Below are positions 1 to 64,000 of a DNA stretch of 64,000 nucleotides, piece after piece. The stretch covers positions 124,001 through 188,000 of the IMG/VR virus record IMGVR_UViG_3300037010_003311; one strand, given 5' to 3'. The notes under the pieces are model-generated. The model saw only the letters and a list, made by a program, of their open reading frames with translations. It made no database searches and was not told the origin of the DNA. The position numbers and the translations under genes were made by a program. How positions within the stretch are numbered: position 1 is the first letter of the stretch; each line of letters opens with the position of its first letter.

Positions 1-1555
1 TTATGAGGGCTAATGTATATAATTTAACTGGTTGTACAATAGGGTCAAATATACTTGTTCCATACGGTGCATATTTATTAATTGGTGCTGAAAAGTTTAC
101 TAAGTGGTTACTAGATAAGAATCTAAATTTTAATTTAGATTTCTCTTTAATTTTATTATAAAGAATAGATTTAATACTATATAGAGAATCATCTGGTAAT
201 TTTAACTCATCAAAGTTAAAATTTTTATTCATTGTCTTAGAACGGCTTACTCGGATAATTTCTAAAATATTATCAGTAATAAACTTTGTCATTTTATCAA
301 TGGCTTCTTTGGTATTCTCTCTTCCATCTTTAGTTGCGTTAGTTTTACCATCAGATAGGAAACGTTTATAGACATCGATTTCATTAGATTCTTTAGAAGT
401 ACCATTATCTTCAATAATGATATAGCCATAAAGAATTGATTCGTCTTCAACTATAATAACTTTAGATGGATCAATACCGCGGAGCTGAATATCTTTTAGT
501 TTATCTATATCTAAATCTTCTAGATCTTCAAAATTGTAATCTTCATCCTCTGGGTTGGCATTGTTATCTGTACGGTATTGGTCATTCAAGAATGAAAATA
601 TATTATTCTCTTCTAGTAATACTTTTGGTTGGTTAGTTTTTAAAAAGGATTTTAATTTTAAACTGAAATCTGTTTCCGTAACGGCGCCACCATTCATACC
701 AACGAAAGCGTTTTCGAGCAGCATAGGTTCATCCCCACCATCAACATTAAAACCAATAGCTTCAAATTCAAAAAGATCTTTATAATATGCATGCTCTTTT
801 TTCAACTTTTCTGGAAAACTAGATTCCTGCAATAATTTGCTAGTATTAATAAAATTTTCTAGATTAGAAAAATTTACAATTTCCATAAAATAATTACCAT
901 ACTTTAATGTTTTGGGGATAATAAAATTCTTTAACTTGTTTTCTAATTCATAATAAGAAAACATGGTTTTTAAAAGATTTTCATAATGTTTTTTAATCTG
1001 AGTTTGTTCATCGCGAAAAACCATATTTGGATTATCACCAATAAATAAAAATCTTTTGGTCTGAATATTCTTCACGAAGATATTTTGGATATAAACATCC
1101 TGCATACGGAACGCTATATAATTCAAATCTGGAATTTCATCGTAAATCTGATAACGATCTTTTCTGTCACCACTTATAATGAAATCATTAAAATTACCAA
1201 GTAAGTTACTACTACTAGTGTTTAAAAATTCTCTAGTCTGATCTTCTTCTTTTGTAATATTTGCATTAGTAGTTAAACCATTGCTAGTGCGAATTTGTTG
1301 TATAGATTTACTAAAATCTTCTATTTCAAATCTCTGTACTTTATTAGCTACCGAGGAAAATGAACCATTATTCGATATGACATCTTCATAAACCGATTTT
1401 AACGACTTATCAATATTATCAATAAGTTTCATAGAGTTAAGGCTATTTAGTATAGTTTGATGGGTTGGTATTGGATTACCATTAGCATCAACACCACCAC
1501 CACCAACACCAACATCGCCCAAACTATCATCACTTCCCAAATCTCCAAAACCCAT
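1..1555 (-). CDS. Portal protein (T4 gp20-like), 3' end outside the window
   Basis: Not in the ORF track, apparently because the frame runs off the window. Both ends translated by hand in the same frame from ATG 1555: MGFGDLGSDD...DRKDRYQIYDEIPDLNYIAFRMQDVY... and ...KYAPYGTSIFDPIVQPVKLY. The R-Y-x-x-Y-D-E and PYGxS motifs are typical of gp20-like portals. Confidence 0.72.
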   Translation of the reverse strand, partial: MGFGDLGSDDSLGDVGVGGGGVDANGNPIPTHQTILNSLNSMKLIDNIDKSLKSVYEDVISNNGSFSSVANKVQRFEIEDFSKSIQQIRTSNGLTTNANITKEEDQTREFLNTSSSNLLGNFNDFIISGDRKDRYQIYDEIPDLNYIAFRMQDVYIQNIFVKNIQTKRFLFIGDNPNMVFRDEQTQIKKHYENLLKTMFSYYELENKLKNFIIPKTLKYGNYFMEIVNFSNLENFINTSKLLQESSFPEKLKKEHAYYKDLFEFEAIGFNVDGGDEPMLLENAFVGMNGGAVTETDFSLKLKSFLKTNQPKVLLEENNIFSFLNDQYRTDNNANPEDEDYNFEDLEDLDIDKLKDIQLRGIDPSKVIIVEDESILYGYIIIEDNGTSKESNEIDVYKRFLSDGKTNATKDGRENTKEAIDKMTKFITDNILEIIRVSRSKTMNKNFNFDELKLPDDSLYSIKSILYNKIKEKSKLKFRFLSSNHLVNFSAPINKYAPYGTSIFDPIVQPVKLYTLALI

Positions 1556-1559
1556 ATCA

Positions 1560-1988
1560 TCAGCTTCCCATAATCGCATCAATCATCCTTCTATTTATTT
1601 TTGCACTAGCTGTACCATTTGTATTATCTTTAAAATGCTCCATACTTTTATTGAATAGAGTTAAAAAGGTTTGGTGTATATATAATTGTAAGCCAGCTTT
1701 CGTATATACTTGTGCTAGGTTATCGATCAGTCTTTCATTAAGACTTGTACTAACATCAACAAAAAACCGTTGTTTAATCTCACTTAATACATTCTGGCTG
1801 ATATCTCGATCCATAATAATATTGGCTAAAAAATCATTCAATAAATAAAATTCAAACTTAGTCTTTAAATATCTATCAAAAAACTGCAAACTATTTTGAA
1901 GACTGGTATCGAATATCATACCCTCATGATATGGTAGCGGTTGAGGTTTGGCTCGATTAGAACCCCAAATTTTTTTAAAAAATTCCAT
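1560..1988 (-). CDS. Hypothetical protein
   Basis: 142-aa ORF with AAGGT RBS, packed in the operon before the portal. Confidence 0.7.
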   Translation of the reverse strand: MEFFKKIWGSNRAKPQPLPYHEGMIFDTSLQNSLQFFDRYLKTKFEFYLLNDFLANIIMDRDISQNVLSEIKQRFFVDVSTSLNERLIDNLAQVYTKAGLQLYIHQTFLTLFNKSMEHFKDNTNGTASAKINRRMIDAIMGS

Positions 1989-2005
1989 TAAAATTACCTT
2001 TTGTA

Positions 2006-2314
2006 TTAGTTGAATAATTTATCTACATCTAATGAAGCTATAGTAAAACTATTATGTATGTTGAAGTTTTTTTGGTTGCTTATACTACCGGTACCACCTA
2101 CCGTAGTTTCGGTGGTTGCGTCCAACAATGTAACTTCATCTAGTTCATCTAGTTCGTTTAGTGGACTAATCTCATTAATCTGTTCGTTTAACTTTGTTTC
2201 AAAATTATCAGATTCCTGATCTCTGAAATCATAATTATCTACTATTTCATCTTCGAAATCATCTAGGCCCTGTAGGTCATCATCGAAATCCATTACTTTT
2301 ATTCTCTCTTTCAT
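2006..2314 (-). CDS. Acidic hypothetical protein
   Basis: 102-aa D/E-rich ORF filling the operon gap. Confidence 0.6.
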   Translation of the reverse strand: MKERIKVMDFDDDLQGLDDFEDEIVDNYDFRDQESDNFETKLNEQINEISPLNELDELDEVTLLDATTETTVGGTGSISNQKNFNIHNSFTIASLDVDKLFN

Positions 2315-2325
2315 TTTAAATTTAT

Positions 2326-3576
2326 TTATATAAATAAAGTTTGCTTCTTTATATCCTTACTAATCGCCACCAGATTATTAATACTATCTTTCTCAGCTGG
2401 CCCATTAGGAATATTACTAGTATCTTTACTCATATCCGTAGCTCCACCAATACTAAAAATAATATCAGAAGGATCGGTCATACTATAATCTTTCATTTTA
2501 CCTTGTGCAAATCCATCATTGATTGGAACAATAACTAAACGAACATCAACGTTAAGTGGTTCATCATACTTATTATAAATAGTTTCTACCCCACCTCTTG
2601 TAATATTAATGGCATTTATAATACCATATTTAATATGCATAATACCATAAGCGTTCACATTCCAAATCATTGGATAACCATAGGTAAGACCATCGAAAGT
2701 AACTGGTGCGGCCGCTCGCAAAAGTATCTCTAATGGATCCTTAATATATTGTTGGATACTATCAGGATCACCACTCGGAGAAACTAGTTTAATATTTAAA
2801 TTTAGAGTACTACTATAATCAGTATTCGACCAAACTTTAGGTAGTTCAATTTTGACACCTTGTACTAAACCAGATAATGCCCCAAGTAAACCAAACTTGC
2901 CCTGTATTGCCAGCATACTTATACCAGCGTCTGATGTATATGATTTATACATCCCAGTTAGTAAACCCGCGGCTTGACCAACCGATGATTGGCTAATACT
3001 GTTACCAATTCCTTCAGCATACGCCTGTATCTTATTTTTTTCAGTATGATTAGAAATAACTTCGTTTGCTGTACCATCAGTTGTACCAAATACCATAAAC
3101 CCATTTCCAAGCGCTTTAAAGTTTGGAGGGTCTTTTAAGGTGCGGCCAAGATTTAGTAAATATGACCATTGATTTGTAGCTTTAAATGAAGTAACGGTTA
3201 GTGTAGCTATACCAGATGTGGTCTCCTCCAATTTGGTGATACTATCCGAAAACTTTTGCGTCCAACTTTCGCCGTCATTCTTTGCACTATTAGCTAGTGC
3301 GTCATATAAGTTCTTTATGAGTTCGGTTAAATCGGTTATAGTTTTACTTATAGCTTGCTCAGTGGTATTGTCTTTACCATCTGTTAAGGTTTTACCAATA
3401 TCAACCAGGTCCCCAAGCAAACCACCAGCATTCATTTTATAACCGGTTGGTATAAATTCTATCATCGATAAATTTTTTAATAGTCGGTTAGTGTAGAGGC
3501 CAGCTTTGCCGGCTTCAGGTAAAATTGAGTCATTATACCCTGGCATTTTACCTATTACATATTTACCATTTGCCAT
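2326..3576 (-). CDS. Putative baseplate hub / tail-tube initiator protein
   Basis: Directly follows the tape measure gene; strong AGGAG RBS; beta-rich C-terminal half (PKVWSNTDYS...IINAINITRG...PLNVDVRLVI) resembles tube-fold baseplate proteins. Function inferred from position. Confidence 0.45.
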   Translation of the reverse strand: MANGKYVIGKMPGYNDSILPEAGKAGLYTNRLLKNLSMIEFIPTGYKMNAGGLLGDLVDIGKTLTDGKDNTTEQAISKTITDLTELIKNLYDALANSAKNDGESWTQKFSDSITKLEETTSGIATLTVTSFKATNQWSYLLNLGRTLKDPPNFKALGNGFMVFGTTDGTANEVISNHTEKNKIQAYAEGIGNSISQSSVGQAAGLLTGMYKSYTSDAGISMLAIQGKFGLLGALSGLVQGVKIELPKVWSNTDYSSTLNLNIKLVSPSGDPDSIQQYIKDPLEILLRAAAPVTFDGLTYGYPMIWNVNAYGIMHIKYGIINAINITRGGVETIYNKYDEPLNVDVRLVIVPINDGFAQGKMKDYSMTDPSDIIFSIGGATDMSKDTSNIPNGPAEKDSINNLVAISKDIKKQTLFI

Positions 3577-3587
3577 GATATCTCCTT

Positions 3588-6500
3588 TTAATGTTTTGTA
3601 TACAATGGTGCAAATTGTACATCTTTAAATTTAGGATAACTATAAACCTTTTCAATGTAATCCCATAATGTTTCAGAATTCTTTTGATTATTTTTAATCT
3701 GTTCAAGCTGTTGGGCTAAAACATTTAATCCTTGGTTTGCGGTGTTTGCTGCAGCCAGGGCAACAGCATTCGACTGCTCTAGCAATTGGTTGCTAGCCTT
3801 TAATTGTTCATTATGTGTTTTCAATTGTGCCATAGTTTCTTCATGTTGTGCTTTAACCTGTTTATGCGAATCAACTACCGCTTTTTTAACTTTATCAACC
3901 CCTGAACTTGTTGTATCAGTCGCACTAGTTCCACTACCATTACCAGAAATACTAGTAACTAAAGAATCTATAGTTGATGTTGTGGTTTTAATCGCATCAT
4001 CGGTTGCTTTAGCTTGAGCAGTTACTCCACCTTCTATATAACTACCAGTTAAATTTAAAATGGTATTGCTTATTATTTTATCGAGTGCGGCATCTAAATC
4101 ACCACTAGAATAATGGCTCTTAAATGGCACATGTTTTTTCAGTTGAGCTCGTAAATCATTGATTTCTGCTCTTGTAATTTTTCCATCGGCTGACGCCTTT
4201 TTATACCACGGCCCAGTTACTCCATTCATATAATTGTATTCTGAAGTTAAATATTGTTGAAGGGATTTAATCTTTTTATCTGATTGATTAGAGGTTACAA
4301 AATTTTTTAAAGATGCTGGCATATTAGAAAAATAGTTTTGTTCCCAAAAATCTTCTTGTATTTTGCCAACCCCTTTCATATTTAATAATTGTTTTAACCA
4401 GGCTCGTTGGGAGTTAGATAAAACTTTACCATTTTTTGCAGCATCTACCGCATCATCTATTAATGATTTATGTTGTATATAAAATGAGTCGTTTTGAATA
4501 CTTTTATCTGCTAAAATTTTATCTAATACTTGTCCAGCCACTCCAGCTTTTCTATCAAATTGGTAGGCACCTATAGCATTTAAAGTGCCTTTATCATCCC
4601 CCGATTCATTATAGCGAATGTTTCCATAATCGGCATTTGCTGTTCCAGTTTCTCGTAAATGTAATATCGATTTAAAATCACCTTTACCAAATTGTGCAGT
4701 AAATTGATCAATTCTCTTGCCACTGACTACAGCATCTGTATTCGTTTGCCCAGTACCTAAACCGGCTGCATCTTTTATAGTAGATGATATCTGTTCACCC
4801 ATATAGGTTATAACTTTACCGAGTGATAAAAATGGACCAAATATAACTGAACCAAGAATACCACCAATCAACATACCAATAATACTATCTTCCCCAAAAA
4901 TCATACTTGATACTTTCATACCCTCTTTTACACCAGGCATATTTTCTTTAAGCCAACCACCAGTTTTTTTAGCAGCTCCTTTAAAATCAAAATTGCTAAT
5001 AGCTTTAGAAATTTTTACTATACCAGCTTCTGCATAATTACCTAAGATACCACCAATACCTGCTCCAAGTACTGATCCAAGACCTGGCAGTAAGTATGTA
5101 CCAAGTATACCACCAACTCCAGCTCCAATAGTAATTCCTAGATTATTTTTTACCATATTACTAATAGCTTCCCAAGTGGTAGCTTCAGAACCATCACTAT
5201 TAGTTTCAAATTGTTTAAACCAGTCTTGGAATTTATCTTGCGCTAATTTACCAATCATTGATCCTACCATCATGCCCGGATAACCACCAATTGCAAAACC
5301 TGCTGCACCACCAAGTATTGAACCAGCGTCTTTAATTAGGTTCCCACTAACCGATTTTATTTTATCTAAAAAGCTACGGTCTTTACCAGTCTTTGGATCA
5401 GTATCTGGTTCCATTAAATAACCAAGTACAGCATCACCACCAAGAGCTAGTAACCCAGCTTTACCCATACCAGCAACCTTACCACCAAGATATGAATTAG
5501 CAGATACGGCAGCTCTACCTGCCGCCCTACCCGCTTCTTTTAAAGTCGCTTTAGTATTAGTACGGACTTGTTTAAACCAGTTCCCTTTTTCTTTATGTTC
5601 CTCTAGCTTTTTAACATTTTCTCCATGCGCGGATGCTGCTTCACTCATTTTAGCTTTAGCTTCATTTAACTGAACATTGGCATCAAATATTGCTTGCTGT
5701 TTAGCTTCCTTAGCTGCTTTACTTTTAGCTTCGGTTGCATTAACCCTATCCAGATGGTCTTGTGCACTATTAATCGCGTCCATCTTACCTTTTAAATGTT
5801 CTTTAGTTTTATCGGCTTCTGCTTTAAGAGTAGCTTCTTTAATATGTCTGGCATTAACCATATCCATAATGGAGCCACCAAAATTTTTAAGACCTGGTAT
5901 TTTATTAACTAGGAAAGATGCAGTCTTACCAACAACGGCAGCTAGAATCATACCAGATACCGCAAGATGACCCCTCACCATGTCGGTTAATGATTTATAT
6001 TTATCATTCATTTTAGATAAAGCCGCAGCCAGCCCGAAAGCACCAAGCATTAAAGGCATTGATGTTAAGAAATTATCATCACCTCGTTCTTTCTTAGTCT
6101 TTGGATCGAGAAAACTAGCTATTCTAGCTAACCAGCGGATCTGTTCAGTTTGAGCCGTATTATTTTTCTTTAATTCCTCGGTCTGAGCTTCTTCATTTAT
6201 AAAAGCTTTAGCTTGAGCATCCTTTTGTTCTTGTGCTTGGGCTTTCTGTAAGTCAGTTTCATTCCCCCCAGCTAGACCTAGATGGTTGCGGCGATCAGCT
6301 TCTAAGAATGAAACCATCTCTGGAAATTTAGAAACTTGCCATTTAGGAATAACATGTTCGTCTTCGTGGACTACCCCAACTGGTTTTTCACCAGAGCTAT
6401 CAGGTTTAGTACCAGGTTTTGCTTTACCAGTATCACCCCCATCATTAAAACCTCTTCCGCCAGAGGCCATATGTGCCATAAGGGGATCAAATTCGTTTAC

Positions 6501-8573
6501 TAAATCCCGAATATGATTAAAATTATTATAAGCATATTCTCTAGATCTACTTACCGCGCGCCTACCAGCTAATTGTTCAAAGATCATACCCATAGTACTA
6601 TTTGGGAGGGTTTGACCTAACTCTCGTCTAAGTTTATCTTTAATAGTTTTATTACGAGCTCGTATTTCGTCAGCTGTCATAAGTTTACCGCTGAACTCGT
6701 CCATTGTTCTATCTTCGTCAGCTTGGAAAACACCAAGTTTATTACCGCGGCGTTGACGCTTAGATTCCATCTCAGCTAGGAATTTTAAATAATGGGCCTG
6801 TTCCGCATTATAGTTAACTAGTTTAGTAACTTGGTTAACGAAGTCCCCACTTAAGTAACTAGACATTAAATCAGATTTACTTAAACGATTTGCTCCAATA
6901 GCTGTGCGTAAGGTTCCTTCATCTTGTTCAGGATTAGAGTAAGTACTAGCCATATAGTTCTTGAGTTCTTTTTTTGCTCTATTCCAAAACGAGTCCGTCG
7001 GGTTACCGTCGCTGTCTACACCTTTCCAAGCATTATGTATATTCTTTATCCCTTTCCGACCCATTTTAAAGCCGCCAGATAGCGTATGCCATCCAGGAAT
7101 ATAACCAAGCATTTCATCTAAACCTTGCCATAACGATTCGAATGGCATATCTGGGTGGTCTTCTTCTTGTAAGGTTCTCTTTAAAAGATCTCCGGCATGA
7201 CCAGGTCTAGCTATACCAAAACCATCTTTACGAATACTTAATAATTCGTGACCAAGATACCTAATACCCTCATACATACCAGCAGCGAGCGAAATAGATT
7301 TAGAATAGTAAGAATCACTCGATTGAAGCACTTGGGCAGCACTAGTATGTAAAAGATCAGTAAATGCTACACTTATACTAAATTTTTCACTAAACTCTTG
7401 CTTAGCGTCCATTTCATGACGTTTACGATTTGCCCTATTAAATAACTCAACGCTACTTTTACCAGACAAAGTATTACCAATTTGATCACCAATAGATACT
7501 ACTGATTTAAGGTTTTGCCCAAATTGTGCAAAGCTTTGAGCAGCTTTCTGTAACATGTTTGGTGCCCGGCGAGTACCTTTTTGGTTATATATAGCAGCAT
7601 AACCATCTTCGCCAAACTTTTCGGAAGCTACATTTTGACCAGAGTTTGCTCCACCAACATCCTTATATTCTCTAGCATTAATAACTTCCTCAGCCATCGG
7701 TGCCAATACGCTTGTATGGCTCTCGATTAGCATTAAGACGTTAACCATTAAAGCTTCAGCTGGTGTTAATTGGCCTAACCCTTGGAGCAACCGTAATTGG
7801 CCTTGGATCTGAATCATATTACTATGTTGAATTTCTAACTGCATACCATTATGCAGTTGCATATTAGTATTAGCTGTAAACCGCTTAATATTATATGAAC
7901 CAGCGGCATCCATCATTTTAGACAGTTTACCCCCAGCCATATTAAGGGCCATCATAGTCATAATACCCATCAGTGCTGGTGGCATACTGCCAAGTAGTGC
8001 GCCTTTTGTTCCAGCACCTAAGAGAGAACCTATATTACCAGCTCCACCCATCATACCAGCGGAGAACATACCTAGGCCCTTGCCACCCGACATAGCACCC
8101 ATAAGGGTAAGTGGACTAACATCATGTAAAATATCTGGCATATAACCTAGAGCACCAGCTGCTTTAATAGCTGCACCAGTCGTCCCAATAGACTTACCAA
8201 TGTTAATTAAACCCATATTAGATAAAGCAGCTATATCTCCACCGGAATTTTGATAGCCTACTCTAGAACGGAGAGTAGCAATAGTCTTAATGTTTGCTTG
8301 GTTTTGTTGTTGTGTTTTATAACCGGTTGCCAAATCTCTTAAAGCTGTTGCCCCCATACCAACTGCACCCATATGTTGCATTATTGGACTACTGGTAGCA
8401 TTAGCAACTCCGGGTAATGCTGAATGGCCCATAGCGGAAAGCATTTTAAGCAGACTTAATTTTTGAGCAAGTGAACCCGCACTATCCATAATTGTAGAAG
8501 CTATTTTGCTCTCTTCCATCTCGCGTAACTCGCGCTCATATCGAGCACGTATTTCGTCTATATTTTGGCTCAT
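3588..8573 (-). CDS. Tail tape measure protein with C-terminal lysozyme-like domain
   Basis: 1661 aa with Ala/Gly-rich amphipathic and coiled-coil stretches, the GG-x-TG...GVVHEDEHVIP motif common in tape measure proteins, and a LRET...GAYQF lysozyme-like motif near the C-terminus. Confidence 0.8.
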   Translation of the reverse strand: MSQNIDEIRARYERELREMEESKIASTIMDSAGSLAQKLSLLKMLSAMGHSALPGVANATSSPIMQHMGAVGMGATALRDLATGYKTQQQNQANIKTIATLRSRVGYQNSGGDIAALSNMGLINIGKSIGTTGAAIKAAGALGYMPDILHDVSPLTLMGAMSGGKGLGMFSAGMMGGAGNIGSLLGAGTKGALLGSMPPALMGIMTMMALNMAGGKLSKMMDAAGSYNIKRFTANTNMQLHNGMQLEIQHSNMIQIQGQLRLLQGLGQLTPAEALMVNVLMLIESHTSVLAPMAEEVINAREYKDVGGANSGQNVASEKFGEDGYAAIYNQKGTRRAPNMLQKAAQSFAQFGQNLKSVVSIGDQIGNTLSGKSSVELFNRANRKRHEMDAKQEFSEKFSISVAFTDLLHTSAAQVLQSSDSYYSKSISLAAGMYEGIRYLGHELLSIRKDGFGIARPGHAGDLLKRTLQEEDHPDMPFESLWQGLDEMLGYIPGWHTLSGGFKMGRKGIKNIHNAWKGVDSDGNPTDSFWNRAKKELKNYMASTYSNPEQDEGTLRTAIGANRLSKSDLMSSYLSGDFVNQVTKLVNYNAEQAHYLKFLAEMESKRQRRGNKLGVFQADEDRTMDEFSGKLMTADEIRARNKTIKDKLRRELGQTLPNSTMGMIFEQLAGRRAVSRSREYAYNNFNHIRDLVNEFDPLMAHMASGGRGFNDGGDTGKAKPGTKPDSSGEKPVGVVHEDEHVIPKWQVSKFPEMVSFLEADRRNHLGLAGGNETDLQKAQAQEQKDAQAKAFINEEAQTEELKKNNTAQTEQIRWLARIASFLDPKTKKERGDDNFLTSMPLMLGAFGLAAALSKMNDKYKSLTDMVRGHLAVSGMILAAVVGKTASFLVNKIPGLKNFGGSIMDMVNARHIKEATLKAEADKTKEHLKGKMDAINSAQDHLDRVNATEAKSKAAKEAKQQAIFDANVQLNEAKAKMSEAASAHGENVKKLEEHKEKGNWFKQVRTNTKATLKEAGRAAGRAAVSANSYLGGKVAGMGKAGLLALGGDAVLGYLMEPDTDPKTGKDRSFLDKIKSVSGNLIKDAGSILGGAAGFAIGGYPGMMVGSMIGKLAQDKFQDWFKQFETNSDGSEATTWEAISNMVKNNLGITIGAGVGGILGTYLLPGLGSVLGAGIGGILGNYAEAGIVKISKAISNFDFKGAAKKTGGWLKENMPGVKEGMKVSSMIFGEDSIIGMLIGGILGSVIFGPFLSLGKVITYMGEQISSTIKDAAGLGTGQTNTDAVVSGKRIDQFTAQFGKGDFKSILHLRETGTANADYGNIRYNESGDDKGTLNAIGAYQFDRKAGVAGQVLDKILADKSIQNDSFYIQHKSLIDDAVDAAKNGKVLSNSQRAWLKQLLNMKGVGKIQEDFWEQNYFSNMPASLKNFVTSNQSDKKIKSLQQYLTSEYNYMNGVTGPWYKKASADGKITRAEINDLRAQLKKHVPFKSHYSSGDLDAALDKIISNTILNLTGSYIEGGVTAQAKATDDAIKTTTSTIDSLVTSISGNGSGTSATDTTSSGVDKVKKAVVDSHKQVKAQHEETMAQLKTHNEQLKASNQLLEQSNAVALAAANTANQGLNVLAQQLEQIKNNQKNSETLWDYIEKVYSYPKFKDVQFAPLYTKH

Positions 8574-8601
8574 ACTACCTCTTTAAAAAAATTTTTTTAA
8601 C

Positions 8602-8679
8602 TTTTATTTCAAAAGTTTCTAGAAATCCTATAGCTTCAAAGCTATAAAAACATGTGTAATATAGAAATATACCTCTATG
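8602..8679. repeat. Left arm of 78-bp inverted repeat flanking terminase
   Basis: Reverse complement matches 10874-10951 at 70/78 positions (manual alignment). Confidence 0.9.
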
Positions 8680-8734
8680 ATTGCAATTATCTCTAAGCAG
8701 CTATAAAAAATATTTCTAATATGATCGAAATTTT

Positions 8735-10660
8735 TTACATAATAATAAAGCTATTGAAATCGAAATCTTTGCTCGAACTTTTATTACGCTTAGCATCAAT
8801 TTTTTCAGCATGTGTTAGAGCTGAATCATCAGACTCATATATAATTTTATTTGCTCTGGATTTAACAACCAGGTTTTCATCTCTAGTTATAAGAGAGATA
8901 GATAAATAATCTTTTATATTTGCTGGGTTAAGCCCATATACTAATTGATTTTCTTCGATCTGTAAAATATTTTTCTTAATATTATATTTTCTTACCCAGA
9001 GTGTGAATCCGTAAGCTAAAACAACGTCATCATGTGAATTCTTACCTGCTTCGATTCTACCATTACGTTTATTCTCTAGGGTCCTAAGATCTTCTATTAA
9101 TAAGTCACCATGTATATATTCTGGATAAGTATTAACCATATACATAATTTCATTAAACATTTCATCCCGTTTACCACTACCTATATTTCCAGAATTGCTA
9201 GTATAGAAGCCATATACTATATCATCAGTATCACCAATGTGTTCTTTATACATATACTCGGAATAATCGAAAGCATCATATAATGGATCGGTATATAATA
9301 ATTCTTCTACTACTTCTTTACCAATACTATTTCTTTCGATAATAACTAAAAGATTCATTGGTGAAAGCTTATATTCAAGCGTTAAACCTTTAATACAACT
9401 TTTAAGTAGAGCCGCAAAACGTTTAACTACTGAAAACTTACCCTTCCATTCACCAACTTGTTGCCCAGATCTGGCATCTATTAAAACTAGAGCACTGAAA
9501 TCCGAATGTGGTCCAGCCGACATAGCGGTATCCACCCCTAGATAATATATTCCAAAAGGATCTAGTGGGGCAAATAGTTTAAATTTATTACCAAATGGTA
9601 ACACTAGTTCACTATCTGGTGTCTTAGCTATAAGTTTCATAATAACTTCATCTTCGAATAACGAAGTAGTTGAACCAAGGAAGTTAAGGTCAAGCTCTTG
9701 GTTAATTTTTCTGGTATCGAAGTTAAGTTCGCGTTTTTGTTCTTCATACCATTCTTGTGATCTAAATTCCGACCAATGTAATCTAAGACTAATGAAGTTA
9801 TTTCTTGACTTATCCCCTAACTCATCCATATAAGTTGGATATAGTTCTTTATTTTCATAATCGTATATATTATCAAAATGGGTACTGTTCTGATATATAT
9901 TATGGAAAAAGTTATCGCCGGCACCATTTGGAGTACTAGTAAATATAATACCATTTGGATAACCAAATTTTTTAGCAAAAATCTTAGCCGCAGAAATAGA
10001 TGGTTGCATAGCACCCCATACAGTTTGGGCATGTGGGATAAAAGCAGTTTCATCTATAAATACTAAGGGATTAGAAAGACCCCGACCTACCTTATCTGGA
10101 TCATTACTACCCGAAACAAAGCTAGCGGATATCTTACTACCATTCTTTAATTGTAAATAAGTTAACCTTTCCGCACTATTAGCATTTGGTACTTGTAACC
10201 AGATTGGTAAAGAATCCATCATCTCTTTCATACGGGAAATCATATCCAAAGCTCTCGTCTTATCCAGTGTTAAATAAGAAATTTGTAGTTTAGGGTAGAA
10301 TATCATACAATATAGTAAATAGAGGGCAGAAGTAGTTGTTTTACCTGATTGACGAGAACTCATATAAAGTACAGCATCATGCTGGTGAAACAGTTCTATT
10401 AATATTCTATACTTATTAGTGGAATTCCATTGTTCGGATTCCGCCATTGGAATACGTCCACCTGGTACCGGAATACTAATATAGTTTTCTATAAAATATA
10501 ATGGTGACATTTTACATTTGAACCATTCAATAGTTCTTTCATATGGGTTAAATGAATTTTTTTGTTTTTCAGTTAAGTAAGTATGTACTGGTAATGTATC
10601 AGTAGATTCTATAATTATTTCTGGATTAACGATTGAACGAATATCCTGTTTTCCAGACAT
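8735..10660 (-). CDS. terL: Terminase large subunit (T4 gp17-like)
   Basis: KCKMSPLYFIENY, Walker A SRQSGKTT, Walker B VFIDETAF, coupling motif TSTPNG, nuclease motifs LGVDTA and HDDVV. Confidence 0.95.
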   Translation of the reverse strand: MSGKQDIRSIVNPEIIIESTDTLPVHTYLTEKQKNSFNPYERTIEWFKCKMSPLYFIENYISIPVPGGRIPMAESEQWNSTNKYRILIELFHQHDAVLYMSSRQSGKTTTSALYLLYCMIFYPKLQISYLTLDKTRALDMISRMKEMMDSLPIWLQVPNANSAERLTYLQLKNGSKISASFVSGSNDPDKVGRGLSNPLVFIDETAFIPHAQTVWGAMQPSISAAKIFAKKFGYPNGIIFTSTPNGAGDNFFHNIYQNSTHFDNIYDYENKELYPTYMDELGDKSRNNFISLRLHWSEFRSQEWYEEQKRELNFDTRKINQELDLNFLGSTTSLFEDEVIMKLIAKTPDSELVLPFGNKFKLFAPLDPFGIYYLGVDTAMSAGPHSDFSALVLIDARSGQQVGEWKGKFSVVKRFAALLKSCIKGLTLEYKLSPMNLLVIIERNSIGKEVVEELLYTDPLYDAFDYSEYMYKEHIGDTDDIVYGFYTSNSGNIGSGKRDEMFNEIMYMVNTYPEYIHGDLLIEDLRTLENKRNGRIEAGKNSHDDVVLAYGFTLWVRKYNIKKNILQIEENQLVYGLNPANIKDYLSISLITRDENLVVKSRANKIIYESDDSALTHAEKIDAKRNKSSSKDFDFNSFIIM

Positions 10661-10695
10661 CTGTATTCCTTATAATTTTTAATTATTTTTATACC

Positions 10696-10702
10696 ATTTG
10701 TT
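10696..10702 (-). promoter_or_regulatory. AACAAAT candidate late-promoter motif (also 22185-22191, 26705-26711, 27619-27625, 38035-38041, 42622-42628)
   Basis: Same heptamer found 25-98 nt upstream of five virion/packaging genes and one hairpin RNA. Confidence 0.5.
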
Positions 10703-10751
10703 AAAAATATGTACTTTAGTATCGATTTTAGTTACATGCAACTAAGCTCAT

Positions 10752-10782
10752 ATGGGCTTACGAGCACCACTCGTAAGCCCAT
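10752..10782. other. 13-bp perfect hairpin upstream of terminase
   Basis: ATGGGCTTACGAG-cacca-CTCGTAAGCCCAT; no clear U tract, role unknown. Confidence 0.6.
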
Positions 10783-10873
10783 CTAAAGCAAAAATTCCAA
10801 GCACCCTCAACTAGTATAAAAAAATCAGTCGTTTATAAGTGATAAAAAATCTAACCTTAGCTATAATCCTAAA

Positions 10874-10951
10874 CATAGAGGTATATTTCTATATTACTTA
10901 TGTTTTTATAGCTTCAAAGCTATAGAATTTTTAGAACTTTTTGAAATAAAA
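10874..10951. repeat. Right arm of 78-bp inverted repeat flanking terminase
   Basis: Partner of 8602-8679; contains TATAGCTT-CA-AAGCTATA and the TATAGAAATAT motif. Confidence 0.9.
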
Positions 10952-11071
10952 ATCAAAAATTCGAAATCACCAACCGGAAATGTACTAAGTATCCGTAAAT
11001 ATCTAGTGAAAAATTTTGAAAAAATAAATTTAAACTTACTGTATTAAGTGGGCTCATCGATTGTAGTTACT

Positions 11072-11118
11072 AATATCTTTATTTGAGCGACAGGAAAAGT
11101 TACTTAGGCCATGTGGCC
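11072..11118. repeat. 47-bp direct repeat, copy downstream of endonuclease gene
   Basis: AATATCTTTATTTGAGCGACAGGAAAAGTTACTTAGGCCATGTGGCC is identical to 12744-12790. Confidence 0.95.
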
Positions 11119-11120
11119 AT

Positions 11121-12686
11121 TTAATCTAATTTATATGTAATAGACCCGGAATCATAAATTATAGCAAATTTATTATCTATTATAGTTTGAAGTTCATTAT
11201 TTGTAGATAAATTTTTTTCAAAACCAAATTTAGTTTTATGATTTTGAAATTCTGATTCGGAAAATAAAACATTACTATTATTGAGATGCCAATAAAAAGG
11301 TTCTGGTTCATTAATTGTAAATTCTTTAAAACCCAGCGTTTTATATAAATTATCGTTATCCCAACGTCTATCTATAGTAGTTTTAATTGACCCAACATAT
11401 TTTTCTCTAAAATTATTTAGTAATTTGCTAGCAGCCTCTAGTATATTATAACCAAGTTTGTTACAAAATCTTACTAATAACCATTCGTTGTCATTATCTG
11501 AGTTATTAAAAACCATTAAACTCATTAATTCTGCATCTTTATATAAACCATACGCTAGTGTACAATTGGTATAACCTTGTAAATGGTTATATTCTAGAAA
11601 AGTTTTTGCTTCTAGCTTAGATACATTCTTAATTTTTAAATCATTAGCATCAAGTTTTATACCTTTATCTAAAGTACCAGTGATTATAGATTTCCAGATA
11701 TTTTGTTTAATTGGGTTAATCCATTCTGTTTCAAATATATGTAATAGTTTTATGCCTTTGCTTTGGCAGGCATTGGTCTTTTGTAAGTGCCTAGATTGAC
11801 ATGTATATAATTGAGTCTGTTTAGTACATGATGCTCTTTTCTCAGACATATAACTGTGCCAATAAATACCATTATATTCAATTGCTAGTTTATAGTCTGG
11901 TACGTAAATATCTAATTCGTATGGTTTAATAACATCTCTTATATTTTCTTGGATTAAACTTTCTGGGATATTTATTTTAATTATATCAAGTACCTGCTTT
12001 TCAGAAATACTAATAAATGATAACCGGTTATAATCAATTTTTAATTCTTTAATTTTTTGATGTGTCCTAGCTTCCGAACAATTGAAATAAGTTTGGCATT
12101 TGATATAATCAAATCGTTTATCTTTATCAAGAAACTCTTCTATCCAGAATTCTTTATTATTCCAATTTTCAAAATTTAATAAATGACTATTTTTAAAATG
12201 CGAGCTTCCATATTTTTCTAAATTTTTATCCCTCATTTTAGATTTGGATGCTTCTAGCATATTTGGGTGCTTAACTCCATATATAAAAAGACAGGTTTCC
12301 CTACGTTTTCGAATAACTTCCGGGTTACTGGCAGCACAATTATAACCGGTCCGTTCAAAATAAGTTTCTTTTGCCTTAATTCTGGTTTCTTTTATTTTAC
12401 TTGGGTGATTAACCCCATATTTTTGCATACAAGTATTAATAGTATTGGTTTGTTTAATCCGAGCTCTGATTTCTTTAGTATTTTGCTTACAATTGAGATG
12501 CCCACATGTTAAACCATATCCCCGAGTGGTAGTAAAGAACTTTCTTATATTATTACAATCCATATTCAAGCATTTTAAATTCTCCAGATTTAAATTAAAT
12601 TTAAACTGATATTTAATAGCTTGTTTAATATCTTTAATTGTAATATCTGGAAATTGTGTTAATAATTCTTCTTCGGTAATGGTCAA
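11121..12686 (-). CDS. Free-standing homing endonuclease-like protein (Hef-like): Zn finger + KYG repeats + PD-(D/E)xK domain + NHLQG C-terminal domain
   Basis: C-x4-C...C-x4-C; ~23-aa KYG/YG repeats; ELDIYVPDYKLAIEYNGIYWHS nuclease motif; C-terminal NHLQG...RFC...YDSG domain. Confidence 0.8.
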   Translation of the reverse strand: MTITEEELLTQFPDITIKDIKQAIKYQFKFNLNLENLKCLNMDCNNIRKFFTTTRGYGLTCGHLNCKQNTKEIRARIKQTNTINTCMQKYGVNHPSKIKETRIKAKETYFERTGYNCAASNPEVIRKRRETCLFIYGVKHPNMLEASKSKMRDKNLEKYGSSHFKNSHLLNFENWNNKEFWIEEFLDKDKRFDYIKCQTYFNCSEARTHQKIKELKIDYNRLSFISISEKQVLDIIKINIPESLIQENIRDVIKPYELDIYVPDYKLAIEYNGIYWHSYMSEKRASCTKQTQLYTCQSRHLQKTNACQSKGIKLLHIFETEWINPIKQNIWKSIITGTLDKGIKLDANDLKIKNVSKLEAKTFLEYNHLQGYTNCTLAYGLYKDAELMSLMVFNNSDNDNEWLLVRFCNKLGYNILEAASKLLNNFREKYVGSIKTTIDRRWDNDNLYKTLGFKEFTINEPEPFYWHLNNSNVLFSESEFQNHKTKFGFEKNLSTNNELQTIIDNKFAIIYDSGSITYKLD

Positions 12687-12743
12687 ACTAAATTCCTATA
12701 TATTTATTACTTTAATTATATACTAAAATTCTGAATAATAATA

Positions 12744-12790
12744 AATATCTTTATTTGAGCGACAGGAAAAGTTACTTAGGCCATGTGGCC
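12744..12790. repeat. 47-bp direct repeat, copy upstream of endonuclease gene
   Basis: Identical to 11072-11118. Confidence 0.95.
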
Positions 12791-12799
12791 TAAGTAACT
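12760..12799 (-). terminator. Intrinsic terminator after tail tube gene, with CCTGTCG tail
   Basis: AGTTACTTAGGCCA/TGGCCTAAGTAACT stem followed on the minus strand by a T tract and CCTGTCG. Confidence 0.8.
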
Positions 12800-12833
12800 A
12801 TCTGTTACAATGTTCTGGTCGGGATAATTAAAA

Positions 12834-13613
12834 TTAACCAACAATACCATTTTGAACATTAGTATTTGAAACCAACTTATTGTAAATTAATTCAGTATTA
12901 TTGAATATTTTTGCACTGTTTAATATTGCTACAGCTGTAGCAACTACAGTATCGTTAGTTTCAGTTAATGGATAACCATCAAATCTATACTGCACTTGCG
13001 GACGAACAATGGAGTTATCCATAATATTACTATCATACGCGCTGTTAAGGTCAGTTAGACATTGAACACCATCATAGTATGCAACTTTAATTATATCACC
13101 TGTCGTCCATACTTGTGGGGAACCACCAACTTGACGAGCTACTGGTTTAGTTTGAATAACCATACAAGTTCCTTTATATTCAGAACTTGAAAAGTCTTTG
13201 GCAGCAATTGATGTACCAAGATATGGATCAAGGTATCCAGTCCAAGTACGGTGAACTCTCATAATTGGAGCTCCCCAATAATCTTTATATTGAATACCAA
13301 ATTCTCGAGTGATAGTTTGGCCAGCGAGGAAACTTGCTCCACCAGCTCCACCCATACCTTGTGTATCTTGTAGCATCATCTGTCTATCAGCATGAGGTGT
13401 ATAACCTTCAGCTGAAGATAATAGGTAGTTTTTAGCATTAGATCTGGTTATACCATCTTCCGTGAATAGAACATTTGGTAATCCAAAAAATACATAAAAA
13501 TAACCTTTAATAAATGGGTGGTCGGACGCAGTACGACCAGCCCCACCCGTATAACGATCAGCAGACGCTGTTGATGAATCTTTTATAGCAATTGTATTTA
13601 AAAAAGAGCTCAT
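12834..13613 (-). CDS. Tail tube protein
   Basis: 259 aa directly downstream of the sheath; tube-like pattern (W..Y.DP..G, YKG, terminal FDG). Confidence 0.72.
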   Translation of the reverse strand: MSSFLNTIAIKDSSTASADRYTGGAGRTASDHPFIKGYFYVFFGLPNVLFTEDGITRSNAKNYLLSSAEGYTPHADRQMMLQDTQGMGGAGGASFLAGQTITREFGIQYKDYWGAPIMRVHRTWTGYLDPYLGTSIAAKDFSSSEYKGTCMVIQTKPVARQVGGSPQVWTTGDIIKVAYYDGVQCLTDLNSAYDSNIMDNSIVRPQVQYRFDGYPLTETNDTVVATAVAILNSAKIFNNTELIYNKLVSNTNVQNGIVG

Positions 13614-13632
13614 TTTTTTCCTTTCTTATTTA

Positions 13633-15966
13633 TTATATAACGATAATTGGAATATCGATTACTTCGATAGTGCCAATAGGATTAACAGTAATACTCAAGC
13701 GGAGTGTGTATGTTGACTCGTTATAAACTGCATTAATATTTACAGAACTAAAAATACCATCTTTAAAGTTTTCATTAGAAACTTTATATTTCGACATGTA
13801 CTTATCCACACGTTCAACAGCAACATCAACTACATTAGAAGTCTCTTTACGTTGGACTAAATCTTTCAATAATTTAGGAAGATCTTTTCTTATACGGTGA
13901 ATAACTTTAACCACAGAACCTCTACTTAATTTGGAAGCTTTTTTATAAGCGGTTAATTGATCTATGAAATAAGTACCTTCTGGTTCAACTATGATAGTAT
14001 TAATTTGCATATTTCTTAATTTTGCAATTTGTGATGCACCTGGTTCATAAGCTAGGTTCTGACGAGTAGCATTCAGTAAACCACCTTTAGCGATATTAGC
14101 AACTGGTTCAGTTATACTATAATCTCTATCAGTTTTCAAGTGAGCCATTAAAGCATAATAAGAGGTTGGCATACGTAGACGCTGACCGTTAGTTAAACTG
14201 ATATGCTCTTTGTTAACTTGTGAACTATAAATCATAGTGTTATAAGAACTTAGGCTAAGTACCGAGTTTCTGATATCATAATCAGATTGTACAGCAGTTT
14301 CGTTGCTAGTGTTTGTACCAATATTATAGTTTACTGGTGGAACACTTACTAGTGGCATTGTTATACCAATACTATCACCAAATAATGTAATAGCATTAAT
14401 GACGTCAACATTGTTAGACCAATCTGGAACATAATCAAAATCATATTTTGGATACATTACTTCACGAATCTCTTTTGTATTATTAAAGAAATCAACTAGG
14501 ATATCTCTAGCTTTACAGGTTTGAGCCATTGATGGTAAATATAAGTATCCAGCGCTATTAAATAATGGATTAGTAGCTGTAGCACTATCGTCTTGTCCAC
14601 TCTCCATTTTAATATTGTGGTTTAGTAAATAGTTATAAATATACCAGCGTAAGAAACCAACTTGGTTATAAACTAGTTTACCCTCAGTATTTATAGTTAC
14701 TTGATAGTAAGAGTTATCACCATCAAAATATTTTATAGATGGAATATCTGTTGTAGCTGGATTAGCTATTAAATTATAACCAAGAGTCACTTTCGTTGCC
14801 GGAACTGAATTAGCATCACTCACACCACCAACTGGAACCCATACTAATTCTGCATAACGAATAGTACCAGTATTATCAACGAATGAAATGTATTGGATAT
14901 AATCTTTTGTATCATAATAAAAATTATCTGATTTAACTTGACGTGATATACTATATACTGTAGCTAATGAACCATCAGCTTGAGCAACAATATCACTCGT
15001 TCCAAATATTTCATATTTTTTACCAGCATCAATAAGTATTAAGCGGTTTGCTTGCCCCATTTCTGAATTCAATTGATCAATAGTTGCATATTTTCTTAAT
15101 TCATCACGGATCGTGCTTGAATTTAGATTAACGTCTGCATCGATATCAATTGCCATACTAATGAAATCATTTTTTAGTTTAGAGATTTGATTAACAAAAA
15201 GCTCTTCACCATTATACATATCCACTATTATTTTACCAGTTTTGTTATCTTGATCAATTAATGAAAAAGTAAACGAGTCACTCATAGATTTAACAGTACC
15301 ATTAGAATTTTCAAAAATTCCAGTTTTAATATAGTTAAATTTATAGTTAGTTTCACCATCGCGGTTACTATCTAGTTTTTCATAATCAGTAGCATTACTA
15401 AAAGTCATGAAAAGGTCATTGTACCCGATACCAGGTGCTTGAGCCAAGATACTAAATGCAATTCTACTATTATTAGGGTTTGGTATTGTTTTAGTATGAT
15501 CATGTGGATCAGTAATATAATCAGCACTTAAAGAATCAATAACTGAAACGTATTCATCTTTACTATTAATCTCTTCAAATGTTGAAACTTTAATAACTTT
15601 ACTATTACTATTATTATCTAATGCTTCATCTGCTAACTGATCGTACTTAGATGGTGCATATTTAGTTTTATCAATAGATATACAGTAGTTTGCATACGTA
15701 GCATCTGGTGATTTTAAACAGTAAGTTAAAACTTTATTAGTGAATTGGAATGCATCGTTTGCATACTCTAATCCAAGTCCATAACGATTAACATCAATCG
15801 CACCGTGTTTGTATTTTAGTTCAGATGGAGTTGTACACCAATTAAAACCTTTTCCGTACTTAGCGAATAAAGGTATAAACGGGACTCTACCACCAGCTAC
15901 AGATACTTCAGTAGTCGGTTGATCAATTACCGACGTTGTAATACCTGGTATTATATCATTTGCCAT
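13633..15966 (-). CDS. Tail sheath protein
   Basis: N-terminal IPGITTSVIDQ; C-terminal EPVANIAKG, QINTII, DQLT..K.SKLSR, VNPIGTIEVIDI, typical of contractile sheaths. Confidence 0.87.
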   Translation of the reverse strand: MANDIIPGITTSVIDQPTTEVSVAGGRVPFIPLFAKYGKGFNWCTTPSELKYKHGAIDVNRYGLGLEYANDAFQFTNKVLTYCLKSPDATYANYCISIDKTKYAPSKYDQLADEALDNNSNSKVIKVSTFEEINSKDEYVSVIDSLSADYITDPHDHTKTIPNPNNSRIAFSILAQAPGIGYNDLFMTFSNATDYEKLDSNRDGETNYKFNYIKTGIFENSNGTVKSMSDSFTFSLIDQDNKTGKIIVDMYNGEELFVNQISKLKNDFISMAIDIDADVNLNSSTIRDELRKYATIDQLNSEMGQANRLILIDAGKKYEIFGTSDIVAQADGSLATVYSISRQVKSDNFYYDTKDYIQYISFVDNTGTIRYAELVWVPVGGVSDANSVPATKVTLGYNLIANPATTDIPSIKYFDGDNSYYQVTINTEGKLVYNQVGFLRWYIYNYLLNHNIKMESGQDDSATATNPLFNSAGYLYLPSMAQTCKARDILVDFFNNTKEIREVMYPKYDFDYVPDWSNNVDVINAITLFGDSIGITMPLVSVPPVNYNIGTNTSNETAVQSDYDIRNSVLSLSSYNTMIYSSQVNKEHISLTNGQRLRMPTSYYALMAHLKTDRDYSITEPVANIAKGGLLNATRQNLAYEPGASQIAKLRNMQINTIIVEPEGTYFIDQLTAYKKASKLSRGSVVKVIHRIRKDLPKLLKDLVQRKETSNVVDVAVERVDKYMSKYKVSNENFKDGIFSSVNINAVYNESTYTLRLSITVNPIGTIEVIDIPIIVI

Positions 15967-15980
15967 AAAGGTCTCCTTTA

Positions 15981-16000
15981 AATATTTTGCGCAAAATATT
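15981..16000. promoter_or_regulatory. Perfect 20-bp palindrome next to the sheath RBS
   Basis: AATATTTTGCGCAAAATATT. Confidence 0.4.
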
Positions 16001-16091
16001 GTATTTTTTTGGGTTTGAATATTTCTGACGGTTTACTATAAACCTATTCCATAAAAGGCTATAAAACTTATACCGAGGTATAAGTAGTGGC

Positions 16092-16859
16092 TTATACCAA
16101 AATAAACCACTCGATCATAAGATCGTCACTAGCTTCTAACCACTTATTTAAAGTAGTGAATCTAGCAAAAATTGAACTATCAGCATTAAATTTTTCAGCA
16201 TCCGTAGCACCGAATGGTACATCTGGATTACCAATTTCGGTATTAACCATTAATAGAGAGGCTTCATTAAATCTAAATACCCTAGTTGGATAATTTGGAT
16301 TTTGATTACATTCATCTGCTAACACATACATAGTAAATTTAACAGTAGTTTTTGCACTGATATCTTTGAACACTTGATTTCCAGTGCTATCTATAGTACT
16401 GATATGATGTGTTTCATCAACTATCTCTATCTTACCACCATCGGCAGTAATAAGTTTTGATTTACCATTATGTATATAACGATAAATACCATTATCTAAA
16501 CTATTACCAGCACTAAATGGGACCGGATCAAATAAATCAGTATCATCATCAAATGGCCCTATTTTAGATGGTGTCTGACCAACATCACAACCACCAGAAC
16601 CAACGCGGAAGTATCTTATATTAAATTCTGCTCCATTTTCTTGCCCGACCAATTTTTTTAATAATTTTTCGCGACCCGCCAATACAACAAGATTGTTTTC
16701 AAGGATTGGTTCTCCCGTTCTAAGATTAGTAACTCTTACCCTACCAATCTCAGAATGGTTATGATCTAGATCTGGCCAAGTAGCCCAGGTCTCGTCGGCT
16801 GGAGAAAGATTACTACTATCTATTTCGGTAAATGTGGTTAATCTATTTTTTCTTTGCAT
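16092..16859 (-). CDS. Putative baseplate / fibre-attachment protein
   Basis: NLVVLAGR...F.VGSGG...NEASL...FARFT motif series seen in myophage baseplate proteins. Confidence 0.5.
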   Translation of the reverse strand: MQRKNRLTTFTEIDSSNLSPADETWATWPDLDHNHSEIGRVRVTNLRTGEPILENNLVVLAGREKLLKKLVGQENGAEFNIRYFRVGSGGCDVGQTPSKIGPFDDDTDLFDPVPFSAGNSLDNGIYRYIHNGKSKLITADGGKIEIVDETHHISTIDSTGNQVFKDISAKTTVKFTMYVLADECNQNPNYPTRVFRFNEASLLMVNTEIGNPDVPFGATDAEKFNADSSIFARFTTLNKWLEASDDLMIEWFILV

Positions 16860-16875
16860 TTAATTTCCTTAAAAT

Positions 16876-19113
16876 CTATAAATCAATAATTACACCATTA
16901 CGGTATACGCTTAATGTTACATCATCATTTATAAAAGAACCTGAATTTTGGTCTTTTATTTGTTTCACAATAGTAGTTCTATTGCTACCTTTTTTAGCAT
17001 CCACTCCGCTTGGTTCACGATTTAATACAATATTTCTGCTTAATTGCTTTGTACCAACTGCCGACTGATTTATAACCTTTAATGGTATAAAATTCATTTT
17101 ATCTTTAATTTTTAAAATCTGGGTATCGTCATTCATATAACTTTGATCAATATTAAAAAAATAATTTTCAAAAAGATTTATTATTGGATTAAAGAACTCT
17201 TTCTTAAACGTATCACTTAGTATGAATCGACTAAACATATCCCTAATAAAAATTTTAGATATTTTATCAGTTTTAGATACATCTGGATCAACTTGTCGGT
17301 ATAGATTCAAAAACGTTTCAAAATATATTTTATCACCAAGTGGTGGATCATTTGGATTTAATGGATCAATAACCTTTGCTATATCTTTTAATCTTTCAAT
17401 CTCTTGTATTAGCCTTGGATACTTAGATATAATCTTTTGTCTAAATAAAATATAATTTGATTCAGAATATGTAAGTAATAGATTAATAAAAGTATCTCTA
17501 TCTAATTCGGTGAGATTCCACTCATTTTTAATAAATGTTAATTCATCTATCGCGGCTGTGGCCACAGCCGCATCTAATATACCATTAGCTTTTTGTTCGT
17601 TTAAAAAGCCAGTTAATAGTTCAATCAATGGGGTTAAAGTCTCTGGCAGATTACCATATAACTTAGCCCTGAGATCAGCACTAGTAAATACTGTGTTTAA
17701 GTCTATATTTTCTTGAGTGCTTAGTAATGAATTAAATTTAAACTTAAATTCTTTTAACTGGTCATATGGTGCTAACTTTTTAATATATTTACCATTTTCT
17801 AGTACCCAAGTATCTGAATTATCGATCAATAGATTTTTATAATCCTGGATCAGGGTTTCAATAGTTGGTAACATAGTTAATGGATATTGGAAATAACTAT
17901 AATAGTTAGGAATAACTTCGTTTCGATCAAGTTTAGAATTAAATCTATAAACCGTAGTATCAAAATCCCAACCAGGATTCCGAAATTTAAGTTCTTCTAT
18001 TTTTATATAAGTTAGAATATTTAAGTAGTCACCAAGAGGTATACGATTACTATAATTACCAATATTTATATAAAACTTATTATTCTGTAAAGCTGTGGTA
18101 CCATACATGCGGACCAGATCTGGATACATGGACATAGTATCATAAATATCATCACCAGTATTATACTGTATATATAGTACATTAGTATGAACTGGAAAAA
18201 TGTTACGTTTAGTAACTCTATCATTTCTACTAATATATTGCTCAAGTCTCATAAAATATTTAGAAGTAACAATATTTGCATCTAAATCAGTAATTAACTT
18301 TTTTGGATCCATTATATAAACCGGTTTTAGTTTATAGGCATACTTCTTAATACCATGAGTCTGGGAATCTGATATACTAAGATCAGTCTTTATGGATCCC
18401 GTGAGATCTGAACTATCAATAAAAATTTCAAAAGGTTCACTATTTGCTGGATCTAGAGCAATTTGCTCAGCCGTTGGGGCAAGTGTAAATTTTATTTTGT
18501 ACCAAGGTTTAACTTTTAAAGTGACGGTGGTTACCTTTTTCATATTTGCGTAATCAAATGAAATAGTAAGATGTGGTGTCAAGGTTGGATAATGAACAGC
18601 AACTCCGATATTGCTAATATCTTTAGCATAATACTTTTCAATTGGATAATATTTACCATCATCTTCTAAGTATTCAATTTTATCTATAACTGGTACTTGG
18701 TATTTAGCATTCACATACTCATCAGTCTCTTCGACTACAACATTATAAAAATTTATATCACCAAGTACATCTTCCATGACCTGAGCAAATAGTTTATAGA
18801 TTTGGGGAGTACCTCTTTTCTCAAAGAGTTGGTTTAATATATATATTATTTTTGCTTTGTAATCATCTGGTATTGTTTTAGTAATATTATCATCTATACC
18901 AAATTGCATAAAATAAAGAGTCAAGAATTTTTTACTTGGTTGATTCTTTAAAAAATTTATTATGTCTTCTGGTATAGTCTGGTATAAATCGGATAATACG
19001 GTACTAAATAACTGTTTAATATCATTAGTATTATTCAAAGTATTAAACATTGGTAAAGTGACTAATAACTCGCTAAATTCATTGATAAGTTTATCATCTA
19101 TAAGCGTATTCAA
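16876..19113 (-). CDS. Putative baseplate wedge protein
   Basis: 745 aa in the structural operon; LFEKRGT resembles the Y..KGT wedge motif. Confidence 0.45.
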   Translation of the reverse strand: MNTLIDDKLINEFSELLVTLPMFNTLNNTNDIKQLFSTVLSDLYQTIPEDIINFLKNQPSKKFLTLYFMQFGIDDNITKTIPDDYKAKIIYILNQLFEKRGTPQIYKLFAQVMEDVLGDINFYNVVVEETDEYVNAKYQVPVIDKIEYLEDDGKYYPIEKYYAKDISNIGVAVHYPTLTPHLTISFDYANMKKVTTVTLKVKPWYKIKFTLAPTAEQIALDPANSEPFEIFIDSSDLTGSIKTDLSISDSQTHGIKKYAYKLKPVYIMDPKKLITDLDANIVTSKYFMRLEQYISRNDRVTKRNIFPVHTNVLYIQYNTGDDIYDTMSMYPDLVRMYGTTALQNNKFYINIGNYSNRIPLGDYLNILTYIKIEELKFRNPGWDFDTTVYRFNSKLDRNEVIPNYYSYFQYPLTMLPTIETLIQDYKNLLIDNSDTWVLENGKYIKKLAPYDQLKEFKFKFNSLLSTQENIDLNTVFTSADLRAKLYGNLPETLTPLIELLTGFLNEQKANGILDAAVATAAIDELTFIKNEWNLTELDRDTFINLLLTYSESNYILFRQKIISKYPRLIQEIERLKDIAKVIDPLNPNDPPLGDKIYFETFLNLYRQVDPDVSKTDKISKIFIRDMFSRFILSDTFKKEFFNPIINLFENYFFNIDQSYMNDDTQILKIKDKMNFIPLKVINQSAVGTKQLSRNIVLNREPSGVDAKKGSNRTTIVKQIKDQNSGSFINDDVTLSVYRNGVIIDL

Positions 19114-19152
19114 AATTTTCCTTTCAATCTAAATATCCATGACCGTATGGAT

Positions 19153-20130
19153 CTAAACTAGATCCAATGTTATGTTAATGAATGGGCTATATAACTCATA
19201 CAATGTTGCTACTGCAACATATAGCGCCGAGGCAGTTTGGGTTGTACCACTTGTTACTGCGGGCACTACCGCTACAATTGGATAACCATTATCATTAGTT
19301 TGGTATTTATAATTTAGTATGACTGGTAGATCTACTTTAGCTAATGTTTTTAAAGCATGTATCGTACGATTTACCAAAGTTTGATCATCTGCAGAAAGAC
19401 TAATATCACTAAAAAGGCACTTGGTTGGATTATAAAAACTTTTAATTGTTTTAATGAGATTAGCTTTCTGATTAATTAATCCAACGAAATTACTATAGTA
19501 ATGGCTTGGGTACCAAATATCAAATTCATTATTAAAGTAATATGTTTCATTAACTTGTACTAGGTCCAAACTACTTTTAACGAGTGGAGCGTTTTCATAA
19601 GTTATTTGGTATAGTTTTAGATCTTTATGTACGCTTTGAATATATGTTACCCCGAGTACCCGGAATATTTCATTTGGTTCGGAATAGAAGCTAAATAGAT
19701 CATCTGGTAATGGTTCAGTCATTTGAAATATAGTCATAGTGCTACTAGAATTAATATCATAACCAAATCTATCATCATTCCTACCAATTTGGTAGGATAA
19801 TGGATTATTGTTAAACGATGGGCAGAATTCATAAACATTATAAACGGAATCTTCTAATTTTTTAACATTATGAATACTTGTTTCATTATCGAAGTTACTA
19901 TTCTTTGGAATATAGTTATGGTAAAATTTTACAACAACCGAATCCTTTTTAGAGTTCAATAAATAATAGTTTAAGTTCTTAATATACTCTTTATATATAG
20001 AATACTGATAAAAATCTTGGGTTAATAAAGTAGCTCCTGATTCAAATATACCACCATCACTTGGTAGGTTCGGAAATGCTTTATTAACCGGATTATCAAT
20101 ATTTGCTTGATTCACTCGAGGAGTTGGCAT
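19153..20130 (-). CDS. Virion structural protein, possibly neck/head-closure (gp14-like)
   Basis: EPLPDDLFSF...EIFRVLGV resembles the gp14 P..GDLI.F...LFEI..V motif; weak. Confidence 0.4.
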   Translation of the reverse strand: MPTPRVNQANIDNPVNKAFPNLPSDGGIFESGATLLTQDFYQYSIYKEYIKNLNYYLLNSKKDSVVVKFYHNYIPKNSNFDNETSIHNVKKLEDSVYNVYEFCPSFNNNPLSYQIGRNDDRFGYDINSSSTMTIFQMTEPLPDDLFSFYSEPNEIFRVLGVTYIQSVHKDLKLYQITYENAPLVKSSLDLVQVNETYYFNNEFDIWYPSHYYSNFVGLINQKANLIKTIKSFYNPTKCLFSDISLSADDQTLVNRTIHALKTLAKVDLPVILNYKYQTNDNGYPIVAVVPAVTSGTTQTASALYVAVATLYELYSPFINITLDLV

Positions 20131-20160
20131 AATGGTTCCTTTCTGATTCGATCATCTAAT

Positions 20161-22158
20161 CTAATTAGCTACGACGTCTAAACTTAACAATTCGTTATTA
20201 ATACTAATAACTATTTGTAAAGTAACTTTTACAAACATACCATTATCCTGACTAATAGGGGTAATAGATACTAAATTAAAATTAGCCGAATACAATATAT
20301 TTAGCTGTATTATAAATTGGCTAAGTTCTTCGGTTATGAAAGTTACATTAAATGCTTTAGTTTGTATAAACTGTTTAATATATGATTTAAAGCCACCACT
20401 AAATGGTACTATGTTTTCTGTTAACCGTAAGTATGTACCAAATTGTGTAACAAAGAACTCTTTAAAATTATAAATTTTATTGAAATGGCCTTGGTTAAGG
20501 TTTATATCCAATAATGAAGTTGTTTGTAATATATATGGTTCGGCTCTTTTATTATTACGGTTAATCTTATAGAAGAAAACCATTAGAATCTGGTTAAGAT
20601 CCGCAGCCGATATAACAGCGGTATCTATAAAATTAATAAGTGGCTTATAATTTTCATATGCTAAATCACTATTATCAATATTACCTTCCTTATCATATAA
20701 TAAGAACTTCTCTAATTCCTTACAATGATTATAACCAGATGTGATACTAATATTAAATATTGTATTACTATCTGGAGCATCTGGGAATAGGAAGCCAGGA
20801 GCATTCATAAAAAGCTTTTTGTAATCACTACCAATGTTTGTTTTATTATACTTGCGGTCGTAAGTTTCATCAAATATATAAACCTGATTACTAATACTTT
20901 GTACCGGAGCATTACTAGTCGCACCAAAACCATAAAATATACTATTGTTAAAACGGAACGATTTATCTATTTCTTTAACGATTATTGAACTAGTCTTATC
21001 TATAGAAACATTAAAGTAATGTCTCTTTTTATTAGTAATAATAAAATCTAAAAATAAAGGATCAATTTTTCGTTCGTGTGAAGATGTAAAGGTTTGATAA
21101 TAATAATAGTTATATGTTGAATTATACTTTATTGTATGATTTTGTAAATAATTATAATCTGGATTCTGTAAAATTTCTGGTTTGAAAACAGCTTCGGTTC
21201 TACAAATGTTTACCGATAATATTATATTTCTTATATCTGGACTAATTTCAATATCTAAAATATTAGAGTTGGTTAAATTATAATAGAAAATTATATCTTT
21301 ACTAATTGAGTTATCTCGGGCCGATAAAGCTACTTCATAAATAACTGGTTCGAGATTATCGTTTTCAATAAACACTTTATTGAACTCTAAATGTAAACGA
21401 TTTGGAAACTTAGTATATAATGAATCTGGTATATTGCTATTACGACAAGCCTTATAAAAAATTGGATGCAAATTAGAATTATCGCGAAAGAGTGAAAGTA
21501 TTCGATCTTTATAAAAATATAATTTATTAGCACTCTCTTTTACATAGCTATTAAACAGCATAAACCGGAGGCCAATCTCGTTTTGAATAGCTATTGGCAT
21601 TTCTGCTAGTAGTATTGATTCTTTATTATTAAAACTAGATACTGGAATAAAATCTTTTAAATTATAAGTAATATAATCATTTTGGGTAATATAAACATCA
21701 TTCTCGAAACTATTAATTCGCTCTTTATAATGTGCCAAATCTTTTAGGCTTAATGATAATAGAGCTGTACTGGTACCAGCGGATTCCCAACCAGGGACAC
21801 CAGTGTTAGAAACTGGTTCTTTATTAACGATTGGTAAAAAGTTAACCAAAGAACTATAATCCGGTATAGTAACAACTTGTTGAGGTTCTATCCCAGTCGC
21901 TAATGGGATAGCGACTGCTGGCGTATTTGGTTCAATTAATGGTTGAGCTTGGTTAAGATGTGTATTAACCGTAGTATCAAAATTATTAGATACCAATTCT
22001 GTTATAGTTAACCATTTTACAATCGGGGTTGTTTTTATTGATGTAGTTGGAAAGTACTGGTCGTGAAGGTTAACATTAATTGTACCAGATATAATATTAC
22101 TCAATTTAGTAATTAAGTAAATCTGTAAAAACCCTTGATTGGGCATTGTATTAGCCAT
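20161..22158 (-). CDS. Virion structural protein, possible C-terminal gp25-like domain
   Basis: 665 aa, first gene of the structural operon; the last ~100 aa (YLRLTENIVPFSGGF...) weakly resemble gp25. Confidence 0.4.
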   Translation of the reverse strand: MANTMPNQGFLQIYLITKLSNIISGTINVNLHDQYFPTTSIKTTPIVKWLTITELVSNNFDTTVNTHLNQAQPLIEPNTPAVAIPLATGIEPQQVVTIPDYSSLVNFLPIVNKEPVSNTGVPGWESAGTSTALLSLSLKDLAHYKERINSFENDVYITQNDYITYNLKDFIPVSSFNNKESILLAEMPIAIQNEIGLRFMLFNSYVKESANKLYFYKDRILSLFRDNSNLHPIFYKACRNSNIPDSLYTKFPNRLHLEFNKVFIENDNLEPVIYEVALSARDNSISKDIIFYYNLTNSNILDIEISPDIRNIILSVNICRTEAVFKPEILQNPDYNYLQNHTIKYNSTYNYYYYQTFTSSHERKIDPLFLDFIITNKKRHYFNVSIDKTSSIIVKEIDKSFRFNNSIFYGFGATSNAPVQSISNQVYIFDETYDRKYNKTNIGSDYKKLFMNAPGFLFPDAPDSNTIFNISITSGYNHCKELEKFLLYDKEGNIDNSDLAYENYKPLINFIDTAVISAADLNQILMVFFYKINRNNKRAEPYILQTTSLLDINLNQGHFNKIYNFKEFFVTQFGTYLRLTENIVPFSGGFKSYIKQFIQTKAFNVTFITEELSQFIIQLNILYSANFNLVSITPISQDNGMFVKVTLQIVISINNELLSLDVVAN

Positions 22159-22245
22159 AAATCACCATCCATATAAAATTACCAATTTGTTTTTGTATAG
22201 AAATTTGGTACAGTTTGGTCTCTGCCATTACTTCGATCGCAGATG

Positions 22246-22270
22246 AAAGATTTTTTTAACGACATGAAAA
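22246..22270. repeat. 25-bp direct repeat downstream of endonuclease pair
   Basis: AAAGATTTTTTTAACGACATGAAAA, 24/25 identical to 24903-24927. Confidence 0.85.
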
Positions 22271-22293
22271 AGTTGGGCCACCTGGACCACAAC

Positions 22294-23601
22294 TTAATCT
22301 ATTTTAAAAACAAAATTACCGGAATCAAAAATAGCTTTATAACCATTAAGGTCTATAACTAGTTCTTTTTCAGTTAAATTTTCTTTATATACTTCAAGCT
22401 TTGTTTCAAGCTTATGTTTTTGGAAACTCTGTCGACTATGAAGTTTTGGTAAATTGTAATTATCAGTAATGTCTTCTCGCCAATAAAAATAATTTGGCTC
22501 AGCAACCTTTTCTTCATGGAATCCAATCTGTCTATATAAGTTTCCTTCTGACCAACGCCTATTTGCATATGATTTAATACTACCTGTATATTTAGCTTTG
22601 AATGCTTTGAGTAACCTGCTTGCACCACCTACTACACTATAACCTTTTGCATTACAAAACCGCATAAGCTCCCAATCTGTATTCTTATCAAATCGGCTTT
22701 TACTAAATGTCATAATAGATACTAATTCTTTTTGGTAGAATAAAGCAAATCGAATAAGTGCTTTACCAGTTCCTTGCAAGTGGTTACTTTCAACGAACTG
22801 ATTGCTTATTTTTAATAAACCTTTATGAGCCCGGTTGCTAGAATCAATCTCTATAATATCACATTTCCGAGCATAAATTCTATTAGATAAACCAAGAGCA
22901 TTTATTATCATGCTTTTCCAAATAAGTTGTTTGTTAGGATGTAGCCATTCTATATCATACATATATAGTACTTTTATACCAGTTTCAAGGCCACGATTAG
23001 TTGTATTCAAAAAATTATTTTTTTTGGATTTAAGATTACTTCTGGCTTCGATAATTGATTCGGCATTTGGAGTGATTGGGGTAAGCTTAGTAGCTAATTC
23101 TTTACTAATAAGGCTATCATTCAATAACTCGACTATTACTATCGAAACTTGTTGGTCTGGGAAATATATATCATTATCTAAAATATTAGCCTTATCACCA
23201 GCTAATACATAGTTAAATGATCTAGCCTCCAGCCACTGTACAATACTAGCAATAATAGTTTTTTTATTATTATATGTAGCCTCAGCTGGTAGAATATTTG
23301 GGATGGTTGGTACCTCTGGTTCCACAGCTTGAGTTATATGTTTCTTTTTAGATATAGTATTTACAATTTTAGTGATTTTCATATCTTTAATAGTACTAGC
23401 CATTTTAGCTTGGCAAGAATCACTACAGCAATATTTAAAACCAGCATCCGAATTTTTCCAAGCTTTTAAATTACCGCAATCCGGATTAATGCATTCTAAA
23501 TTATCTAAAGTTAATTGGAACTTATCCTTGTATTTTAGAATTCGTTTTATATTGAATTTATCTATGTTTGGATAATACTCTTTAAGTGTCGCTTCCGTCA
23601 T
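22294..23601 (-). CDS. Hef-like endonuclease paralog with degenerate nuclease motif
   Basis: Likely start ATG 23601 (AAGGGA RBS, 1 nt after the upstream stop). Shared N-terminal Zn-finger domain, no KYG repeats, DNDIYFPDQQVSIVIVELL in place of the nuclease motif, complete NHLQG domain. Confidence 0.75.
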   Translation of the reverse strand: MTEATLKEYYPNIDKFNIKRILKYKDKFQLTLDNLECINPDCGNLKAWKNSDAGFKYCCSDSCQAKMASTIKDMKITKIVNTISKKKHITQAVEPEVPTIPNILPAEATYNNKKTIIASIVQWLEARSFNYVLAGDKANILDNDIYFPDQQVSIVIVELLNDSLISKELATKLTPITPNAESIIEARSNLKSKKNNFLNTTNRGLETGIKVLYMYDIEWLHPNKQLIWKSMIINALGLSNRIYARKCDIIEIDSSNRAHKGLLKISNQFVESNHLQGTGKALIRFALFYQKELVSIMTFSKSRFDKNTDWELMRFCNAKGYSVVGGASRLLKAFKAKYTGSIKSYANRRWSEGNLYRQIGFHEEKVAEPNYFYWREDITDNYNLPKLHSRQSFQKHKLETKLEVYKENLTEKELVIDLNGYKAIFDSGNFVFKID

Positions 23602-23602
23602 T

Positions 23603-24790
23603 TTATCCCTTTTTAATTTTGAGTTCGTGTGGGTCATCTGTTCGCAGCTGTAATTGTCCAGAATCATATACCTGGAATTGAGTAGATTCAGTTTTAATTT
23701 TTGGCTCAATTATTAAATATTCTTCTAGGTTTATAGATTCTAGATAGCACCCATCGTCCAAAACATATGAAAAAGCCACTTCCGTAGCCCTTGGTTCTAA
23801 TTTAAATTTTATTGCATTCTGGATTTTAGAAATATTTTTTTCATAAGTATCTGTTTCATAAAGGTGTACTAAGCTAATACCAGCAGCAATACAAGCTAAT
23901 GATTTCTGCTGATGGTAGTACTTATCTGTACCAGCTTCAGTACTATGCCAATATAAACCATTATATTCCACGGCAAGTTTTAATGCCGGAATATAAATAT
24001 CCAACTCTAGTGGTTTAATTATGCTACGGTTGTTAGTATTGACCTCGTAGCCTAGTTCTTGTATGTAGCTAGCAAGCTGCTGCTCTTTTAAGCTGGAACC
24101 TTTAAACTTTTTATATTGTATGTTTAATCGCTTAGCTCTTTGCCATAAATGACCAGAGGTACAATTAAAGTGGTTCATACATTTTTCAATATTTAAATAA
24201 CCATCAACCATTAAAAAGTTTTCTGCCCAATATTTAGCATCATCCCAATGTACAAAGTTAGTAATATGCTTATTTAGATGGTTTTTACCAGCACCATATT
24301 TATTAGAGTTTGTATCTTTTGCTTTCAATATTGCTTCTGGATTCGAGGTAGTATGTTCATAACCAGTTCTAGTTAAATAAGTTTGTTTAGCTTTTAATCT
24401 GGTTTCTTTAATTTTACTAGGATGTTCAACTCCATAATTTTTAAGAGATGTTAATTTCTTCTTCTCTTTAATTAATGGGCTACAGCTATTGTATTCAAAT
24501 CCAAATCGTTTGAGGTTAGTAGCTTTTTGTTTAGAAAACATTATTTCTAAAATTTTGGGCTTAGAAACATTTTTACAAATGTCGCTACCACAAGTATGAC
24601 CGAATCCTTGCGTAGAATTTTGCCACTTCCGTAACAAACCGCAACTAGGATTAATACATTTAATATTGGCTACAGTATATTGGAACTTAGTTTGGTATTT
24701 GATGGATCGTTTCAAATCTATTAGCTTGGCATCAGGGAATTGGGCTCGTAACATTTCTAGGGTTAATGACATTGTTACAGAATCTGACAT
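23603..24790 (-). CDS. Homing endonuclease-like protein (Zn finger + KYG repeats + PD-(D/E)xK), short C-terminus
   Basis: ELDIYIPALKLAVEYNGLYWHS; lacks the NHLQG domain. Confidence 0.8.
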   Translation of the reverse strand: MSDSVTMSLTLEMLRAQFPDAKLIDLKRSIKYQTKFQYTVANIKCINPSCGLLRKWQNSTQGFGHTCGSDICKNVSKPKILEIMFSKQKATNLKRFGFEYNSCSPLIKEKKKLTSLKNYGVEHPSKIKETRLKAKQTYLTRTGYEHTTSNPEAILKAKDTNSNKYGAGKNHLNKHITNFVHWDDAKYWAENFLMVDGYLNIEKCMNHFNCTSGHLWQRAKRLNIQYKKFKGSSLKEQQLASYIQELGYEVNTNNRSIIKPLELDIYIPALKLAVEYNGLYWHSTEAGTDKYYHQQKSLACIAAGISLVHLYETDTYEKNISKIQNAIKFKLEPRATEVAFSYVLDDGCYLESINLEEYLIIEPKIKTESTQFQVYDSGQLQLRTDDPHELKIKKG

Positions 24791-24827
24791 ATATTTCCTT
24801 ACTAGAATATTGTTACAATCTACCTTT

Positions 24828-24838
24828 ATATTTCTATA
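24828..24838 (-). promoter_or_regulatory. TATAGAAATAT promoter-like motif (also 10883-10893, 41238-41248, 42263-42273, 44084-44094, 57027-57037, 63553-63563; plus-strand copy 8660-8670)
   Basis: Conserved 11-mer overlapping a TAnnAT -10-like hexamer, mostly 27-43 nt upstream of start codons. Confidence 0.65.
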
Positions 24839-24902
24839 CTAATTAAAATAGTACTGGGACTATAAACTGTAACAATATCCCTGTCGTAGGTGTTGCTAAA
24901 TA

Positions 24903-24927
24903 AAAGATTTTTTTAACGACAGGAAAA
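24903..24927. repeat. 25-bp direct repeat upstream of endonuclease pair
   Basis: AAAGATTTTTTTAACGACAGGAAAA. Confidence 0.85.
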
Positions 24928-24953
24928 TTTTAGAGGCTTACGCCTCTAAAATT
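24917..24953 (-). terminator. Intrinsic terminator after major capsid gene
   Basis: AATTTTAGAGGC-GTAA-GCCTCTAAAATT stem with GNRA loop, then TTCCTGTCG. Confidence 0.8.
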
Positions 24954-26607
24954 ATTGTTGCATTGTAGCAGAACCAGTATCTAGTGTTGATACAGCGTTA
25001 TTATCTGGTGTAGATAATTCACCGAAGTAAGTAACTCCAGATGTTTGACCTAGTGAATCATAGTTGAATCCTGAGATTCCAGTAATTTTGATTGTAGCAA
25101 TACCTTCAGAACGAACAATACCAATCCAGTTTCTTGATTTGATGAAAGTACGGTTGATAGAGTTTGTAACCTCGCGAATTACATAGAATGGTTTATGAGA
25201 CACTTCCAAAATTGTACTTTGGCTTAATGTTTCAGATTTTGTTACAAGGTGGATTAAATCATCAGCTACCGCAAATGATGAAATGATTTGTAACTTAGCG
25301 AAATCACCAGTTGTACCATTTTGACCCATTTCTCCAACAGCACCAGAAAATTTCATTGTAAATTCTTGAAGAGATTTCAATAATGCAGCTGCTTTAATTC
25401 CACAGATAACATAAGAGAATTCTAAACGAGTGTTTTTACGTACAATTTCTTGTAGCATTGTAATTACTGGTAAAATGTTTTTGAAGATATCAGCAAATGA
25501 TCTAGGGTTAGTACCGAAGTCAGCTTTGATTTTTGAAAAATCGACTTCTGCATAGTGACCAAATTTTTTAGCTGATGGAATGTTTGTTTCCAAAAGTTCA
25601 GCAATTTCATAATCTTTGTTCAATTTCATTTGATCTTTTACATAATCTTTTACTTGAGCAATGATATCTAGATTGTAAAGTGATTTCCAATCTTGGATGA
25701 TTTCTTCAATGTTTTCGATTTCGAAAGAATCTTCAACGTCTGCATTGATATCGATCATTGATTGTTCTGGTCTTGCTTTAACAACACCTTTACCATTACC
25801 AACACCAAAGATACGTGTACGGAAAGTAATTGAACCAGTTGTAACTGTTCCAAGGAAAGAGATATTTACTATACCATAAGTAACTTGACCATTATCAAAG
25901 TTTACTGAACCAGAAACACGGATAACACCAAGAGAACCACCATTAGCATCAGTTAAAGTAATATCTTCATCAAAATTACCACGAGCATCAGCAATAATGA
26001 TAACAGCCATATCATGTTGAGTATCTGTAGTACCATCATTAGTTGTGAAAGTGATGTTAGTTATTTTGAAATTTCTTTTATTGATACGGAATTGATCAAC
26101 ATTAGTTGTAATACCAGCCAAAGTGAAAAGATTTGAAACAGCTTTATAAGAAACTAGTGTAACATAACCAGGACGAACGATTTGGTTAGCATTTGGGAAG
26201 TAAACTTTAGTTTCAGCGCCATCAAGACCAATAATTTTAGCAGTCCATTTAAGACGTGGAATAGACATTATTGGTTTATCAGATGGATAAACTGTAACAG
26301 CTTGGCTTAATAGAGGCTCTGCATAAATATCAAGTAGCATAGGGAAAGATGTTACTGAATAAGAGATCGCTTCAGGTGATCCCAACATTGTTGTACCCTC
26401 TTCGATAATCATTTGACGTTGACGATCAAAAAGTGATTGGAAGAATGGTTTTTGACTCTCTTCAAAACCTTCTAAAAGCTTTTGAGTATAAGACTCATAA
26501 TACATATCATCAGTAATTACTGATGTTGATGTTAATGCATCATCAAAAATAACAGAGTTATCAGCAACGAATGCACCAAAGTTTTCTAAAATTAGACCTT
26601 CTTGCAT
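24952..26607 (-). CDS. Major capsid protein (distant T4 gp23 / HK97 fold)
   Basis: 551 aa immediately downstream of the prohead protease; strongly biased codons; IEEIIQDWKSLYNLD matches the gp23 E..QDL.A..G.D motif; followed by a strong terminator. Confidence 0.87.
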   Translation of the reverse strand: MQEGLILENFGAFVADNSVIFDDALTSTSVITDDMYYESYTQKLLEGFEESQKPFFQSLFDRQRQMIIEEGTTMLGSPEAISYSVTSFPMLLDIYAEPLLSQAVTVYPSDKPIMSIPRLKWTAKIIGLDGAETKVYFPNANQIVRPGYVTLVSYKAVSNLFTLAGITTNVDQFRINKRNFKITNITFTTNDGTTDTQHDMAVIIIADARGNFDEDITLTDANGGSLGVIRVSGSVNFDNGQVTYGIVNISFLGTVTTGSITFRTRIFGVGNGKGVVKARPEQSMIDINADVEDSFEIENIEEIIQDWKSLYNLDIIAQVKDYVKDQMKLNKDYEIAELLETNIPSAKKFGHYAEVDFSKIKADFGTNPRSFADIFKNILPVITMLQEIVRKNTRLEFSYVICGIKAAALLKSLQEFTMKFSGAVGEMGQNGTTGDFAKLQIISSFAVADDLIHLVTKSETLSQSTILEVSHKPFYVIREVTNSINRTFIKSRNWIGIVRSEGIATIKITGISGFNYDSLGQTSGVTYFGELSTPDNNAVSTLDTGSATMQQ

Positions 26608-26778
26608 AAATATATCCTTAAAAAATTTTTTTTGAAGTTGTATAGTACCAATATAATATACGAAATATCATATAATTTTAAAATAACTAGCTCTTCAACT
26701 AGATATTTGTTTATCAGTATTTATAATATGGTTTTTATCTTTGAATTTTGATTTAAGAGTTTTGTAAACGACTATTCG

Positions 26779-27594
26779 TTAGATTTTAAAACGAATTGCG
26801 TTGGCTTTACTATTTTTACTATTATCATTCAAAGTTCTAAACAATGAATCTATTAAAAAAGTAGTTGTTTCTTCAAGAGTACCTTTAATACAAGATGTAC
26901 CATCGCAAACAACTCTTTCACCTTTACTATTAACTGGAAAATACCCAAGATTTGAACTCTCAAGTAATACTTCAGAGCTAACAATCTCTTGTTTCATGCG
27001 GTTTAAGTTACTAATCTGTTTAAGCAGATTTGTACTCTCGTCGAAGAATTCAGTAATAACAGCATTACTATGACTTGGATTACTAACGACGTCAAAGGTT
27101 AAAGCTTTAAGACCTTTACCATCAACAATAACTGTACCATTTGGTTGAGTCGTCCCAGCTCCAAATGCTCTTAGGCTAAAACCAATACCAATTTTATCTT
27201 TCAATAAACGATAAAGATTCATTCCTGGATCATTAGTTAGTGTTTCACAATCAGCAACAATAAATTTACCATCAAATGTCAGATTAGTATAAACAATACA
27301 AGCATCTTTCAATCTAATAGTACTAGAACGTTTCATTCTTGACTCAAAATCTCCTTGTGGAGTTGGATGATCCATTTCACCAAGAAGTTTTCTTTCTAAG
27401 GCTTTTTGCTGTAATTGATCAATTATAGTTTGGAGTGCAAAAGATGTGTACATTCTACCATTATTATTAAGTACATTGGCTTCTTGCAAATATGCTCGAA
27501 ATCTAAGTTTAAATGCATTACCTACTTGGGATTCTTCTAATAGAGTAATTTTCGTAGGGACATAACTCTGTTCCTGGATTAAATCTATTTTCAT
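26779..27594 (-). CDS. Prohead core protease (T4 gp21-like)
   Basis: N.NGRMY, LGEMDHP, GFSLRAFG and TFDVVSNPSH catalytic motifs. Confidence 0.92.
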   Translation of the reverse strand: MKIDLIQEQSYVPTKITLLEESQVGNAFKLRFRAYLQEANVLNNNGRMYTSFALQTIIDQLQQKALERKLLGEMDHPTPQGDFESRMKRSSTIRLKDACIVYTNLTFDGKFIVADCETLTNDPGMNLYRLLKDKIGIGFSLRAFGAGTTQPNGTVIVDGKGLKALTFDVVSNPSHSNAVITEFFDESTNLLKQISNLNRMKQEIVSSEVLLESSNLGYFPVNSKGERVVCDGTSCIKGTLEETTTFLIDSLFRTLNDNSKNSKANAIRFKI

Positions 27595-27671
27595 TTATAG
27601 CCCTTTCATTAATTTGTAATTTGTTTCATGCTTTAATTTTAATTAAAATAAATTATTATGAAAGGCATTAA

Positions 27672-27699
27672 GAGACAATAGCTATTTAACTATCGTCTC
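27672..27699. terminator. Possible terminator hairpin
   Basis: GAGACAATAG...CTATCGTCTC imperfect stem just after the stop codon; lacks the CCTGTCG tail. Confidence 0.35.
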
Positions 27700-27709
27700 A
27701 CTTTTTTCA

Positions 27710-30700
27710 TTATGCATTAAACTCGCTATTAATACTTAAAATATTTAAAATATTATTATCTCTGTAATTCTCTATAGCCAGTTTTATAACACTTATATCA
27801 TTAAATATTTTTAAACTGAAGTTATTTAGTACTTGAGTAAGTAGATGACTTCTTGTTTCAATAGTACTTGTGCGGAACGAACTGGTTAAACCATAAGTTA
27901 TAAGCTGAGTATCCGTTATATCTAAATTAGTAAGATTTGTCTTATCGCTAGTTTTATTCATAATATCTATAACTATGTTTAAATTATTACGATTATCAAT
28001 AAAGTCAGTATATGATGTAGCAACCCGTGTTATTAAATCGGTATAACTAGTATCAATAACTGGTAATGAAATATTTATTTCACTACTATAATCAGTTATA
28101 ACTATACTATCTAAACTACTAATATAACCATTAAGAATTGTAGTTATATTCAATATCTCTTCTTTTTTCAAGAAATAATCAACAAAAGAAACGTAGGAGA
28201 CCATATAATTAAAATCTTCACTAACTGATTTAACTCTAGCCTCGCGTACAAACCTAGTAAGTTCTTCGGTATTCAAATCTACTGGTACTAGTGATATAAA
28301 CGATTTTACATCCTCTTTATAAACATAAAAGTTATCACCAATAACTGGAATATCAACATTTGTAGTAACTGCATCATTAGAACGATAGATTAAATTTTTA
28401 CTTCCATTAATAGCAATTATATCACCATGGGCATTACTTATAGCACTGAATGGAGTAATATTATTAAAATCTATATCCGGGAACGTTGTTGATCCTGCTG
28501 GTTTGCTACCAAGACTATCATAAATAAAATATTTACCATTATATTCATAACATATAACTTGTACGTTATCAAGCATTATATAAAAATATGGATTAGTAGT
28601 ATCCATATTATAATCATTTAGGAAGGTTAATGTTTTAAATGAACTAGTTTTAAAATCTGATGCTTGTAAACTTGAACCATCTATTTGGTAAACAGCCGGT
28701 AGTAAACGATTTGGAAACTGGCTCCTTGTTATAACGTTATCTCTAAGATCTAGTATTTTTAAGCGAGTAACTTCTTTGAAAGCTTCATTAATTAAATACC
28801 TTTCGTTATTAGTACCAATTGGTCCTAAATCAACACCAAATCTATAATTATTAACATCAGTATTTAGTAAAATAGTATCTATTATAAAATTTTTATCATT
28901 TAGTACAATAGGTGGTTTATTAAAATCCAACAATATTTTATTAATTTCATCTGTATAGTTAATAATATTTTTTTGATTATTATTAATCCTAGATTCAATT
29001 CTAACTATATCTAACCGAGCAAGTTCTGTATCATAACTATTTGACCCCCCAGTAAGCAATGCCTGATATCTACTTTTTGAACTAGCTAGTTCGCTTTGCA
29101 ATTGATCAGTTAAACTAAACTCATATGTGAGTCTATCCACCAAATAAGTATAATTAAACCGCTTCCTTTCATAATTGCTAAGATAGAAGATATCTAAAGC
29201 TAACGTTTCATTATTTTTTGTACGTTGTTTATCAGCTAGAGCTTTTGAATTCTGGTAACCTGTAATAAGAGTTTTATTATTATAAATTGTTTTATTGAGA
29301 TCTATAATTTTTTGCTTAACGAAGTTAATTATAATTTCCGTATAGTTTAACATGTTTGATAGCTTATGATTAAGAATCTGTAATGTGGTTAACAGATTTG
29401 TATAATAAATATTTGCTAAGTTAAGGGCCTCTATACTACTTTTATTGGTATTCAGTTCTTTAATAAGGGTATCAGCTTTAACCTGTCTGGCAGTTATTTC
29501 TGCTGCTGTATCAATTCTAGTGTTAACACTATAATCGATGGTCTTATTATTTTCATCGGTATACATGACACCAAGATTTGCAATTAGGTTAGTTGTAATA
29601 TCTTCTAGAACATCATTGGTATTATCTGGATCATCACCTAACGCAAGTTGGGTAACAGCTACCAATTTATCTAAATCAGATTGTATATTACCAGTGGCCT
29701 TCGTTAAAAGATCGTTTTTGATATTATTGATAGTTTCCAGTAAAATGTTAATAATTCTATTATTATTAGCAATGATAATGGATAATATAGCATTTTGGCC
29801 ATAAACGGTTTCTATACTGTTTAAGACTCGCGCTTTTAGATTGTTGCTCGCGGTCGAACCAGCTACAGAACCAGAAGCTACACAAAAGGTGTTATTAAAG
29901 AAGTGTACCATACTATCAGTATCTGGTTCTGTAAATCTAAGGGCTAGAATATCATTCTTATAAAGTGTATCTCCAGATGGGAACACTATATCTTTAATTA
30001 GGTAATTACTAAACCAAATACTAAAGTTTATGAAATCGGGAGTATCATTATTAGTATAATCTATAGTATATGGTACACCATTACTATCTAGGCTAATATT
30101 TGGAAGTTCACTGAAATCTAAAATAGTACCAAGATAATTACTATAATTCGTAACAGTGTTAGCCAAGGCAGTAGTACTAGTAAGCATATTATTAGCCAGT
30201 ATGTCATTACTATAATAAGAATTTACTGCTAGATACTCATCGGAAAATAGTTTATGGTTCCCATATAAATCTACCGCATTCGACCAATCAATTTCATTAC
30301 TATGATTAATGTTTAATAATAATTTAGTACGACTAACAGCATTTCCAACGGAAACCGCACCTGGAAAGTATCTGGTACTAATAAAACCACGAGTATCCCA
30401 TTCAATATAATTAGCAAGATCATACATAAGAATAGAACCATTAAAATAGTTGCTATCATCCTCTAGGTAGTAAATATTACCAACTTCGAGATTGACTAAT
30501 GGATGGTTATAAGTTAAACCATATCTATTAGTAAACGTAAATATCTTAACTGAACCATCAGCTTGTATTTCTTTTACAAGTTTCTGATACTGCATATCGA
30601 GCAAAACATTATCTGGATCCAAATCAATTAAACCACTAAAAAATACAAGATGAGTATCATTAATATTATCATAAAGATACAAGCCATTAACTTTATCAGT

Positions 30701-31669
30701 TTTCTGTCTTGAACTCATAGCTGGTTTATAAAGTTTATCTCTTTGATCGAAATAAACCATAGTTCCAGACTTTAATCCAATTTGGACATCAAGACTGGTG
30801 ATAGTTGTAAAAATAGATTTGCTTAAGCCTGCATTATTAAAGACCGAAAACATTTGATCTTGAATATTAGAGAATAGACTTTTAAAGTTTGCCATATACT
30901 TTTTAGATAACTGCTGCGGATTAATCCCTCGCTTATAGTAGCTAATAGTATTATCACTATTAATAATACTAACTAGTTCACCACTATCAATTAATGATTT
31001 TAAATCGCTACTATTAATGTTATTATAAACTTCGGGAGCGCTGCGAATAATATTACCATTATTATCTGTGGAAAATGTAGCTATCTCAAAATATGGTATA
31101 TTTTCAGTATCATAGTTATAAAGATTTTTATTAGCTATAATTTTAATTCTAGCTCTTTGTGCAGGTAGTTGTTGTAACCAACTATATTCAACTATAATTT
31201 TATAATCTAGATTTTTAAAAAGTTTAATCTCTTGTCCATCAAAGTTTGGATTAGTAAGATCTTGAACCGAATTTATAGAATCTAAATTTTCAGTAGGCGC
31301 TTCAAACAGAAAAAGAACTGGTTTCTTGAACTCAATAAACTGGTCATCAATAAAACAAGCACCTGGATTAACTCTAAAGATATGGTAAATTTTATTTAAC
31401 TTAACGTATTTCGTAACATCTTCTATAGTAAGGTACTGTGTAGCATTATTACTATCGACTAAAAGATAATCTACCGAAAACCCTTGTATATATGATATGG
31501 TATTTCCATCAATAGTTGTCTCTTTAAAGGCGGAAAACGTTTTCGAAACCATCTTTAGATAATCATGTGGGTCCCTAGCATCAGGATCAAGACCCCTAGT
31601 TTGGATGGAATCTTGTAAAGAGATGCTCGCATTTAATATATAACTATTATCAACTATTAAGGTTTGCAT
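27710..31669 (-). CDS. Large putative virion protein with coiled-coil segments
   Basis: ~1320 aa; likely start MQTLIV at 31669 (AAGGT RBS); located in the structural region; no recognisable catalytic motif. Confidence 0.6.
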   Translation of the reverse strand: MQTLIVDNSYILNASISLQDSIQTRGLDPDARDPHDYLKMVSKTFSAFKETTIDGNTISYIQGFSVDYLLVDSNNATQYLTIEDVTKYVKLNKIYHIFRVNPGACFIDDQFIEFKKPVLFLFEAPTENLDSINSVQDLTNPNFDGQEIKLFKNLDYKIIVEYSWLQQLPAQRARIKIIANKNLYNYDTENIPYFEIATFSTDNNGNIIRSAPEVYNNINSSDLKSLIDSGELVSIINSDNTISYYKRGINPQQLSKKYMANFKSLFSNIQDQMFSVFNNAGLSKSIFTTITSLDVQIGLKSGTMVYFDQRDKLYKPAMSSRQKTDKVNGLYLYDNINDTHLVFFSGLIDLDPDNVLLDMQYQKLVKEIQADGSVKIFTFTNRYGLTYNHPLVNLEVGNIYYLEDDSNYFNGSILMYDLANYIEWDTRGFISTRYFPGAVSVGNAVSRTKLLLNINHSNEIDWSNAVDLYGNHKLFSDEYLAVNSYYSNDILANNMLTSTTALANTVTNYSNYLGTILDFSELPNISLDSNGVPYTIDYTNNDTPDFINFSIWFSNYLIKDIVFPSGDTLYKNDILALRFTEPDTDSMVHFFNNTFCVASGSVAGSTASNNLKARVLNSIETVYGQNAILSIIIANNNRIINILLETINNIKNDLLTKATGNIQSDLDKLVAVTQLALGDDPDNTNDVLEDITTNLIANLGVMYTDENNKTIDYSVNTRIDTAAEITARQVKADTLIKELNTNKSSIEALNLANIYYTNLLTTLQILNHKLSNMLNYTEIIINFVKQKIIDLNKTIYNNKTLITGYQNSKALADKQRTKNNETLALDIFYLSNYERKRFNYTYLVDRLTYEFSLTDQLQSELASSKSRYQALLTGGSNSYDTELARLDIVRIESRINNNQKNIINYTDEINKILLDFNKPPIVLNDKNFIIDTILLNTDVNNYRFGVDLGPIGTNNERYLINEAFKEVTRLKILDLRDNVITRSQFPNRLLPAVYQIDGSSLQASDFKTSSFKTLTFLNDYNMDTTNPYFYIMLDNVQVICYEYNGKYFIYDSLGSKPAGSTTFPDIDFNNITPFSAISNAHGDIIAINGSKNLIYRSNDAVTTNVDIPVIGDNFYVYKEDVKSFISLVPVDLNTEELTRFVREARVKSVSEDFNYMVSYVSFVDYFLKKEEILNITTILNGYISSLDSIVITDYSSEINISLPVIDTSYTDLITRVATSYTDFIDNRNNLNIVIDIMNKTSDKTNLTNLDITDTQLITYGLTSSFRTSTIETRSHLLTQVLNNFSLKIFNDISVIKLAIENYRDNNILNILSINSEFNA

Positions 31670-32249
31670 TTTTAACCTTTTCAAAATTTGCATTTTTTGC
31701 TTTAATTCTAGCATCAACTTCTTTTAAAAATTGCGTTAGATCTATTTCAATTTGACCAACTAGCTGATAGATAACATTAACATCCATTACAAAGATAAGT
31801 TCGTTTAAGATATTTACATAATCCGTAAAACTTTCTAAAGTATTGACTTCTGTATTGTCCAATACAGAAAGGTTTTGTAAATTTTTTATCATATCTTGTA
31901 ATTCGTTAATTTTATCATACAACCTGAACTGAATAAATTTCTGATCGGCTATATCGATACTCTGTCCCATAATTGCGGCACTTGTATCTGGATCTGCGGT
32001 ACTAAGATCCCCATCACTAGTACCAAGATCACCAGACCCATCTAAACCATCTGAACCATCTGAACCATCGGACCCATTATCCTGAGAGCTAGATGACCCA
32101 TCTGAACCATCAGACCCATCATCTTGCTGGTTAGATGAACCAGATCCTTGCTGGTTAGAGCCACGACTGGCGCCATCTTCCAGTAGTAGCAATAAATCTG
32201 TATTATTTTCAAGTAAGAATTGTCTTGCTTGTGGTGATAATTTTAACAT
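31650..32249 (-). CDS. Acidic low-complexity protein, possible prohead core/internal protein
   Basis: Likely start 32249; GSD/DGS repeats; N-terminal LLE motifs resemble gp21-type cleavage sites. Confidence 0.5.
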   Translation of the reverse strand: MLKLSPQARQFLLENNTDLLLLLEDGASRGSNQQGSGSSNQQDDGSDGSDGSSSSQDNGSDGSDGSDGLDGSGDLGTSDGDLSTADPDTSAAIMGQSIDIADQKFIQFRLYDKINELQDMIKNLQNLSVLDNTEVNTLESFTDYVNILNELIFVMDVNVIYQLVGQIEIDLTQFLKEVDARIKAKNANFEKVKNANLNS

Positions 32250-32262
32250 TATATTTTTCCTA

Positions 32263-35200
32263 TTATAAAATTTCTTCACTCGTTTCATGATAAGTAGTAT
32301 TCGTTACATAATTAGAAACTGGCTTTACCAAATTAGAGAATGATTCCATTACATAAGTAGCACCAACTTTTAATTTAGTATCAGTATTGTAATCTGCGGC
32401 AACATCTAATGTTCGATTAAATAAATCGGCACCATTTATAAAAGCACTATTTTTAAAGTTTGTAACATTCGTAGAAACAACTGGGTCGGTATCTTTTTTG
32501 ATTAGATATTGATAATTAACTTCATCGAAATTAGTATAAATTAATCCAGGTAAGTTAAAGGTTGCTCTAATCGTATCTATATTGGTTTGGGTATAACTTA
32601 TCCCTGTACCAGCTAAATAAATGTTCCAACCAACTATGCCATAATTAGTACCAAGATTAGATACTGCATTGATAGTTAATGGATTAAATGAAAGATCTAA
32701 ACTGGAACCAACTTGTGATCTTTCTAAAAAGGTATCATCCCAGTTATCCTTATTACTATCATTAAATAAGGTTTGTAATATTGCCCAACTAGCCGAGGTA
32801 GCTTCTGGCCATTGTACAATACCAGCTTCATAGTATTTATTAGCCGAACCACCTATACTGGTAGCTAAACCAGTTAAAGACGTAAGCTTATTATTTTTAG
32901 CAATATAATTCCCAAAGACTGTGGTTGGACCACCAACTAAATCAGTAAGCATATTATTATTGCAACGAAAGTTGCCTTTTATAGTTGTAGGCAAACGATT
33001 ACCTATAATTGTAGTAAGACTTTTTAACTGGTTATCTTCAATAAAGAAATCTGATTCAGCTGTTGTATCCCAAATCCATTTAACATACTTACCAACTAAA
33101 TCTTTATATTTAGTAGCAGCTGTACCATTATTAGAAAGAATTTTATCTAATGTAAGATAGTTTCTAGATGATATAGAGGTAGCATTATCTATATTATCTA
33201 AGTGTACCCAGATAAAACTTGGTAAATGATTACTTAACCTGGATTCTTTTTCGATATTTATAAATTCGCGGGTACCTGGATCAACTAGGTTATTATTTAC
33301 TATCTCTTCATATTCAAAATAACGATTACTTAAATATACCGGACCGGTTGCTTTAATAATATAAGAATCAGTTACTTGATTGTAAGTTATGGTACAGCTA
33401 TCTTGTAAGCCATAGTAGCCTAAATCGCGCACAATAGTTTGTGGTGCACTAATATTTAATTCATAAATTTTATTTGCTCCATACCTCGATAACTGATCTA
33501 GATTCTCTAGCCCATTTATATATGTTGGCTCATTAAAAGAAAAATTATTATCATTTGGGTAAATGTTAATTGATTCGTTATTTAGTGCTGAAGTGAAAGT
33601 ACCAAAATCAGTTATTATCTCAATCTCATTATCAGTAACATTTTTATCATTTGGTGTCATAGCTTTGTAATTGATACCATTGAAGCTATTAGTGCGAACC
33701 GAATCGAAATAGTTATCAGTCACATATTCACTTTTAATAAAATTTATATCCCCAATCGGAGTACCATCATAATTAGTAATATCAATTATTTTAAAATAAT
33801 TTAATTCATACTCTGGTAAATAATCATGAGTGAATGTAGTAGAAATCTGGGAAAGAGTAGTACTAAAACTTATTTTAATATCTAAAGTAACATTATGTAA
33901 ATCTTCATACAACACTGGATTAGATATAAGATATGGATAAATTCTTATTTTATCACCAGGCATATTTTTATCTAACTTACTATTATAATTAATCCGGAAC
34001 ATATCCTGGAAAGGTACCCCGTTATCATTAATTATTTCTATTGCCGTCATTGTAGCACCAGTTACTGAACCAAAACCAAAATCAAATTCATTTAAAGTAG
34101 AGTATAGGTACTGTTTTGTTCCATCCATCTGAGGCCCACCAACCGAACCAGTTACTAAATTATATGCTGTAAACGGGATACGCTTAATAGTATAAAAATT
34201 AATAGTATAACTACCAGTTACACTAGATCTAGTTATAGTGTAGTTAATTTTATCAGTTGTTCCTGTGGATACTTGACTAGATACTAGTTGTAGGTCAGTA
34301 CTTATAGTTGACATATTGATCCAAGAGAAATACTTAATGAAAGAGTTATCTATTGGCTGGTATGGCTCTATTGGTAAAATTAAAGTATTACCAACATTAT
34401 GATTAGCCAGAAGCTTATCATTATAAAACATATTTAGTTTTATAATAACTGGGGCGCTCGCTTGGATTGGATTATTTTCACTATCGATTAATGAAAAACT
34501 ATATTTACCATTCTGGGTATCAGTGTGGTTTATTCTATTGAATTTAACATACTGACCAGTTACTGGCTTAGAAACTATTTCGAATGTTTCAGTAAATGGA
34601 AATATTGCCGGAGATGTTAATAATTCGGTTTCTGGTTGATAGTCTAAGATAAAGTCTTCAGTATAATATTTATTCTGGATTGCATCAAGCCCTATATCAT
34701 TATTGATCTCCATTATAAAATCAATTGAATTCTGCCCAGCGAAAATAATTAAATACCTTTCGATCTGTATAATTGCAGCCCTGGAATAATTAGAATAATC
34801 ATTACTAATAATCTGATAACTCGTAACTGGTTTCTGTATAGAAGAAGGGGTAATTATATATTCACCATTTCCGCGAGAACCAAGTATCTGATTAGTAAGT
34901 ACTTCTATTGCCCCACCTGTTGCAATGGACCCTAGAGATGGATCAACTTTAATAAGTTTAGAATCGGTACCATATACTAGTTCTCCTGTGCTATTATCAA
35001 CAGTTATAGATATAGTTCTATAATATAATGAACCATCAGTTCCATACTCAGGGAAAATATAACCATCGTTATTTTTATAGTAACTATAATCAAAATATTT
35101 ATTAACCGATTTCAAGTAGCAGAATTTACTAGCTATAGTTTCATCACTAGGAGTTTGGATTTCCGTAATAACTGCTCGGTTCTTATCAAATTGTGACATA

Positions 35201-38007
35201 TAAATTGTTTCAGTATGGAAGTTACTATTATTTGGAAGTTTCATAGTTCTAGTTAATGGTAAAGTAATTAGAGTATCTTGTGACCAAGCTCCAATATTGG
35301 TACCACTAAATTTAGGATTATTATCATCAATAGTATCCCCATTATTAATGACTCGGTTACCAAATCTAGTATCATTAATTATAAGTTTAATAATTGGTGT
35401 AAATGGTTGTGAATAATCAAGATTATCTACAATCTGTACTAATGGATTATTAGTAATACTTCCACTACTTATACCTTGGTTAAATACACCATTTTGACTA
35501 TATACCGATTTATCTCTTAAGGTAATAAAGCCATCGTTATAAACAACATTATAATTATCAGTTAAAATTACATAAAATTTGTAAGTAATATTATCTGCAG
35601 TAGTTATAGGCCTGGTATCATCGAAATAACATTTTTGAAATATTAAATCGTCTTTAGTGAATCCATAAACTGGTTCTGAGAACGTAAGAGTTACTATTTT
35701 CGTACGATTCGTAGTATCAGTAGTATCCACTGCGATACTAAAACTTGCGGTTGGCGTTGTTTTTGCAACAATCGATAGAGTTTTAGTAAGTACTACTTGC
35801 ATATCAGTTACATCAGTTAGTGTTATAGTTAAATGGTTATTACCAAGGGCAAATAGATATTCGATTGACCAAGTACCATCGGTATCTGAAATCGGTTCTG
35901 CTAAAATAGTTCCGGTATCTGAATTTTTAATTGTAATTTTAGAGTTTGGCTCAGTATCGGTTCCATATAGAGTTAAGTATTGTTTATTACTATAATCTTC
36001 GGCTATTGTTAAAATTGTAGCATTAGTAAGTTCTTGATATGGGGTAACCGGATTCAATTCATCATAAACATAAATATGATTAGACGTATTTTGATTTTGC
36101 TCATATATAATGAAAGCTGCATTAGAAAGTGCACTAGGAGTACCTATTGCATCAATAATACTATATTGTATAGTATTAGCCCCAATATTAAGATTTGGTA
36201 ATTGAAATATAAAACCATACTCATTTTCTGCTCTAGCATCAACGTTTAATGATTTAGAGAAAGCAAGAGTCGTACCAACATTTACACCATTTAAAAATAT
36301 ATTAACTGATGGTAGATCTCTAACTCCATTTTTATCTAAAATAACAAGAGGATCAATAAAACCAAGAATAAAGGGTTTCTGGTTACTAGTTGTACCATAC
36401 ATTTGCATCCGATGCAATTCATTAAAAGTTTCCCAACTATTTAAATTAGCTATCGTTTTAATATTTGGTACATAATAACTAGATATAATTGGAGCAGCTG
36501 GTAAATTACTCTGTACTGTAAAGTTTATAGCTGGTGAAGCTTTGCTTTCAAAGTTAGTATCTTTTACAGTGAAATAAATACTATGACTACCATCGGTTAA
36601 AGGATTAAATAAATATGTTTCAAAGCTACCATCCTGGTTAATAGAAGTTTGACCAAGTAAAGTCCTAACCCCAGCTATATCTTCGTAAATATTAATTAAA
36701 CTTTGATATTCGGAAATATTAATATTATAAGCTATTTTGGTAGCATATTCATTTATAGTTAATTTTTCTTTATTTTCATATATATGTAATAGTGTTGGAT
36801 CAATTATAGCGTTATTATCAATTACCATAGTTTCTGAAGAACTTGAAGCAGCATCTACTATGTCGGTTGGTATTGGAAACTGATTTAAATTAACAATACC
36901 ACTATTTATAACAGTTGGATCGAAACCAGCAACCGATGTAACCGGACTAACATTATTGACAGATGGTAACCTATTAATAAGACTATATAAATAAGTACCT
37001 TGTGTACTACCTTTTGGAATATAAATATTTTTAAGATTCTGCATCTTACAAACTATATCATGCCCAGAATGATTGATAGAATTTGAATATAATGTGAGTC
37101 TATCATAAAAAGTTAAACCCGTATATATTGGATCAGATTTTAATCTAAGAATATTATAATCACCAGTGCTAATATTAACTATTTTAAAGTCGTTGCTATA
37201 ATTATAAATATTTGGGATTACTTCATTATCTTTATAAATATAATTTACTAAGGTTGGAATAGTAAAAGTTTTAAATAGTTTTGGTATTACTATTCTTGAA
37301 TAAATATAAGTGGTGCCCACTATATCATAGGTTACAGCATTATCAATACTAAGAAACCATCTATTAATATTTATTGTCCCGGATGTATTGTAGGTAGCAT
37401 TATGTTTTTTTAGATTTAACTTATTATAGTTAGTTTGCGAACCTATATTATTGACACTAGTATCATTTAGAGTTATATAAAAATAACTATCGAAGTCAGT
37501 ATTTTGATGCAATAAATCTATAAAGTTACTAACTAGTGTACCAGCTGGTATCGTAAATGGTTGCTCATATACAACTATGGTTTCTAAGTTTACTGCGACT
37601 GGTTTATTAATTTCGATACTATTTAGTAATAGCTTAATAGTATTAGACCCTGAGGTCTGGGGAATTTGGAAAGTGATATCAGTTATATTTTCTCGGATTG
37701 CAGTAACTGGTGCAACCGTTTTAGTATCAACTGTATTGTAAAGTTGTACTCCTGTTTCGGCATTAACTACTCTATCACCAGATATATCTAAAACAGGTAT
37801 GGTAGTAAACCTATTCAGGTTCGCAGTAATTGTAACAGTATCTGAATTATCTAATAAGTTAGCATTAGGGATAAAAATATAATTGCTATCTCCATATCTA
37901 GGATAACTATTAGTGTTTAAATAATCAACCTCTTTTGCTGGATTAAAGGCATTGGTTAAGGTGAGATTCGCTAATTGCGAAATGTTAGTTATTGGTGTAG
38001 TTGCCAT
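32263..38007 (-). CDS. Very large virion protein with Ig-like domains and C-terminal LRR-like repeats
   Basis: 1914 aa; LTDGSHSI, GTWSI and TLTFSEPVYGF Ig-like signatures; N.LTSL.G.P..V.G.F.C repeats near the C-terminus. Confidence 0.65.
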   Translation of the reverse strand: MATTPITNISQLANLTLTNAFNPAKEVDYLNTNSYPRYGDSNYIFIPNANLLDNSDTVTITANLNRFTTIPVLDISGDRVVNAETGVQLYNTVDTKTVAPVTAIRENITDITFQIPQTSGSNTIKLLLNSIEINKPVAVNLETIVVYEQPFTIPAGTLVSNFIDLLHQNTDFDSYFYITLNDTSVNNIGSQTNYNKLNLKKHNATYNTSGTININRWFLSIDNAVTYDIVGTTYIYSRIVIPKLFKTFTIPTLVNYIYKDNEVIPNIYNYSNDFKIVNISTGDYNILRLKSDPIYTGLTFYDRLTLYSNSINHSGHDIVCKMQNLKNIYIPKGSTQGTYLYSLINRLPSVNNVSPVTSVAGFDPTVINSGIVNLNQFPIPTDIVDAASSSSETMVIDNNAIIDPTLLHIYENKEKLTINEYATKIAYNINISEYQSLINIYEDIAGVRTLLGQTSINQDGSFETYLFNPLTDGSHSIYFTVKDTNFESKASPAINFTVQSNLPAAPIISSYYVPNIKTIANLNSWETFNELHRMQMYGTTSNQKPFILGFIDPLVILDKNGVRDLPSVNIFLNGVNVGTTLAFSKSLNVDARAENEYGFIFQLPNLNIGANTIQYSIIDAIGTPSALSNAAFIIYEQNQNTSNHIYVYDELNPVTPYQELTNATILTIAEDYSNKQYLTLYGTDTEPNSKITIKNSDTGTILAEPISDTDGTWSIEYLFALGNNHLTITLTDVTDMQVVLTKTLSIVAKTTPTASFSIAVDTTDTTNRTKIVTLTFSEPVYGFTKDDLIFQKCYFDDTRPITTADNITYKFYVILTDNYNVVYNDGFITLRDKSVYSQNGVFNQGISSGSITNNPLVQIVDNLDYSQPFTPIIKLIINDTRFGNRVINNGDTIDDNNPKFSGTNIGAWSQDTLITLPLTRTMKLPNNSNFHTETIYMSQFDKNRAVITEIQTPSDETIASKFCYLKSVNKYFDYSYYKNNDGYIFPEYGTDGSLYYRTISITVDNSTGELVYGTDSKLIKVDPSLGSIATGGAIEVLTNQILGSRGNGEYIITPSSIQKPVTSYQIISNDYSNYSRAAIIQIERYLIIFAGQNSIDFIMEINNDIGLDAIQNKYYTEDFILDYQPETELLTSPAIFPFTETFEIVSKPVTGQYVKFNRINHTDTQNGKYSFSLIDSENNPIQASAPVIIKLNMFYNDKLLANHNVGNTLILPIEPYQPIDNSFIKYFSWINMSTISTDLQLVSSQVSTGTTDKINYTITRSSVTGSYTINFYTIKRIPFTAYNLVTGSVGGPQMDGTKQYLYSTLNEFDFGFGSVTGATMTAIEIINDNGVPFQDMFRINYNSKLDKNMPGDKIRIYPYLISNPVLYEDLHNVTLDIKISFSTTLSQISTTFTHDYLPEYELNYFKIIDITNYDGTPIGDINFIKSEYVTDNYFDSVRTNSFNGINYKAMTPNDKNVTDNEIEIITDFGTFTSALNNESINIYPNDNNFSFNEPTYINGLENLDQLSRYGANKIYELNISAPQTIVRDLGYYGLQDSCTITYNQVTDSYIIKATGPVYLSNRYFEYEEIVNNNLVDPGTREFINIEKESRLSNHLPSFIWVHLDNIDNATSISSRNYLTLDKILSNNGTAATKYKDLVGKYVKWIWDTTAESDFFIEDNQLKSLTTIIGNRLPTTIKGNFRCNNNMLTDLVGGPTTVFGNYIAKNNKLTSLTGLATSIGGSANKYYEAGIVQWPEATSASWAILQTLFNDSNKDNWDDTFLERSQVGSSLDLSFNPLTINAVSNLGTNYGIVGWNIYLAGTGISYTQTNIDTIRATFNLPGLIYTNFDEVNYQYLIKKDTDPVVSTNVTNFKNSAFINGADLFNRTLDVAADYNTDTKLKVGATYVMESFSNLVKPVSNYVTNTTYHETSEEIL

Positions 38008-38056
38008 AAAAATCGCCTTCGTAATAAATTACCGATTTGTTGAATTAGTATTTTAA

Positions 38057-38096
38057 CGACAGGAAAAAGCTACTATGTTGTACAACATAGTAGCTT
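38057..38096 (-). terminator. Intrinsic terminator separating accessory block from virion module
   Basis: Perfect 30-bp palindrome AAGCTACTATGTTGTACAACATAGTAGCTT ending in a T tract and CCTGTCG on the minus strand. Confidence 0.8.
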
Positions 38097-38100
38097 AGGA

Positions 38101-38769
38101 CTAATTTAATGGAGACCGATTATAATTAATGTTTAAGATTTGCGCATATTTATAACCATACATATGACCATTTACTTTTAATGTGTTTAATGTAGCATCG
38201 ATTGATCTTAAATCTGGATTAGGTTTAGTTTCTTGGTTAACCACTTTTAAACCATCCATTATAAAACTTATATCTGATTCATTTAATTCATATGCTTCCC
38301 AACCACTAGATGGTTGACATTTGAAATTCCAGTGGTTAGAGCTAAGGATTGAATAGGTTCCGGCTTTTATTATTTCACCACCCCAATTACCCCACGCCTT
38401 AGGTATTGGTCTACTAATAATTTTACCAATATTATTCGCGATACCATGATCTGGATGCAGATCACTTTCCGGAAATAGTACTATTTCCGGTTTATAAGTA
38501 GACATCAAAGAACTCAAATCAGTTACAATTGCATGAATATCATTATTAGTAAGTTCTGTATCAAAATACAATGGATGGTTCATAACAATATTTAAACTTG
38601 CATAAAATTCTTTGACCTCTTTAAACCGATTATCAGTATCGTGCCTTCTACCAGAACATAAGGTATAAATCATTATTCTATATCCAGCATCCATATATTT
38701 TTTTATAATACCGAAGCATCCAAAAATTGCATCATCTAGATGAGCTTCAATTATTAGAATTGTTTTCAT
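38101..38769 (-). CDS. PIG-L / LmbE family N-acetylsugar deacetylase
   Basis: EAHLDD and HPDH metal-binding motifs. Confidence 0.85.
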   Translation of the reverse strand: MKTILIIEAHLDDAIFGCFGIIKKYMDAGYRIMIYTLCSGRRHDTDNRFKEVKEFYASLNIVMNHPLYFDTELTNNDIHAIVTDLSSLMSTYKPEIVLFPESDLHPDHGIANNIGKIISRPIPKAWGNWGGEIIKAGTYSILSSNHWNFKCQPSSGWEAYELNESDISFIMDGLKVVNQETKPNPDLRSIDATLNTLKVNGHMYGYKYAQILNINYNRSPLN

Positions 38770-38774
38770 TTATA

Positions 38775-39107
38775 TTAAACCTTTTTTCTTTTGTCCCAGT
38801 AACTAAAAAACTTAGGATCAGTATATCTAAAAATATCGGAATGTAATTCCTCGATTAAATTATCATTCGGATGTATAAATGGATGAACCGTATTCTGGTA
38901 CCATTTTTTTTCAACTAATACATACAATTCAATTATTGAATAATATTCAAGCCAAACATATTGCAGTTTGTCTAGATTATTACCAGTTAATGACTCATTA
39001 TATACTTTAGTAGGAAACCAAGCAAATTTCAATCGGGCTCGGAAGCAGGTTTCTTTCTCTTTTGCTAGCATCCGGATCTCTTCTGAAAATACAAAACCGA
39101 GATTCAT
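38775..39107 (-). CDS. Hypothetical protein
   Basis: 110 aa; overlaps the upstream stop (ATGA); FAWFP..V...VWLE motif common in small phage proteins. Confidence 0.65.
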   Translation of the reverse strand: MNLGFVFSEEIRMLAKEKETCFRARLKFAWFPTKVYNESLTGNNLDKLQYVWLEYYSIIELYVLVEKKWYQNTVHPFIHPNDNLIEELHSDIFRYTDPKFFSYWDKRKKV

Positions 39108-39517
39108 TCTTTAACCTCACCTCTAGTGCCTAACTGTAGTACCATCGAACATTGTTCTATATTATTATGTAACTGATCGAAAATGCGATGCACTAATATT
39201 TCATCTGCCTCTCTAGTTTCCCCTGGTTCTGAAGAACTATTCGGCTTCCTCCCCTGATTCAAATATTCTATCGCTTTAATCAGGTTATCATAAATTTTGG
39301 ACTTACCGCCTCGGTTGGCAAGCATGACTAAATCTATTTCGCTATGTGGAATAGATTTAGCCAACTCCTGGATCATGGTTTGATATGGTAAATTAACTGT
39401 TTCCGCTTCTGGCCCTAGGTATGGTAAATTAACTGTTTCCGCTTCTAACCCAGCCAATTCAAGATACTCAAAAAAATCTGGAGTATTATTATCCTTTGGA
39501 TTAATTGGATTTGGCAT
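39104..39517 (-). CDS. Hypothetical protein with duplicated EAETVNLPY
   Basis: 137 aa; exact 27-bp repeat at 39384-39410 and 39420-39446. Confidence 0.6.
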   Translation of the reverse strand: MPNPINPKDNNTPDFFEYLELAGLEAETVNLPYLGPEAETVNLPYQTMIQELAKSIPHSEIDLVMLANRGGKSKIYDNLIKAIEYLNQGRKPNSSSEPGETREADEILVHRIFDQLHNNIEQCSMVLQLGTRGEVKE

Positions 39518-39941
39518 CTACTGTACCTTCAGCTGGGACATCTTTTAAAGCTTCGGTAACCATTGTTGCTAACTCAGGGTTTGATTCAATAACTTCCAGT
39601 TGCTGTTTAGTATTAGCAATAACTGTTTGTTCCTTAATTAACCATAATTTAATAACTTTGGCGCTGAGTTCAGATTTATTTAGATTTCTTAATCCATCAA
39701 GTTGTTGTTTACTTAGTTTAGTTAAAGATAATTCTTTAATTTTTTTAATTAGTACAGATTTAGACTTTGGTTTAAAATATTTTTTAGCTTGGAGCAATTT
39801 AGCCTCTAGCGTAAGTTGATTACTATTCTGTTTAACTTGGTTTTTAAGCTTCTCCGCCCAATTCTGATCATCTGAGATTACTTCATCTTGCGCACTCGTC
39901 ATAACATCTAACTTGTGGTTTTGTACATCTTCATTCATCAT
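39501..39941 (-). CDS. Hypothetical protein
   Basis: 146 aa with AAGGA RBS. Confidence 0.65.
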   Translation of the reverse strand: MMNEDVQNHKLDVMTSAQDEVISDDQNWAEKLKNQVKQNSNQLTLEAKLLQAKKYFKPKSKSVLIKKIKELSLTKLSKQQLDGLRNLNKSELSAKVIKLWLIKEQTVIANTKQQLEVIESNPELATMVTEALKDVPAEGTVDAKSN

Positions 39942-40020
39942 ATTTCCTTTTAAAATTTAATTTATGTTATTGAGACGATCTACGTCTTTTTAATTATTTT
40001 GATAATACTTAGTGTATCAG

Positions 40021-40548
40021 CTATTTATTCTCTCTTCTATCATGAATCAATAATTTTTTATTTGTAACTATTTGATCAGTCATTTTAAATAATTGGCTTG
40101 GGCTAAAAATATTATCATGTGGAAGACAACAAGTTGAATAACCGTAAGTAATATTATTTATAGAACTTAATTTATCTTCTAATTCCGAAATTTGGAATTC
40201 TTTTAATAATATTCCAAATTCGTCACCACCAATACGAAATATTTCCGAGCCGATACAATCTCTAAATGTGGATTCTATATTACTAGATACCTCTTTTATT
40301 AATTTATCACCAGCGTCGAAACCATCTAAACGATTAATATTATGTAAATTATTAATATCAATCAGCACTAATAAAAAATTTTTCTTCTCATAAGTACATT
40401 GTTCGTATAATGTATTAAGATAATTATCAAAATCTTTACGTAATTTAAAACCAGTAAGAAAATCATATTTATAACGTTTAACTTCTTCTTTTAGATATTG
40501 TACTTCATCTATTAAATTAAAGAAATTTTGTTCATTAAATTCAATCAT
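40021..40548 (-). CDS. GGDEF-domain protein (putative diguanylate cyclase)
   Basis: DFLTG, LIDINNL, GFDAGDKLI, FRIGGDEF; likely start ATG 40548 with AGGGAG RBS. Confidence 0.9.
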   Translation of the reverse strand: MIEFNEQNFFNLIDEVQYLKEEVKRYKYDFLTGFKLRKDFDNYLNTLYEQCTYEKKNFLLVLIDINNLHNINRLDGFDAGDKLIKEVSSNIESTFRDCIGSEIFRIGGDEFGILLKEFQISELEDKLSSINNITYGYSTCCLPHDNIFSPSQLFKMTDQIVTNKKLLIHDRRENK

Positions 40549-40560
40549 ATAATACTCCCT

Positions 40561-40643
40561 ATGACAAGAAAAATAGATTAACCAAGCAGTTGTTGGATCT
40601 GATGGGGAAGAATGGATTGTCATCAACTGCTTGGTTAATCTAT
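40561..40643 (-). terminator. Terminator/attenuator immediately upstream of GGDEF RBS
   Basis: Perfect 20-bp stem (40573-40592/40624-40643) followed by TTTTCTTGTCA, a variant of the TTTTCCTGTCG tail. Confidence 0.7.
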
Positions 40644-40654
40644 CTAAATTCGAG

Positions 40655-40835
40655 GGGGACCTAGTAGCTACTAGGTCCCCTGGTACATATGTTTATACTC
40701 TAAAACAAACTCCGTACCACTTCTAAAGGCATGAACTAACATAAGGATGCTCGTTCATCTACCTTTGGCCAAAGATTATAGACTAGCTTTAGGATTTTGA
40801 ATTGGATCACTAAATCCATCGTCGCTACCCGGACT
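40655..40835 (-). ncRNA. Candidate multi-hairpin RNA / leader
   Basis: Non-coding and GC-richer than flanks; successive stems AAAGGT/GCCTTT + ATGAAC/GTTCAT, TGGTAC/GTACCA + GTTTGT/ATAAAC, and a 26-bp perfect palindrome at 40655-40680. Mismatches resolve as G-U on the minus strand. Confidence 0.5.
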
Positions 40836-40843
40836 TATAATTT

Positions 40844-41209
40844 TTAAAAAATATTTTTGATTAAATTACTAGTAGGAACTAAATCCGATTTATTCATAAT
40901 AATAAATGGTCCGCGTTCATCACTCGTAGTATTAATTGTTACGCGATTCTCTTCCATAATTTCGCGATACTGATTAGTCTTAGCGACCGCCTCATCACGA
41001 ATGGTAAGTAAAAAAGCATTTTTACATTTTAAAATTTGATAAGAGCTTCTAGTGTAAGAAGTCCCACCTTCCGAAAATACATATGGATATCCCTCACTAT
41101 CATAACCAGCAAAATGCCCTTCATTAATACCAAATTCGGTATTGTGTTCTTGGTACATAACTGGATCATTAAGTTCCAAAACTATTTCATTATACCTGTC
41201 GCATCTCAT
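40844..41209 (-). CDS. Hypothetical protein
   Basis: 121 aa; AAGGA RBS; upstream TATAGAAATAT motif. Confidence 0.7.
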   Translation of the reverse strand: MRCDRYNEIVLELNDPVMYQEHNTEFGINEGHFAGYDSEGYPYVFSEGGTSYTRSSYQILKCKNAFLLTIRDEAVAKTNQYREIMEENRVTINTTSDERGPFIIMNKSDLVPTSNLIKNIF

Positions 41210-41327
41210 TTCTAATCCTTTATTTTTAATTATTTTAATATTTCTATAATAATTTAAATATAATATTGGCTAACAATAAATACAATGATTGAAACTAAGT
41301 ACTATTAAAAAAAAGTTTTCACATGAT

Positions 41328-42065
41328 TCATACTATACATCTTGGTTTATTCGTTTTAACCGATCCAATATTAAGTATTTTATACAATTCGTTATCTTGA
41401 GTCATTATGTGAGTGCACCCTTCATCGATGGCAATTGCTAATTCATTTTGCCAAATAGTACCATCCCAAGCGTTAGTCTCTGGTAAATTAACAGAAGCCA
41501 TAAAAATACGTTTAGTTTCATCGTTTGGTGAAACTTCATCATTGTTGTCTTCTACAATGTACCAATCTTCAGCAAGTACATCGGTTTGTGATGCTAACCA
41601 CGGTACAATTTTGTTATCTGCGGTTTTCATATCAATATGGGCATTGTAATTGATTTCGGTACCTTCCGGATAAATACCAAGTAACGGTGCACGATTCACT
41701 TTAAACGTACTACCGGGTACAAGAAATAAAAACATACCTTTGCCATTCCAGCCAGTTCTAGCAACTTTATTACCCGTCTTTAATGCTTGGATGGCTTCCC
41801 CAAAATTTAAACCACTTGCAATTGGACTAGGTTCTGATTCCACAAATGGTTCAAAATTAGCATGGAAGTATTCTTTTGTCACTAACCATTGATCATCATG
41901 ATTCCTTGGGTTACGAGCTACCATGTCTCCCTGTTTAGGTTTATTGCCCACTGTGTCTACTGGCATCGAAATCGTTGATATATCTAATCCAAACATAACT
42001 TCTTCAAAAGTTACTGGTCTAAGTTCAGCTATTGCTGATCTTTTATATTTTTTAAAATTTTTCAT
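41328..42065 (-). CDS. Tad2/DUF2829 anti-defence sponge domain fused to extra N- and C-terminal domains
   Basis: LNFGEAIQALKTGNKVARTGWNGKGMFL...VPWLASQTDVLAEDW is the DUF2829/Tad2 signature. Confidence 0.85.
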   Translation of the reverse strand: MKNFKKYKRSAIAELRPVTFEEVMFGLDISTISMPVDTVGNKPKQGDMVARNPRNHDDQWLVTKEYFHANFEPFVESEPSPIASGLNFGEAIQALKTGNKVARTGWNGKGMFLFLVPGSTFKVNRAPLLGIYPEGTEINYNAHIDMKTADNKIVPWLASQTDVLAEDWYIVEDNNDEVSPNDETKRIFMASVNLPETNAWDGTIWQNELAIAIDEGCTHIMTQDNELYKILNIGSVKTNKPRCIV

Positions 42066-42135
42066 TATATTATTTCCTTTTAAAATCTAAGTTCATATGC
42101 TAGAACTTTAGTAGCTGATAATAAAGCATTGGTTC

Positions 42136-42231
42136 CTAATTATGGTTTGTGGTGACACCAATTTTATCTTGTATTAAACCATCAAGTGTATCTCGATCAA
42201 AATCGCGCAAATTATTTTTCATATTATCCAT
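42136..42231 (-). CDS. 31-aa small ORF (possibly a gene remnant)
   Basis: Strong GGAGG RBS and upstream promoter motif; MDNMKNNLRDFDRDTLDGLIQDKIGVTTNHN. Confidence 0.4.
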   Translation of the reverse strand: MDNMKNNLRDFDRDTLDGLIQDKIGVTTNHN

Positions 42232-42336
42232 CTTATGTCCTCCCTTTTAATTAATTACATAAATATTTCTATATTAGAAAAAATAGTAAAACAACTATTG
42301 ATAAAATGAGGTACGTCTCAAAAATTAGGATTTTCG

Positions 42337-42402
42337 CGACAGGAAAACTTGCGACTACTAACATAAAGTGAGGAGACAATATGTTAGCAGTTGCAAGTTT
42401 TC
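42337..42402 (-). terminator. Terminator of tRNA transcript with C/U-rich loop
   Basis: ~22-bp stem, loop TTGTCTCCTCACTT, ending TTTTCCTGTCG. Confidence 0.75.
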
Positions 42403-42410
42403 AATATTAA

Positions 42411-42486
42411 TGGTGGAGAATAGCGGGGTCGAACCGCTGACCTACTGCTTGCAAGGCAGTCGCTCTCCCAACTGAGCTAATTCCCC
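42411..42486 (-). tRNA. tRNA-Ala(TGC)
   Basis: GGGGAAT TA GCTC..GAGC G ACTGC CT TGC AA GCAGT..AGCGG TTCGACC CCGCT ATTCTCC A CCA; G3-U70 pair; encoded CCA. Confidence 0.97.
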
Positions 42487-42506
42487 ATTAAAATATGCAA
42501 TTCAAG

Positions 42507-42618
42507 TGTCTAAGTATAACTTAATCATTAAGAATTTTATACAACAAGGAAATCATAAAGGAGGACAAAGAATGGGAAATCAAAGAACGGCAACATGGAT
42601 TAAGGTTATACTTAGACA
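42507..42618 (-). ncRNA. Candidate sRNA: 20-bp closing stem with ~70-nt C/U-rich loop
   Basis: TGTCTAAGTATAAC(C)TTAATC stem; the loop contains TTTGTCCTCCTTTATGATTTCCTT; AACAAAT motif directly upstream. Confidence 0.5.
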
Positions 42619-42693
42619 ACTATTTGTTATCACTATTTAAAATACCAAGCAAGTGCAACTTAGGTCTTATTTTGTGTAGGAACTATTTAAACA

Positions 42694-42773
42694 TGGCTGG
42701 GGAATGTAGGATTCAAACCTACAATCTCTATATTGTAAATATAGAGCTCTAATCATTTGGAGTAAATTTTCCC
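42694..42773 (-). pseudogene. Degenerate tRNA-Val(TAC)-like element
   Basis: Intact anticodon stem CTATA-TTTACAA-TATAG and T stem GTAGG/CCTAC, but T loop TTTGAAT and mispaired acceptor and D stems. Confidence 0.65.
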
Positions 42774-42778
42774 ATTAT

Positions 42779-42854
42779 TGGATCGGAGTGGAGGGTTCGA
42801 ACCTCCGACACGCAGCGCCAAAAGCTGCTGTTCTACCAACTGAACTAACTCCGA
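42779..42854 (-). tRNA. tRNA-Gln(TTG)
   Basis: TCGGAGT TA GTTC..GAAC A GCAGC TT TTG GC GCTGC..GGAGG TTCGAAC CCTCC ACTCCGA T CCA; U1-A72 pair. Confidence 0.93.
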
Positions 42855-42860
42855 ATAGGA

Positions 42861-43029
42861 GATAGCCGCGCCATCATTGATTACACAGTAGAGGTGTTTT
42901 AACTTATCTAGTATATTAAACTGGTTCACATATCTGCTTCACATTTTTACATCATGACTTCTCACCCCGGTCTGATATAACGCTGCTAAATAACGATTTT
43001 AAGTTTAATGGCATTCATCATCTGGCCAA
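42861..43029 (-). ncRNA. Candidate structured RNA upstream of tRNA-Gln
   Basis: Several long-range helices with G-U pairs on the minus strand; no ORF. Confidence 0.4.
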
Positions 43030-43045
43030 GATTAGATATTAGTTA

Positions 43046-44050
43046 TTAACGAGTTTGATAATTTACCATATCCGAAATGAGTTCATCTAACTTTTTATTA
43101 TATTTCGATATAGTTAATGGAATAAACATATTTTTAAGCATCCGTTTATTAATCTCTTCTTTGTAAACTTTAGTGTACTTAATCATATCTAAGTTCGAAT
43201 ATAAATCTTCTTTTTTACAAATTTTTATAATTTTACTAAGAACCTCTGTTAAATAATTATCACAAATATTTTGATCAGTTACTGTAAAACCAATATTAAA
43301 AATTAAGTTTTCTCGGTTTTTTGAACACTCAATAATTTTTAATAATTCCGGTTTAACATATTTTGATTCTATATTTGTGAACACTCTACGGATTTTTGGA
43401 TTTATAATACACGGTTTATTATTGATAACATTATGAATTAAAGTTGGTAATACCATCCCTGATTCTGGCTCATGGCCTATTCCAGTAATATTAAAAAATC
43501 TTACTATTTGTACATTAGGCAATTCTCTAAATAAGAACTCGGATACTAATTTTTGGCTCGCGTAGCCACCACGTTTGCTCAAAAGCGGGTTACTTATAGA
43601 TATTGGGGAATTATCAATTATATCCCCATTCTCTCCAAATACTTCGCTACTACTAGCAAACACTAATGGTATTTTACTCTTTTCAATAAAGTTATACACT
43701 TTAAGATTAATAGTTAACGCATCAGCAATTGTATTTTGATTAAGAATATTATTAACTCCAACTGGACTAGCAAGATGTATACAACAATCAAAAAAATGTT
43801 TCTTAAACTTAGGAAGTTTCTCTTTTACTAAATCTATATTATAACGAATAAGATTTTTATCATTGTAGTTATCTAAAAGGCGGCTACGACCATAATGCGT
43901 AATAACCTTAGGTTCATCCCCACCAATCATATAATTATATTCTTTATCAATTATATGAACTCTATAATTAAGATCTAATAGCCATTTAGTTATATGACTT
44001 CCAATAAAACCAGCTCCTCCAATAATTAAAATATTTTTCTTTTTTTTCAT
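43046..44050 (-). CDS. NAD-dependent nucleotide-sugar epimerase/dehydratase (extended SDR)
   Basis: GGAGFIG, HLASPVG, ASSSEVFG, YASQK, RFFN. Confidence 0.9.
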   Translation of the reverse strand: MKKKKNILIIGGAGFIGSHITKWLLDLNYRVHIIDKEYNYMIGGDEPKVITHYGRSRLLDNYNDKNLIRYNIDLVKEKLPKFKKHFFDCCIHLASPVGVNNILNQNTIADALTINLKVYNFIEKSKIPLVFASSSEVFGENGDIIDNSPISISNPLLSKRGGYASQKLVSEFLFRELPNVQIVRFFNITGIGHEPESGMVLPTLIHNVINNKPCIINPKIRRVFTNIESKYVKPELLKIIECSKNRENLIFNIGFTVTDQNICDNYLTEVLSKIIKICKKEDLYSNLDMIKYTKVYKEEINKRMLKNMFIPLTISKYNKKLDELISDMVNYQTR

Positions 44051-44129
44051 TATTAGTCCTTGGTATTAATTGAATTTATCTATATATTTCTATAATAGGT
44101 TAAATCGTTGATATCCGAACTATCAGTAA

Positions 44130-44918
44130 TTAGAACCAACCCAATGCTAACATAGTTTCTAATTCTACAATTGAATAAGATTGTAGGTTATCATACCTAT
44201 AAATACTTTTTTTAGAAATCAAATTATTTAAAAACATTTTAGTTACTTGGCAAGTTTGTTTAATAAAGTTTTCCTTATTAATAATGAAATTTACAATTTG
44301 ATCTTTGTCACCAACAAAACTACCATTCTTTAATTGAAATATTAAACCTTTATTTCTTGTACTATCATATACACGTGGAATATTTAAAATAAGATATTCT
44401 TTGATATTAGAACGAATATATCTTTCCATTGCTAATTTAAATACCGCATAATTATTAAATTCTTCTATATCAACCGTTGGTGCACTAAAACCTAGATTAT
44501 TAATCTTTACTGGTATCTCCTGGAATGTAGCCATACTACTAGCAAATATTAGCTTACATTTTAATGCTTTAGCAAGTTGTACGATATTAATAGTACCATC
44601 AATCATGGTTTGGCTAGTTTTAACTTCATTTTGGAAATCAAACTTATCACTAGGGCTTGCAAAATGAATAATGCAATCAACATTTTTAAATGACCGGTAC
44701 ATACTAACGATTTTCGAATCGCGTATATCTGAATCAATATAAATAATTTTATCAAATCGTTTAGTAAGTTCTGGCTTTAGTAATCCAATAAGATAACCTT
44801 TGCCACCAGTTATTAACGCTGTACCCATTATCCGTTTATTAATTTTCTTTTGTTCATCTTCAAATATAAATGTATTGGTGTTTACTATTTTGATATCATT
44901 TTGTTTCTTGGAGTTCAC
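44130..44918 (-). CDS. Second SDR nucleotide-sugar epimerase/reductase
   Basis: ITGGKGYLIG, IHFAS, FASS, YAVFK; true start may be ATG 44828. Confidence 0.8.
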   Translation of the reverse strand: MNSKKQNDIKIVNTNTFIFEDEQKKINKRIMGTALITGGKGYLIGLLKPELTKRFDKIIYIDSDIRDSKIVSMYRSFKNVDCIIHFASPSDKFDFQNEVKTSQTMIDGTINIVQLAKALKCKLIFASSMATFQEIPVKINNLGFSAPTVDIEEFNNYAVFKLAMERYIRSNIKEYLILNIPRVYDSTRNKGLIFQLKNGSFVGDKDQIVNFIINKENFIKQTCQVTKMFLNNLISKKSIYRYDNLQSYSIVELETMLALGWF

Positions 44919-45369
44919 TATCTTTTCCTAATCTTATATAAAATATTCCATTTGGATAACTATTTATTTCGGCTAAATTATTTTTAAACTCATATAATGT
45001 TTCTGGATCATAAAAAGGAATATCCAGCATCTTCATTATTTCGTAATCATCATCTAATTGATGACCAATACCAAATTTTTCATAACCATACTTACCAGCA
45101 TTACAAATTATAATTTTACCGAAGTGTGATCCAAAGTGTTTACAACTAAATTTTAACTGTTCGAGCCTATGAATAATAAATCCGGCAACACCATAAATGT
45201 AAACGGTGTTACCTTCCGAAGCAATACCAGCTGCTACATTAACTAAATTGCTTTCACCAAGATTACAATTTATAATTTTAGCTTTAGATGGAAATCGTTC
45301 GGTATTCCACATATCTGCATGCAGTAGGTAATCAGTATCTTTTAAACTATCAGCAAAGGTCATGCGCAT
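44896..45369 (-). CDS. Transketolase-like pyrimidine-binding subunit (short)
   Basis: NCNLGESNLVNVAAGIASEG, F..HRLEQLK, G.GH, YIRLG. Confidence 0.85.
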   Translation of the reverse strand: MRMTFADSLKDTDYLLHADMWNTERFPSKAKIINCNLGESNLVNVAAGIASEGNTVYIYGVAGFIIHRLEQLKFSCKHFGSHFGKIIICNAGKYGYEKFGIGHQLDDDYEIMKMLDIPFYDPETLYEFKNNLAEINSYPNGIFYIRLGKDSELQETK

Positions 45370-45423
45370 AATAATTCCTTTTTAAGGCAAATATACGATT
45401 TCTATGTTCGATATAATTTATCA

Positions 45424-46173
45424 TCATTTAATAAACCTTTCCAGAAACTTCATCTTTTTTAATTTATCGCTAATGGTAAGTCCATTAAGATGTTTTAAAC
45501 TTTCTAGATTTTTATAGTGCCATTTAACCGAATCAATTTCCATCTCTAGTACTCCATCACCCTTTATCGTATGAATAAAGATAACCACTGGTTTTACTTT
45601 CAGTTCCTGACAATTGGATACTTTTTTAAATTGCTCATCAAAGCTTCGTACCAAATTTATTTTTGGATTAATATATATATCCCAGACCTCCCAATCATTT
45701 ATTTCAAACAATTGTATGTATGAGGAATGTAACTTATTGTCAGCGAGAGGGCCAGTTAATTGCATTTTATTAAAATCTATAGTTACTACCATTTGTAATT
45801 GGTTTTGGCCAATGAACTGGATCGCTTCATATGTAGGCCCCATCTGTAAAGCGGCATCGCTAATATTAACCCATGTTGGTTTATCGGATACTAGACTAAT
45901 TCCAGCCGCTACCCCTAAAGCGTTACCAAGAGTCTCTTCGCTGAAATTTACAAATGGTAACTCTTTATGCTTAATACCATAAGAATATTCAGAAATTGGT
46001 TTAATTGTGGTATCTAACCAACCATTCTTTTCCCAAGTATAATAATAAGCTTCTGCCCCAAACGGTTTACCAATTACTATATTCCAATCTTTAGTTACTA
46101 ACCCATTACTAAATATATAATCTAAATAGTATAATTGTGAAAGAGCACTAGGTATATGCATATTATAACCCAA
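45424..46173 (-). CDS. Transketolase-like TPP-binding subunit
   Basis: HIPSALS, TLGNALGVAAG, SDAALQMG..YEA...DFNKMQ, HTIKGDGV, WHY. Confidence 0.85.
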   Translation of the reverse strand: MGYNMHIPSALSQLYYLDYIFSNGLVTKDWNIVIGKPFGAEAYYYTWEKNGWLDTTIKPISEYSYGIKHKELPFVNFSEETLGNALGVAAGISLVSDKPTWVNISDAALQMGPTYEAIQFIGQNQLQMVVTIDFNKMQLTGPLADNKLHSSYIQLFEINDWEVWDIYINPKINLVRSFDEQFKKVSNCQELKVKPVVIFIHTIKGDGVLEMEIDSVKWHYKNLESLKHLNGLTISDKLKKMKFLERFIK

Positions 46174-47026
46174 ACAATGATTTTAAATCTTCTGTTATGG
46201 AATACCCAATTGAATACTCCATCGGTGTATATTCATTTAAAATTTTTATTAACTTAGTATCTATTTCTCTATTAAAGACTGGAGCGATTAATTTATATGA
46301 ATCATTCATACCAAATAATTTGCAGTTAAATATTTCATAATTTAACCGAATCATAATTCTTTTATGATTAAACAGTTTTAATTTATTATTTTGATCGGTC
46401 GTGTCTAATATACAACTATTTTCGTAAATATTTGGGAAATAGCTAAAAATATTATTTTTTGTATATAATGGAAATTCATAAAATCTTTTATATAAATCAA
46501 TTATTAAATCAATATCATTTTTAAGTAGTGGCTCAAAAGGTTTCCAAATAGAACCAGATAAAGCACTGGTTCTATAATATGGTCTCGGCCCATCTTTTAT
46601 TTCAAAATCATTAACGGTAGGATTCGTTTTCGAAAGTACTTTAACCGCTTCAATATACTCACTAAAACTTGGAATATATGGTTCATTACTAGTAGCAGCT
46701 GCAATTAAAGCTTCATGACAATTAATCATCTGCTTTAAATCAATACTACACTCAATTTCCAAATCTTTAAGTAACTTATTACTAATTTTAAAATTTTCAA
46801 TTATTTCAGGTGTAATATTTGCTGCATTATAGAAGTTATTATTATAATGATCTTCTAAACTAGCAAGAGATTTATAATAATAAGTAAAGTTAATATCGCG
46901 GAATACAAACCCCGCCGAGTCATCTATAAATATTATAGGATTAAGAGCCGTTGCTGCATCATCAGCGTACAGCTCATTAATGTATTTCGTTTCCGCCTCA
47001 ATTATGGCTTGCCTCGATTCGTTCAT
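46163..47026 (-). CDS. Hypothetical protein in tailoring cluster
   Basis: Likely start 47026 (AAGGGGG RBS); overlaps the downstream gene. Confidence 0.65.
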   Translation of the reverse strand: MNESRQAIIEAETKYINELYADDAATALNPIIFIDDSAGFVFRDINFTYYYKSLASLEDHYNNNFYNAANITPEIIENFKISNKLLKDLEIECSIDLKQMINCHEALIAAATSNEPYIPSFSEYIEAVKVLSKTNPTVNDFEIKDGPRPYYRTSALSGSIWKPFEPLLKNDIDLIIDLYKRFYEFPLYTKNNIFSYFPNIYENSCILDTTDQNNKLKLFNHKRIMIRLNYEIFNCKLFGMNDSYKLIAPVFNREIDTKLIKILNEYTPMEYSIGYSITEDLKSLFGL

Positions 47027-47067
47027 GGTTTCCCCCTTTAAATAGATTTGAATCACAGTTAAGCGAA

Positions 47068-48042
47068 TCAATAATTACATATACTAAATGTTAATAATTC
47101 GGAATCCGAAACATTTGAATTATCTATTTTTATTTCAGAAAGAATAGTTTCAATCTCTTTTATTTTAATAGTTTTTGTTTCGTTTTCGTAATGTATTTCT
47201 ACTTCATCTTTATTTATAAAAAATGATGCTGATGGGTTATAGTTCAACGAGGTTTTATCTAATTTCGAAGTATTGTACATATCAAATATTTTTTCTATAT
47301 CGGAAAACTTATCGATAATAGGTTCCCGGCCATAATTAAGAAATTTAAAATTATCTCGAACAAAGTCGAAGCATTCTTTATAGCTTTTAATAAATGTTAT
47401 AGTTTTATATATTTTGAACTTATTTAATACACTTGCTTCAGTAATATTAAATGGTTCAAAGATTCTATAATCGAACCCAATATTAATATAGATATTCTCT
47501 AAATTAAGAGTTTTTAAATACTCTAAAAATCCTAAATACTTTTTAGGATCTTCTGTAACAACTAAATTCAAATTAACATAACCATAATATTTATATGTTG
47601 TTATAATATTTTGAATTATAAATTTTAGTGACCATCTTGGTCCGTTTGTACGTTCTGGGTCCTCGATATGTGGACTAATAACCATATCAACATTCTCTAT
47701 TTTATAGAGCTCTTTAATTATAGTATTAAACTTTTTTATCGGTATTTCACCATTAGTGAAAACATAACCTTTATAATTTTCAATGACTTGTTGCTTATAT
47801 CGCATTAGCTCAATAAAATATGGAGCTAATAATAGTTCACCACCAGCTTCCATAAATATTTTACCTTGCTTTGGCATTACATGATTAAAGTATGGTACTA
47901 TATCGAAGTTTCCAGAATGGTTTTCGGTTATTGTATTATTTAGAAAATTATAACAGAAGTCACATTTTAAATTACATTCGGTGTACCACTCGACACATAT
48001 AATAATATCATCTGGATCAATACTGATTCGGTGGGAACTCAT
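47068..48042 (-). CDS. Radical SAM protein
   Basis: CNLKCDFC, GGE, FTNG. Confidence 0.9.
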   Translation of the reverse strand: MSSHRISIDPDDIIICVEWYTECNLKCDFCYNFLNNTITENHSGNFDIVPYFNHVMPKQGKIFMEAGGELLLAPYFIELMRYKQQVIENYKGYVFTNGEIPIKKFNTIIKELYKIENVDMVISPHIEDPERTNGPRWSLKFIIQNIITTYKYYGYVNLNLVVTEDPKKYLGFLEYLKTLNLENIYINIGFDYRIFEPFNITEASVLNKFKIYKTITFIKSYKECFDFVRDNFKFLNYGREPIIDKFSDIEKIFDMYNTSKLDKTSLNYNPSASFFINKDEVEIHYENETKTIKIKEIETILSEIKIDNSNVSDSELLTFSICNY

Positions 48043-48626
48043 TAATAATCCTTAATTATAAACATCGGGTACTTAGGAGCTTTCATTTGGAAAGCATAAT
48101 CAACTAAAAATTTTTTTTCATCTTCGAAATTATTAAGAAATGGTTTTTGTACAAAAATATAATTATTAAAAATTAAAAAGGTATCTATCAATGGTACAAT
48201 CCCAGTAGTTAAAACATGATCGAATAGTAGATCGGCAAACTTAATACCACAATATTGTTTAATAATCAAATTATCTTTATTTGGATAGTTCTTTATAAAC
48301 TCTATAATATCTTGATCAGGTAAAGCGTTAGGATTTATTATGTTAGTATAATTATTATTAATTTTATAGAAAAAGTTTTTATCCTGGATGCGTGGGGTAA
48401 ATACTTCTAATTTAGTATGATCGCTTGCAACCTTAAAGCCATAATGTTCGTGAGCAAGAAGTGTACTAACTACATCAGACTGCTTGAAATCAAGAATCTT
48501 TTCTATAAGTGGTTCATAAAAGCCATAATCATCTAAAAATTCTTGAATCTTTCTAGTTTTAATATATTTAATTTTTTCTTCATTGCTAAAAATTTCATCA
48601 CCTTTTATTTGAATAATATTTCCCAT
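48042..48626 (-). CDS. Hypothetical protein in tailoring cluster
   Basis: Likely start 48626 (GAGG RBS); TAATG coupling to the next gene. Confidence 0.65.
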   Translation of the reverse strand: MGNIIQIKGDEIFSNEEKIKYIKTRKIQEFLDDYGFYEPLIEKILDFKQSDVVSTLLAHEHYGFKVASDHTKLEVFTPRIQDKNFFYKINNNYTNIINPNALPDQDIIEFIKNYPNKDNLIIKQYCGIKFADLLFDHVLTTGIVPLIDTFLIFNNYIFVQKPFLNNFEDEKKFLVDYAFQMKAPKYPMFIIKDY

Positions 48627-48636
48627 ATTAATACCT

Positions 48637-49485
48637 CTAATTTTCCCAAAACTCATTATCAAAATAACAAAAATTATTATGACATTGAGATATTATATAT
48701 TCGTTACCACTAAAATTAAATTCCGAAAGTTTGATGCCAGTTTTATTAGTAAATATATCATTAAAACATTTATATACTACATTATCCTGAATAAATAAAA
48801 CGAAATTTTTAATATGGCACCGTTTATTAAAACTAGAGGTATTATTTTTCCATATTTCATAATTACTTAATTTATTAAACCGATGCGGTATAAATGCCCA
48901 ATCATTTTTTAAATACTTAAAATTTTTATCTTGTTCCAAAGAAACTAAATGTTTACTACTTGGACTAGCATCAAGTTTTTTTGGTAATAATGGATAGTAT
49001 TGAACTTTGTCTTTATAAATCAATTTTAACTTTTTATATAATTCGATATTTGACCGAGGTAGATCCATTATGGAGATTTCGTTAAGATTTGAACTAAATG
49101 TATTAATTGTTTTTAGTAGTTCAATAAATTTAGTTTCAGTATAATGAAAAGAGTAATTTAATTTTATATCAGGGTATGATGCTACGGCTGCTTCGACTAC
49201 CGCGGGGTTAGAACCATTAGTCTGCAAAATTATAGAACCAAAGTAACTTTTAGCTAATAGTATTAAATCTATAAGTTCTGGGTGCAAAGTAGGTTCGCCT
49301 CCAAATATAAATAAAATATTATTATCAATACCTGATTCTTTAACCCTAAGTTTATCGAAAAAATTTTTTAGATTCAAGAAATCTATTTTTGTATAGTCTA
49401 TAGATGATTCAAGCGATTTATGCATATCCTCACAATACGGACAATTGTAATTACAACTTTCAATTAATCGGTACTCTATTTTCAT
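48637..49485 (-). CDS. Radical SAM protein with C-terminal Cys cluster
   Basis: CNYNCPYC, GGEPTLHP, QTNGS; C...C...CHNNFC. Confidence 0.92.
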   Translation of the reverse strand: MKIEYRLIESCNYNCPYCEDMHKSLESSIDYTKIDFLNLKNFFDKLRVKESGIDNNILFIFGGEPTLHPELIDLILLAKSYFGSIILQTNGSNPAVVEAAVASYPDIKLNYSFHYTETKFIELLKTINTFSSNLNEISIMDLPRSNIELYKKLKLIYKDKVQYYPLLPKKLDASPSSKHLVSLEQDKNFKYLKNDWAFIPHRFNKLSNYEIWKNNTSSFNKRCHIKNFVLFIQDNVVYKCFNDIFTNKTGIKLSEFNFSGNEYIISQCHNNFCYFDNEFWEN

Positions 49486-50596
49486 TTGGCCCTCTATTTT
49501 TTACTTTTAGTGTTTTTAGTAAACCATCGCAGAAGCACCCATTATGAGGGCAACACTTAGGAATAATAGCTTTAATATTTTTGAAAAAATTAAAATTTGT
49601 AGTAAGATCAGCCCGTATATTAAAACAAAATTGTTTTACTTCTCCACGAAAGTTAATTTCATAATTATTATTATAACAATCCCAACCTTTAAAATGTGCA
49701 AATTTTTTAGAATAGATATCATAATCATTTAATAATAGTGGAGTCTCTATATCTGGTTCGGACCAATAGATAATATTTGGTTTATATAAAGCCTCTTGTT
49801 CTAGGTACTGGAATTCATTATAAAATTCTTCTGTATAATTATGTAGTTTATGCATATCACCATCATCATATAAAAAATGTGGATGGATTTCTATCCCATT
49901 GGTTATCAATTCGCGAATTATATTCTTAATAAATGGCCAATATTTTTTATCTGGGTGCAGCATCACATTTACTTTATTTCTATAACCTTTATTTTGCATA
50001 GTTAAAATTTTATCAATGAACTGATTATATTTATCTATATATTCAAAATGAATGCTCCATAAAAAATATATTTTTGGACCACCCCTAGTATCATTAGAAG
50101 TTTGTTTTATAGAATTTTCATAATGATCAATATCTGGTAAAGATTCAAAGAACTCTAAAGGTTGGATGGAATTAGTAGTTATATATAGTCTAGAATCCGG
50201 GTGCCGGTTAATAGCTTTCCAACTTAATTCCATTAATTCCAAAAACCTAGGATGGATGGTTGGTTCACCACCTTGGAAACCTAAAAATATTGGTAGGGTG
50301 CTGCGCTCTAAAGCCGCTATAACTAGCTTTTGCCGGTTCCAAGTATCTTGCTTATTCCATAAACCATCTGGGGAATATTGTTTAATTGCATAACAGTAAG
50401 CGCAATTCAGTTGACACTTAGTACTAACGTCCCAGTGGATATATAACCGGTTAACTTTATGAATATGTTCTACTGATATGGCTTCTGGAGCAGTCGATAC
50501 AATATTTGTATTACCGTGACCCAATAGTTTAAATTCATTTAGTTTGTCTAAGATATCTATTTTTTCCATATTTAAGTAGTTCCATTTCATTTTCAT
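49460..50596 (-). CDS. Radical SAM protein with C-terminal Cys cluster
   Basis: CQLNCAYC, GGEPTIHP, TTNS; GWDC...C...CCPHNGCFC. Confidence 0.92.
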   Translation of the reverse strand: MKMKWNYLNMEKIDILDKLNEFKLLGHGNTNIVSTAPEAISVEHIHKVNRLYIHWDVSTKCQLNCAYCYAIKQYSPDGLWNKQDTWNRQKLVIAALERSTLPIFLGFQGGEPTIHPRFLELMELSWKAINRHPDSRLYITTNSIQPLEFFESLPDIDHYENSIKQTSNDTRGGPKIYFLWSIHFEYIDKYNQFIDKILTMQNKGYRNKVNVMLHPDKKYWPFIKNIIRELITNGIEIHPHFLYDDGDMHKLHNYTEEFYNEFQYLEQEALYKPNIIYWSEPDIETPLLLNDYDIYSKKFAHFKGWDCYNNNYEINFRGEVKQFCFNIRADLTTNFNFFKNIKAIIPKCCPHNGCFCDGLLKTLKVKNRGPNENRVPIN

Positions 50597-51377
50597 AATT
50601 TATTTCTCTAAAGTTTTCTATTTCTAGTAGTGAGAGTTGACTCCAGTCTAAATCCTCTGAATAAGGTTTAAGTAGTCGTAGTTTAAAAATAGATAATGGG
50701 GTCTTTGTTAAATTATCAAAAAATCCATTTTTATTATATATATAATAATAAAAATTCTTAGATTTATATTCGTTTGATCCATTCCAATCATCAATAAAAT
50801 ATAAAATATCATATTGATTGAAAAAATTTATAAGTCGTTGATAATCTTTATTATTTGGATCAAGTATTGAAACTTCTAATATAGTATTTTTAGATTGTTT
50901 TAAATAATCTTGCAAGTCTAAAAATTTTGATTCAGTTTTAAGTTTCAATAATTCTGGATGAATACTTATATTTAAAATTAGTAATATATTAGTATCTTTA
51001 AATATATCTATTACATACTTATAAAAACTTAAAGACCCTGAAAAATTTGTAGGTATTACTAAACGAACAGCTTTGTCGGCAAACATATTCTTTATAAGAT
51101 TAAGATATGGTATAACAGTATCTTTAAATAATGATAACTCTCCACCTTGTATAATTAAAAAGAATTGTTCGATCTCGTTTTTCTTACATTCTAATAAAAA
51201 GAATTTTAGATTATAAGTTAATGTTTTTAAATCAATAAGCTTTTTTTGTGAAGTTTCTGAACCCTGTGAACAGTAACTACAACTGAAGTTACAATAACTA
51301 GTTAATTCTATTGTTAGATTCACACTTTTTAATTTTGGGTTAATTTTTAACCGTTGTATTATTGAGGAATCTTTCAT
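50535..51377 (-). CDS. Radical SAM protein
   Basis: CNFSCSYC, GGE, TNFS, SIHPE. Confidence 0.9.
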   Translation of the reverse strand: MKDSSIIQRLKINPKLKSVNLTIELTSYCNFSCSYCSQGSETSQKKLIDLKTLTYNLKFFLLECKKNEIEQFFLIIQGGELSLFKDTVIPYLNLIKNMFADKAVRLVIPTNFSGSLSFYKYVIDIFKDTNILLILNISIHPELLKLKTESKFLDLQDYLKQSKNTILEVSILDPNNKDYQRLINFFNQYDILYFIDDWNGSNEYKSKNFYYYIYNKNGFFDNLTKTPLSIFKLRLLKPYSEDLDWSQLSLLEIENFREINYENEMELLKYGKNRYLRQTK

Positions 51378-51999
51378 CTTTATTATGCTCCGGAAAACTT
51401 ATATTATCTAAACCATCACATGTTTGGATAAACATTTGTTTTTTTATTAAGGTTATTTTGCCATCCGAGCCATCCACGGATTGTTTAAGTATTTGAAAAA
51501 GTTTCCAATCATTATCTAGGTGATTATTTAATAACTCAGATGGAAAACTAGGTAATAATTCTTTTTTAAAAATAATTTGCGAAAGTTGGAATAAATCATT
51601 TGTAGTTTCTATTTTAAAATTATTTCTATAAGTTAGTTGTAGTAACCGATCTTCTAATTTAGCCGGTTTGTAATTCATATAAATTAATGAAGAATCTAAA
51701 ACTAAATGTTCAACAAAAGATGATGATAAATAATCATCGTCTTCTAAAAAGTAAATGTATTCACCACTAGCTAAATCAAATAAATGTTTATATAAATAAC
51801 CTAAATTATTATTACTATAATATGAATATCTAATCGGGTAAGAATCGGAGTATATTTCCTGAATATCTTTACTATCGTTATTAACGAGAACTTCTATATT
51901 AAATGAAAATTTAAACTGTAAAATACTATTAATACACCGTTCAAATAACTTTGGTCGGTTATGAGTTAAAATCAATATGCTCAATTTGGGGATAGACAT
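51340..51999 (-). CDS. GT2 (GT-A) glycosyltransferase
   Basis: ILILTHNRP, VNND, GEYIYFLEDDD. Confidence 0.9.
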   Translation of the reverse strand: MSIPKLSILILTHNRPKLFERCINSILQFKFSFNIEVLVNNDSKDIQEIYSDSYPIRYSYYSNNNLGYLYKHLFDLASGEYIYFLEDDDYLSSSFVEHLVLDSSLIYMNYKPAKLEDRLLQLTYRNNFKIETTNDLFQLSQIIFKKELLPSFPSELLNNHLDNDWKLFQILKQSVDGSDGKITLIKKQMFIQTCDGLDNISFPEHNKDERFLNNTTVKN

Positions 52000-53014
52000 C
52001 TTGCTTTCCTTTTAATTGTTTTTCTATACCATCACATTCTTTAAACCATTTACATTTCATACACTCTTTTGGCTTATAATAAGTGTATTCTCTAGATCGT
52101 TTTGCTGCATTCCATCCTAATTCTAAAGACTCGGACCAAGTATATTGTTTATTATTATCAAATTTATAATCTCCATTATAAACTTCTTTATTCCAATCAG
52201 TTGTATCAAATACGTGCTGAAACTGACCATAAACTAAATCTGTAAATTCCCCAGCAAAGCAAAAGGGCAAATACCGAATACGAATATCAAATTCTGGATA
52301 ACTAACTTTAAGCTGGCGTATAGTATTCAAAACTGGAACACTAAGCTCTTCGTATTTAATTATGTTGGATTTTGCATTATCATCCCAATAATTATGAAAT
52401 ATGAAATTTACTTGTTTTAATCCAAACTTGATAAAATGGTATATTACTTGTAAAAAACTATTATCTATACAATTACGGTTACTAGTTGTAATAGTGCAGT
52501 TAATACGGGTTATAATACCATTAGATAATGAATTGGTAATAGCTTTAACTAAGTTTTTATAAGCTCCTGGTTTACCAACTATTTCATCATGATAATGATC
52601 GGTACCATGCATACTGAATAAAATCTCTTTTAATCCATAATCTTTAGACTTAAGAAGGAAATCAAGATCTTTAAATTTTTGACCATGACTAAGAGTACTA
52701 ACATGATCAAATCCTTCGTTACAATATTTTAAAATCCTAAACCAGTCTGGGTGAATACTACTTTCTCCACCACTAAGTTCGATTTCTTTAATAAGGCTAT
52801 AACTGCTAATATAATCAATACGGTCTTTAATAATTTTAAAATTATCCATCTTATCTAAACGATCTTTATAATAACAGAATGTACAATTCAGATTACAAAG
52901 AGTTCCGGTATCCAATTTTGCTCGCTTACAAAGAGGGTTAGTTTGTTCGGACCATAATGGATTAATTTCTGGCGTAGCAATTAAATTATAATTCATTTTA
53001 TCCCTTTTTTCCAT
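51959..53014 (-). CDS. Radical SAM protein, HxsC-like C-terminus
   Basis: CNLNCTFC, SGGE, YLPFC, K.KECMKCKWFKECDG. Confidence 0.9.
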   Translation of the reverse strand: MEKRDKMNYNLIATPEINPLWSEQTNPLCKRAKLDTGTLCNLNCTFCYYKDRLDKMDNFKIIKDRIDYISSYSLIKEIELSGGESSIHPDWFRILKYCNEGFDHVSTLSHGQKFKDLDFLLKSKDYGLKEILFSMHGTDHYHDEIVGKPGAYKNLVKAITNSLSNGIITRINCTITTSNRNCIDNSFLQVIYHFIKFGLKQVNFIFHNYWDDNAKSNIIKYEELSVPVLNTIRQLKVSYPEFDIRIRYLPFCFAGEFTDLVYGQFQHVFDTTDWNKEVYNGDYKFDNNKQYTWSESLELGWNAAKRSREYTYYKPKECMKCKWFKECDGIEKQLKGKQDVYPQIEHIDFNS

Positions 53015-53079
53015 TAATAATACCTTTGTGTAGATAATTGATTTTTCTCTTAAAGATAGTAGTTACTCTACACAATTCG

Positions 53080-54066
53080 TTATTTTTTACCAAGAATTTG
53101 TCTTATCGTTTCGATAATTATATCCGAATCATCCAAATATAAGCTATCGAAATTATTTTCTATATCCCATTTTCTAACCATCAGACCAGTGTCGATTTTT
53201 AAATAATCTTCGTCAATATCATTATCGTAAATTACTGGAATACCAAAATATTTACATTCCGCAATCATACGAGGACTACAATCCCATTTACGATCTATTG
53301 GTGTATAGATATATGCTGACATAATTTCAAAAATATTATGGATTGGTACTACTCTATAGCAAACTTGTTTATCAATAATAGGATTATCAAGTAAAGGGCT
53401 CTCTTTATTAATAAGAATAAGTAAGCGTTCGTGGTTATTCAAATTAGATAAATGTTTTTTAATAGTACAATTATCGATCAGTTTACAATTACTCGTAGCA
53501 TATAATATTACATTCTTTGGTAATTGACTTTCCATATGATTAAAGCTATCAGTTTTTAATATTGGATTTAAAGCATTAAAGTTTAATTTTTTAACATAAT
53601 TAAGTTTCTTTGCATTGAGTGGTAATTTATAATTTAATCGTTCATCCACCATAAATAATATTTTATCAATTAAGTTATTATACAACTGGAACTTGGAGTA
53701 ATCTCTAGTCCCACATGGAAATAAAATCAAACCTTTTACATTATATATATTTACCTCATTAAGTAAACCATCGGTAAAAATTAGAATGGAGTTAGGACAA
53801 TTATAAATTCTTGGCCTACTAAATTTAATTTTTAAATCTTTTACTAAATTTGGATCATACTTAGATAATGCTATTTCCATTTCTTCTTTACTAATATCCT
53901 CACCAAAAACTATTTCAACTTTATAATATTTATTTAGTAAGATATAATATTCGATTACTTCAAAAAAATGGCCACAAATTCCATGTTTATTATCATGACT
54001 ACTATAAGTAAGTATTACTTCTGCATCCGAAGTAAAAGCCAATTGCTTTTTAATTTTATTTTCCAT
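53080..54066 (-). CDS. Putative GT-B glycosyltransferase-like protein
   Basis: DCSPRMIAECKYFGIPVI resembles the GT-B E-x7-E-A...G.PV motif; paralog of 57074-57916. Confidence 0.5.
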   Translation of the reverse strand: MENKIKKQLAFTSDAEVILTYSSHDNKHGICGHFFEVIEYYILLNKYYKVEIVFGEDISKEEMEIALSKYDPNLVKDLKIKFSRPRIYNCPNSILIFTDGLLNEVNIYNVKGLILFPCGTRDYSKFQLYNNLIDKILFMVDERLNYKLPLNAKKLNYVKKLNFNALNPILKTDSFNHMESQLPKNVILYATSNCKLIDNCTIKKHLSNLNNHERLLILINKESPLLDNPIIDKQVCYRVVPIHNIFEIMSAYIYTPIDRKWDCSPRMIAECKYFGIPVIYDNDIDEDYLKIDTGLMVRKWDIENNFDSLYLDDSDIIIETIRQILGKK

Positions 54067-54874
54067 TATTATTCCAGTTTTGTTTACATATATTAAAGTT
54101 TTTTAAACTATTAATTGTTGGCTGAAATTGATTAGAACTAAATGAGGTACATGTTTTGCATATATCTGGAGTGATACCATCTTTAAAATCTTTAAATAAT
54201 TTATATCGTTTACCATCTAAATAAAGATCTTTAAAATTGGTTTTATAAATATTTCCAAGTATAGCATCTTTAGTGAGATCGGTTGGTTCTCCGGAACAAG
54301 TGCAATAATTGAAATCACCATTTGATAAAATTCGTGGTACCCATAGATTTGAACACACTCCAGTTATTTTTGGAACATTTATTCGGGATTGAGTTTCACA
54401 ATCATAATCATAAAATCTGTTCCGATTACTTAATTCGATATTGATACCATATTGTTTTGCAAGTTGAATATTTTCTTCAATCTTATAAAAAAATTTATCC
54501 TTAGCTCTTGTCTGGTATTTAAATTCTTCTATCCCATCGCATCCATAATGAGAAACATGAATTTTTAATTTTTTTAAATTAATACCATTCGTAGTTAACT
54601 TATCGAAATTTATTTTAGAAAAATTTGTATGAAATTCAATTGTTTTAAGATTTGAATTGGTGAATAATTTTAGAATTTCATATATATCTGGGTGCAAAAA
54701 TATTTCACCTCGACTTGGAGTTAATTTTAAATATGTTATTTTTAGTTCATTGATATCTTTAATTAAAGTTTTGATTGTGTCGAGGTTAATTATTTCTAAT
54801 GGTTCTTTTGTATTACCCGCCCCACAAAAATAGCACTTAAAATTACACTGATTAATGATCTCAATTGCCAACAT
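54056..54874 (-). CDS. Radical SAM protein with SPASM/twitch-like domain
   Basis: CNFKCYFC; CSNLW...NGDFNYC...LGNI...CKTC. Confidence 0.92.
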   Translation of the reverse strand: MLAIEIINQCNFKCYFCGAGNTKEPLEIINLDTIKTLIKDINELKITYLKLTPSRGEIFLHPDIYEILKLFTNSNLKTIEFHTNFSKINFDKLTTNGINLKKLKIHVSHYGCDGIEEFKYQTRAKDKFFYKIEENIQLAKQYGINIELSNRNRFYDYDCETQSRINVPKITGVCSNLWVPRILSNGDFNYCTCSGEPTDLTKDAILGNIYKTNFKDLYLDGKRYKLFKDFKDGITPDICKTCTSFSSNQFQPTINSLKNFNICKQNWNNNGK

Positions 54875-55226
54875 CTATAAGACCTTTTCGATTATCAGAA
54901 GCTATGGTTTTACACACTCGATAATCAAGTCGTTTAATCTTTCTGTAAACGTTAGGGTAATCCATTTTCAGATTATCTAAATAAATTTTAAAACAATCAA
55001 GTTCGAATTCAATCTCGGAAAAGTATTCAGTGGTTTGATTAAAAAAGAGTTTCGTGGCTGGATCAGCAACCGTTTCAATACCTACCTCAAAGTTTTTACT
55101 TCGGCCACATAACATGTAGTTATATGTGGCTAGTTGTGGTATAGTATTAGCTATATTAACAGACCGTAGATTATTGGAATTTAACTGAGATGATTCTTTA
55201 TCACATTCGTATTTTGGATCTGGCAT
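54861..55226 (-). CDS. Hypothetical protein
   Basis: 121 aa; AAGGA RBS; overlaps the next gene. Confidence 0.65.
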   Translation of the reverse strand: MPDPKYECDKESSQLNSNNLRSVNIANTIPQLATYNYMLCGRSKNFEVGIETVADPATKLFFNQTTEYFSEIEFELDCFKIYLDNLKMDYPNVYRKIKRLDYRVCKTIASDNRKGLIDVGN

Positions 55227-55239
55227 TAATCTAATCCTT

Positions 55240-56766
55240 TTAACTTTTTAATATATATATTTGTCTACCACGAGTAATAGCAACATATATTAATCGTAGC
55301 ACTGTATCTAAATCTTTACGTAAGAATGCAATAAGTTCATCACCATTAATGAAAACGTGGTCATACGTGCTCCCTTGTAGCTTATGGAAAGTATTAGCAA
55401 ATACTGGTCTAACGAAAGCGTATTTCTTTTTGAAATCATAGAACTTTGCCCAAGCATCCCGTCTTTTGCTACCAACTTCTTTAGATGCTATATCAGCAAG
55501 TTGTTTTAGTTTCTCTTGGTACTTCTTAACATATTTTGAATCTAGAATATTAAATGTTAAACCATCTTCGTCGGTACAGTACCAATACTCATACTGTTTA
55601 TCGAATGTTTGCTTATGTTTAATTTCAGCTATAGTAACTATATCTCCATTATTGTATTGGATACCACCATTTTTATCATATGGTTTTAAAAAGATAATTT
55701 TTTCACCAGGGATATATTCTGGAATAATACCATCTGGATAATCATTAATGTTATTCATATATCTAATATAAGTATTATACTCTTGTACTAGTCTATTAGT
55801 ATAGCATCCAATAATTTTATCTTCGGTCTCTATTTCAAAGTACCTTTTCATAAACTGTCCAGCATCGGAAAAGCATTCTATATCTGGTTTAGGAGTAGTC
55901 ATGAATTCCATCAATTTAGATATGTTGTATTGCTCATTATCATTGATGCATTCAATAAGCCATAAAGCAAAATGGGTAATACTCGAATCTTCTTTTTGTC
56001 GTACAACTTGCTTAAGTTCATATCTATTTACTAATGGGTTTCGTTTATTAAAAATAAAATTCATTTGGCCATTTACTGGCTTAATTTGATAACTGTCCCC
56101 AATAAAGATAATCTGTTTCCTGACACGGTTAGAAAGCAGTTCAAATAGCATCATAGCCATATCATGATTAATCATACTAGACTCATCCACAATTAGATAA
56201 TCGCAATAAATAATGTCTGCTCTAAGGTCTACTTCATTATTTACAAATATTTCGTTACCATCGTCGTCTATAGCGTGTTTTAAACCAAGAAACGAATGTA
56301 ACGTTTTAAAATATAAGCGTCTACTCATTTCGAGGTCAAAATCGTCCATTTCAAGCTGACGTTGAATCATATTCTTAATGACTTTTAAAGCCTGGTGTGT
56401 TGGAGTGATAATTGCTATAGTTGGATAACTTTCGCTTTCATAAAGTCGTTCGACCACATTACTAGTAATTGTACTTTTACCGGTCCCGGCAAAACCTTCA
56501 ATACTAATAACTTGTTCGGTTTTATCTTTATTTTCTAAAATATTAGTAGTGACGTATTCTTGGATCTCATTTAGATCAATTTCTAATTTTTTAGGTTTAA
56601 CTTTCTTTGGTTTTGGGGCTATATCCCACCCACCCAAATAAAACTCTTCTTCTACTATAGGGACCGTAGGCATTTGTGGTGGATTTGGTGCAGTCGTTAC
56701 TTCAACTGCTTCTTGTGCCCCAATTACTTCACCCTCTAACTCGGTATCTAATATTATTGATTTCAT
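55240..56766 (-). CDS. dda: Dda/RecD-like SF1B DNA helicase
   Basis: GFAGTGKST, TPTH, IVDESSM, IGDSYQIKPV, RQ, TFHKLQGSTYD, YVAITR; likely start 56766 (GAGGAG RBS). Confidence 0.9.
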   Translation of the reverse strand: MKSIILDTELEGEVIGAQEAVEVTTAPNPPQMPTVPIVEEEFYLGGWDIAPKPKKVKPKKLEIDLNEIQEYVTTNILENKDKTEQVISIEGFAGTGKSTITSNVVERLYESESYPTIAIITPTHQALKVIKNMIQRQLEMDDFDLEMSRRLYFKTLHSFLGLKHAIDDDGNEIFVNNEVDLRADIIYCDYLIVDESSMINHDMAMMLFELLSNRVRKQIIFIGDSYQIKPVNGQMNFIFNKRNPLVNRYELKQVVRQKEDSSITHFALWLIECINDNEQYNISKLMEFMTTPKPDIECFSDAGQFMKRYFEIETEDKIIGCYTNRLVQEYNTYIRYMNNINDYPDGIIPEYIPGEKIIFLKPYDKNGGIQYNNGDIVTIAEIKHKQTFDKQYEYWYCTDEDGLTFNILDSKYVKKYQEKLKQLADIASKEVGSKRRDAWAKFYDFKKKYAFVRPVFANTFHKLQGSTYDHVFINGDELIAFLRKDLDTVLRLIYVAITRGRQIYILKS

Positions 56767-56814
56767 TTTTACTCCTCTATTTTCTTTAACCTTTATTTTT
56801 AACGCGTGAGAAAT

Positions 56815-56838
56815 ATAGCGGTGGTTTCCCACCGCTAT
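56815..56838. terminator. GC-rich hairpin upstream of helicase
   Basis: ATAGCGGTGG-tttc-CCACCGCTAT (GAAA loop on the minus strand). Confidence 0.45.
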
Positions 56839-57073
56839 TTTAAACCTTTTGATTTTGCCAGAATATAATCATCGATTATGGTTGATTGATTATATATACC
56901 ATTTGTATTTCTAGAAGCATTTGAACCACGCTCCATCATAAAGACCGAGACCATTCTCACTTTTGATAAAATATATTTTAACATTGTTGGTGAATCCTTT
57001 TCTTTTAAGAATTACAAGTTGCTTATATATTTCTATTATTACTATTTAATAGTTTTAGACCGATGCATGATTG

Positions 57074-57916
57074 TTAATCATTTAAAAAATCTTTTATAAG
57101 AATATCATTTTCCGTTAGCCAATATTCATTTAAATCGTTGGATGTGTACCTATCATAAATACTATCATTTTTATATTCATCTTTCACAAATATAACGTTC
57201 AAATTTTTTTTATAGAATTTAGCTTCCGGGATCAATCTATTATTAGTATCTAGCGCACCATTATGAACATAAAGAATATTATTAACCGTATCATATATAT
57301 TTAAATTTTGAGTATGTGTCTTAAAAATATAATCGGGTGGTAAAAATGCTCGTATATCGTTAACGGTTGATGACAAGCTAGAAACATAGGTTTTATTATT
57401 TTTTATATCGGATTGTAGTTCTTTAAATATATCGAATTTTAATTTAAGACGAGTTCGTTTAAAAAATTTCTGATAATCATAATAACCATATATAGTAGTG
57501 ATTGGATAGGGAATACCCAATTTCATATCTTTAGTATTATTACAATAAAGATATTTAATACCATTTGGGTTGAGCCAATAAATTTCATTATAGCTTTTTA
57601 CATCAAGAAATAATACTTTATCCAATTTCAAAGAATAACAATCAAGTCTAGAAATAAATTTAATATTATCTAGCACTTGTTCTATGATTTCCGGTTTATA
57701 TTTATTATTATAAAGTGTAAGAACTTTTTCTTTGATTTTAGTATCATTTGGATCGCAAACTATATAAAAATTTATCGTCGCATCATTATTTTTGCCAATA
57801 ATTTGGAATAATTGGTAAAAATATTCAAATGTATAAAGTAAGGTGCCATTAATTTGATTATATTTTTGCCAATAATAAACCACTCCATATTTTATCTTTG
57901 AATCAGATACTAACAT
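57074..57916 (-). CDS. Putative GT-B glycosyltransferase-like protein (paralog of 53080-54066)
   Basis: INGTLLYTFEY ~ ICGHFFEVIEY; DTNNRLIPEAKFY ~ DCSPRMIAECKYF; likely start 57916. Confidence 0.5.
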   Translation of the reverse strand: MLVSDSKIKYGVVYYWQKYNQINGTLLYTFEYFYQLFQIIGKNNDATINFYIVCDPNDTKIKEKVLTLYNNKYKPEIIEQVLDNIKFISRLDCYSLKLDKVLFLDVKSYNEIYWLNPNGIKYLYCNNTKDMKLGIPYPITTIYGYYDYQKFFKRTRLKLKFDIFKELQSDIKNNKTYVSSLSSTVNDIRAFLPPDYIFKTHTQNLNIYDTVNNILYVHNGALDTNNRLIPEAKFYKKNLNVIFVKDEYKNDSIYDRYTSNDLNEYWLTENDILIKDFLND

Positions 57917-58562
57917 AACCAGCTTTTGATATCCAATCTTTTTTAAATCTATTATAAATCTCAGTTGATTCTTCCAATGTATCAGCGTCACGAATCTCAT
58001 TTTTTAGTTTACAATAATTATCGTATGCGGCAAACGCTCTAGATATTTCATCCTTATTCATTAGATACTTTTCTAGAAGATCAATAAGTTCATCATTTTC
58101 TTTTTCTAATATTTCAATATACTTTTCTTCTTTATTTGCATCAGTAATAAAATAACCTTGTTCCATAAGACTATTATTTAGTACTATAAATTCATAATAG
58201 GTAAGATTTGCAACTGTATTAATTTTTTGATCAAAGAATCTTTCTGCTTCAAGTAATATGTTTTGCTTCGCTTGTTCAAGCAATACATCAACGTGTATCT
58301 CTGGTAAAGAATCTTTTACAACTATATCATATGGCTCGAGTTTTGTTAAACCTCTAAATTCGGTTATCAATACCGCTTTATCAAGTTTTAGGTATTTGTC
58401 TACTTTTGTAGCACTTGCTTTAGTTAATGGTGCAATCCTATACCCAATATCATAATCCTTAAGTTTACTACTAGTTTGATCAATGATTTCGATTATTTGA
58501 TATAGGCCAATCTGTATTTTTTTACATAATGCAAATTTTGCTGCATTTTGATTTTTTTCCAT
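57903..58562 (-). CDS. Hypothetical protein in radical SAM operon
   Basis: Likely start ATG 58562 (AAGGA RBS); helical, acidic C-terminal half. Confidence 0.7.
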   Translation of the reverse strand: MEKNQNAAKFALCKKIQIGLYQIIEIIDQTSSKLKDYDIGYRIAPLTKASATKVDKYLKLDKAVLITEFRGLTKLEPYDIVVKDSLPEIHVDVLLEQAKQNILLEAERFFDQKINTVANLTYYEFIVLNNSLMEQGYFITDANKEEKYIEILEKENDELIDLLEKYLMNKDEISRAFAAYDNYCKLKNEIRDADTLEESTEIYNRFKKDWISKAGYVSI

Positions 58563-59868
58563 TCGAATTTTCCTTAATTTTAATTTTACCAGCGTTCCAT
58601 AAGGCGCGGGTTTTGTGCACCATCCGGCTTTCTGGTTCAAGTATTTTATAATCTACACCAAGTGGATAGCAACCAGAATCCAAGTCATATATATCTATCA
58701 CAGTGTCTGGATCATAAGCTATAAATTTATCTATTTGCTCTTTCCAATTGCTTAAGTTTATATCTTCATATAACTGAAGCAACCGAATACCGGCCTCTAA
58801 GCAGGCTAAAGCTTTTCGTTGGTGTCGGTACTTACAAAAATCGTAATCTAGTTGTTGTGAGCTGATCCCTATGGTTTCGTGGTAGCTATGCCAATAACTA
58901 CCATTCCATTCTATTGCCAATTTTAAGCTAGGTATCCAAATGTCTAGCTCCTGATTTGGTATTATGGTCCGTTCATTTGCTACCGCTGGAACACCTAAGC
59001 TTTCTAAATATGGTATTATAGCTTGTTCCTGTAAACTAGTTGCTGCGGTCTTGGTATATTTTATACCAAGTTTTTTAATTTGGGTATGGGTAGCTGGTTG
59101 TTCACAATTAAAATAATCCATACATGTTATATAATCAAAATAATTATCGTTTGTTATAAAATTTCTTTTCCAGAATTCGATATCGTTCCAATATTTAGCA
59201 TTAGTATAATGTTTACGTTTTGGATTACTTACCCCATATTTTTCGATATTATTTTTAATCATCTTTTCTTTAATATCTTTATTTTGTAAAGGTTTTGATA
59301 CACCATACTTAATTAAACTTGATTCCTGTTGTTTACGTTTAATTTCTGAATTAGAATTTGGACTTTTGGTACCATATTTTTCGATATTATTTTTAATCAT
59401 CTTTTCTTTAATTGCCGGATGTTGCATAGAAGTTGTATAACCATATATTTGTAAACAAGCTTCTTGTTGCTTACGCTTAATTTCCGGGACCGAATTCGGG
59501 CTGCTGGTACCATATTTTTTAATACTGTTTTGAACCATTTTTTCTTTAACCACTAAACTTTGAATAGGGTTTTCGACACCAAATCTATCTAAACTAGTTT
59601 GTTTATATTTTATTTTTCTTAATCTAATTATTTCCGGCCTCATTATATTATAGCATTCGGTTGAACAACAATATTTGAGCCCAGATTTTGTAGTACCTTT
59701 CGATTTCAAATTTTTACAATCCTGATTTAAACACTTTATATTTTCTAAAGTTAACTCAAATTTTAATTGATATTTTACTATAAAATTTAATTGTCGGATT
59801 GTTAAATTTTTTGCTTCTGGATACGCATCTTTAATTAATTCTGGGGTTAATTTATGTTTCTGTAACAA
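58522..59868 (-). CDS. Homing endonuclease-like protein (Zn finger + six KYG-type repeats + PD-(D/E)xK)
   Basis: ELDIWIPSLKLAIEWNGSYWHS; exact 41-bp internal duplication at 59234-59274 and 59372-59412. Confidence 0.8.
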   Translation of the reverse strand: MLQKHKLTPELIKDAYPEAKNLTIRQLNFIVKYQLKFELTLENIKCLNQDCKNLKSKGTTKSGLKYCCSTECYNIMRPEIIRLRKIKYKQTSLDRFGVENPIQSLVVKEKMVQNSIKKYGTSSPNSVPEIKRKQQEACLQIYGYTTSMQHPAIKEKMIKNNIEKYGTKSPNSNSEIKRKQQESSLIKYGVSKPLQNKDIKEKMIKNNIEKYGVSNPKRKHYTNAKYWNDIEFWKRNFITNDNYFDYITCMDYFNCEQPATHTQIKKLGIKYTKTAATSLQEQAIIPYLESLGVPAVANERTIIPNQELDIWIPSLKLAIEWNGSYWHSYHETIGISSQQLDYDFCKYRHQRKALACLEAGIRLLQLYEDINLSNWKEQIDKFIAYDPDTVIDIYDLDSGCYPLGVDYKILEPESRMVHKTRALWNAGKIKIKENSNGKKSKCSKICIM

Positions 59869-59870
59869 TC

Positions 59871-60773
59871 TTAAACTCTATTAATTTTAGCTTCTAAGTC
59901 AATTACTTGTTTAGTTAAACTAGTTACTTGTTGCTTTAAGTTTTGGACTTCTGCTATTAGTGGACCAATTAACTGTTGATAGTTTACCATATAATAACCA
60001 TCTAAGTCTTGGGTTAAAGCCTCGGAATCGCGTAATTCGGTGTTTAAGAGGCTTTGAGCAATGATACCATAATGCTTTTGTGGTAGAGCCGTAACTTTAT
60101 CCGCAGCTAGGTACTGGAACTTAACTGCTCGAACATTATCCAGAATGCCAGACTCGAGAGTCTGAATATTTGCTTTTAGTCTTTCATCCGAGTAGTTACA
60201 ACCACAGTTACCATTACACGAGCATACTACGTTGCACTTGCAGTCTTGGTCACAACCGGATTGATTAATTACCGTATTATTTAAATTATCTATTATTGAT
60301 CTAATGAAAGCCGCATTAATGATATCGGCGCCATCAGATTTATCTACTGGTGAGGCTGATAGTGTAGATGGTTGTTGCCAGGCATTTTGTAAAGCTTTGA
60401 CTCGGTTAACTACATCTAACCATAACTGACCATAAACTATATGCTTATCAAATGGGGTCTGCCCATTCGCATCAAGATCGATAGTCTGCATCAGCCCTCC
60501 ACCAAGATATGGTAAAGCATTACCAGCAGCATCGTGGAGAGGATTATTTATATATCTATTAATCTCTTCGTTAACAACGTCTACCAATGTTTTAATTATA
60601 TCGGTATCGTAAATAATATGTTGAGCTATTGGATTGCTATCATTTAAAGCCGAAAGTATTGTTGCTGACGTTGGCCAATTTACAACTTGTGCGTCGTCAG
60701 ACCCAGACCCTAAAGCATGTGCCGGGTCATGTGCATTTATATGGCATAAACCATTTGGTGTATTATCTGCCAT
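59871..60773 (-). CDS. Cys-rich protein with C-terminal peptidase S74 intramolecular chaperone (putative radical SAM substrate / virion fibre)
   Basis: CDQDCKCNVVCSCNGNCGCNY directly followed by SDERLKANI...YGIIAQ...VNYQQLIGPLI..VQ.L coiled coil. Confidence 0.8.
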   Translation of the reverse strand: MADNTPNGLCHINAHDPAHALGSGSDDAQVVNWPTSATILSALNDSNPIAQHIIYDTDIIKTLVDVVNEEINRYINNPLHDAAGNALPYLGGGLMQTIDLDANGQTPFDKHIVYGQLWLDVVNRVKALQNAWQQPSTLSASPVDKSDGADIINAAFIRSIIDNLNNTVINQSGCDQDCKCNVVCSCNGNCGCNYSDERLKANIQTLESGILDNVRAVKFQYLAADKVTALPQKHYGIIAQSLLNTELRDSEALTQDLDGYYMVNYQQLIGPLIAEVQNLKQQVTSLTKQVIDLEAKINRV

Positions 60774-62083
60774 TAATTCTCCTTTAACATTTTATGTAGT
60801 ATTCTATCTATACTACCAAAGCTTTTATAGAATATACAATTATTGAATTCATTATCGTTATTATATAGATTTTGTATCTGGGTGCTTGATGACTCGGGTA
60901 TTTCGGATGTACTCTGGTTACCAGTTCTAGCTTTATTTAATGAATAGATAGCAGCTGGGCACATCGCACAATACGTAGCGGCACAATCCGTACAAACTGA
61001 GTTCAAATTTTCAACATTATAATTTTCAGCTATTTTATAACGTTCTAAGAAAGCTACTATTTCATTGTATCCAGTTTCCATCAATGGCTCCATAAAATTT
61101 AAACTCATTTTTAAATCTTTGCTATCTTTAATATATAAAGAACCATGGCAGAAGTTTAATGAACCATCCACGTTAAGAGCAATAAGATTTGAACCAGCCG
61201 AACAATGGCTGCGATGACTAAGATTATTATAACCTGAGGTACCAGCCTTAAACCAACTCATAATAAACGAATTATACTTTTTATAAAATTGGTATTCTTT
61301 TTTAACTATTTCCGTAATTGCGGTAGTAAAATGTTTTACTAACTCTAGTTTTTTATTTACCGGTAAAATATTAACATAATCCAATGTTGGTGAGTACTGT
61401 ACATTAATATTCTTTAAATTTGGGTATTTAACCCGTATTAAATTGTCTATCTGATAGAACTCATCCCAAGTGTCGATTAAAGTATCTACCGTCTCTAGTG
61501 CTTGTAATGGTATCGTAGCTTTTAGGCTAAGAAAGTTCAAACCCGTAGTACCGGTACTACCAGTATCACAATAATCTTTTACTATATTTAAAAAATTATT
61601 CAATACTTCCTTTTTAGTGGATGTCCCGGTTTTGGTTAACCGGTATTGATCATTAATTACTTTACCATCATACGATACTTGGATAGTTAAACGATTTAGT
61701 ATATCCAATGATTTAAAGTGATCCAGTATCCGGTTAAGGTTCTTTGCATTATAACCATTTGTATAAATCATGAACTTAATACCATAATTTAGTTTAAAAG
61801 CGTTTGCTGCTCTAATTATGATATCTGGGTTAAGTGTAGGTTCTCCACCCCAGAATGTTATACATATGGAATCAAACCGCTCCATAAAGTAACTACTCCT
61901 TTGTAAAAATTTAATATTTTCAAAAATGGTCTCATAATCTGTAAGCTTGGTTCTATCAGTCTTTTCCCCCTCGAAGCAGTATGTACAAGCTAAGTCACAT
62001 AATGCCGTGGTGGTAATCTCAAATACAAACTCTCTAAGTACTTTGGGTTCAGGTTGTATGATTGATTCTACTATCTCTTTCAT
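60773..62083 (-). CDS. Radical SAM/SPASM maturase
   Basis: CDLACTYC, FWGGEPTL, TNG, VSYDG; CSAG...FCH...CTDCAATYCAMCPA. Confidence 0.93.
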   Translation of the reverse strand: MKEIVESIIQPEPKVLREFVFEITTTALCDLACTYCFEGEKTDRTKLTDYETIFENIKFLQRSSYFMERFDSICITFWGGEPTLNPDIIIRAANAFKLNYGIKFMIYTNGYNAKNLNRILDHFKSLDILNRLTIQVSYDGKVINDQYRLTKTGTSTKKEVLNNFLNIVKDYCDTGSTGTTGLNFLSLKATIPLQALETVDTLIDTWDEFYQIDNLIRVKYPNLKNINVQYSPTLDYVNILPVNKKLELVKHFTTAITEIVKKEYQFYKKYNSFIMSWFKAGTSGYNNLSHRSHCSAGSNLIALNVDGSLNFCHGSLYIKDSKDLKMSLNFMEPLMETGYNEIVAFLERYKIAENYNVENLNSVCTDCAATYCAMCPAAIYSLNKARTGNQSTSEIPESSSTQIQNLYNNDNEFNNCIFYKSFGSIDRILHKMLKEN

Positions 62084-62382
62084 TTTAAATCATTTAGAAA
62101 GTTTTCTGCCATTTCCGTTAATTTGGAAAGATTAACATCCGGTTCGGACTCTATATTAGAAGACATTATAGATTCTAAAATGTCTTTCATCTGTTCAGGA
62201 TCTATTCGGTAATCATTATCATCTACTTGCTTAAGTAACGCTTCCAAGGTACTCAGTAAAAACATATCTAAAGTGCGGTCTTCATCTTTTATATTAGCAT
62301 ACGCTAAAGCTATACCAACTGCGGCAAGAAAATACTTTTGATTTTTCTTTTTTTGTAACTCTATTTCATTTAACGGTTTCAT
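62080..62382 (-). CDS. Small helical hypothetical protein coupled between two SPASM enzymes
   Basis: 100 aa; ATGA overlap with the downstream gene. Confidence 0.7.
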   Translation of the reverse strand: MKPLNEIELQKKKNQKYFLAAVGIALAYANIKDEDRTLDMFLLSTLEALLKQVDDNDYRIDPEQMKDILESIMSSNIESEPDVNLSKLTEMAENFLNDLK

Positions 62383-62383
62383 T

Positions 62384-63526
62384 TTAACTCTCCATTTCTA
62401 TTATTGTTTTTAGTTGATTTTTTATATTTGTATTTGTTGTACCCTGCGATATTATGGCTAAAGCGTACTGATTTAACCTTTTGAATATATTGCACAGGTT
62501 TTCTTCTGGTACGAAGTCGTTTGTGACAATCTGTGCTAAACAACCTTTATCACATACATTTTTAATACTGCATGCCTGGCAAGTAGGATTGTTTATAGCC
62601 TGGTCATAATCTTTGACTGTAAGTTTTTTATCCATGAAGGAGTTACATGAATATATTTCATTATCTGGTCCTATAAGTAACTTATTCGATGGGGTGGAAT
62701 TATCAGAAACTGGTAGAACACCACAACTTGAAATACTAACTGATTTCATTTTGTAAATTATATTTTTAACAATCCATTCCCGGAATATACTTGGTATTCT
62801 ACCAGAATACATAGGGCTCAAAATAAATTGATATAATTCCAATAACTGCTGGAATAGTTCAGATACTGATTCATTATCCCAAATACCATTGTCGCGTACT
62901 AAAGTTAAATGTGGTTCTAAATTATAATTATCCTTAATCCATCTATAATTCTTTAAAATAGATACCCGCTTAATACCAGTTGGATAAATCATTGTATGAC
63001 AAAATGGTGCACAATACTTTAGTAAAGTTTTAAATTCTGGAGCCTGGTATTGTTCCAATACCCTAGTATTACCGCGCTGTGGTCGCTGTATATCAGTCCA
63101 TAAACCATCGAATGAAAATATGACTTGCACTGGAGACTTACGATATGTTTTGTCCGTTAATCGTTTTAAGTTTTCTTCCGTTGCTAGAAGCATATTACTG
63201 GGTAACTTATAATATACCTGATATGGTGGATGATCTGATGCCGAGAATAGTTCATCTAAACCATCTAGTATTTCTAAAATAAGATTGGTCTTCAATAATG
63301 GTTCTCCACCAAAGAAATCAATATATATTTTATTAGTATTTAAAACTTGGGTTGCTGGTTGCTTTGGATGGTTTAGCTTTTCTAAGTATTGTTGTATGAA
63401 CTCTATGGTTCGATGAGGTTCAATTGCCTGGTGGTTGCTATTATCAAAATTATAACAATAACTACAATTTAGATTACATTGTTTGGTTAGCATAATAGTT
63501 ATATAAATATTTTCTTTCACGTACAC
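62384..63526 (-). CDS. Radical SAM/SPASM maturase
   Basis: CNLNCSYC, FFGGEPLL, SFDG; CG...YSC...CQACSIKNVCDKGC...C. Confidence 0.93.
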   Translation of the reverse strand: MYVKENIYITIMLTKQCNLNCSYCYNFDNSNHQAIEPHRTIEFIQQYLEKLNHPKQPATQVLNTNKIYIDFFGGEPLLKTNLILEILDGLDELFSASDHPPYQVYYKLPSNMLLATEENLKRLTDKTYRKSPVQVIFSFDGLWTDIQRPQRGNTRVLEQYQAPEFKTLLKYCAPFCHTMIYPTGIKRVSILKNYRWIKDNYNLEPHLTLVRDNGIWDNESVSELFQQLLELYQFILSPMYSGRIPSIFREWIVKNIIYKMKSVSISSCGVLPVSDNSTPSNKLLIGPDNEIYSCNSFMDKKLTVKDYDQAINNPTCQACSIKNVCDKGCLAQIVTNDFVPEENLCNIFKRLNQYALAIISQGTTNTNIKNQLKTIIEMES

Positions 63527-63604
63527 TCTTTTGGTTTTTGATAATTTAATTAATATTTCTATAATATAGTTTATAGTGCTTGTGCTAGATCTGTGTTGAT
63601 CCAG

Positions 63605-63638
63605 CGACAGGAAAAGTGATTGGGCATAAAGCCCAATC
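63605..63638 (-). terminator. Intrinsic terminator after tail-fibre gene
   Basis: GATTGGGC/GCCCAATC stem followed by ACTTTTCCTGTCG. Confidence 0.75.
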
Positions 63639-63639
63639 T

Positions 63640-64000
63640 TTAAACTTTTAATTCTACGATTCCATCAACTGAATCACTTAAAGCTATTCCAATAAATGAA
63701 AATTGATAATTGTTTGGTAGGTTCCATCTTTGATAACCAACTGCTTTGCCACCATTACTTGCTAAAAGATATTCACCTTTAGCAACTGGTGCCGCAACTT
63801 TAACTGGGATACGACCTTTTAGTGCAATAAATGGATTATACAGATCATACATCTTACCGGTAGTTTCTAACTCTTCTGGTGATAGAGTACCAAGATTATC
63901 ATTCATTCTAAATGCTGGTTTCTTAGAAACTACTCCAGCTAGTGGCATACCTGGTTCAAAAAGAGTTACCTCCTGGCTTCCACCTATTGCTAATATAGTA
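63640..64000 (-). CDS. C-terminus of tail fibre with peptidase G2-like autocleaving chaperone; 5' end outside the window
   Basis: Frame stays open to the window edge: TILAIGGSQEVT...GVVSKKPAFRMN...IALKGRIPVKV...KGEYL, typical of fibre C-terminal chaperones in T4-like phages. Confidence 0.7.
   Translation of the reverse strand, partial: TILAIGGSQEVTLFEPGMPLAGVVSKKPAFRMNDNLGTLSPEELETTGKMYDLYNPFIALKGRIPVKVAAPVAKGEYLLASNGGKAVGYQRWNLPNNYQFSFIGIALSDSVDGIVELKV

What the first reader, a model, noticed from the sequence alone, without database searches (positions are those of the whole stretch)
42337..42628. Hairpin RNAs with anti-Shine-Dalgarno loops flanking tRNA-Ala
Seen: a 20-bp stem (42507-42618) closes a ~70-nt loop with TTTGTCCTCCTTTATGATTTCCTT, starting just after the AACAAAT motif. 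The terminator after tRNA-Ala has loop TTGTCTCCTCACTT, and the 40573 terminator loop is also C/U-rich. TGTCCTCCTTT can pair over 11 nt (one G-U) with the RBS AAGGGAGGACA of the small ORF at 42231. Known: C/U-loop sRNAs such as RepG/CJnc190 repress G-rich translation starts. Inference: late phage sRNAs released by tRNA processing that silence early or host mRNAs. If transcribed from the plus strand instead, the multiple GGA motifs would suit a CsrA sponge.
Basis: partly seen in the sequence, partly recalled or inferred. Interest (0 to 1): 0.6.

Follow-up and report, generated by a model that had tools for sequence, protein, structure and literature searches.

The report
Phage RNA hairpins showing anti-ribosome-site motif
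Next to a tRNA gene, an uncultured giant phage carries a conserved structured non-coding RNA whose open loop copies the ribosome's mRNA-docking sequence, so it probably blocks ribosome-binding sites, though no expression data exist.

Summary
The hairpins exist as described and are more than chance. They belong to the minus strand, like all genes, the three tRNAs and every regulatory motif in the window. H3 (42507-42618) starts 3 nt after a promoter-like AACAAAT. H2 (42343-42402) is the terminator of the tRNA-Ala unit, one of a phage-wide family (hairpin + UUUUCCUGUCG). H1 (40573-40643) is a third such terminator.

Related uncultured jumbo phages keep H3 at the same place, at the head of the tRNA island. 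Seven of eight elements, this phage's included, have a significant closing helix with compensatory changes. Five of the seven loops carry single-stranded CUCCUU (expected 0.1), matching the 16S rRNA 3' end over 8-10 nt in four. H2 and H1 keep their C/U loop motifs in relatives while the stems change.

The best partner of the H3 loop in 64 kb is the RBS of the 31-aa ORF at 42231 (p about 0.01-0.05). No conserved target was found in relatives, and no RNA data exist.

The plus-strand readings (CsrA sponge, small ORF) are not supported. A BoxA-like reading fits this phage only. Release by tRNA processing holds for only two of the eight phages.

Verdict: a real, new phage ncRNA family. A base-pairing anti-SD role is plausible but unproven.

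The parts
42622..42628 (-). AACAAAT promoter-like motif directly upstream of H3
   Evidence: It occurs 10 times in the window, always on the minus strand, against 34 expected. Five of the ten sites lie 25-50 nt upstream of start codons of the terminase and other large ORFs in the structural-gene block, and the site ahead of the major head gene lies about 100 nt upstream. Relatives keep it at the same place. The site fits the AR9 late-promoter form AACA-N6-T-G, which would put the start at the first stem base (PMC5312081). That fit is a lead only.
42507..42618 (-). H3: long-range closing helix (5' arm 42598-42618, 3' arm 42507-42527) around a pyrimidine-rich loop of about 70 nt
   Evidence: Folding. 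The helix beats 100/100 shuffles, and seven of the eight elements compared (this one and six of seven relatives) have an equivalent helix 1-5 nt after AACAAAT, whereas the other nine AACAAAT sites of the window have none. Compensatory pairs are seen.
42557..42567 (-). UGUCCUCCUUU in the H3 loop; CCUCCUUU equals the 3' end of Bacillales 16S rRNA
   Evidence: Unpaired probability 0.92. CUCCUU is present in 5 of 7 homologous loops against 0.11 expected, Poisson p about 1e-7. The 16S 3' end was read. The family-wide match to the 16S end beats 300/300 shuffles.
42580..42588 (-). GUUCUUUGA in the H3 loop, identical to the core of the Firmicute rrn BoxA-position element
   Evidence: TGTTCTTTGAAAAC lies in the rrn leader or the 16S-23S spacer of Bacillus, Neobacillus and Mycoplasmopsis. 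The match is notable only in this phage and is not significant family-wide.
42411..42486 (-). tRNA-Ala(UGC) with encoded CCA, 20 nt after H3 and 8 nt before H2
   Evidence: ARAGORN and Rfam, 68.6 bits.
42337..42402 (-). H2: 23-bp hairpin with loop UUGUCUCCUCACUU and tail UUUUCCUGUCG; the terminator of the tRNA-Ala unit
   Evidence: Folding. The tail motif occurs 6 times in the window, always on the minus strand and always intergenic. About 25 such terminators in window and relatives have loops of 3-6 nt. H2 and L089 6773 are the exceptions, with CUCCUC loops and unrelated stems.
42265..42273 (-). TATAGAAAT, a second promoter-like motif, about 35 nt upstream of the small ORF
   Evidence: Eight exact copies lie on the minus strand. 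At least five of them lie about 30-35 nt upstream of start codons. Relatives have it downstream of H3.
42136..42246 (-). 31-aa ORF (42136-42231) with the strongest SD in the window, AAGGGAGGACA (42236-42246); predicted partner of the H3 loop
   Evidence: SD survey of 38 genes. Best duplex in the whole sense strand, -23.3 kcal/mol, z = -5.3. Shuffle tests give p = 0.014 and 0.048. The protein is on record in the collection.
40560..40643 (-). H1: 23-bp hairpin, loop with CCAUUCUUCCCCAUC, tail UUUUUCUUGUCAU, just upstream of the GGDEF gene
   Evidence: The homologue in L085 (1839-1907) has two compensatory pair changes and keeps the loop motif AAUCCAUUyUUCCC.
42698..42854 (-). tRNA-Val(UAC) and tRNA-Gln(UUG), upstream of the AACAAAT motif
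   Evidence: The tRNA-Val scores below the Rfam gathering score and is skipped in a variant contig.

Best explanation
The window is part of a 226.7-kb uncultured jumbo phage from microbial mat and sediment samples. On the minus strand, a promoter-like AACAAAT (42622-42628) would drive one short non-coding unit: H3, then tRNA-Ala, then the H2 terminator. H3 is a member of a previously undescribed structured RNA family that marks the 5' edge of the tRNA/ncRNA island in this phage clade. A 14-20 bp helix joins its first transcribed bases to a distal segment. That helix holds open a 50-130 nt pyrimidine-rich loop, which in most members shows a single-stranded copy of the 16S rRNA anti-Shine-Dalgarno sequence (CCUCCUU). 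The most likely mechanism (inferred) is base pairing with Shine-Dalgarno regions, which would block translation initiation. In this phage the preferred partner would be the unusually strong RBS of the 31-aa ORF at 42231. Pairing could be in trans, after RNase P frees H3 from the tRNA-Ala precursor, or in cis on transcripts that read through H2. H2 and H1 are intrinsic terminators of the phage's own type. Unlike the other terminators, they have two-turn stems and C/U-rich loops, as seen in the terminator hairpins of known C-rich-loop regulators. Shown here: the anatomy, the strand, conservation, covariation, motif enrichment and the complementarity. Inferred: transcription, processing, stability and any regulatory effect.
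For: Strand and unit: all 53 ORFs of at least 100 aa but 3 short overlapping ones, all 3 tRNAs, all 10 AACAAAT and all 6 TTTTCCTGTCG lie on the minus strand.
Conservation of H3: seven relatives were found through two neighbouring genes. Each has AACAAAT at the same position, at the 3' end of or just after the epimerase gene. Six of the seven relatives, and this phage, then have a helix that no more than 1 of 100 shuffles equals. The stems show compensatory changes (A-U to G-C and others) or wholesale replacement.
Motif: CUCCUU is in 5 of 7 loops against 0.11 expected, with unpaired probability 0.84-1.0. The summed match to the 16S 3' end beats 300/300 shuffles, while BoxA consensus matches do not. 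11 of 17 sense-strand CUCCUU lie in the 13.6% of sequence that is non-coding, p about 2e-6.
Target: the best duplex in 64 kb is the RBS of ORF 42231 and covers the SD up to the AUG. That ORF has the strongest SD of 38 genes surveyed.
H2 and H1: the loop motifs are kept while the stems differ in L089 and L085.
Precedent: C-rich or UCCC loops that occlude RBSs, including terminator hairpins, and a tRNA 3' spacer acting as a regulatory RNA (PMC8383071).
Against: There is no transcript evidence: no RNA run holds this sequence. Two of seven H3 elements (L089, L093) lack CUCCUU, and an eighth locus (L095) has only a short hairpin. No conserved or RBS-located partner was found in the 6-16 kb available for each relative. 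The window target is only moderately significant (p 0.014 to 0.048). A generic anti-SD would also touch the phage's own mRNAs, although these mostly have weak AAGGA sites. The relatives are not phylogenetically independent. H2 has no RBS-located partner among its best duplexes.
Confidence: 0.4

Rival explanations
1. The elements are purely structural or processing features. H3 would be a 5'-terminal stem that stabilises or directs processing of the late tRNA transcript. Its two-turn helix, like those of H2 and H1, would be an RNase III-type site or a 5'/3' protection element. H2 and H1 would simply be terminators. The loop sequences would have no sequence-specific role.
For: The helix is the most conserved feature, whereas loop length (47-127 nt) and sequence vary widely, and no motif is shared by all seven loops above composition-matched chance. 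H2 and H1 carry the phage's terminator tail. Only H1, H2 and H3 have stems of at least 20 bp.
Against: CUCCUU is strongly enriched and always unpaired in H3 loops. H2 and H1 keep their loop motifs while the stems change. About 25 other terminators manage with loops of 3-6 nt.
Confidence: 0.25
2. H3 is a cis-acting processive antitermination leader, of the rrn/lambda BoxA-Nus type or the put type. It would let RNA polymerase read through the long untranslated tRNA/ncRNA island.
For: It is promoter-proximal at the head of an untranslated island in all relatives. The window loop has GUUCUUUGA, identical to 9 nt of the element at the BoxA position of Firmicute rrn leaders and spacers. CCUCCUUAAG loosely resembles GYUCUUUAANA (PMC5725501).
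Against: Family-wide matches to either BoxA form are no better than shuffles (p 0.07 and 0.44), whereas the 16S-end match is. This reading does not explain C/U loops inside terminators. The host and the polymerase that uses AACAAAT are unknown, and no RNA polymerase subunit is seen in the window.
Confidence: 0.12
3. The C/U motifs are binding sites for a protein (host S1, or a KH- or cold-shock-like or phage RNA-binding protein). The RNAs would then act as a protein sponge or assembly platform rather than by base pairing.
For: The motif recurs in other non-coding RNAs of the island, with three copies 33-36 nt apart in L087. The syntenic 121-aa gene has a sub-threshold KH hit (E = 0.003).
Against: The KH hit is below Pfam's cut-off, and the structure model was unusable (pLDDT 41). 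The motif equals the anti-SD, which gives pairing a ready partner.
Confidence: 0.1
4. The functional strand is the plus strand. The product would be an antisense RNA with GGA motifs (a CsrA sponge), or an mRNA for the 22-aa ORF at 42572-42640, which has a perfect SD (type I toxin-like).
For: The plus strand reads AAAGGAGG, 7 nt, ATG, with a 22-codon ORF whose 5' and 3' parts pair.
Against: No gene, promoter-like or terminator-like motif of the phage lies on the plus strand. Antisense ORFs are absent or unrelated in relatives. Only 3 GGA lie in one loop. The peptide has no long hydrophobic stretch.
Confidence: 0.04
5. H3 plus tRNA-Ala is a relic of a captured host rRNA operon with the 16S body deleted. 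It would keep the leader BoxA, the processing stem, the 16S 3' end and the spacer tRNA-Ala(UGC).
For: The order in the window (BoxA-like 9-mer, CCUCCUUU, tRNA-Ala(UGC)) mirrors that of an rrn operon. tRNA-Ile(GAU), the other usual spacer tRNA, is in the islands of L083, L087 and L092.
Against: There is no similarity to 16S beyond 8-10 nt. H3 is not next to tRNA-Ala in most relatives. Origin would not by itself explain function.
Confidence: 0.04

Closest known systems
C/U-rich-loop base-pairing sRNAs of low-GC bacteria and Epsilonproteobacteria (RsaE and the UCCC class, LhrC, RNAIII hairpins H7/H13/H14, RepG)
   Same: Unpaired C/U-rich motifs sit in hairpin loops, including terminator hairpins, and are complementary to G-rich SD regions. 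More than one such site can occur per locus (PMC8383071).
   Different: There is no sequence or Rfam relationship. These RNAs are phage-encoded. The motif is a longer copy of the 16S anti-SD (8-10 nt) held in a very large loop by a long-range helix. No expression or target has been shown.
tRNA-precursor spacer RNAs with regulatory roles (3'ETS-leuZ of E. coli)
   Same: They are non-coding segments of a tRNA transcription unit lying between promoter, tRNA and terminator, and would be freed by tRNA maturation (PMC8383071).
   Different: 3'ETS-leuZ sponges sRNAs through Hfq. Here the predicted partners are SD sites. Linkage to a tRNA holds in only two of the eight phages.
Small stable RNAs C and D in the phage T4 tRNA gene cluster (from general knowledge, not tested here)
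   Same: They are phage-encoded structured non-coding RNAs embedded in a tRNA cluster.
   Different: Their function is unknown. No similarity of H3 or H2 to any of 50,697 phage records was found beyond the tRNA itself.
BoxA/Nus antitermination leaders of rrn operons and lambda nut sites
   Same: They are promoter-proximal elements of an untranslated operon with a pyrimidine-rich single-stranded motif. The window has a 9-nt identity to the Firmicute element.
   Different: The consensus is not met family-wide. A long closing helix is not part of those leaders.

Membership tests
C/U-rich-loop anti-SD sRNAs (RsaE/LhrC/RepG kind) | Unpaired C/U-rich motif displayed in a hairpin loop | tested here: met
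   Unpaired probability 0.84-1.0 for CUCCUU in five H3 loops. H2 and H1 loops.
C/U-rich-loop anti-SD sRNAs (RsaE/LhrC/RepG kind) | Complementarity of the motif to the RBS of a target mRNA | tested here: inconclusive
   In the window, the best partner in 64 kb is the RBS of ORF 42231, p 0.014-0.048. No consistent RBS partner was found in relatives.
C/U-rich-loop anti-SD sRNAs (RsaE/LhrC/RepG kind) | Accumulates as a discrete small RNA | not testable with these tools
   No RNA run holds the sequence.
C/U-rich-loop anti-SD sRNAs (RsaE/LhrC/RepG kind) | Sequence or structure homology to a described family | tested here: not met
   No Rfam match apart from tRNAs in the window or in relatives.
tRNA-spacer-derived regulatory RNA (3'ETS-leuZ kind) | Lies within a tRNA transcription unit, between promoter, tRNA and terminator | tested here: met
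   AACAAAT, H3, tRNA-Ala, then H2 with the terminator tail. Transcription itself is inferred.
tRNA-spacer-derived regulatory RNA (3'ETS-leuZ kind) | Linkage to the tRNA is the conserved feature | tested here: not met
   Only the window and L093 have a tRNA directly after H3. Elsewhere a second promoter-like motif and other elements intervene.
Intrinsic terminator (H2, H1) | Stable hairpin followed by a U-tract on the transcribed strand at the end of a unit | tested here: met
   Shared tail UUUUCCUGUCG, strand-specific, intergenic, and conserved in relatives.
BoxA/Nus antitermination leader | Match to a BoxA consensus | tested here: not met
   Window only: 9-nt core. Family-wide matches are no better than shuffles. 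The consensus comes from PMC5725501 and from rrn loci.
CsrA/RsmA sponge (plus strand) | Transcribed from the plus strand, with many GGA motifs in hairpin loops | tested here: not met
   All signals are on the minus strand. Only 3 GGA lie in one loop. Transcription was not measured.
Small ORF / type I toxin (plus strand) | A conserved small ORF with an RBS | tested here: not met
   Antisense ORFs are absent or unrelated in the six relatives.

The most novel reading that the evidence does not exclude
A clade of uncultured jumbo phages makes, from a late-type promoter, RNAs that display a copy of the ribosome's own anti-Shine-Dalgarno tail. These RNAs would act as decoys that occupy strong Shine-Dalgarno sites, mainly on host mRNAs and selected early phage mRNAs. 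The phage's own weak-SD messages would stay free. This would be an RNA-based way to redirect translation.
Probability: 0.12. Interest if true: 0.8.

Novelty: new variant of a known kind. Interest (0 to 1): 0.5.

Why it matters
Few regulatory RNAs are known from lytic phages, and none that mimics the 16S anti-SD. If H3 and its companions do occlude ribosome-binding sites, they would show a cheap RNA route for a phage to time or bias translation. They would also give a handle on the poorly understood non-coding islands around phage tRNA genes. Even without the function, the work defines a conserved RNA family. It also defines the promoter-like motifs (AACAAAT, TATAGAAAT) and the terminator signal (hairpin + UUUUCCUGUCG) of an uncultured jumbo-phage clade, which helps annotation.

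Tried and rejected
- GenBank phages: no similarity beyond the tRNA.
- IMG/VR: it holds only the source contig.
- JGI metagenome scan with the 121-aa neighbour: nothing found.
- Sequencing runs: four DNA runs and no RNA run. The laid contigs showed divergent variants of the H3 region, but their differences were cut from the listing.
- Exact-protein look-ups: they gave only identical copies of this phage.
- MAFFT alignment of H3 homologues: misaligned because loop lengths vary. Pairs were therefore counted by script, and no covariance model was built.
- Target search in relatives: no consistent partner.
- Motif shared by all seven loops: none above chance.
- BoxA: rejected family-wide.
- Sense and antisense small ORFs in H3: not conserved.
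- 121-aa neighbour as a KH-like protein: the model was too poor to use (pLDDT 41), so no fold search was made.
- Large ORFs of the window: no RNA polymerase subunits found.

Full report
CONTEXT. The window is part of IMGVR_UViG_3300037010_003311, a 226,657-bp contig. Near-identical DNA occurs in four microbial-mat and sediment DNA runs. The window encodes a large terminase, a major head protein and a tail sheath. G+C is about 30%. All ORFs of at least 100 aa, apart from three short overlapping ones, lie on the minus strand. So do the three tRNA genes: Ala 42411-42486, Val 42698-42772 and Gln 42779-42854. No GenBank phage resembles the region beyond the tRNA itself.

OBSERVATION. On the minus strand the order is as follows.
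- AACAAAT at 42628-42622.
- H3 at 42618-42507: 14 perfect pairs, a 1-nt bulge, then 6 more pairs, closing a loop of about 70 nt.
- A 20-nt spacer, then tRNA-Ala with an encoded CCA, then an 8-nt spacer.
- H2 at 42402-42343: a 23-bp stem with a 14-nt loop UUGUCUCCUCACUU, -31 kcal/mol, z = -9.
- The tail UUUUCCUGUCG.

A third long hairpin, H1 (40643-40573, 25-nt loop containing CCAUUCUUCCCCAUC), lies just upstream of a GGDEF gene. These three are the strongest non-palindromic inverted repeats in the 64 kb.

STRAND AND SIGNALS.
- AACAAAT occurs ten times against 34 expected, always on the minus strand. Five of the ten sites lie 25-50 nt upstream of start codons of the terminase and other large ORFs in the structural-gene block. 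The site ahead of the major head gene lies about 100 nt upstream.
- The motif recalls the late promoter of jumbo phage AR9, AACA-N6-T-A/G, whose last base is the start site (PMC5312081). The H3 site fits that form, which would place the start on the first base of the stem. Only half of the window's sites fit, and I found no polymerase subunit in the window, so this is a lead only.
- TTTTCCTGTCG occurs six times, always on the minus strand, intergenic and right after a hairpin. It is evidently the phage's terminator signature.
- A second promoter-like motif, TATAGAAAT, lies about 30-35 nt upstream of several start codons, including the 31-aa ORF at 42231.
- Nothing comparable lies on the plus strand.

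RELATIVES. Homologues of two neighbouring genes (a 121-aa protein and an epimerase) led to contigs of related uncultured phages with 37-87% protein identity: L083/84, L085/86, L087/88, L089, L090/91, L092, L093/94 and L095. They share the promoter-like and terminator motifs.

H3 IS CONSERVED.
- In every relative that covers the site, AACAAAT sits at or just after the epimerase stop, at the 5' edge of the tRNA/ncRNA island.
- In this phage and in six of the seven relatives, a helix of 10-17 contiguous pairs (-15 to -24 kcal/mol) begins 1-5 nt downstream and closes a loop of 47-127 nt. No more than 1 of 100 shuffles equals it.
- The nine other AACAAAT sites of the window have no such helix.
- The stems fall into three sequence types. 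Within and between types there are compensatory changes (A-U to G-C, U-A to G-C, A-U to U-A), and L093 has a wholly different stem.
- L095 has only a short hairpin at this position.

THE LOOP MOTIF.
- CUCCUU is present in five of seven loops (850 nt in all) against 0.11 expected (Poisson p about 1e-7). It is predicted unpaired in each (0.84-1.0).
- The loops are otherwise unalignable. No motif is shared by all seven above composition-matched chance.
- Bacillales 16S rRNA ends in GGAUCACCUCCUUUCU. The window loop shares CCUCCUUU with it, and L087 shares CACCUCCUU.
- L092 matches the E. coli-type 16S end UCACCUCCUUA in 10 of 11 positions and L083 shares CCUCCUUA with it. I took that form from memory and did not read it from a locus.
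- The summed match of the seven loops to the 16S end exceeds all 300 shuffles.
- Matches to the gamma-proteobacterial BoxA consensus (PMC5725501) do not exceed shuffles (p 0.44). Nor do matches to the Firmicute rrn BoxA-position element, which I located in rrn leaders and spacers (p 0.07).
- CCUCCU occurs once on the sense strand of the whole window, in this loop.
- Across 133 kb of window and relatives, 11 of 17 sense-strand CUCCUU lie in the 13.6% that is non-coding, all inside the tRNA/ncRNA islands.

TARGET.
- Sliding the 30-nt core of the H3 loop along the sense strand of the window gives its best duplex at the RBS of the 31-aa ORF at 42231 (-23.3 kcal/mol, z = -5.3). The next best is -19.9.
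- The pairing comprises 11 + 4 + 5 bp and covers the SD through the A of the AUG.
- Among 39 RBS regions it beats 98.6% of shuffled cores, and 95% of cores in which only the flanks were shuffled.
- That ORF has the strongest SD of 38 genes surveyed. Most phage genes have only AAGGA.
- In the 6-16 kb available for each relative, no consistent RBS partner appears.

H2 AND H1.
- Of about 25 terminators of the hairpin + UUUUCCUGUCG type in window and relatives, nearly all have 10-15 bp stems and loops of 3-6 nt.
- The exceptions are H2 (loop core CUCCUC), the terminator that closes the tRNA cluster of L089 (loop UGCCUCCUCG, with an unrelated stem), H1, and the H1 homologue in L085.
- H1 and its L085 homologue differ by two compensatory pair changes while keeping AAUCCAUUyUUCCC in the loop.

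REJECTED READINGS.
- The plus-strand 22-aa ORF with a perfect SD (42572-40) is simply the complement of the anti-SD-like loop. Antisense and sense ORFs in H3 are absent or unrelated in relatives.
- A CsrA sponge would need plus-strand transcription, for which there is no signal.
- Rfam has no family for H3, H2 or H1, nor for the other non-coding parts of the islands.

INTERPRETATION.
- Shown: a conserved, strand-specific, structured non-coding element at the head of the tRNA island, which presents an anti-SD-like motif, and two atypical terminators with C/U-rich loops.
- Inferred: these are transcribed, H3 accumulates (freed by RNase P in this phage and in L093), and the loops pair with SD regions to repress translation. 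Known C-rich-loop regulators work this way, including some whose terminator hairpin carries the seed, and a tRNA spacer RNA has a known regulatory role (PMC8383071).
- A cis version is also possible. Late transcripts reading through H2 would carry both H3 and the ORF 42231 SD. Transcripts from the TATAGAAAT site would lack H3.
- Weaknesses: no RNA data, the motif is missing in two of seven members, and no conserved target was found.
- Rivals are a purely structural or processing role, a BoxA- or put-like antitermination leader, a protein-binding role, and an rrn-operon relic. The last is suggested by the order in the window: a BoxA-like 9-mer, then the 16S-end 8-mer, then tRNA-Ala(UGC).

NOVELTY. 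This is a new RNA family in an uncultured jumbo-phage clade whose presumed mechanism is of a known kind. Interest is moderate. It would be high if the RNAs prove to be anti-SD decoys.

Noticed in passing
window 10885, 24830, 41240, 42265, 44086, 49976, 51622, 63555 (minus strand): TATAGAAAT is a second strand-specific promoter-like motif. At least five of the eight copies lie about 30-35 nt upstream of start codons, and relatives have it too. Together with AACAAAT it suggests two temporal promoter classes.
   Followed up: partly
window 11098, 12770, 24927, 38067, 42347, 63615 (minus strand); also L083, L085, L087, L089, L090, L092, L093: The terminator signature, a hairpin followed by UUUUCCUGUCG, is conserved across the clade. 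It is often followed within 20-60 nt by AACAAAT, forming a terminator-promoter cassette.
   Followed up: yes
L083:6690-7300, L085:795-1330, L087:8400-9075: A large conserved non-coding region (400-600 nt) in relatives, with internal hairpins and one to three further CUCCUU motifs. It has no Rfam match and is absent from the window.
   Followed up: partly
window 42698-42772: tRNA-Val(UAC) scores below Rfam's gathering score (27.1 bits). A variant contig in one sediment run replaces 42686-42773 with 7 nt, so this tRNA is dispensable or decaying.
   Followed up: no
window 41328-42065 and 40021-40548: A Tad2-like (Thoeris anti-defence 2) domain sits inside a 245-aa protein here, against 100-113 aa in relatives. 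A GGDEF-domain gene lies next to it, and relatives add a response-regulator receiver gene.
   Followed up: no
window 40655-40680: A perfect 26-nt palindrome (GGGGACCUAGUAG and its complement) lies between a conserved non-coding stretch and H1. It is absent from the L085 homologue and varies among metagenome contigs.
   Followed up: no
L087:8159-8272, L089:6308-6403, L090:6346-6435: A small, very basic ORF of 29-37 aa (MAKQVNPRGK...) lies among the tRNAs of relatives. It is absent from the window.
   Followed up: no
L093:5430-5640 and 6015-6110: Further structured non-coding stretches lie in the L093 tRNA island. They include ACCUCCUUUGUAUGAU, which closely resembles the window's H3 motif, and a hairpin with GCUCCUC.
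   Followed up: no

What the first reader, a model, noticed from the sequence alone, without database searches (positions are those of the whole stretch)
43046..57916. Phage-encoded ~15 kb tailoring cluster: six more radical SAM enzymes, glycosyltransferases, split transketolase and two SDRs
Seen: tightly overlapping genes for 6 CxxxCxxC proteins, 1 GT2, 2 GT-B-like proteins, two transketolase subunits and two extended SDRs, contiguous with the SPASM operon (8 radical SAM genes in ~16 kb). Known: SDR + TPP-dependent ketol transferase + reductase sets build branched or higher-carbon NDP-sugars, and large Campylobacter myoviruses carry multiple radical SAM genes of unknown role. Inference: the locus makes an unusual sugar and attaches or tailors it on virion proteins (possibly the Cys-rich fibre), DNA or the host surface. 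It also suggests a low-oxygen host.
Basis: partly seen in the sequence, partly recalled or inferred. Interest (0 to 1): 0.8.

Follow-up and report, generated by a model that had tools for sequence, protein, structure and literature searches.

The report
Fibre-linked radical-SAM and sugar gene cassette
The gene cluster is real, and it is the sugar-and-radical-enzyme half of a conserved, uncharacterised cassette that always travels with a short cysteine-repeat fibre protein, in large phages and in predatory bacteria, so it most likely decorates that fibre.

Summary
On the minus strand of 43046-58000 lie six radical SAM genes, one GT2, two GT-B-fold proteins, a minimal two-piece transketolase-like TPP enzyme and two extended SDRs, mostly overlapping.

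The cluster is not a one-off. The same gene order, at 25-75% protein identity, recurs in about ten metagenomic viral or phage-like contigs. It also sits in the chromosomes of predatory bacteria (Halobacteriovorax, Peredibacter, a Bdellovibrionales MAG), flanked there by housekeeping genes. Its members lie dispersed in Campylobacter Firehammervirus phages.

Where the neighbouring DNA is covered, it is nearly always joined to two SPASM maturases and a short fibre. The fibre tip is a Cys/Asn repeat ending CxC[N/H]Y, exactly at the S74 chaperone cleavage site.

Best reading (about 0.45): a fibre-maturation cassette. The soluble enzymes build an unusual NDP-sugar, and together with the radical SAM enzymes they modify the fibre.

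DNA modification and host-surface remodelling are disfavoured. The low-oxygen inference does not follow from the radical SAM count. No chemistry has been shown.

The parts
43046..44050 (-). SDR1: extended SDR, NDP-sugar epimerase/dehydratase/decarboxylase type (GGAGFIG, SSSE, YASQK)
   Evidence: PF01370 5.4e-22. Nearest solved structures are NAD-dependent epimerase/dehydratases and UDP-glucuronate decarboxylase. Homologs at the same end of the cassette in L005, L006, L007, L017, L018.
44130..44918 (-). SDR2: short extended SDR, probable NDP-4-keto-sugar reductase
   Evidence: PF01370 and RmlD_sub_bind. Best solved match is a dTDP-4-dehydrorhamnose reductase, E 1.9e-6. YxxxK is present.
44896..45369 (-). 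Pyr-domain subunit of a minimal transketolase-like TPP enzyme (157 aa, no transketolase C-terminal domain)
   Evidence: phrog_23258 1.9e-23. Best PDB match is the C-terminal chain of split transketolase 6yaj, residues 73-194 only. The catalytic Glu (E39) is invariant in 7 homologs. 45% identical to CP220 gp141.
45424..46173 (-). PP-domain subunit of the same TPP enzyme (249 aa)
   Evidence: PF00456 26.9 bits against a cut-off of 22. Best PDB match is the N-terminal chain of split transketolase 6yak. H6, D106 and N135 are invariant in 13 homologs. More than 400 short homologs exist in metagenomes.
46163..47071 (-). Orphan ORF, 302 aa, unknown function
   Evidence: No Pfam, NCBIfam or PHROG hit. 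The 5.8-billion-protein search returned only itself. No homolog in sister loci.
47068..48042 (-). Divergent radical SAM protein, no auxiliary-cluster cysteines
   Evidence: CNLKCDFC plus GGE. Weak NCBIfam radical SAM hits only. No Pfam hit.
48042..48662 (-). Orphan ORF, 206 aa, unknown function
   Evidence: No family hit and no homolog in sister loci.
48637..49485 (-). Radical SAM protein with four C-terminal cysteines
   Evidence: PF04055 35.5 bits. CNYNCPYC plus GGE. Cysteine positions.
49460..50596 (-). Radical SAM protein ('rSAM378') with a Cys-rich C-terminus; conserved cassette member
   Evidence: PF04055 34.4 bits. phrog_13987. 37-50% identical homologs at the same position in L005, L006, L007, L010, L014, L017.
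50535..51377 (-). Radical SAM protein, sub-threshold, no auxiliary-cluster cysteines
   Evidence: CNFSCSYC plus GGE. PF04055 17.4 bits, below the cut-off. phrog_1802 7.5e-11.
51340..51999 (-). GT2 (GT-A fold) glycosyltransferase, 219 aa, soluble, with an EDDD motif
   Evidence: PF00535 1.6e-11. Homologs 39-47% identical at the same position in 8 loci. No hydrophobic segment.
51959..53014 (-). Radical SAM protein ('rSAM351') with a twitch-like C-terminal CxxCx5C-DG motif; universal core member
   Evidence: PF04055 49.9 bits. Full-length weak match to HxsC4. 284 homologs. Invariant C252, C318, C321, C327. Present in every cassette locus. 39% identical to Firehammervirus radical SAM proteins.
53080..54066 (-). 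GT-B-fold protein 'GTB-a'; universal core member, always next to rSAM351
   Evidence: phrog_24441. AlphaFold model pLDDT 84.9, pTM 0.87. All listed Foldseek PDB hits are GT-B-fold enzymes, mostly glycosyltransferases, best E 3e-5. Homolog of CP220 gp184, which is adjacent to radical SAM gp183.
54056..54874 (-). Radical SAM/SPASM protein ('rSAM272')
   Evidence: PF04055 37 bits and SPASM PF13186 23.6 bits. 61% identical in L009, 33-44% in L012 and L017.
54861..55226 (-). Small ORF, 121 aa, unknown; specific to this window
   Evidence: No family hit and no homolog in relatives.
55240..56832 (-). SF1 (RecD/Pif1-like) helicase; an insertion, probably not part of the pathway
   Evidence: AAA_19, AAA_30, UvrD_C_2. 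Absent from all 12 sister loci. Present in all four DNA runs, with no joint skipping it.
57074..58000 (-). GT-B-like protein 'GTB-b' (the likely start is the codon at 57916)
   Evidence: No family hit. The Atlas model (pTM 0.79) has TM 0.65-0.70 to GT1/GT4 clusters. Homologs in 8 of 12 loci, directly upstream of GTB-a in 6 of them.
57903..58640 (-). Conserved cassette protein (beta domain plus helical hairpin), function unknown; always follows the fibre gene
   Evidence: phrog_25260. Homologs in 10 of 12 loci. Model pLDDT 83. No PDB fold match. Only uncharacterised phage proteins in BFVD. Weak tail-fibre-assembly leads in the Atlas.
58522..59868 (-). DUF7487 homing-endonuclease-like gene; a selfish insertion between the fibre gene and the rest
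   Evidence: PF24308. Paralogs at 11121-12686 and 22294-24790 hit homing-endonuclease PHROGs. Absent from relatives.
59871..60773 (-). Short fibre with a Cys/Asn hexad-repeat tip ending CNY, directly before the S74 chaperone domain: the proposed substrate
   Evidence: Peptidase_S74. Sequence and tip motif compared across loci.
60773..62083 (-). Radical SAM/SPASM maturase 1
   Evidence: Full-length weak match to PapB-type ranthipeptide maturases. Conserved in 10 of 12 loci.
62080..62382 (-). Small acidic Cys-free protein between the two maturases (possible helper)
   Evidence: No Pfam hit. No cysteine. An ORF of 76-109 aa lies at the same position in L009, L012, L013 and L018.
62384..63526 (-). 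Radical SAM/SPASM maturase 2
   Evidence: Weak matches to PapB and CXXX-repeat peptide maturases. Conserved in 9 of 12 loci.
38101..38769 (-). PIG-L family de-N-acetylase, a detached member of the sugar set
   Evidence: PF02585 1.8e-13. Homolog of the PIG-L gene that ends the cassette in L005, L006, L007, L032 and lies inside it in L015, L018.
42411..42854 (-). Three tRNA genes (Ala, Val, Gln) marking the downstream edge of the contiguous cluster
   Evidence: ARAGORN. Rfam.

Best explanation
The 15-kb stretch is the variable, distal half of a conserved cassette of about 20 kb. The cassette's fixed partner is a short trimeric fibre whose tip is a Cys/Asn repeat.

Proposed working:
1. The fibre (59871-60773) folds with its C-terminal S74 chaperone. 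The chaperone then cuts itself off and leaves ...CxCNY as the free tip.
2. The two SPASM radical SAM enzymes, and probably some of the six further radical SAM enzymes, modify that tip, for example with thioether cross-links.
3. In parallel, soluble enzymes build an unusual nucleotide sugar. SDR1 makes a keto-sugar. The minimal TPP enzyme (PP plus Pyr subunits) adds or moves a two-carbon unit. SDR2 reduces the keto group. PIG-L removes an N-acetyl group.
4. The GT2 and the two GT-B-fold proteins attach the sugar to the fibre.

The outcome would be a chemically elaborated fibre tip used for adhesion or receptor binding, differing between lineages because the sugar end of the cassette is swapped.

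Shown here: the enzyme families, the conserved catalytic residues, the conserved gene order and the conserved fibre partner.

Inferred: that the fibre is the substrate, the order of steps, and every chemical detail.
For: 1. Conserved gene order. The order is SPASM2, small ORF, SPASM1, fibre, 57903-like, GTB-b, GTB-a, rSAM351, further radical SAM genes and GT2, TK-PP, TK-Pyr, SDRs, PIG-L. It recurs at 25-75% identity in L004-L007, L009-L014 and L032.

2. Cellular copies. The same block sits in the chromosomes of Halobacteriovorax (next to shikimate genes) and Peredibacter. In Peredibacter it spans about 19 kb between cytochrome bc genes and a tRNA, an rRNA operon and ftsK. No phage morphogenesis gene lies in the flanks examined. 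The cassette's common denominator is therefore the fibre, not a virion or phage DNA.

3. The fibre tip. It is conserved as (CxCNxx)n or (CTCNCNY)n and ends CxC[N/H]Y. It is followed either by the S74 motif SDxRLK or directly by a stop codon.

4. Campylobacter phage CP220. Its gp140 carries the CTCDCNY repeat and lies next to the TK-Pyr homolog gp141, near a SPASM1 homolog.

5. Solubility. All cluster proteins lack hydrophobic segments.

6. Fold evidence. GTB-a has a GT-B fold, and protein-glycosylating enzymes (SPY, OGT, NGT) are among its matches.

7. Catalytic residues. The TPP and SDR catalytic residues are conserved.

8. Variable sugar end. DegT, PIG-L, halogenase, 2OG oxygenase and SDR genes come and go between lineages while the core stays fixed. 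That pattern fits a diversifying surface decoration.
Against: - No direct evidence exists that the fibre is modified at all. No mass spectrometry, expression data or RNA run was available.
- Conserved gene order shows functional coupling, not a substrate relationship.
- The Foldseek matches of GTB-a mix protein-acting and small-molecule glycosyltransferases, with modest TM scores of 0.35-0.49.
- In Firehammervirus phages the members are scattered over the genome, some among DNA-metabolism genes.
- L012 and L013 have ten or more radical SAM genes but few sugar genes. The radical SAM set and the sugar set may therefore be separable functions.
- The fibre has no signal peptide, so how the bacterial copies would reach the cell surface is unexplained.
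- Three ORFs in the window are orphans.
Confidence: 0.45

Rival explanations
1. Host-envelope remodelling. The cluster makes a nucleotide sugar and transfers it to the infected cell's LPS or capsule, to block superinfection or alter recognition. This has been suggested for glycosyltransferases in the host-recognition region of pelagimyophages.
For: The pelagimyophage paper places glycosyltransferases and radical SAM cassettes inside the tail-fibre 'host recognition cluster' and proposes O-chain modification (PMC7029224). SDR, DegT, PIG-L and UDP-glucose-dehydrogenase-like genes are typical of surface-polysaccharide loci.
Against: No protein in the cluster has a membrane-spanning segment, and nothing resembling a flippase, polymerase or polyprenyl-phosphate glycosyltransferase was detected. 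This reading does not explain the strict linkage to the Cys-repeat fibre and its SPASM maturases. Nor does it explain six to eleven radical SAM genes.
Confidence: 0.12
2. A free product. The cassette is a biosynthetic gene cluster for a released molecule, either a heavily modified glycosylated peptide cut from the fibre-like precursor (a giant RiPP) or an aminoglycoside-like sugar compound. The product would act as a toxin, signal or metal binder.
For: The SPASM enzymes best match PapB, CXXX-repeat and QhpD-type peptide maturases. rSAM351 best matches HxsC4. Relatives carry a halogenase and a 2OG oxygenase, as many RiPP and antibiotic clusters do. PIG-L, DegT and twitch-type radical SAM enzymes also occur in aminoglycoside pathways (own knowledge). 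Authors of a cyanophage genome called similar genes 'antibiotic synthesis genes' (PMC12801897).
Against: The precursor is a 160-330 aa protein that usually carries an S74 trimerisation chaperone, the hallmark of fibres and spikes. No protease, exporter or immunity gene was seen in any locus. In phages the cassette lies among tail-fibre and other structural genes.
Confidence: 0.15
3. DNA hypermodification. The sugar and radical SAM enzymes modify phage DNA bases to evade restriction.
For: Phage glycosyltransferases and radical SAM enzymes do take part in DNA base modification (own knowledge). In CP20 the rSAM351 homolog lies among thymidine kinase, ThyX and ribonucleotide reductase genes.
Against: The cassette occurs as a chromosomal island in predatory bacteria with no phage replication or packaging genes in the flanks examined. 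No DNA-acting transferase, base hydroxymethylase or DpdA-type enzyme is in the cluster. The modification cited for CP220 DNA is complete replacement of G by a 7-deazaguanine derivative (PMC10516641). I saw no sugar adduct reported.
Confidence: 0.04
4. No common product. The stretch is a mosaic of independently acquired auxiliary genes that merely accumulate in a plastic region of the genome.
For: The region contains obvious insertions: a helicase, a homing-endonuclease-like gene and three orphan ORFs. Members are dispersed in Firehammervirus genomes. It has the lowest G+C in the window.
Against: Colinearity is kept across relatives sharing only 25-50% identity, and across the boundary between phages and cells. 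The two halves of one TPP enzyme and the GTB-a/rSAM351 pair are always retained together.
Confidence: 0.08

Closest known systems
Radical SAM gene sets of Campylobacter group II phages (Firehammervirus: CP220, CPt10, CP20, CP21)
   Same: Direct homologs: rSAM351 39-41%, GTB-a 26-28% next to a radical SAM gene, TK-Pyr 42-46%, TK-PP about 30%. Also shared: a UDP-glucose-dehydrogenase-like gene followed by radical SAM, small ORF, radical SAM, a PIG-L homolog and a Cys-heptad repeat protein (gp140). CP220 has 11 radical SAM genes and CPt10 has 12, of unknown role (PMC2853527).
   Different: In those phages the genes are scattered over about 150 kb instead of forming one operon-like block. Overall nucleotide similarity is nil.
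Radical SAM/SPASM thioether maturation of Cys-rich peptides and proteins (ranthipeptides/PapB, sactipeptides, QhpD acting on the QhpC subunit)
   Same: A Cys-repeat substrate is encoded next to SPASM radical SAM enzymes. The best NCBIfam matches are PapB, CXXX-repeat and quinohemoprotein maturases. Precedents for Cys-Asp/Glu thioethers and for protein-sized substrates: PMC9413430 and PMC13692751.
   Different: All scores are far below family cut-offs (55 against 340 bits). The substrate is a trimeric fibre with an S74 chaperone, not a leader-core peptide. The acceptor residues would be Asn, not Asp or Glu. Up to eleven radical SAM enzymes are present rather than one or two.
TPP-dependent two-carbon branching of NDP-keto-sugars (YerE in yersiniose; E1-like AviB1/AviB2 in avilamycin) flanked by SDR dehydratase and reductase (own knowledge)
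   Same: A split PP plus Pyr thiamine enzyme is encoded between an epimerase/dehydratase-type SDR and an RmlD-like reductase. The cofactor-binding Asp/Asn and the catalytic Glu are conserved.
   Different: The enzyme is of the transketolase/DXS lineage, not the acetolactate-synthase or E1 lineage. It is cut down to 249 + 157 aa with no C-terminal domain. In most relatives a flavin-halogenase-like gene sits between the two halves. Neither substrate nor product is known.
Protein glycosylation islands for surface filaments and virions (Campylobacter flagellin glycosylation, glycocin S-glycosylation by SunS, mycobacteriophage and Mimivirus virion glycosylation) (own knowledge)
   Same: Sugar-nucleotide tailoring genes (SDR, DegT, deacetylase) and soluble glycosyltransferases are encoded beside the structural protein they would decorate. 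The sugar genes vary between lineages.
   Different: No homology to Maf/PseB-I was seen, and only a weak hit to SunS. The many radical SAM genes have no counterpart in those systems.
Mosaic adhesive trimer fibres of Bdellovibrio (PMC10769870) and phage fibres with S74 intramolecular chaperones
   Same: Predatory bacteria carry phage-like trimeric fibre genes with S74 domains. Here Halobacteriovorax and Peredibacter carry the whole cassette.
   Different: The fibre here is short (160-330 aa) with a Cys/Asn repeat tip and a dedicated enzyme set. In my limited search I saw no such enzymes linked to MAT fibres.
Host recognition cluster of pelagimyophages (PMC7029224)
   Same: A hypervariable region with tail fibres, glycosyltransferases and 'radical SAM cassettes' in large aquatic myophages. 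MAG contigs with the same cassette were found here (L014, L032).
   Different: That paper only notes the genes in passing. It does not link them to a Cys-repeat fibre or to bacterial copies.

Membership tests
Radical SAM superfamily (PF04055) | CxxxCxxC cluster-binding motif near the N-terminus | tested here: met
   All six ORFs have it.
Radical SAM superfamily (PF04055) | Score above the Pfam gathering threshold (29.5 bits) | tested here: inconclusive
   Met by 48637-49485, 49460-50596, 51959-53014 and 54056-54874. 50535-51377 scores 17.4 bits. 47068-48042 has no Pfam hit.
Radical SAM superfamily (PF04055) | GGE-type SAM-binding motif after the cluster motif | tested here: met
   GGE in five and RGE in 54056-54874, 45-50 residues downstream.
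SPASM/twitch radical SAM subfamily | C-terminal Cys motif for auxiliary Fe-S cluster(s) | tested here: inconclusive
   54056-54874 passes PF13186. rSAM351 has invariant C252, C318, C321, C327. 49460-50596 and 48637-49485 have C-terminal Cys groups. 47068-48042 and 50535-51377 have none.
Transketolase (split-chain type) | PP domain with a Mg-TPP binding motif (GDG...N) | tested here: met
   PF00456 above its cut-off. The motif reads SDA...DFN, with D106 and N135 invariant in 13 homologs.
Transketolase (split-chain type) | Pyr domain with the cofactor-activating Glu | tested here: met
   E39 is invariant. It aligns to residues 73-194 of 6yaj, but only at E 0.043. Pfam Transket_pyr gave no hit here, and a 'weak' hit for the L010 homolog.
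Transketolase (split-chain type) | C-terminal transketolase domain after the Pyr domain | tested here: not met
   The Pyr subunit is 157 aa and ends where the Pyr domain ends. All homologs are 153-159 aa. It should therefore be called a transketolase-like minimal TPP enzyme, not a transketolase.
Transketolase (split-chain type) | Ketol transfer between sugar phosphates | not testable with these tools
   Needs an enzyme assay.
Extended SDR (NDP-sugar epimerase/dehydratase) | Rossmann GxxGxxG, catalytic Ser/Thr and YxxxK | tested here: met
   SDR1 has GGAGFIG, SSSE and YASQK. SDR2 has GGKGYLIG, ASSM and YAVFK (read). PF01370 is above its cut-off for both.
GT2 glycosyltransferase (GT-A fold) | PF00535 above its cut-off and a DxD motif | tested here: met
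   44.9 bits against a cut-off of 23.3. EDDD motif in the sequence.
GT-B glycosyltransferase | Two Rossmann-like domains (GT-B fold) | tested here: met
   GTB-a model pLDDT 85. All listed Foldseek PDB hits are GT-B-fold enzymes, mostly glycosyltransferases, probability 0.97-1.0. For GTB-b the Atlas model has TM 0.65-0.70 to GT1/GT4 clusters.
GT-B glycosyltransferase | Sequence membership of a CAZy or Pfam GT family, and transferase activity | tested here: not met
   No Pfam or NCBIfam hit for either protein. Activity is untested.
RiPP (ranthipeptide/sactipeptide) gene cluster | Short precursor with a leader and Cys-rich core, plus a SPASM maturase above its family threshold | tested here: not met
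   A Cys-rich core and SPASM enzymes are present. But the substrate is a 160-330 aa fibre that usually carries an S74 domain, and the maturase scores are far below their cut-offs.
Surface-polysaccharide (O-antigen/capsule) locus | Membrane machinery: initiating phosphoglycosyltransferase, flippase, polymerase or ABC exporter | tested here: not met
   No such Pfam family was found, and no hydrophobic segment (maximum Kyte-Doolittle 19-residue mean 1.49).
Phage DNA hypermodification module | A DNA- or nucleotide-acting enzyme in the cluster (DpdA/TGT, dNMP hydroxymethylase, DNA glycosyltransferase, HMUDK) | tested here: not met
   None was found by Pfam, NCBIfam or PHROGs in 43-58 kb. The rest of the 227-kb genome was not examined.

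The most novel reading that the evidence does not exclude
A mobile cassette shared by large myophages and predatory bacteria turns the tip of a trimeric fibre into a protein-scale natural product. A Cys/Asn repeat is exposed by self-cleavage of the S74 chaperone. Up to a dozen radical SAM enzymes then rewrite it, and it is capped with a lineage-specific branched sugar. The result would be the adhesive or receptor-binding end with which the predator, viral or cellular, recognises its prey.
Probability: 0.3. Interest if true: 0.9.

Novelty: new variant of a known kind. Interest (0 to 1): 0.72.

Why it matters
Since 2010 the dozen radical SAM genes of Campylobacter phages have had no explanation. 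Similar 'radical SAM cassettes' have only been noted in passing in marine phage genomes.

This analysis ties them to one definable object: a short fibre with a Cys/Asn repeat tip, its two SPASM maturases, three glycosyltransferases and a swappable sugar-tailoring set. The same object exists in cultured Campylobacter phages and in cultured predatory bacteria.

That makes the question testable by mass spectrometry on available organisms.

If the fibre is indeed the substrate, this would be enzymatic post-translational chemistry of the RiPP and glycan kind applied to a receptor-binding protein. It would be a new route to host-range diversity and a source of unexplored radical SAM and thiamine enzymes.

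Tried and rejected
- Nucleotide search of the 15 kb against 50,697 phage records found nothing.
- The major capsid protein finds only remote Staphylococcus jumbo-phage hits, so the phage has no close cultured relative.
- Sigma-70 promoter and terminator scans were at chance level. The T4 late-promoter motif TATAAATA was not enriched, 29 found against 29.3 expected. Expression timing could therefore not be inferred.
- Rfam found only tRNAs and no riboswitch.
- No RNA run holding the locus was listed, so transcription is untested.
- Laying DNA contigs on the locus showed its presence and strain variation, but no form lacking the helicase.
- The orphan 46163-47071 has no relative among 5.8 billion proteins.
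- The conserved 57903-like protein gave a good model but no PDB fold match. BFVD returned only uncharacterised phage proteins. I therefore dropped the 'tail fibre assembly protein' label, which rested on weak Atlas scores of 0.55.
- Profile search of rSAM351 against solved structures matched only the generic radical SAM core, so its substrate cannot be read from homology.
It was rerun without that row.
- I considered reading SDR1 as a UDP-glucuronate decarboxylase, from the SSSE motif and the UXS hits. I did not commit, because epimerases score equally.

Full report
**1. The observation**

The window comes from a 226.7-kb IMG/VR contig. It is a myovirus-type phage with a terminase, tail sheath and major head protein, and it has no close cultured relative.

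Between 43046 and 58000 every gene is on the minus strand, and most neighbours overlap by 1-62 nt.

- Two extended SDRs.
- The PP half of a transketolase-like enzyme.
- A GT2.
- Radical SAM domains.

All six radical SAM candidates have CxxxCxxC followed by GGE or RGE. Together with the two SPASM enzymes further upstream, they are the only eight such frames among the 58 long open frames in the window, and all lie in 47-63.7 kb.

The two 'GT-B-like' proteins have no sequence-family hit, but the fold evidence agrees:
- 53080-54066 gave an AlphaFold model with pLDDT 85 and pTM 0.87. All its listed PDB neighbours are GT-B-fold enzymes, mostly glycosyltransferases.
- The Atlas model of 57074-58000 aligns to GT1/GT4 clusters at TM 0.65-0.70.

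**2. Corrections to the anatomy**

The 'split transketolase' is a minimal enzyme:
- It has a 249-aa PP subunit and a 157-aa Pyr subunit.
- Both best match the split transketolase of Carboxydothermus (6yak/6yaj).
- The Pyr subunit stops where the transketolase C-terminal domain would begin.
- The metal- and cofactor-binding Asp and Asn and the activating Glu are invariant across the family. An active TPP enzyme is therefore likely.

SDR1 scores equally with UDP-glucuronate decarboxylases, epimerases and dehydratases. SDR2 best matches an RmlD-type 4-ketoreductase.

Three ORFs have no relatives anywhere: 46163-47071, 48042-48662 and 54861-55226.

An SF1 helicase (55240-56832) and a homing-endonuclease-like gene (58522-59868) are insertions absent from all relatives. 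The latter has two paralogs elsewhere in the window.

Three tRNA genes close the contiguous block. A PIG-L deacetylase that ends the cluster in relatives sits 4 kb further on, at 38101-38769.

No protein in the cluster has a hydrophobic segment of transmembrane strength.

**3. Relatives and synteny**

For environmental relatives the answer is clearly no.

The order runs as follows: SPASM radical SAM, small ORF, SPASM radical SAM, fibre, a conserved 200-aa protein, GTB-b, GTB-a, rSAM351, further radical SAM genes with the GT2 among them, TK-PP, TK-Pyr, SDRs, PIG-L. A truncated UDP-glucose-dehydrogenase-like gene often comes first.

This order recurs at 25-75% protein identity in:
- four IMG/VR contigs;
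- a 152-kb NCBI metagenome contig that is the closest relative;
- several further long contigs;
- two contigs binned into MAGs.

The matrix gives these counts for the twelve loci:

| Member | Loci holding it |
|---|---|
| rSAM351 and GTB-a | 12 of 12 |
| The 200-aa protein | 10 of 12 |
| SPASM1 | 10 of 12 |
| SPASM2 | 9 of 12 |
| Fibre | 9 of 12 by similarity, plus L010 by its repeat motif |

The sugar end varies. SDRs, a DegT aminotransferase, PIG-L, a 2OG-Fe(II) oxygenase and a tryptophan-halogenase-family flavoprotein appear in some lineages. The halogenase gene sits between the two TPP subunits, and this window lacks it.

Some relatives carry ten or eleven radical SAM genes in a row.

The families are large. 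There are 284 hits for rSAM351 and 411 for the short PP subunit.

**4. The constant partner: a Cys-repeat fibre**

The fibre proteins share little except their C-terminus. The tip comes in two forms:
- A hexad form, as in this window: C-D-Q-D-C-K-C-N-V-V-C-S-C-N-G-N-C-G-C-N-Y.
- A heptad form, (CTCNCNY) repeated four or more times.

Both end CxC[N/H]Y. This is followed either by the S74 chaperone motif SDxRLK or directly by a stop codon.

From established knowledge of S74 intramolecular chaperones, the domain cleaves itself off at that serine after trimer folding. The mature fibre would then end in the Cys/Asn repeat.

The two adjacent SPASM enzymes best match PapB-type, CXXX-repeat and quinohemoprotein thioether maturases, far below family thresholds. 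The small ORF between them has no cysteine, so it is a helper rather than a precursor.

**5. Copies in cells**

A scan of one genome per species with the rSAM351 profile found the whole block in Halobacteriovorax (two genomes), Peredibacter (a complete chromosome) and a Bdellovibrionales MAG.

- In Halobacteriovorax it follows chorismate synthase and an AroB-AroA fusion.
- In Peredibacter it spans about 19 kb between cytochrome bc genes and a tRNA, an rRNA operon and ftsK. It holds two S74 proteins, DegT, PIG-L, an SDR and eight radical SAM genes. No capsid, terminase or tail genes lie in the flanks examined.

More distant lone homologs of rSAM351 occur in DPANN archaea, CPR bacteria and others.

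What travels together, in viruses and in cells, is therefore fibre plus enzymes.

**6. Campylobacter phages**

Among 50,697 cultured phage records, Firehammervirus phages hold nearly all the homologs. The one exception is a TK-PP hit in an uncultured 'Bacteriophage sp.' record. The shared members are:
- rSAM351 (39-41%);
- GTB-a, next to a radical SAM gene;
- TK-Pyr (42-46%) and TK-PP (about 30%);
- a UDP-glucose-dehydrogenase-like gene followed by radical SAM, small ORF, radical SAM;
- a PIG-L homolog and an SDR.

CP220 gp140, directly beside the TK-Pyr homolog, carries seven CTCDCNY repeats.

All members are nevertheless retained.

The original genome paper counted 11-12 radical SAM genes and could not explain them (PMC2853527).

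**7. Mechanism**

I commit to a fibre-maturation cassette at about 0.45.
- Radical SAM enzymes act on the Cys/Asn tip.
- SDR1, the TPP enzyme, SDR2 and PIG-L make an unusual nucleotide sugar.
- The GT2 and the two GT-B proteins attach it to the fibre.

Shown: families, catalytic residues, solubility, gene order and the fibre partner.

Inferred: the substrate, the order of steps and the chemistry.

Loci rich in radical SAM genes but poor in sugar genes lean toward the peptide.

**8. Rivals**

- Host-envelope remodelling was proposed for pelagimyophage glycosyltransferases (PMC7029224). It lacks any membrane machinery here and does not explain the fibre linkage.
- A released glycosylated peptide or sugar compound is possible. 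But the precursor is a chaperone-bearing fibre, and no exporter, protease or immunity gene was seen.
- DNA modification is unlikely, given the bacterial chromosomal copies and the absence of DNA-acting enzymes in the cluster. The modification cited for CP220 DNA is a 7-deazaguanine (PMC10516641).
- A random mosaic of auxiliary genes is contradicted by colinearity at 25-50% identity.

**9. Oxygen**

The runs that hold this DNA are microbial mat, sediment and vent metagenomes. A low-oxygen habitat is therefore plausible.

The radical SAM count is not evidence for it. Sister cassettes carry predicted O2-dependent oxygenase and halogenase genes. They also occur in genera I know to be aerobic predators.

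**10. Novelty**

The enzymes belong to known superfamilies. The assembly does not match any described system that I found in the literature searches. That assembly is a Cys-repeat S74 fibre, two SPASM maturases, three glycosyltransferases, many further radical SAM enzymes and a swappable sugar set, shared by phages and predatory bacteria.

I rate it a new variant of known kinds (protein glycosylation island plus RiPP-like maturation), with a real chance of being something more.

Noticed in passing
window 41328-42065 (-): A protein with a Tad2-like domain (PF11195, 5.6e-28), the Thoeris anti-defence family, just downstream of the tRNA genes.
   Followed up: no
window 40021-40626 (-): A 201-aa GGDEF-domain protein (PF00990, 1.6e-19) in a phage genome. 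It could make or mimic a cyclic nucleotide signal.
   Followed up: no
window 58522-59868, 11121-12686, 22294-24790 (-): Three paralogous homing-endonuclease-like genes (DUF7487; PHROGs 3339 and 559), one of them wedged between the fibre gene and the rest of the cassette. Contig depth rises over 58.5-58.9 kb, consistent with a multi-copy element.
   Followed up: partly
L005 14898-16139; also L006, L007, L010, L011: In most relatives a tryptophan-halogenase-family flavoprotein (PF04820, 2.8e-64) is encoded between, and overlapping, the two halves of the TPP enzyme. The window lacks it and has a 54-nt gap there.
   Followed up: partly
L065 24206-24574 (CP220) and L066 7654-8124 (CP20): Campylobacter phages encode small proteins made almost entirely of CxxC triplet repeats. 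The CP20 one lies two genes upstream of the rSAM351 homolog. They may be further radical SAM substrates.
   Followed up: no
L007 2185-4782: Four tandem paralogous fibre genes, each ending in the (CTCNCNY)4 tip followed by the S74 cleavage motif.
   Followed up: no
window 53788-54022: A dense patch of strain differences in two of the four metagenomes, at the junction of the GTB-a and rSAM272 genes. The rest of the 6 kb examined is nearly invariant in the source sample.
   Followed up: no
window 27710-31717 and 32263-38007 (-): Two giant ORFs (1335 and 1914 aa) with no PHROG hit lie directly downstream of the PIG-L gene. They may be large fibre or structural proteins belonging to the same host-recognition region.
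   Followed up: no
window 46000-54000: The lowest G+C of the window (26.5-27.6%, against 29-40% elsewhere) coincides with the run of radical SAM genes.
   Followed up: no
L022, L024, L029, L030, L038, L052 and others: Lone homologs of rSAM351 (26-34% identity) occur in DPANN archaea, CPR bacteria, Brocadiaceae and Nitrospirota without the rest of the cassette. Some loci hold two or three paralogs side by side.
   Followed up: no
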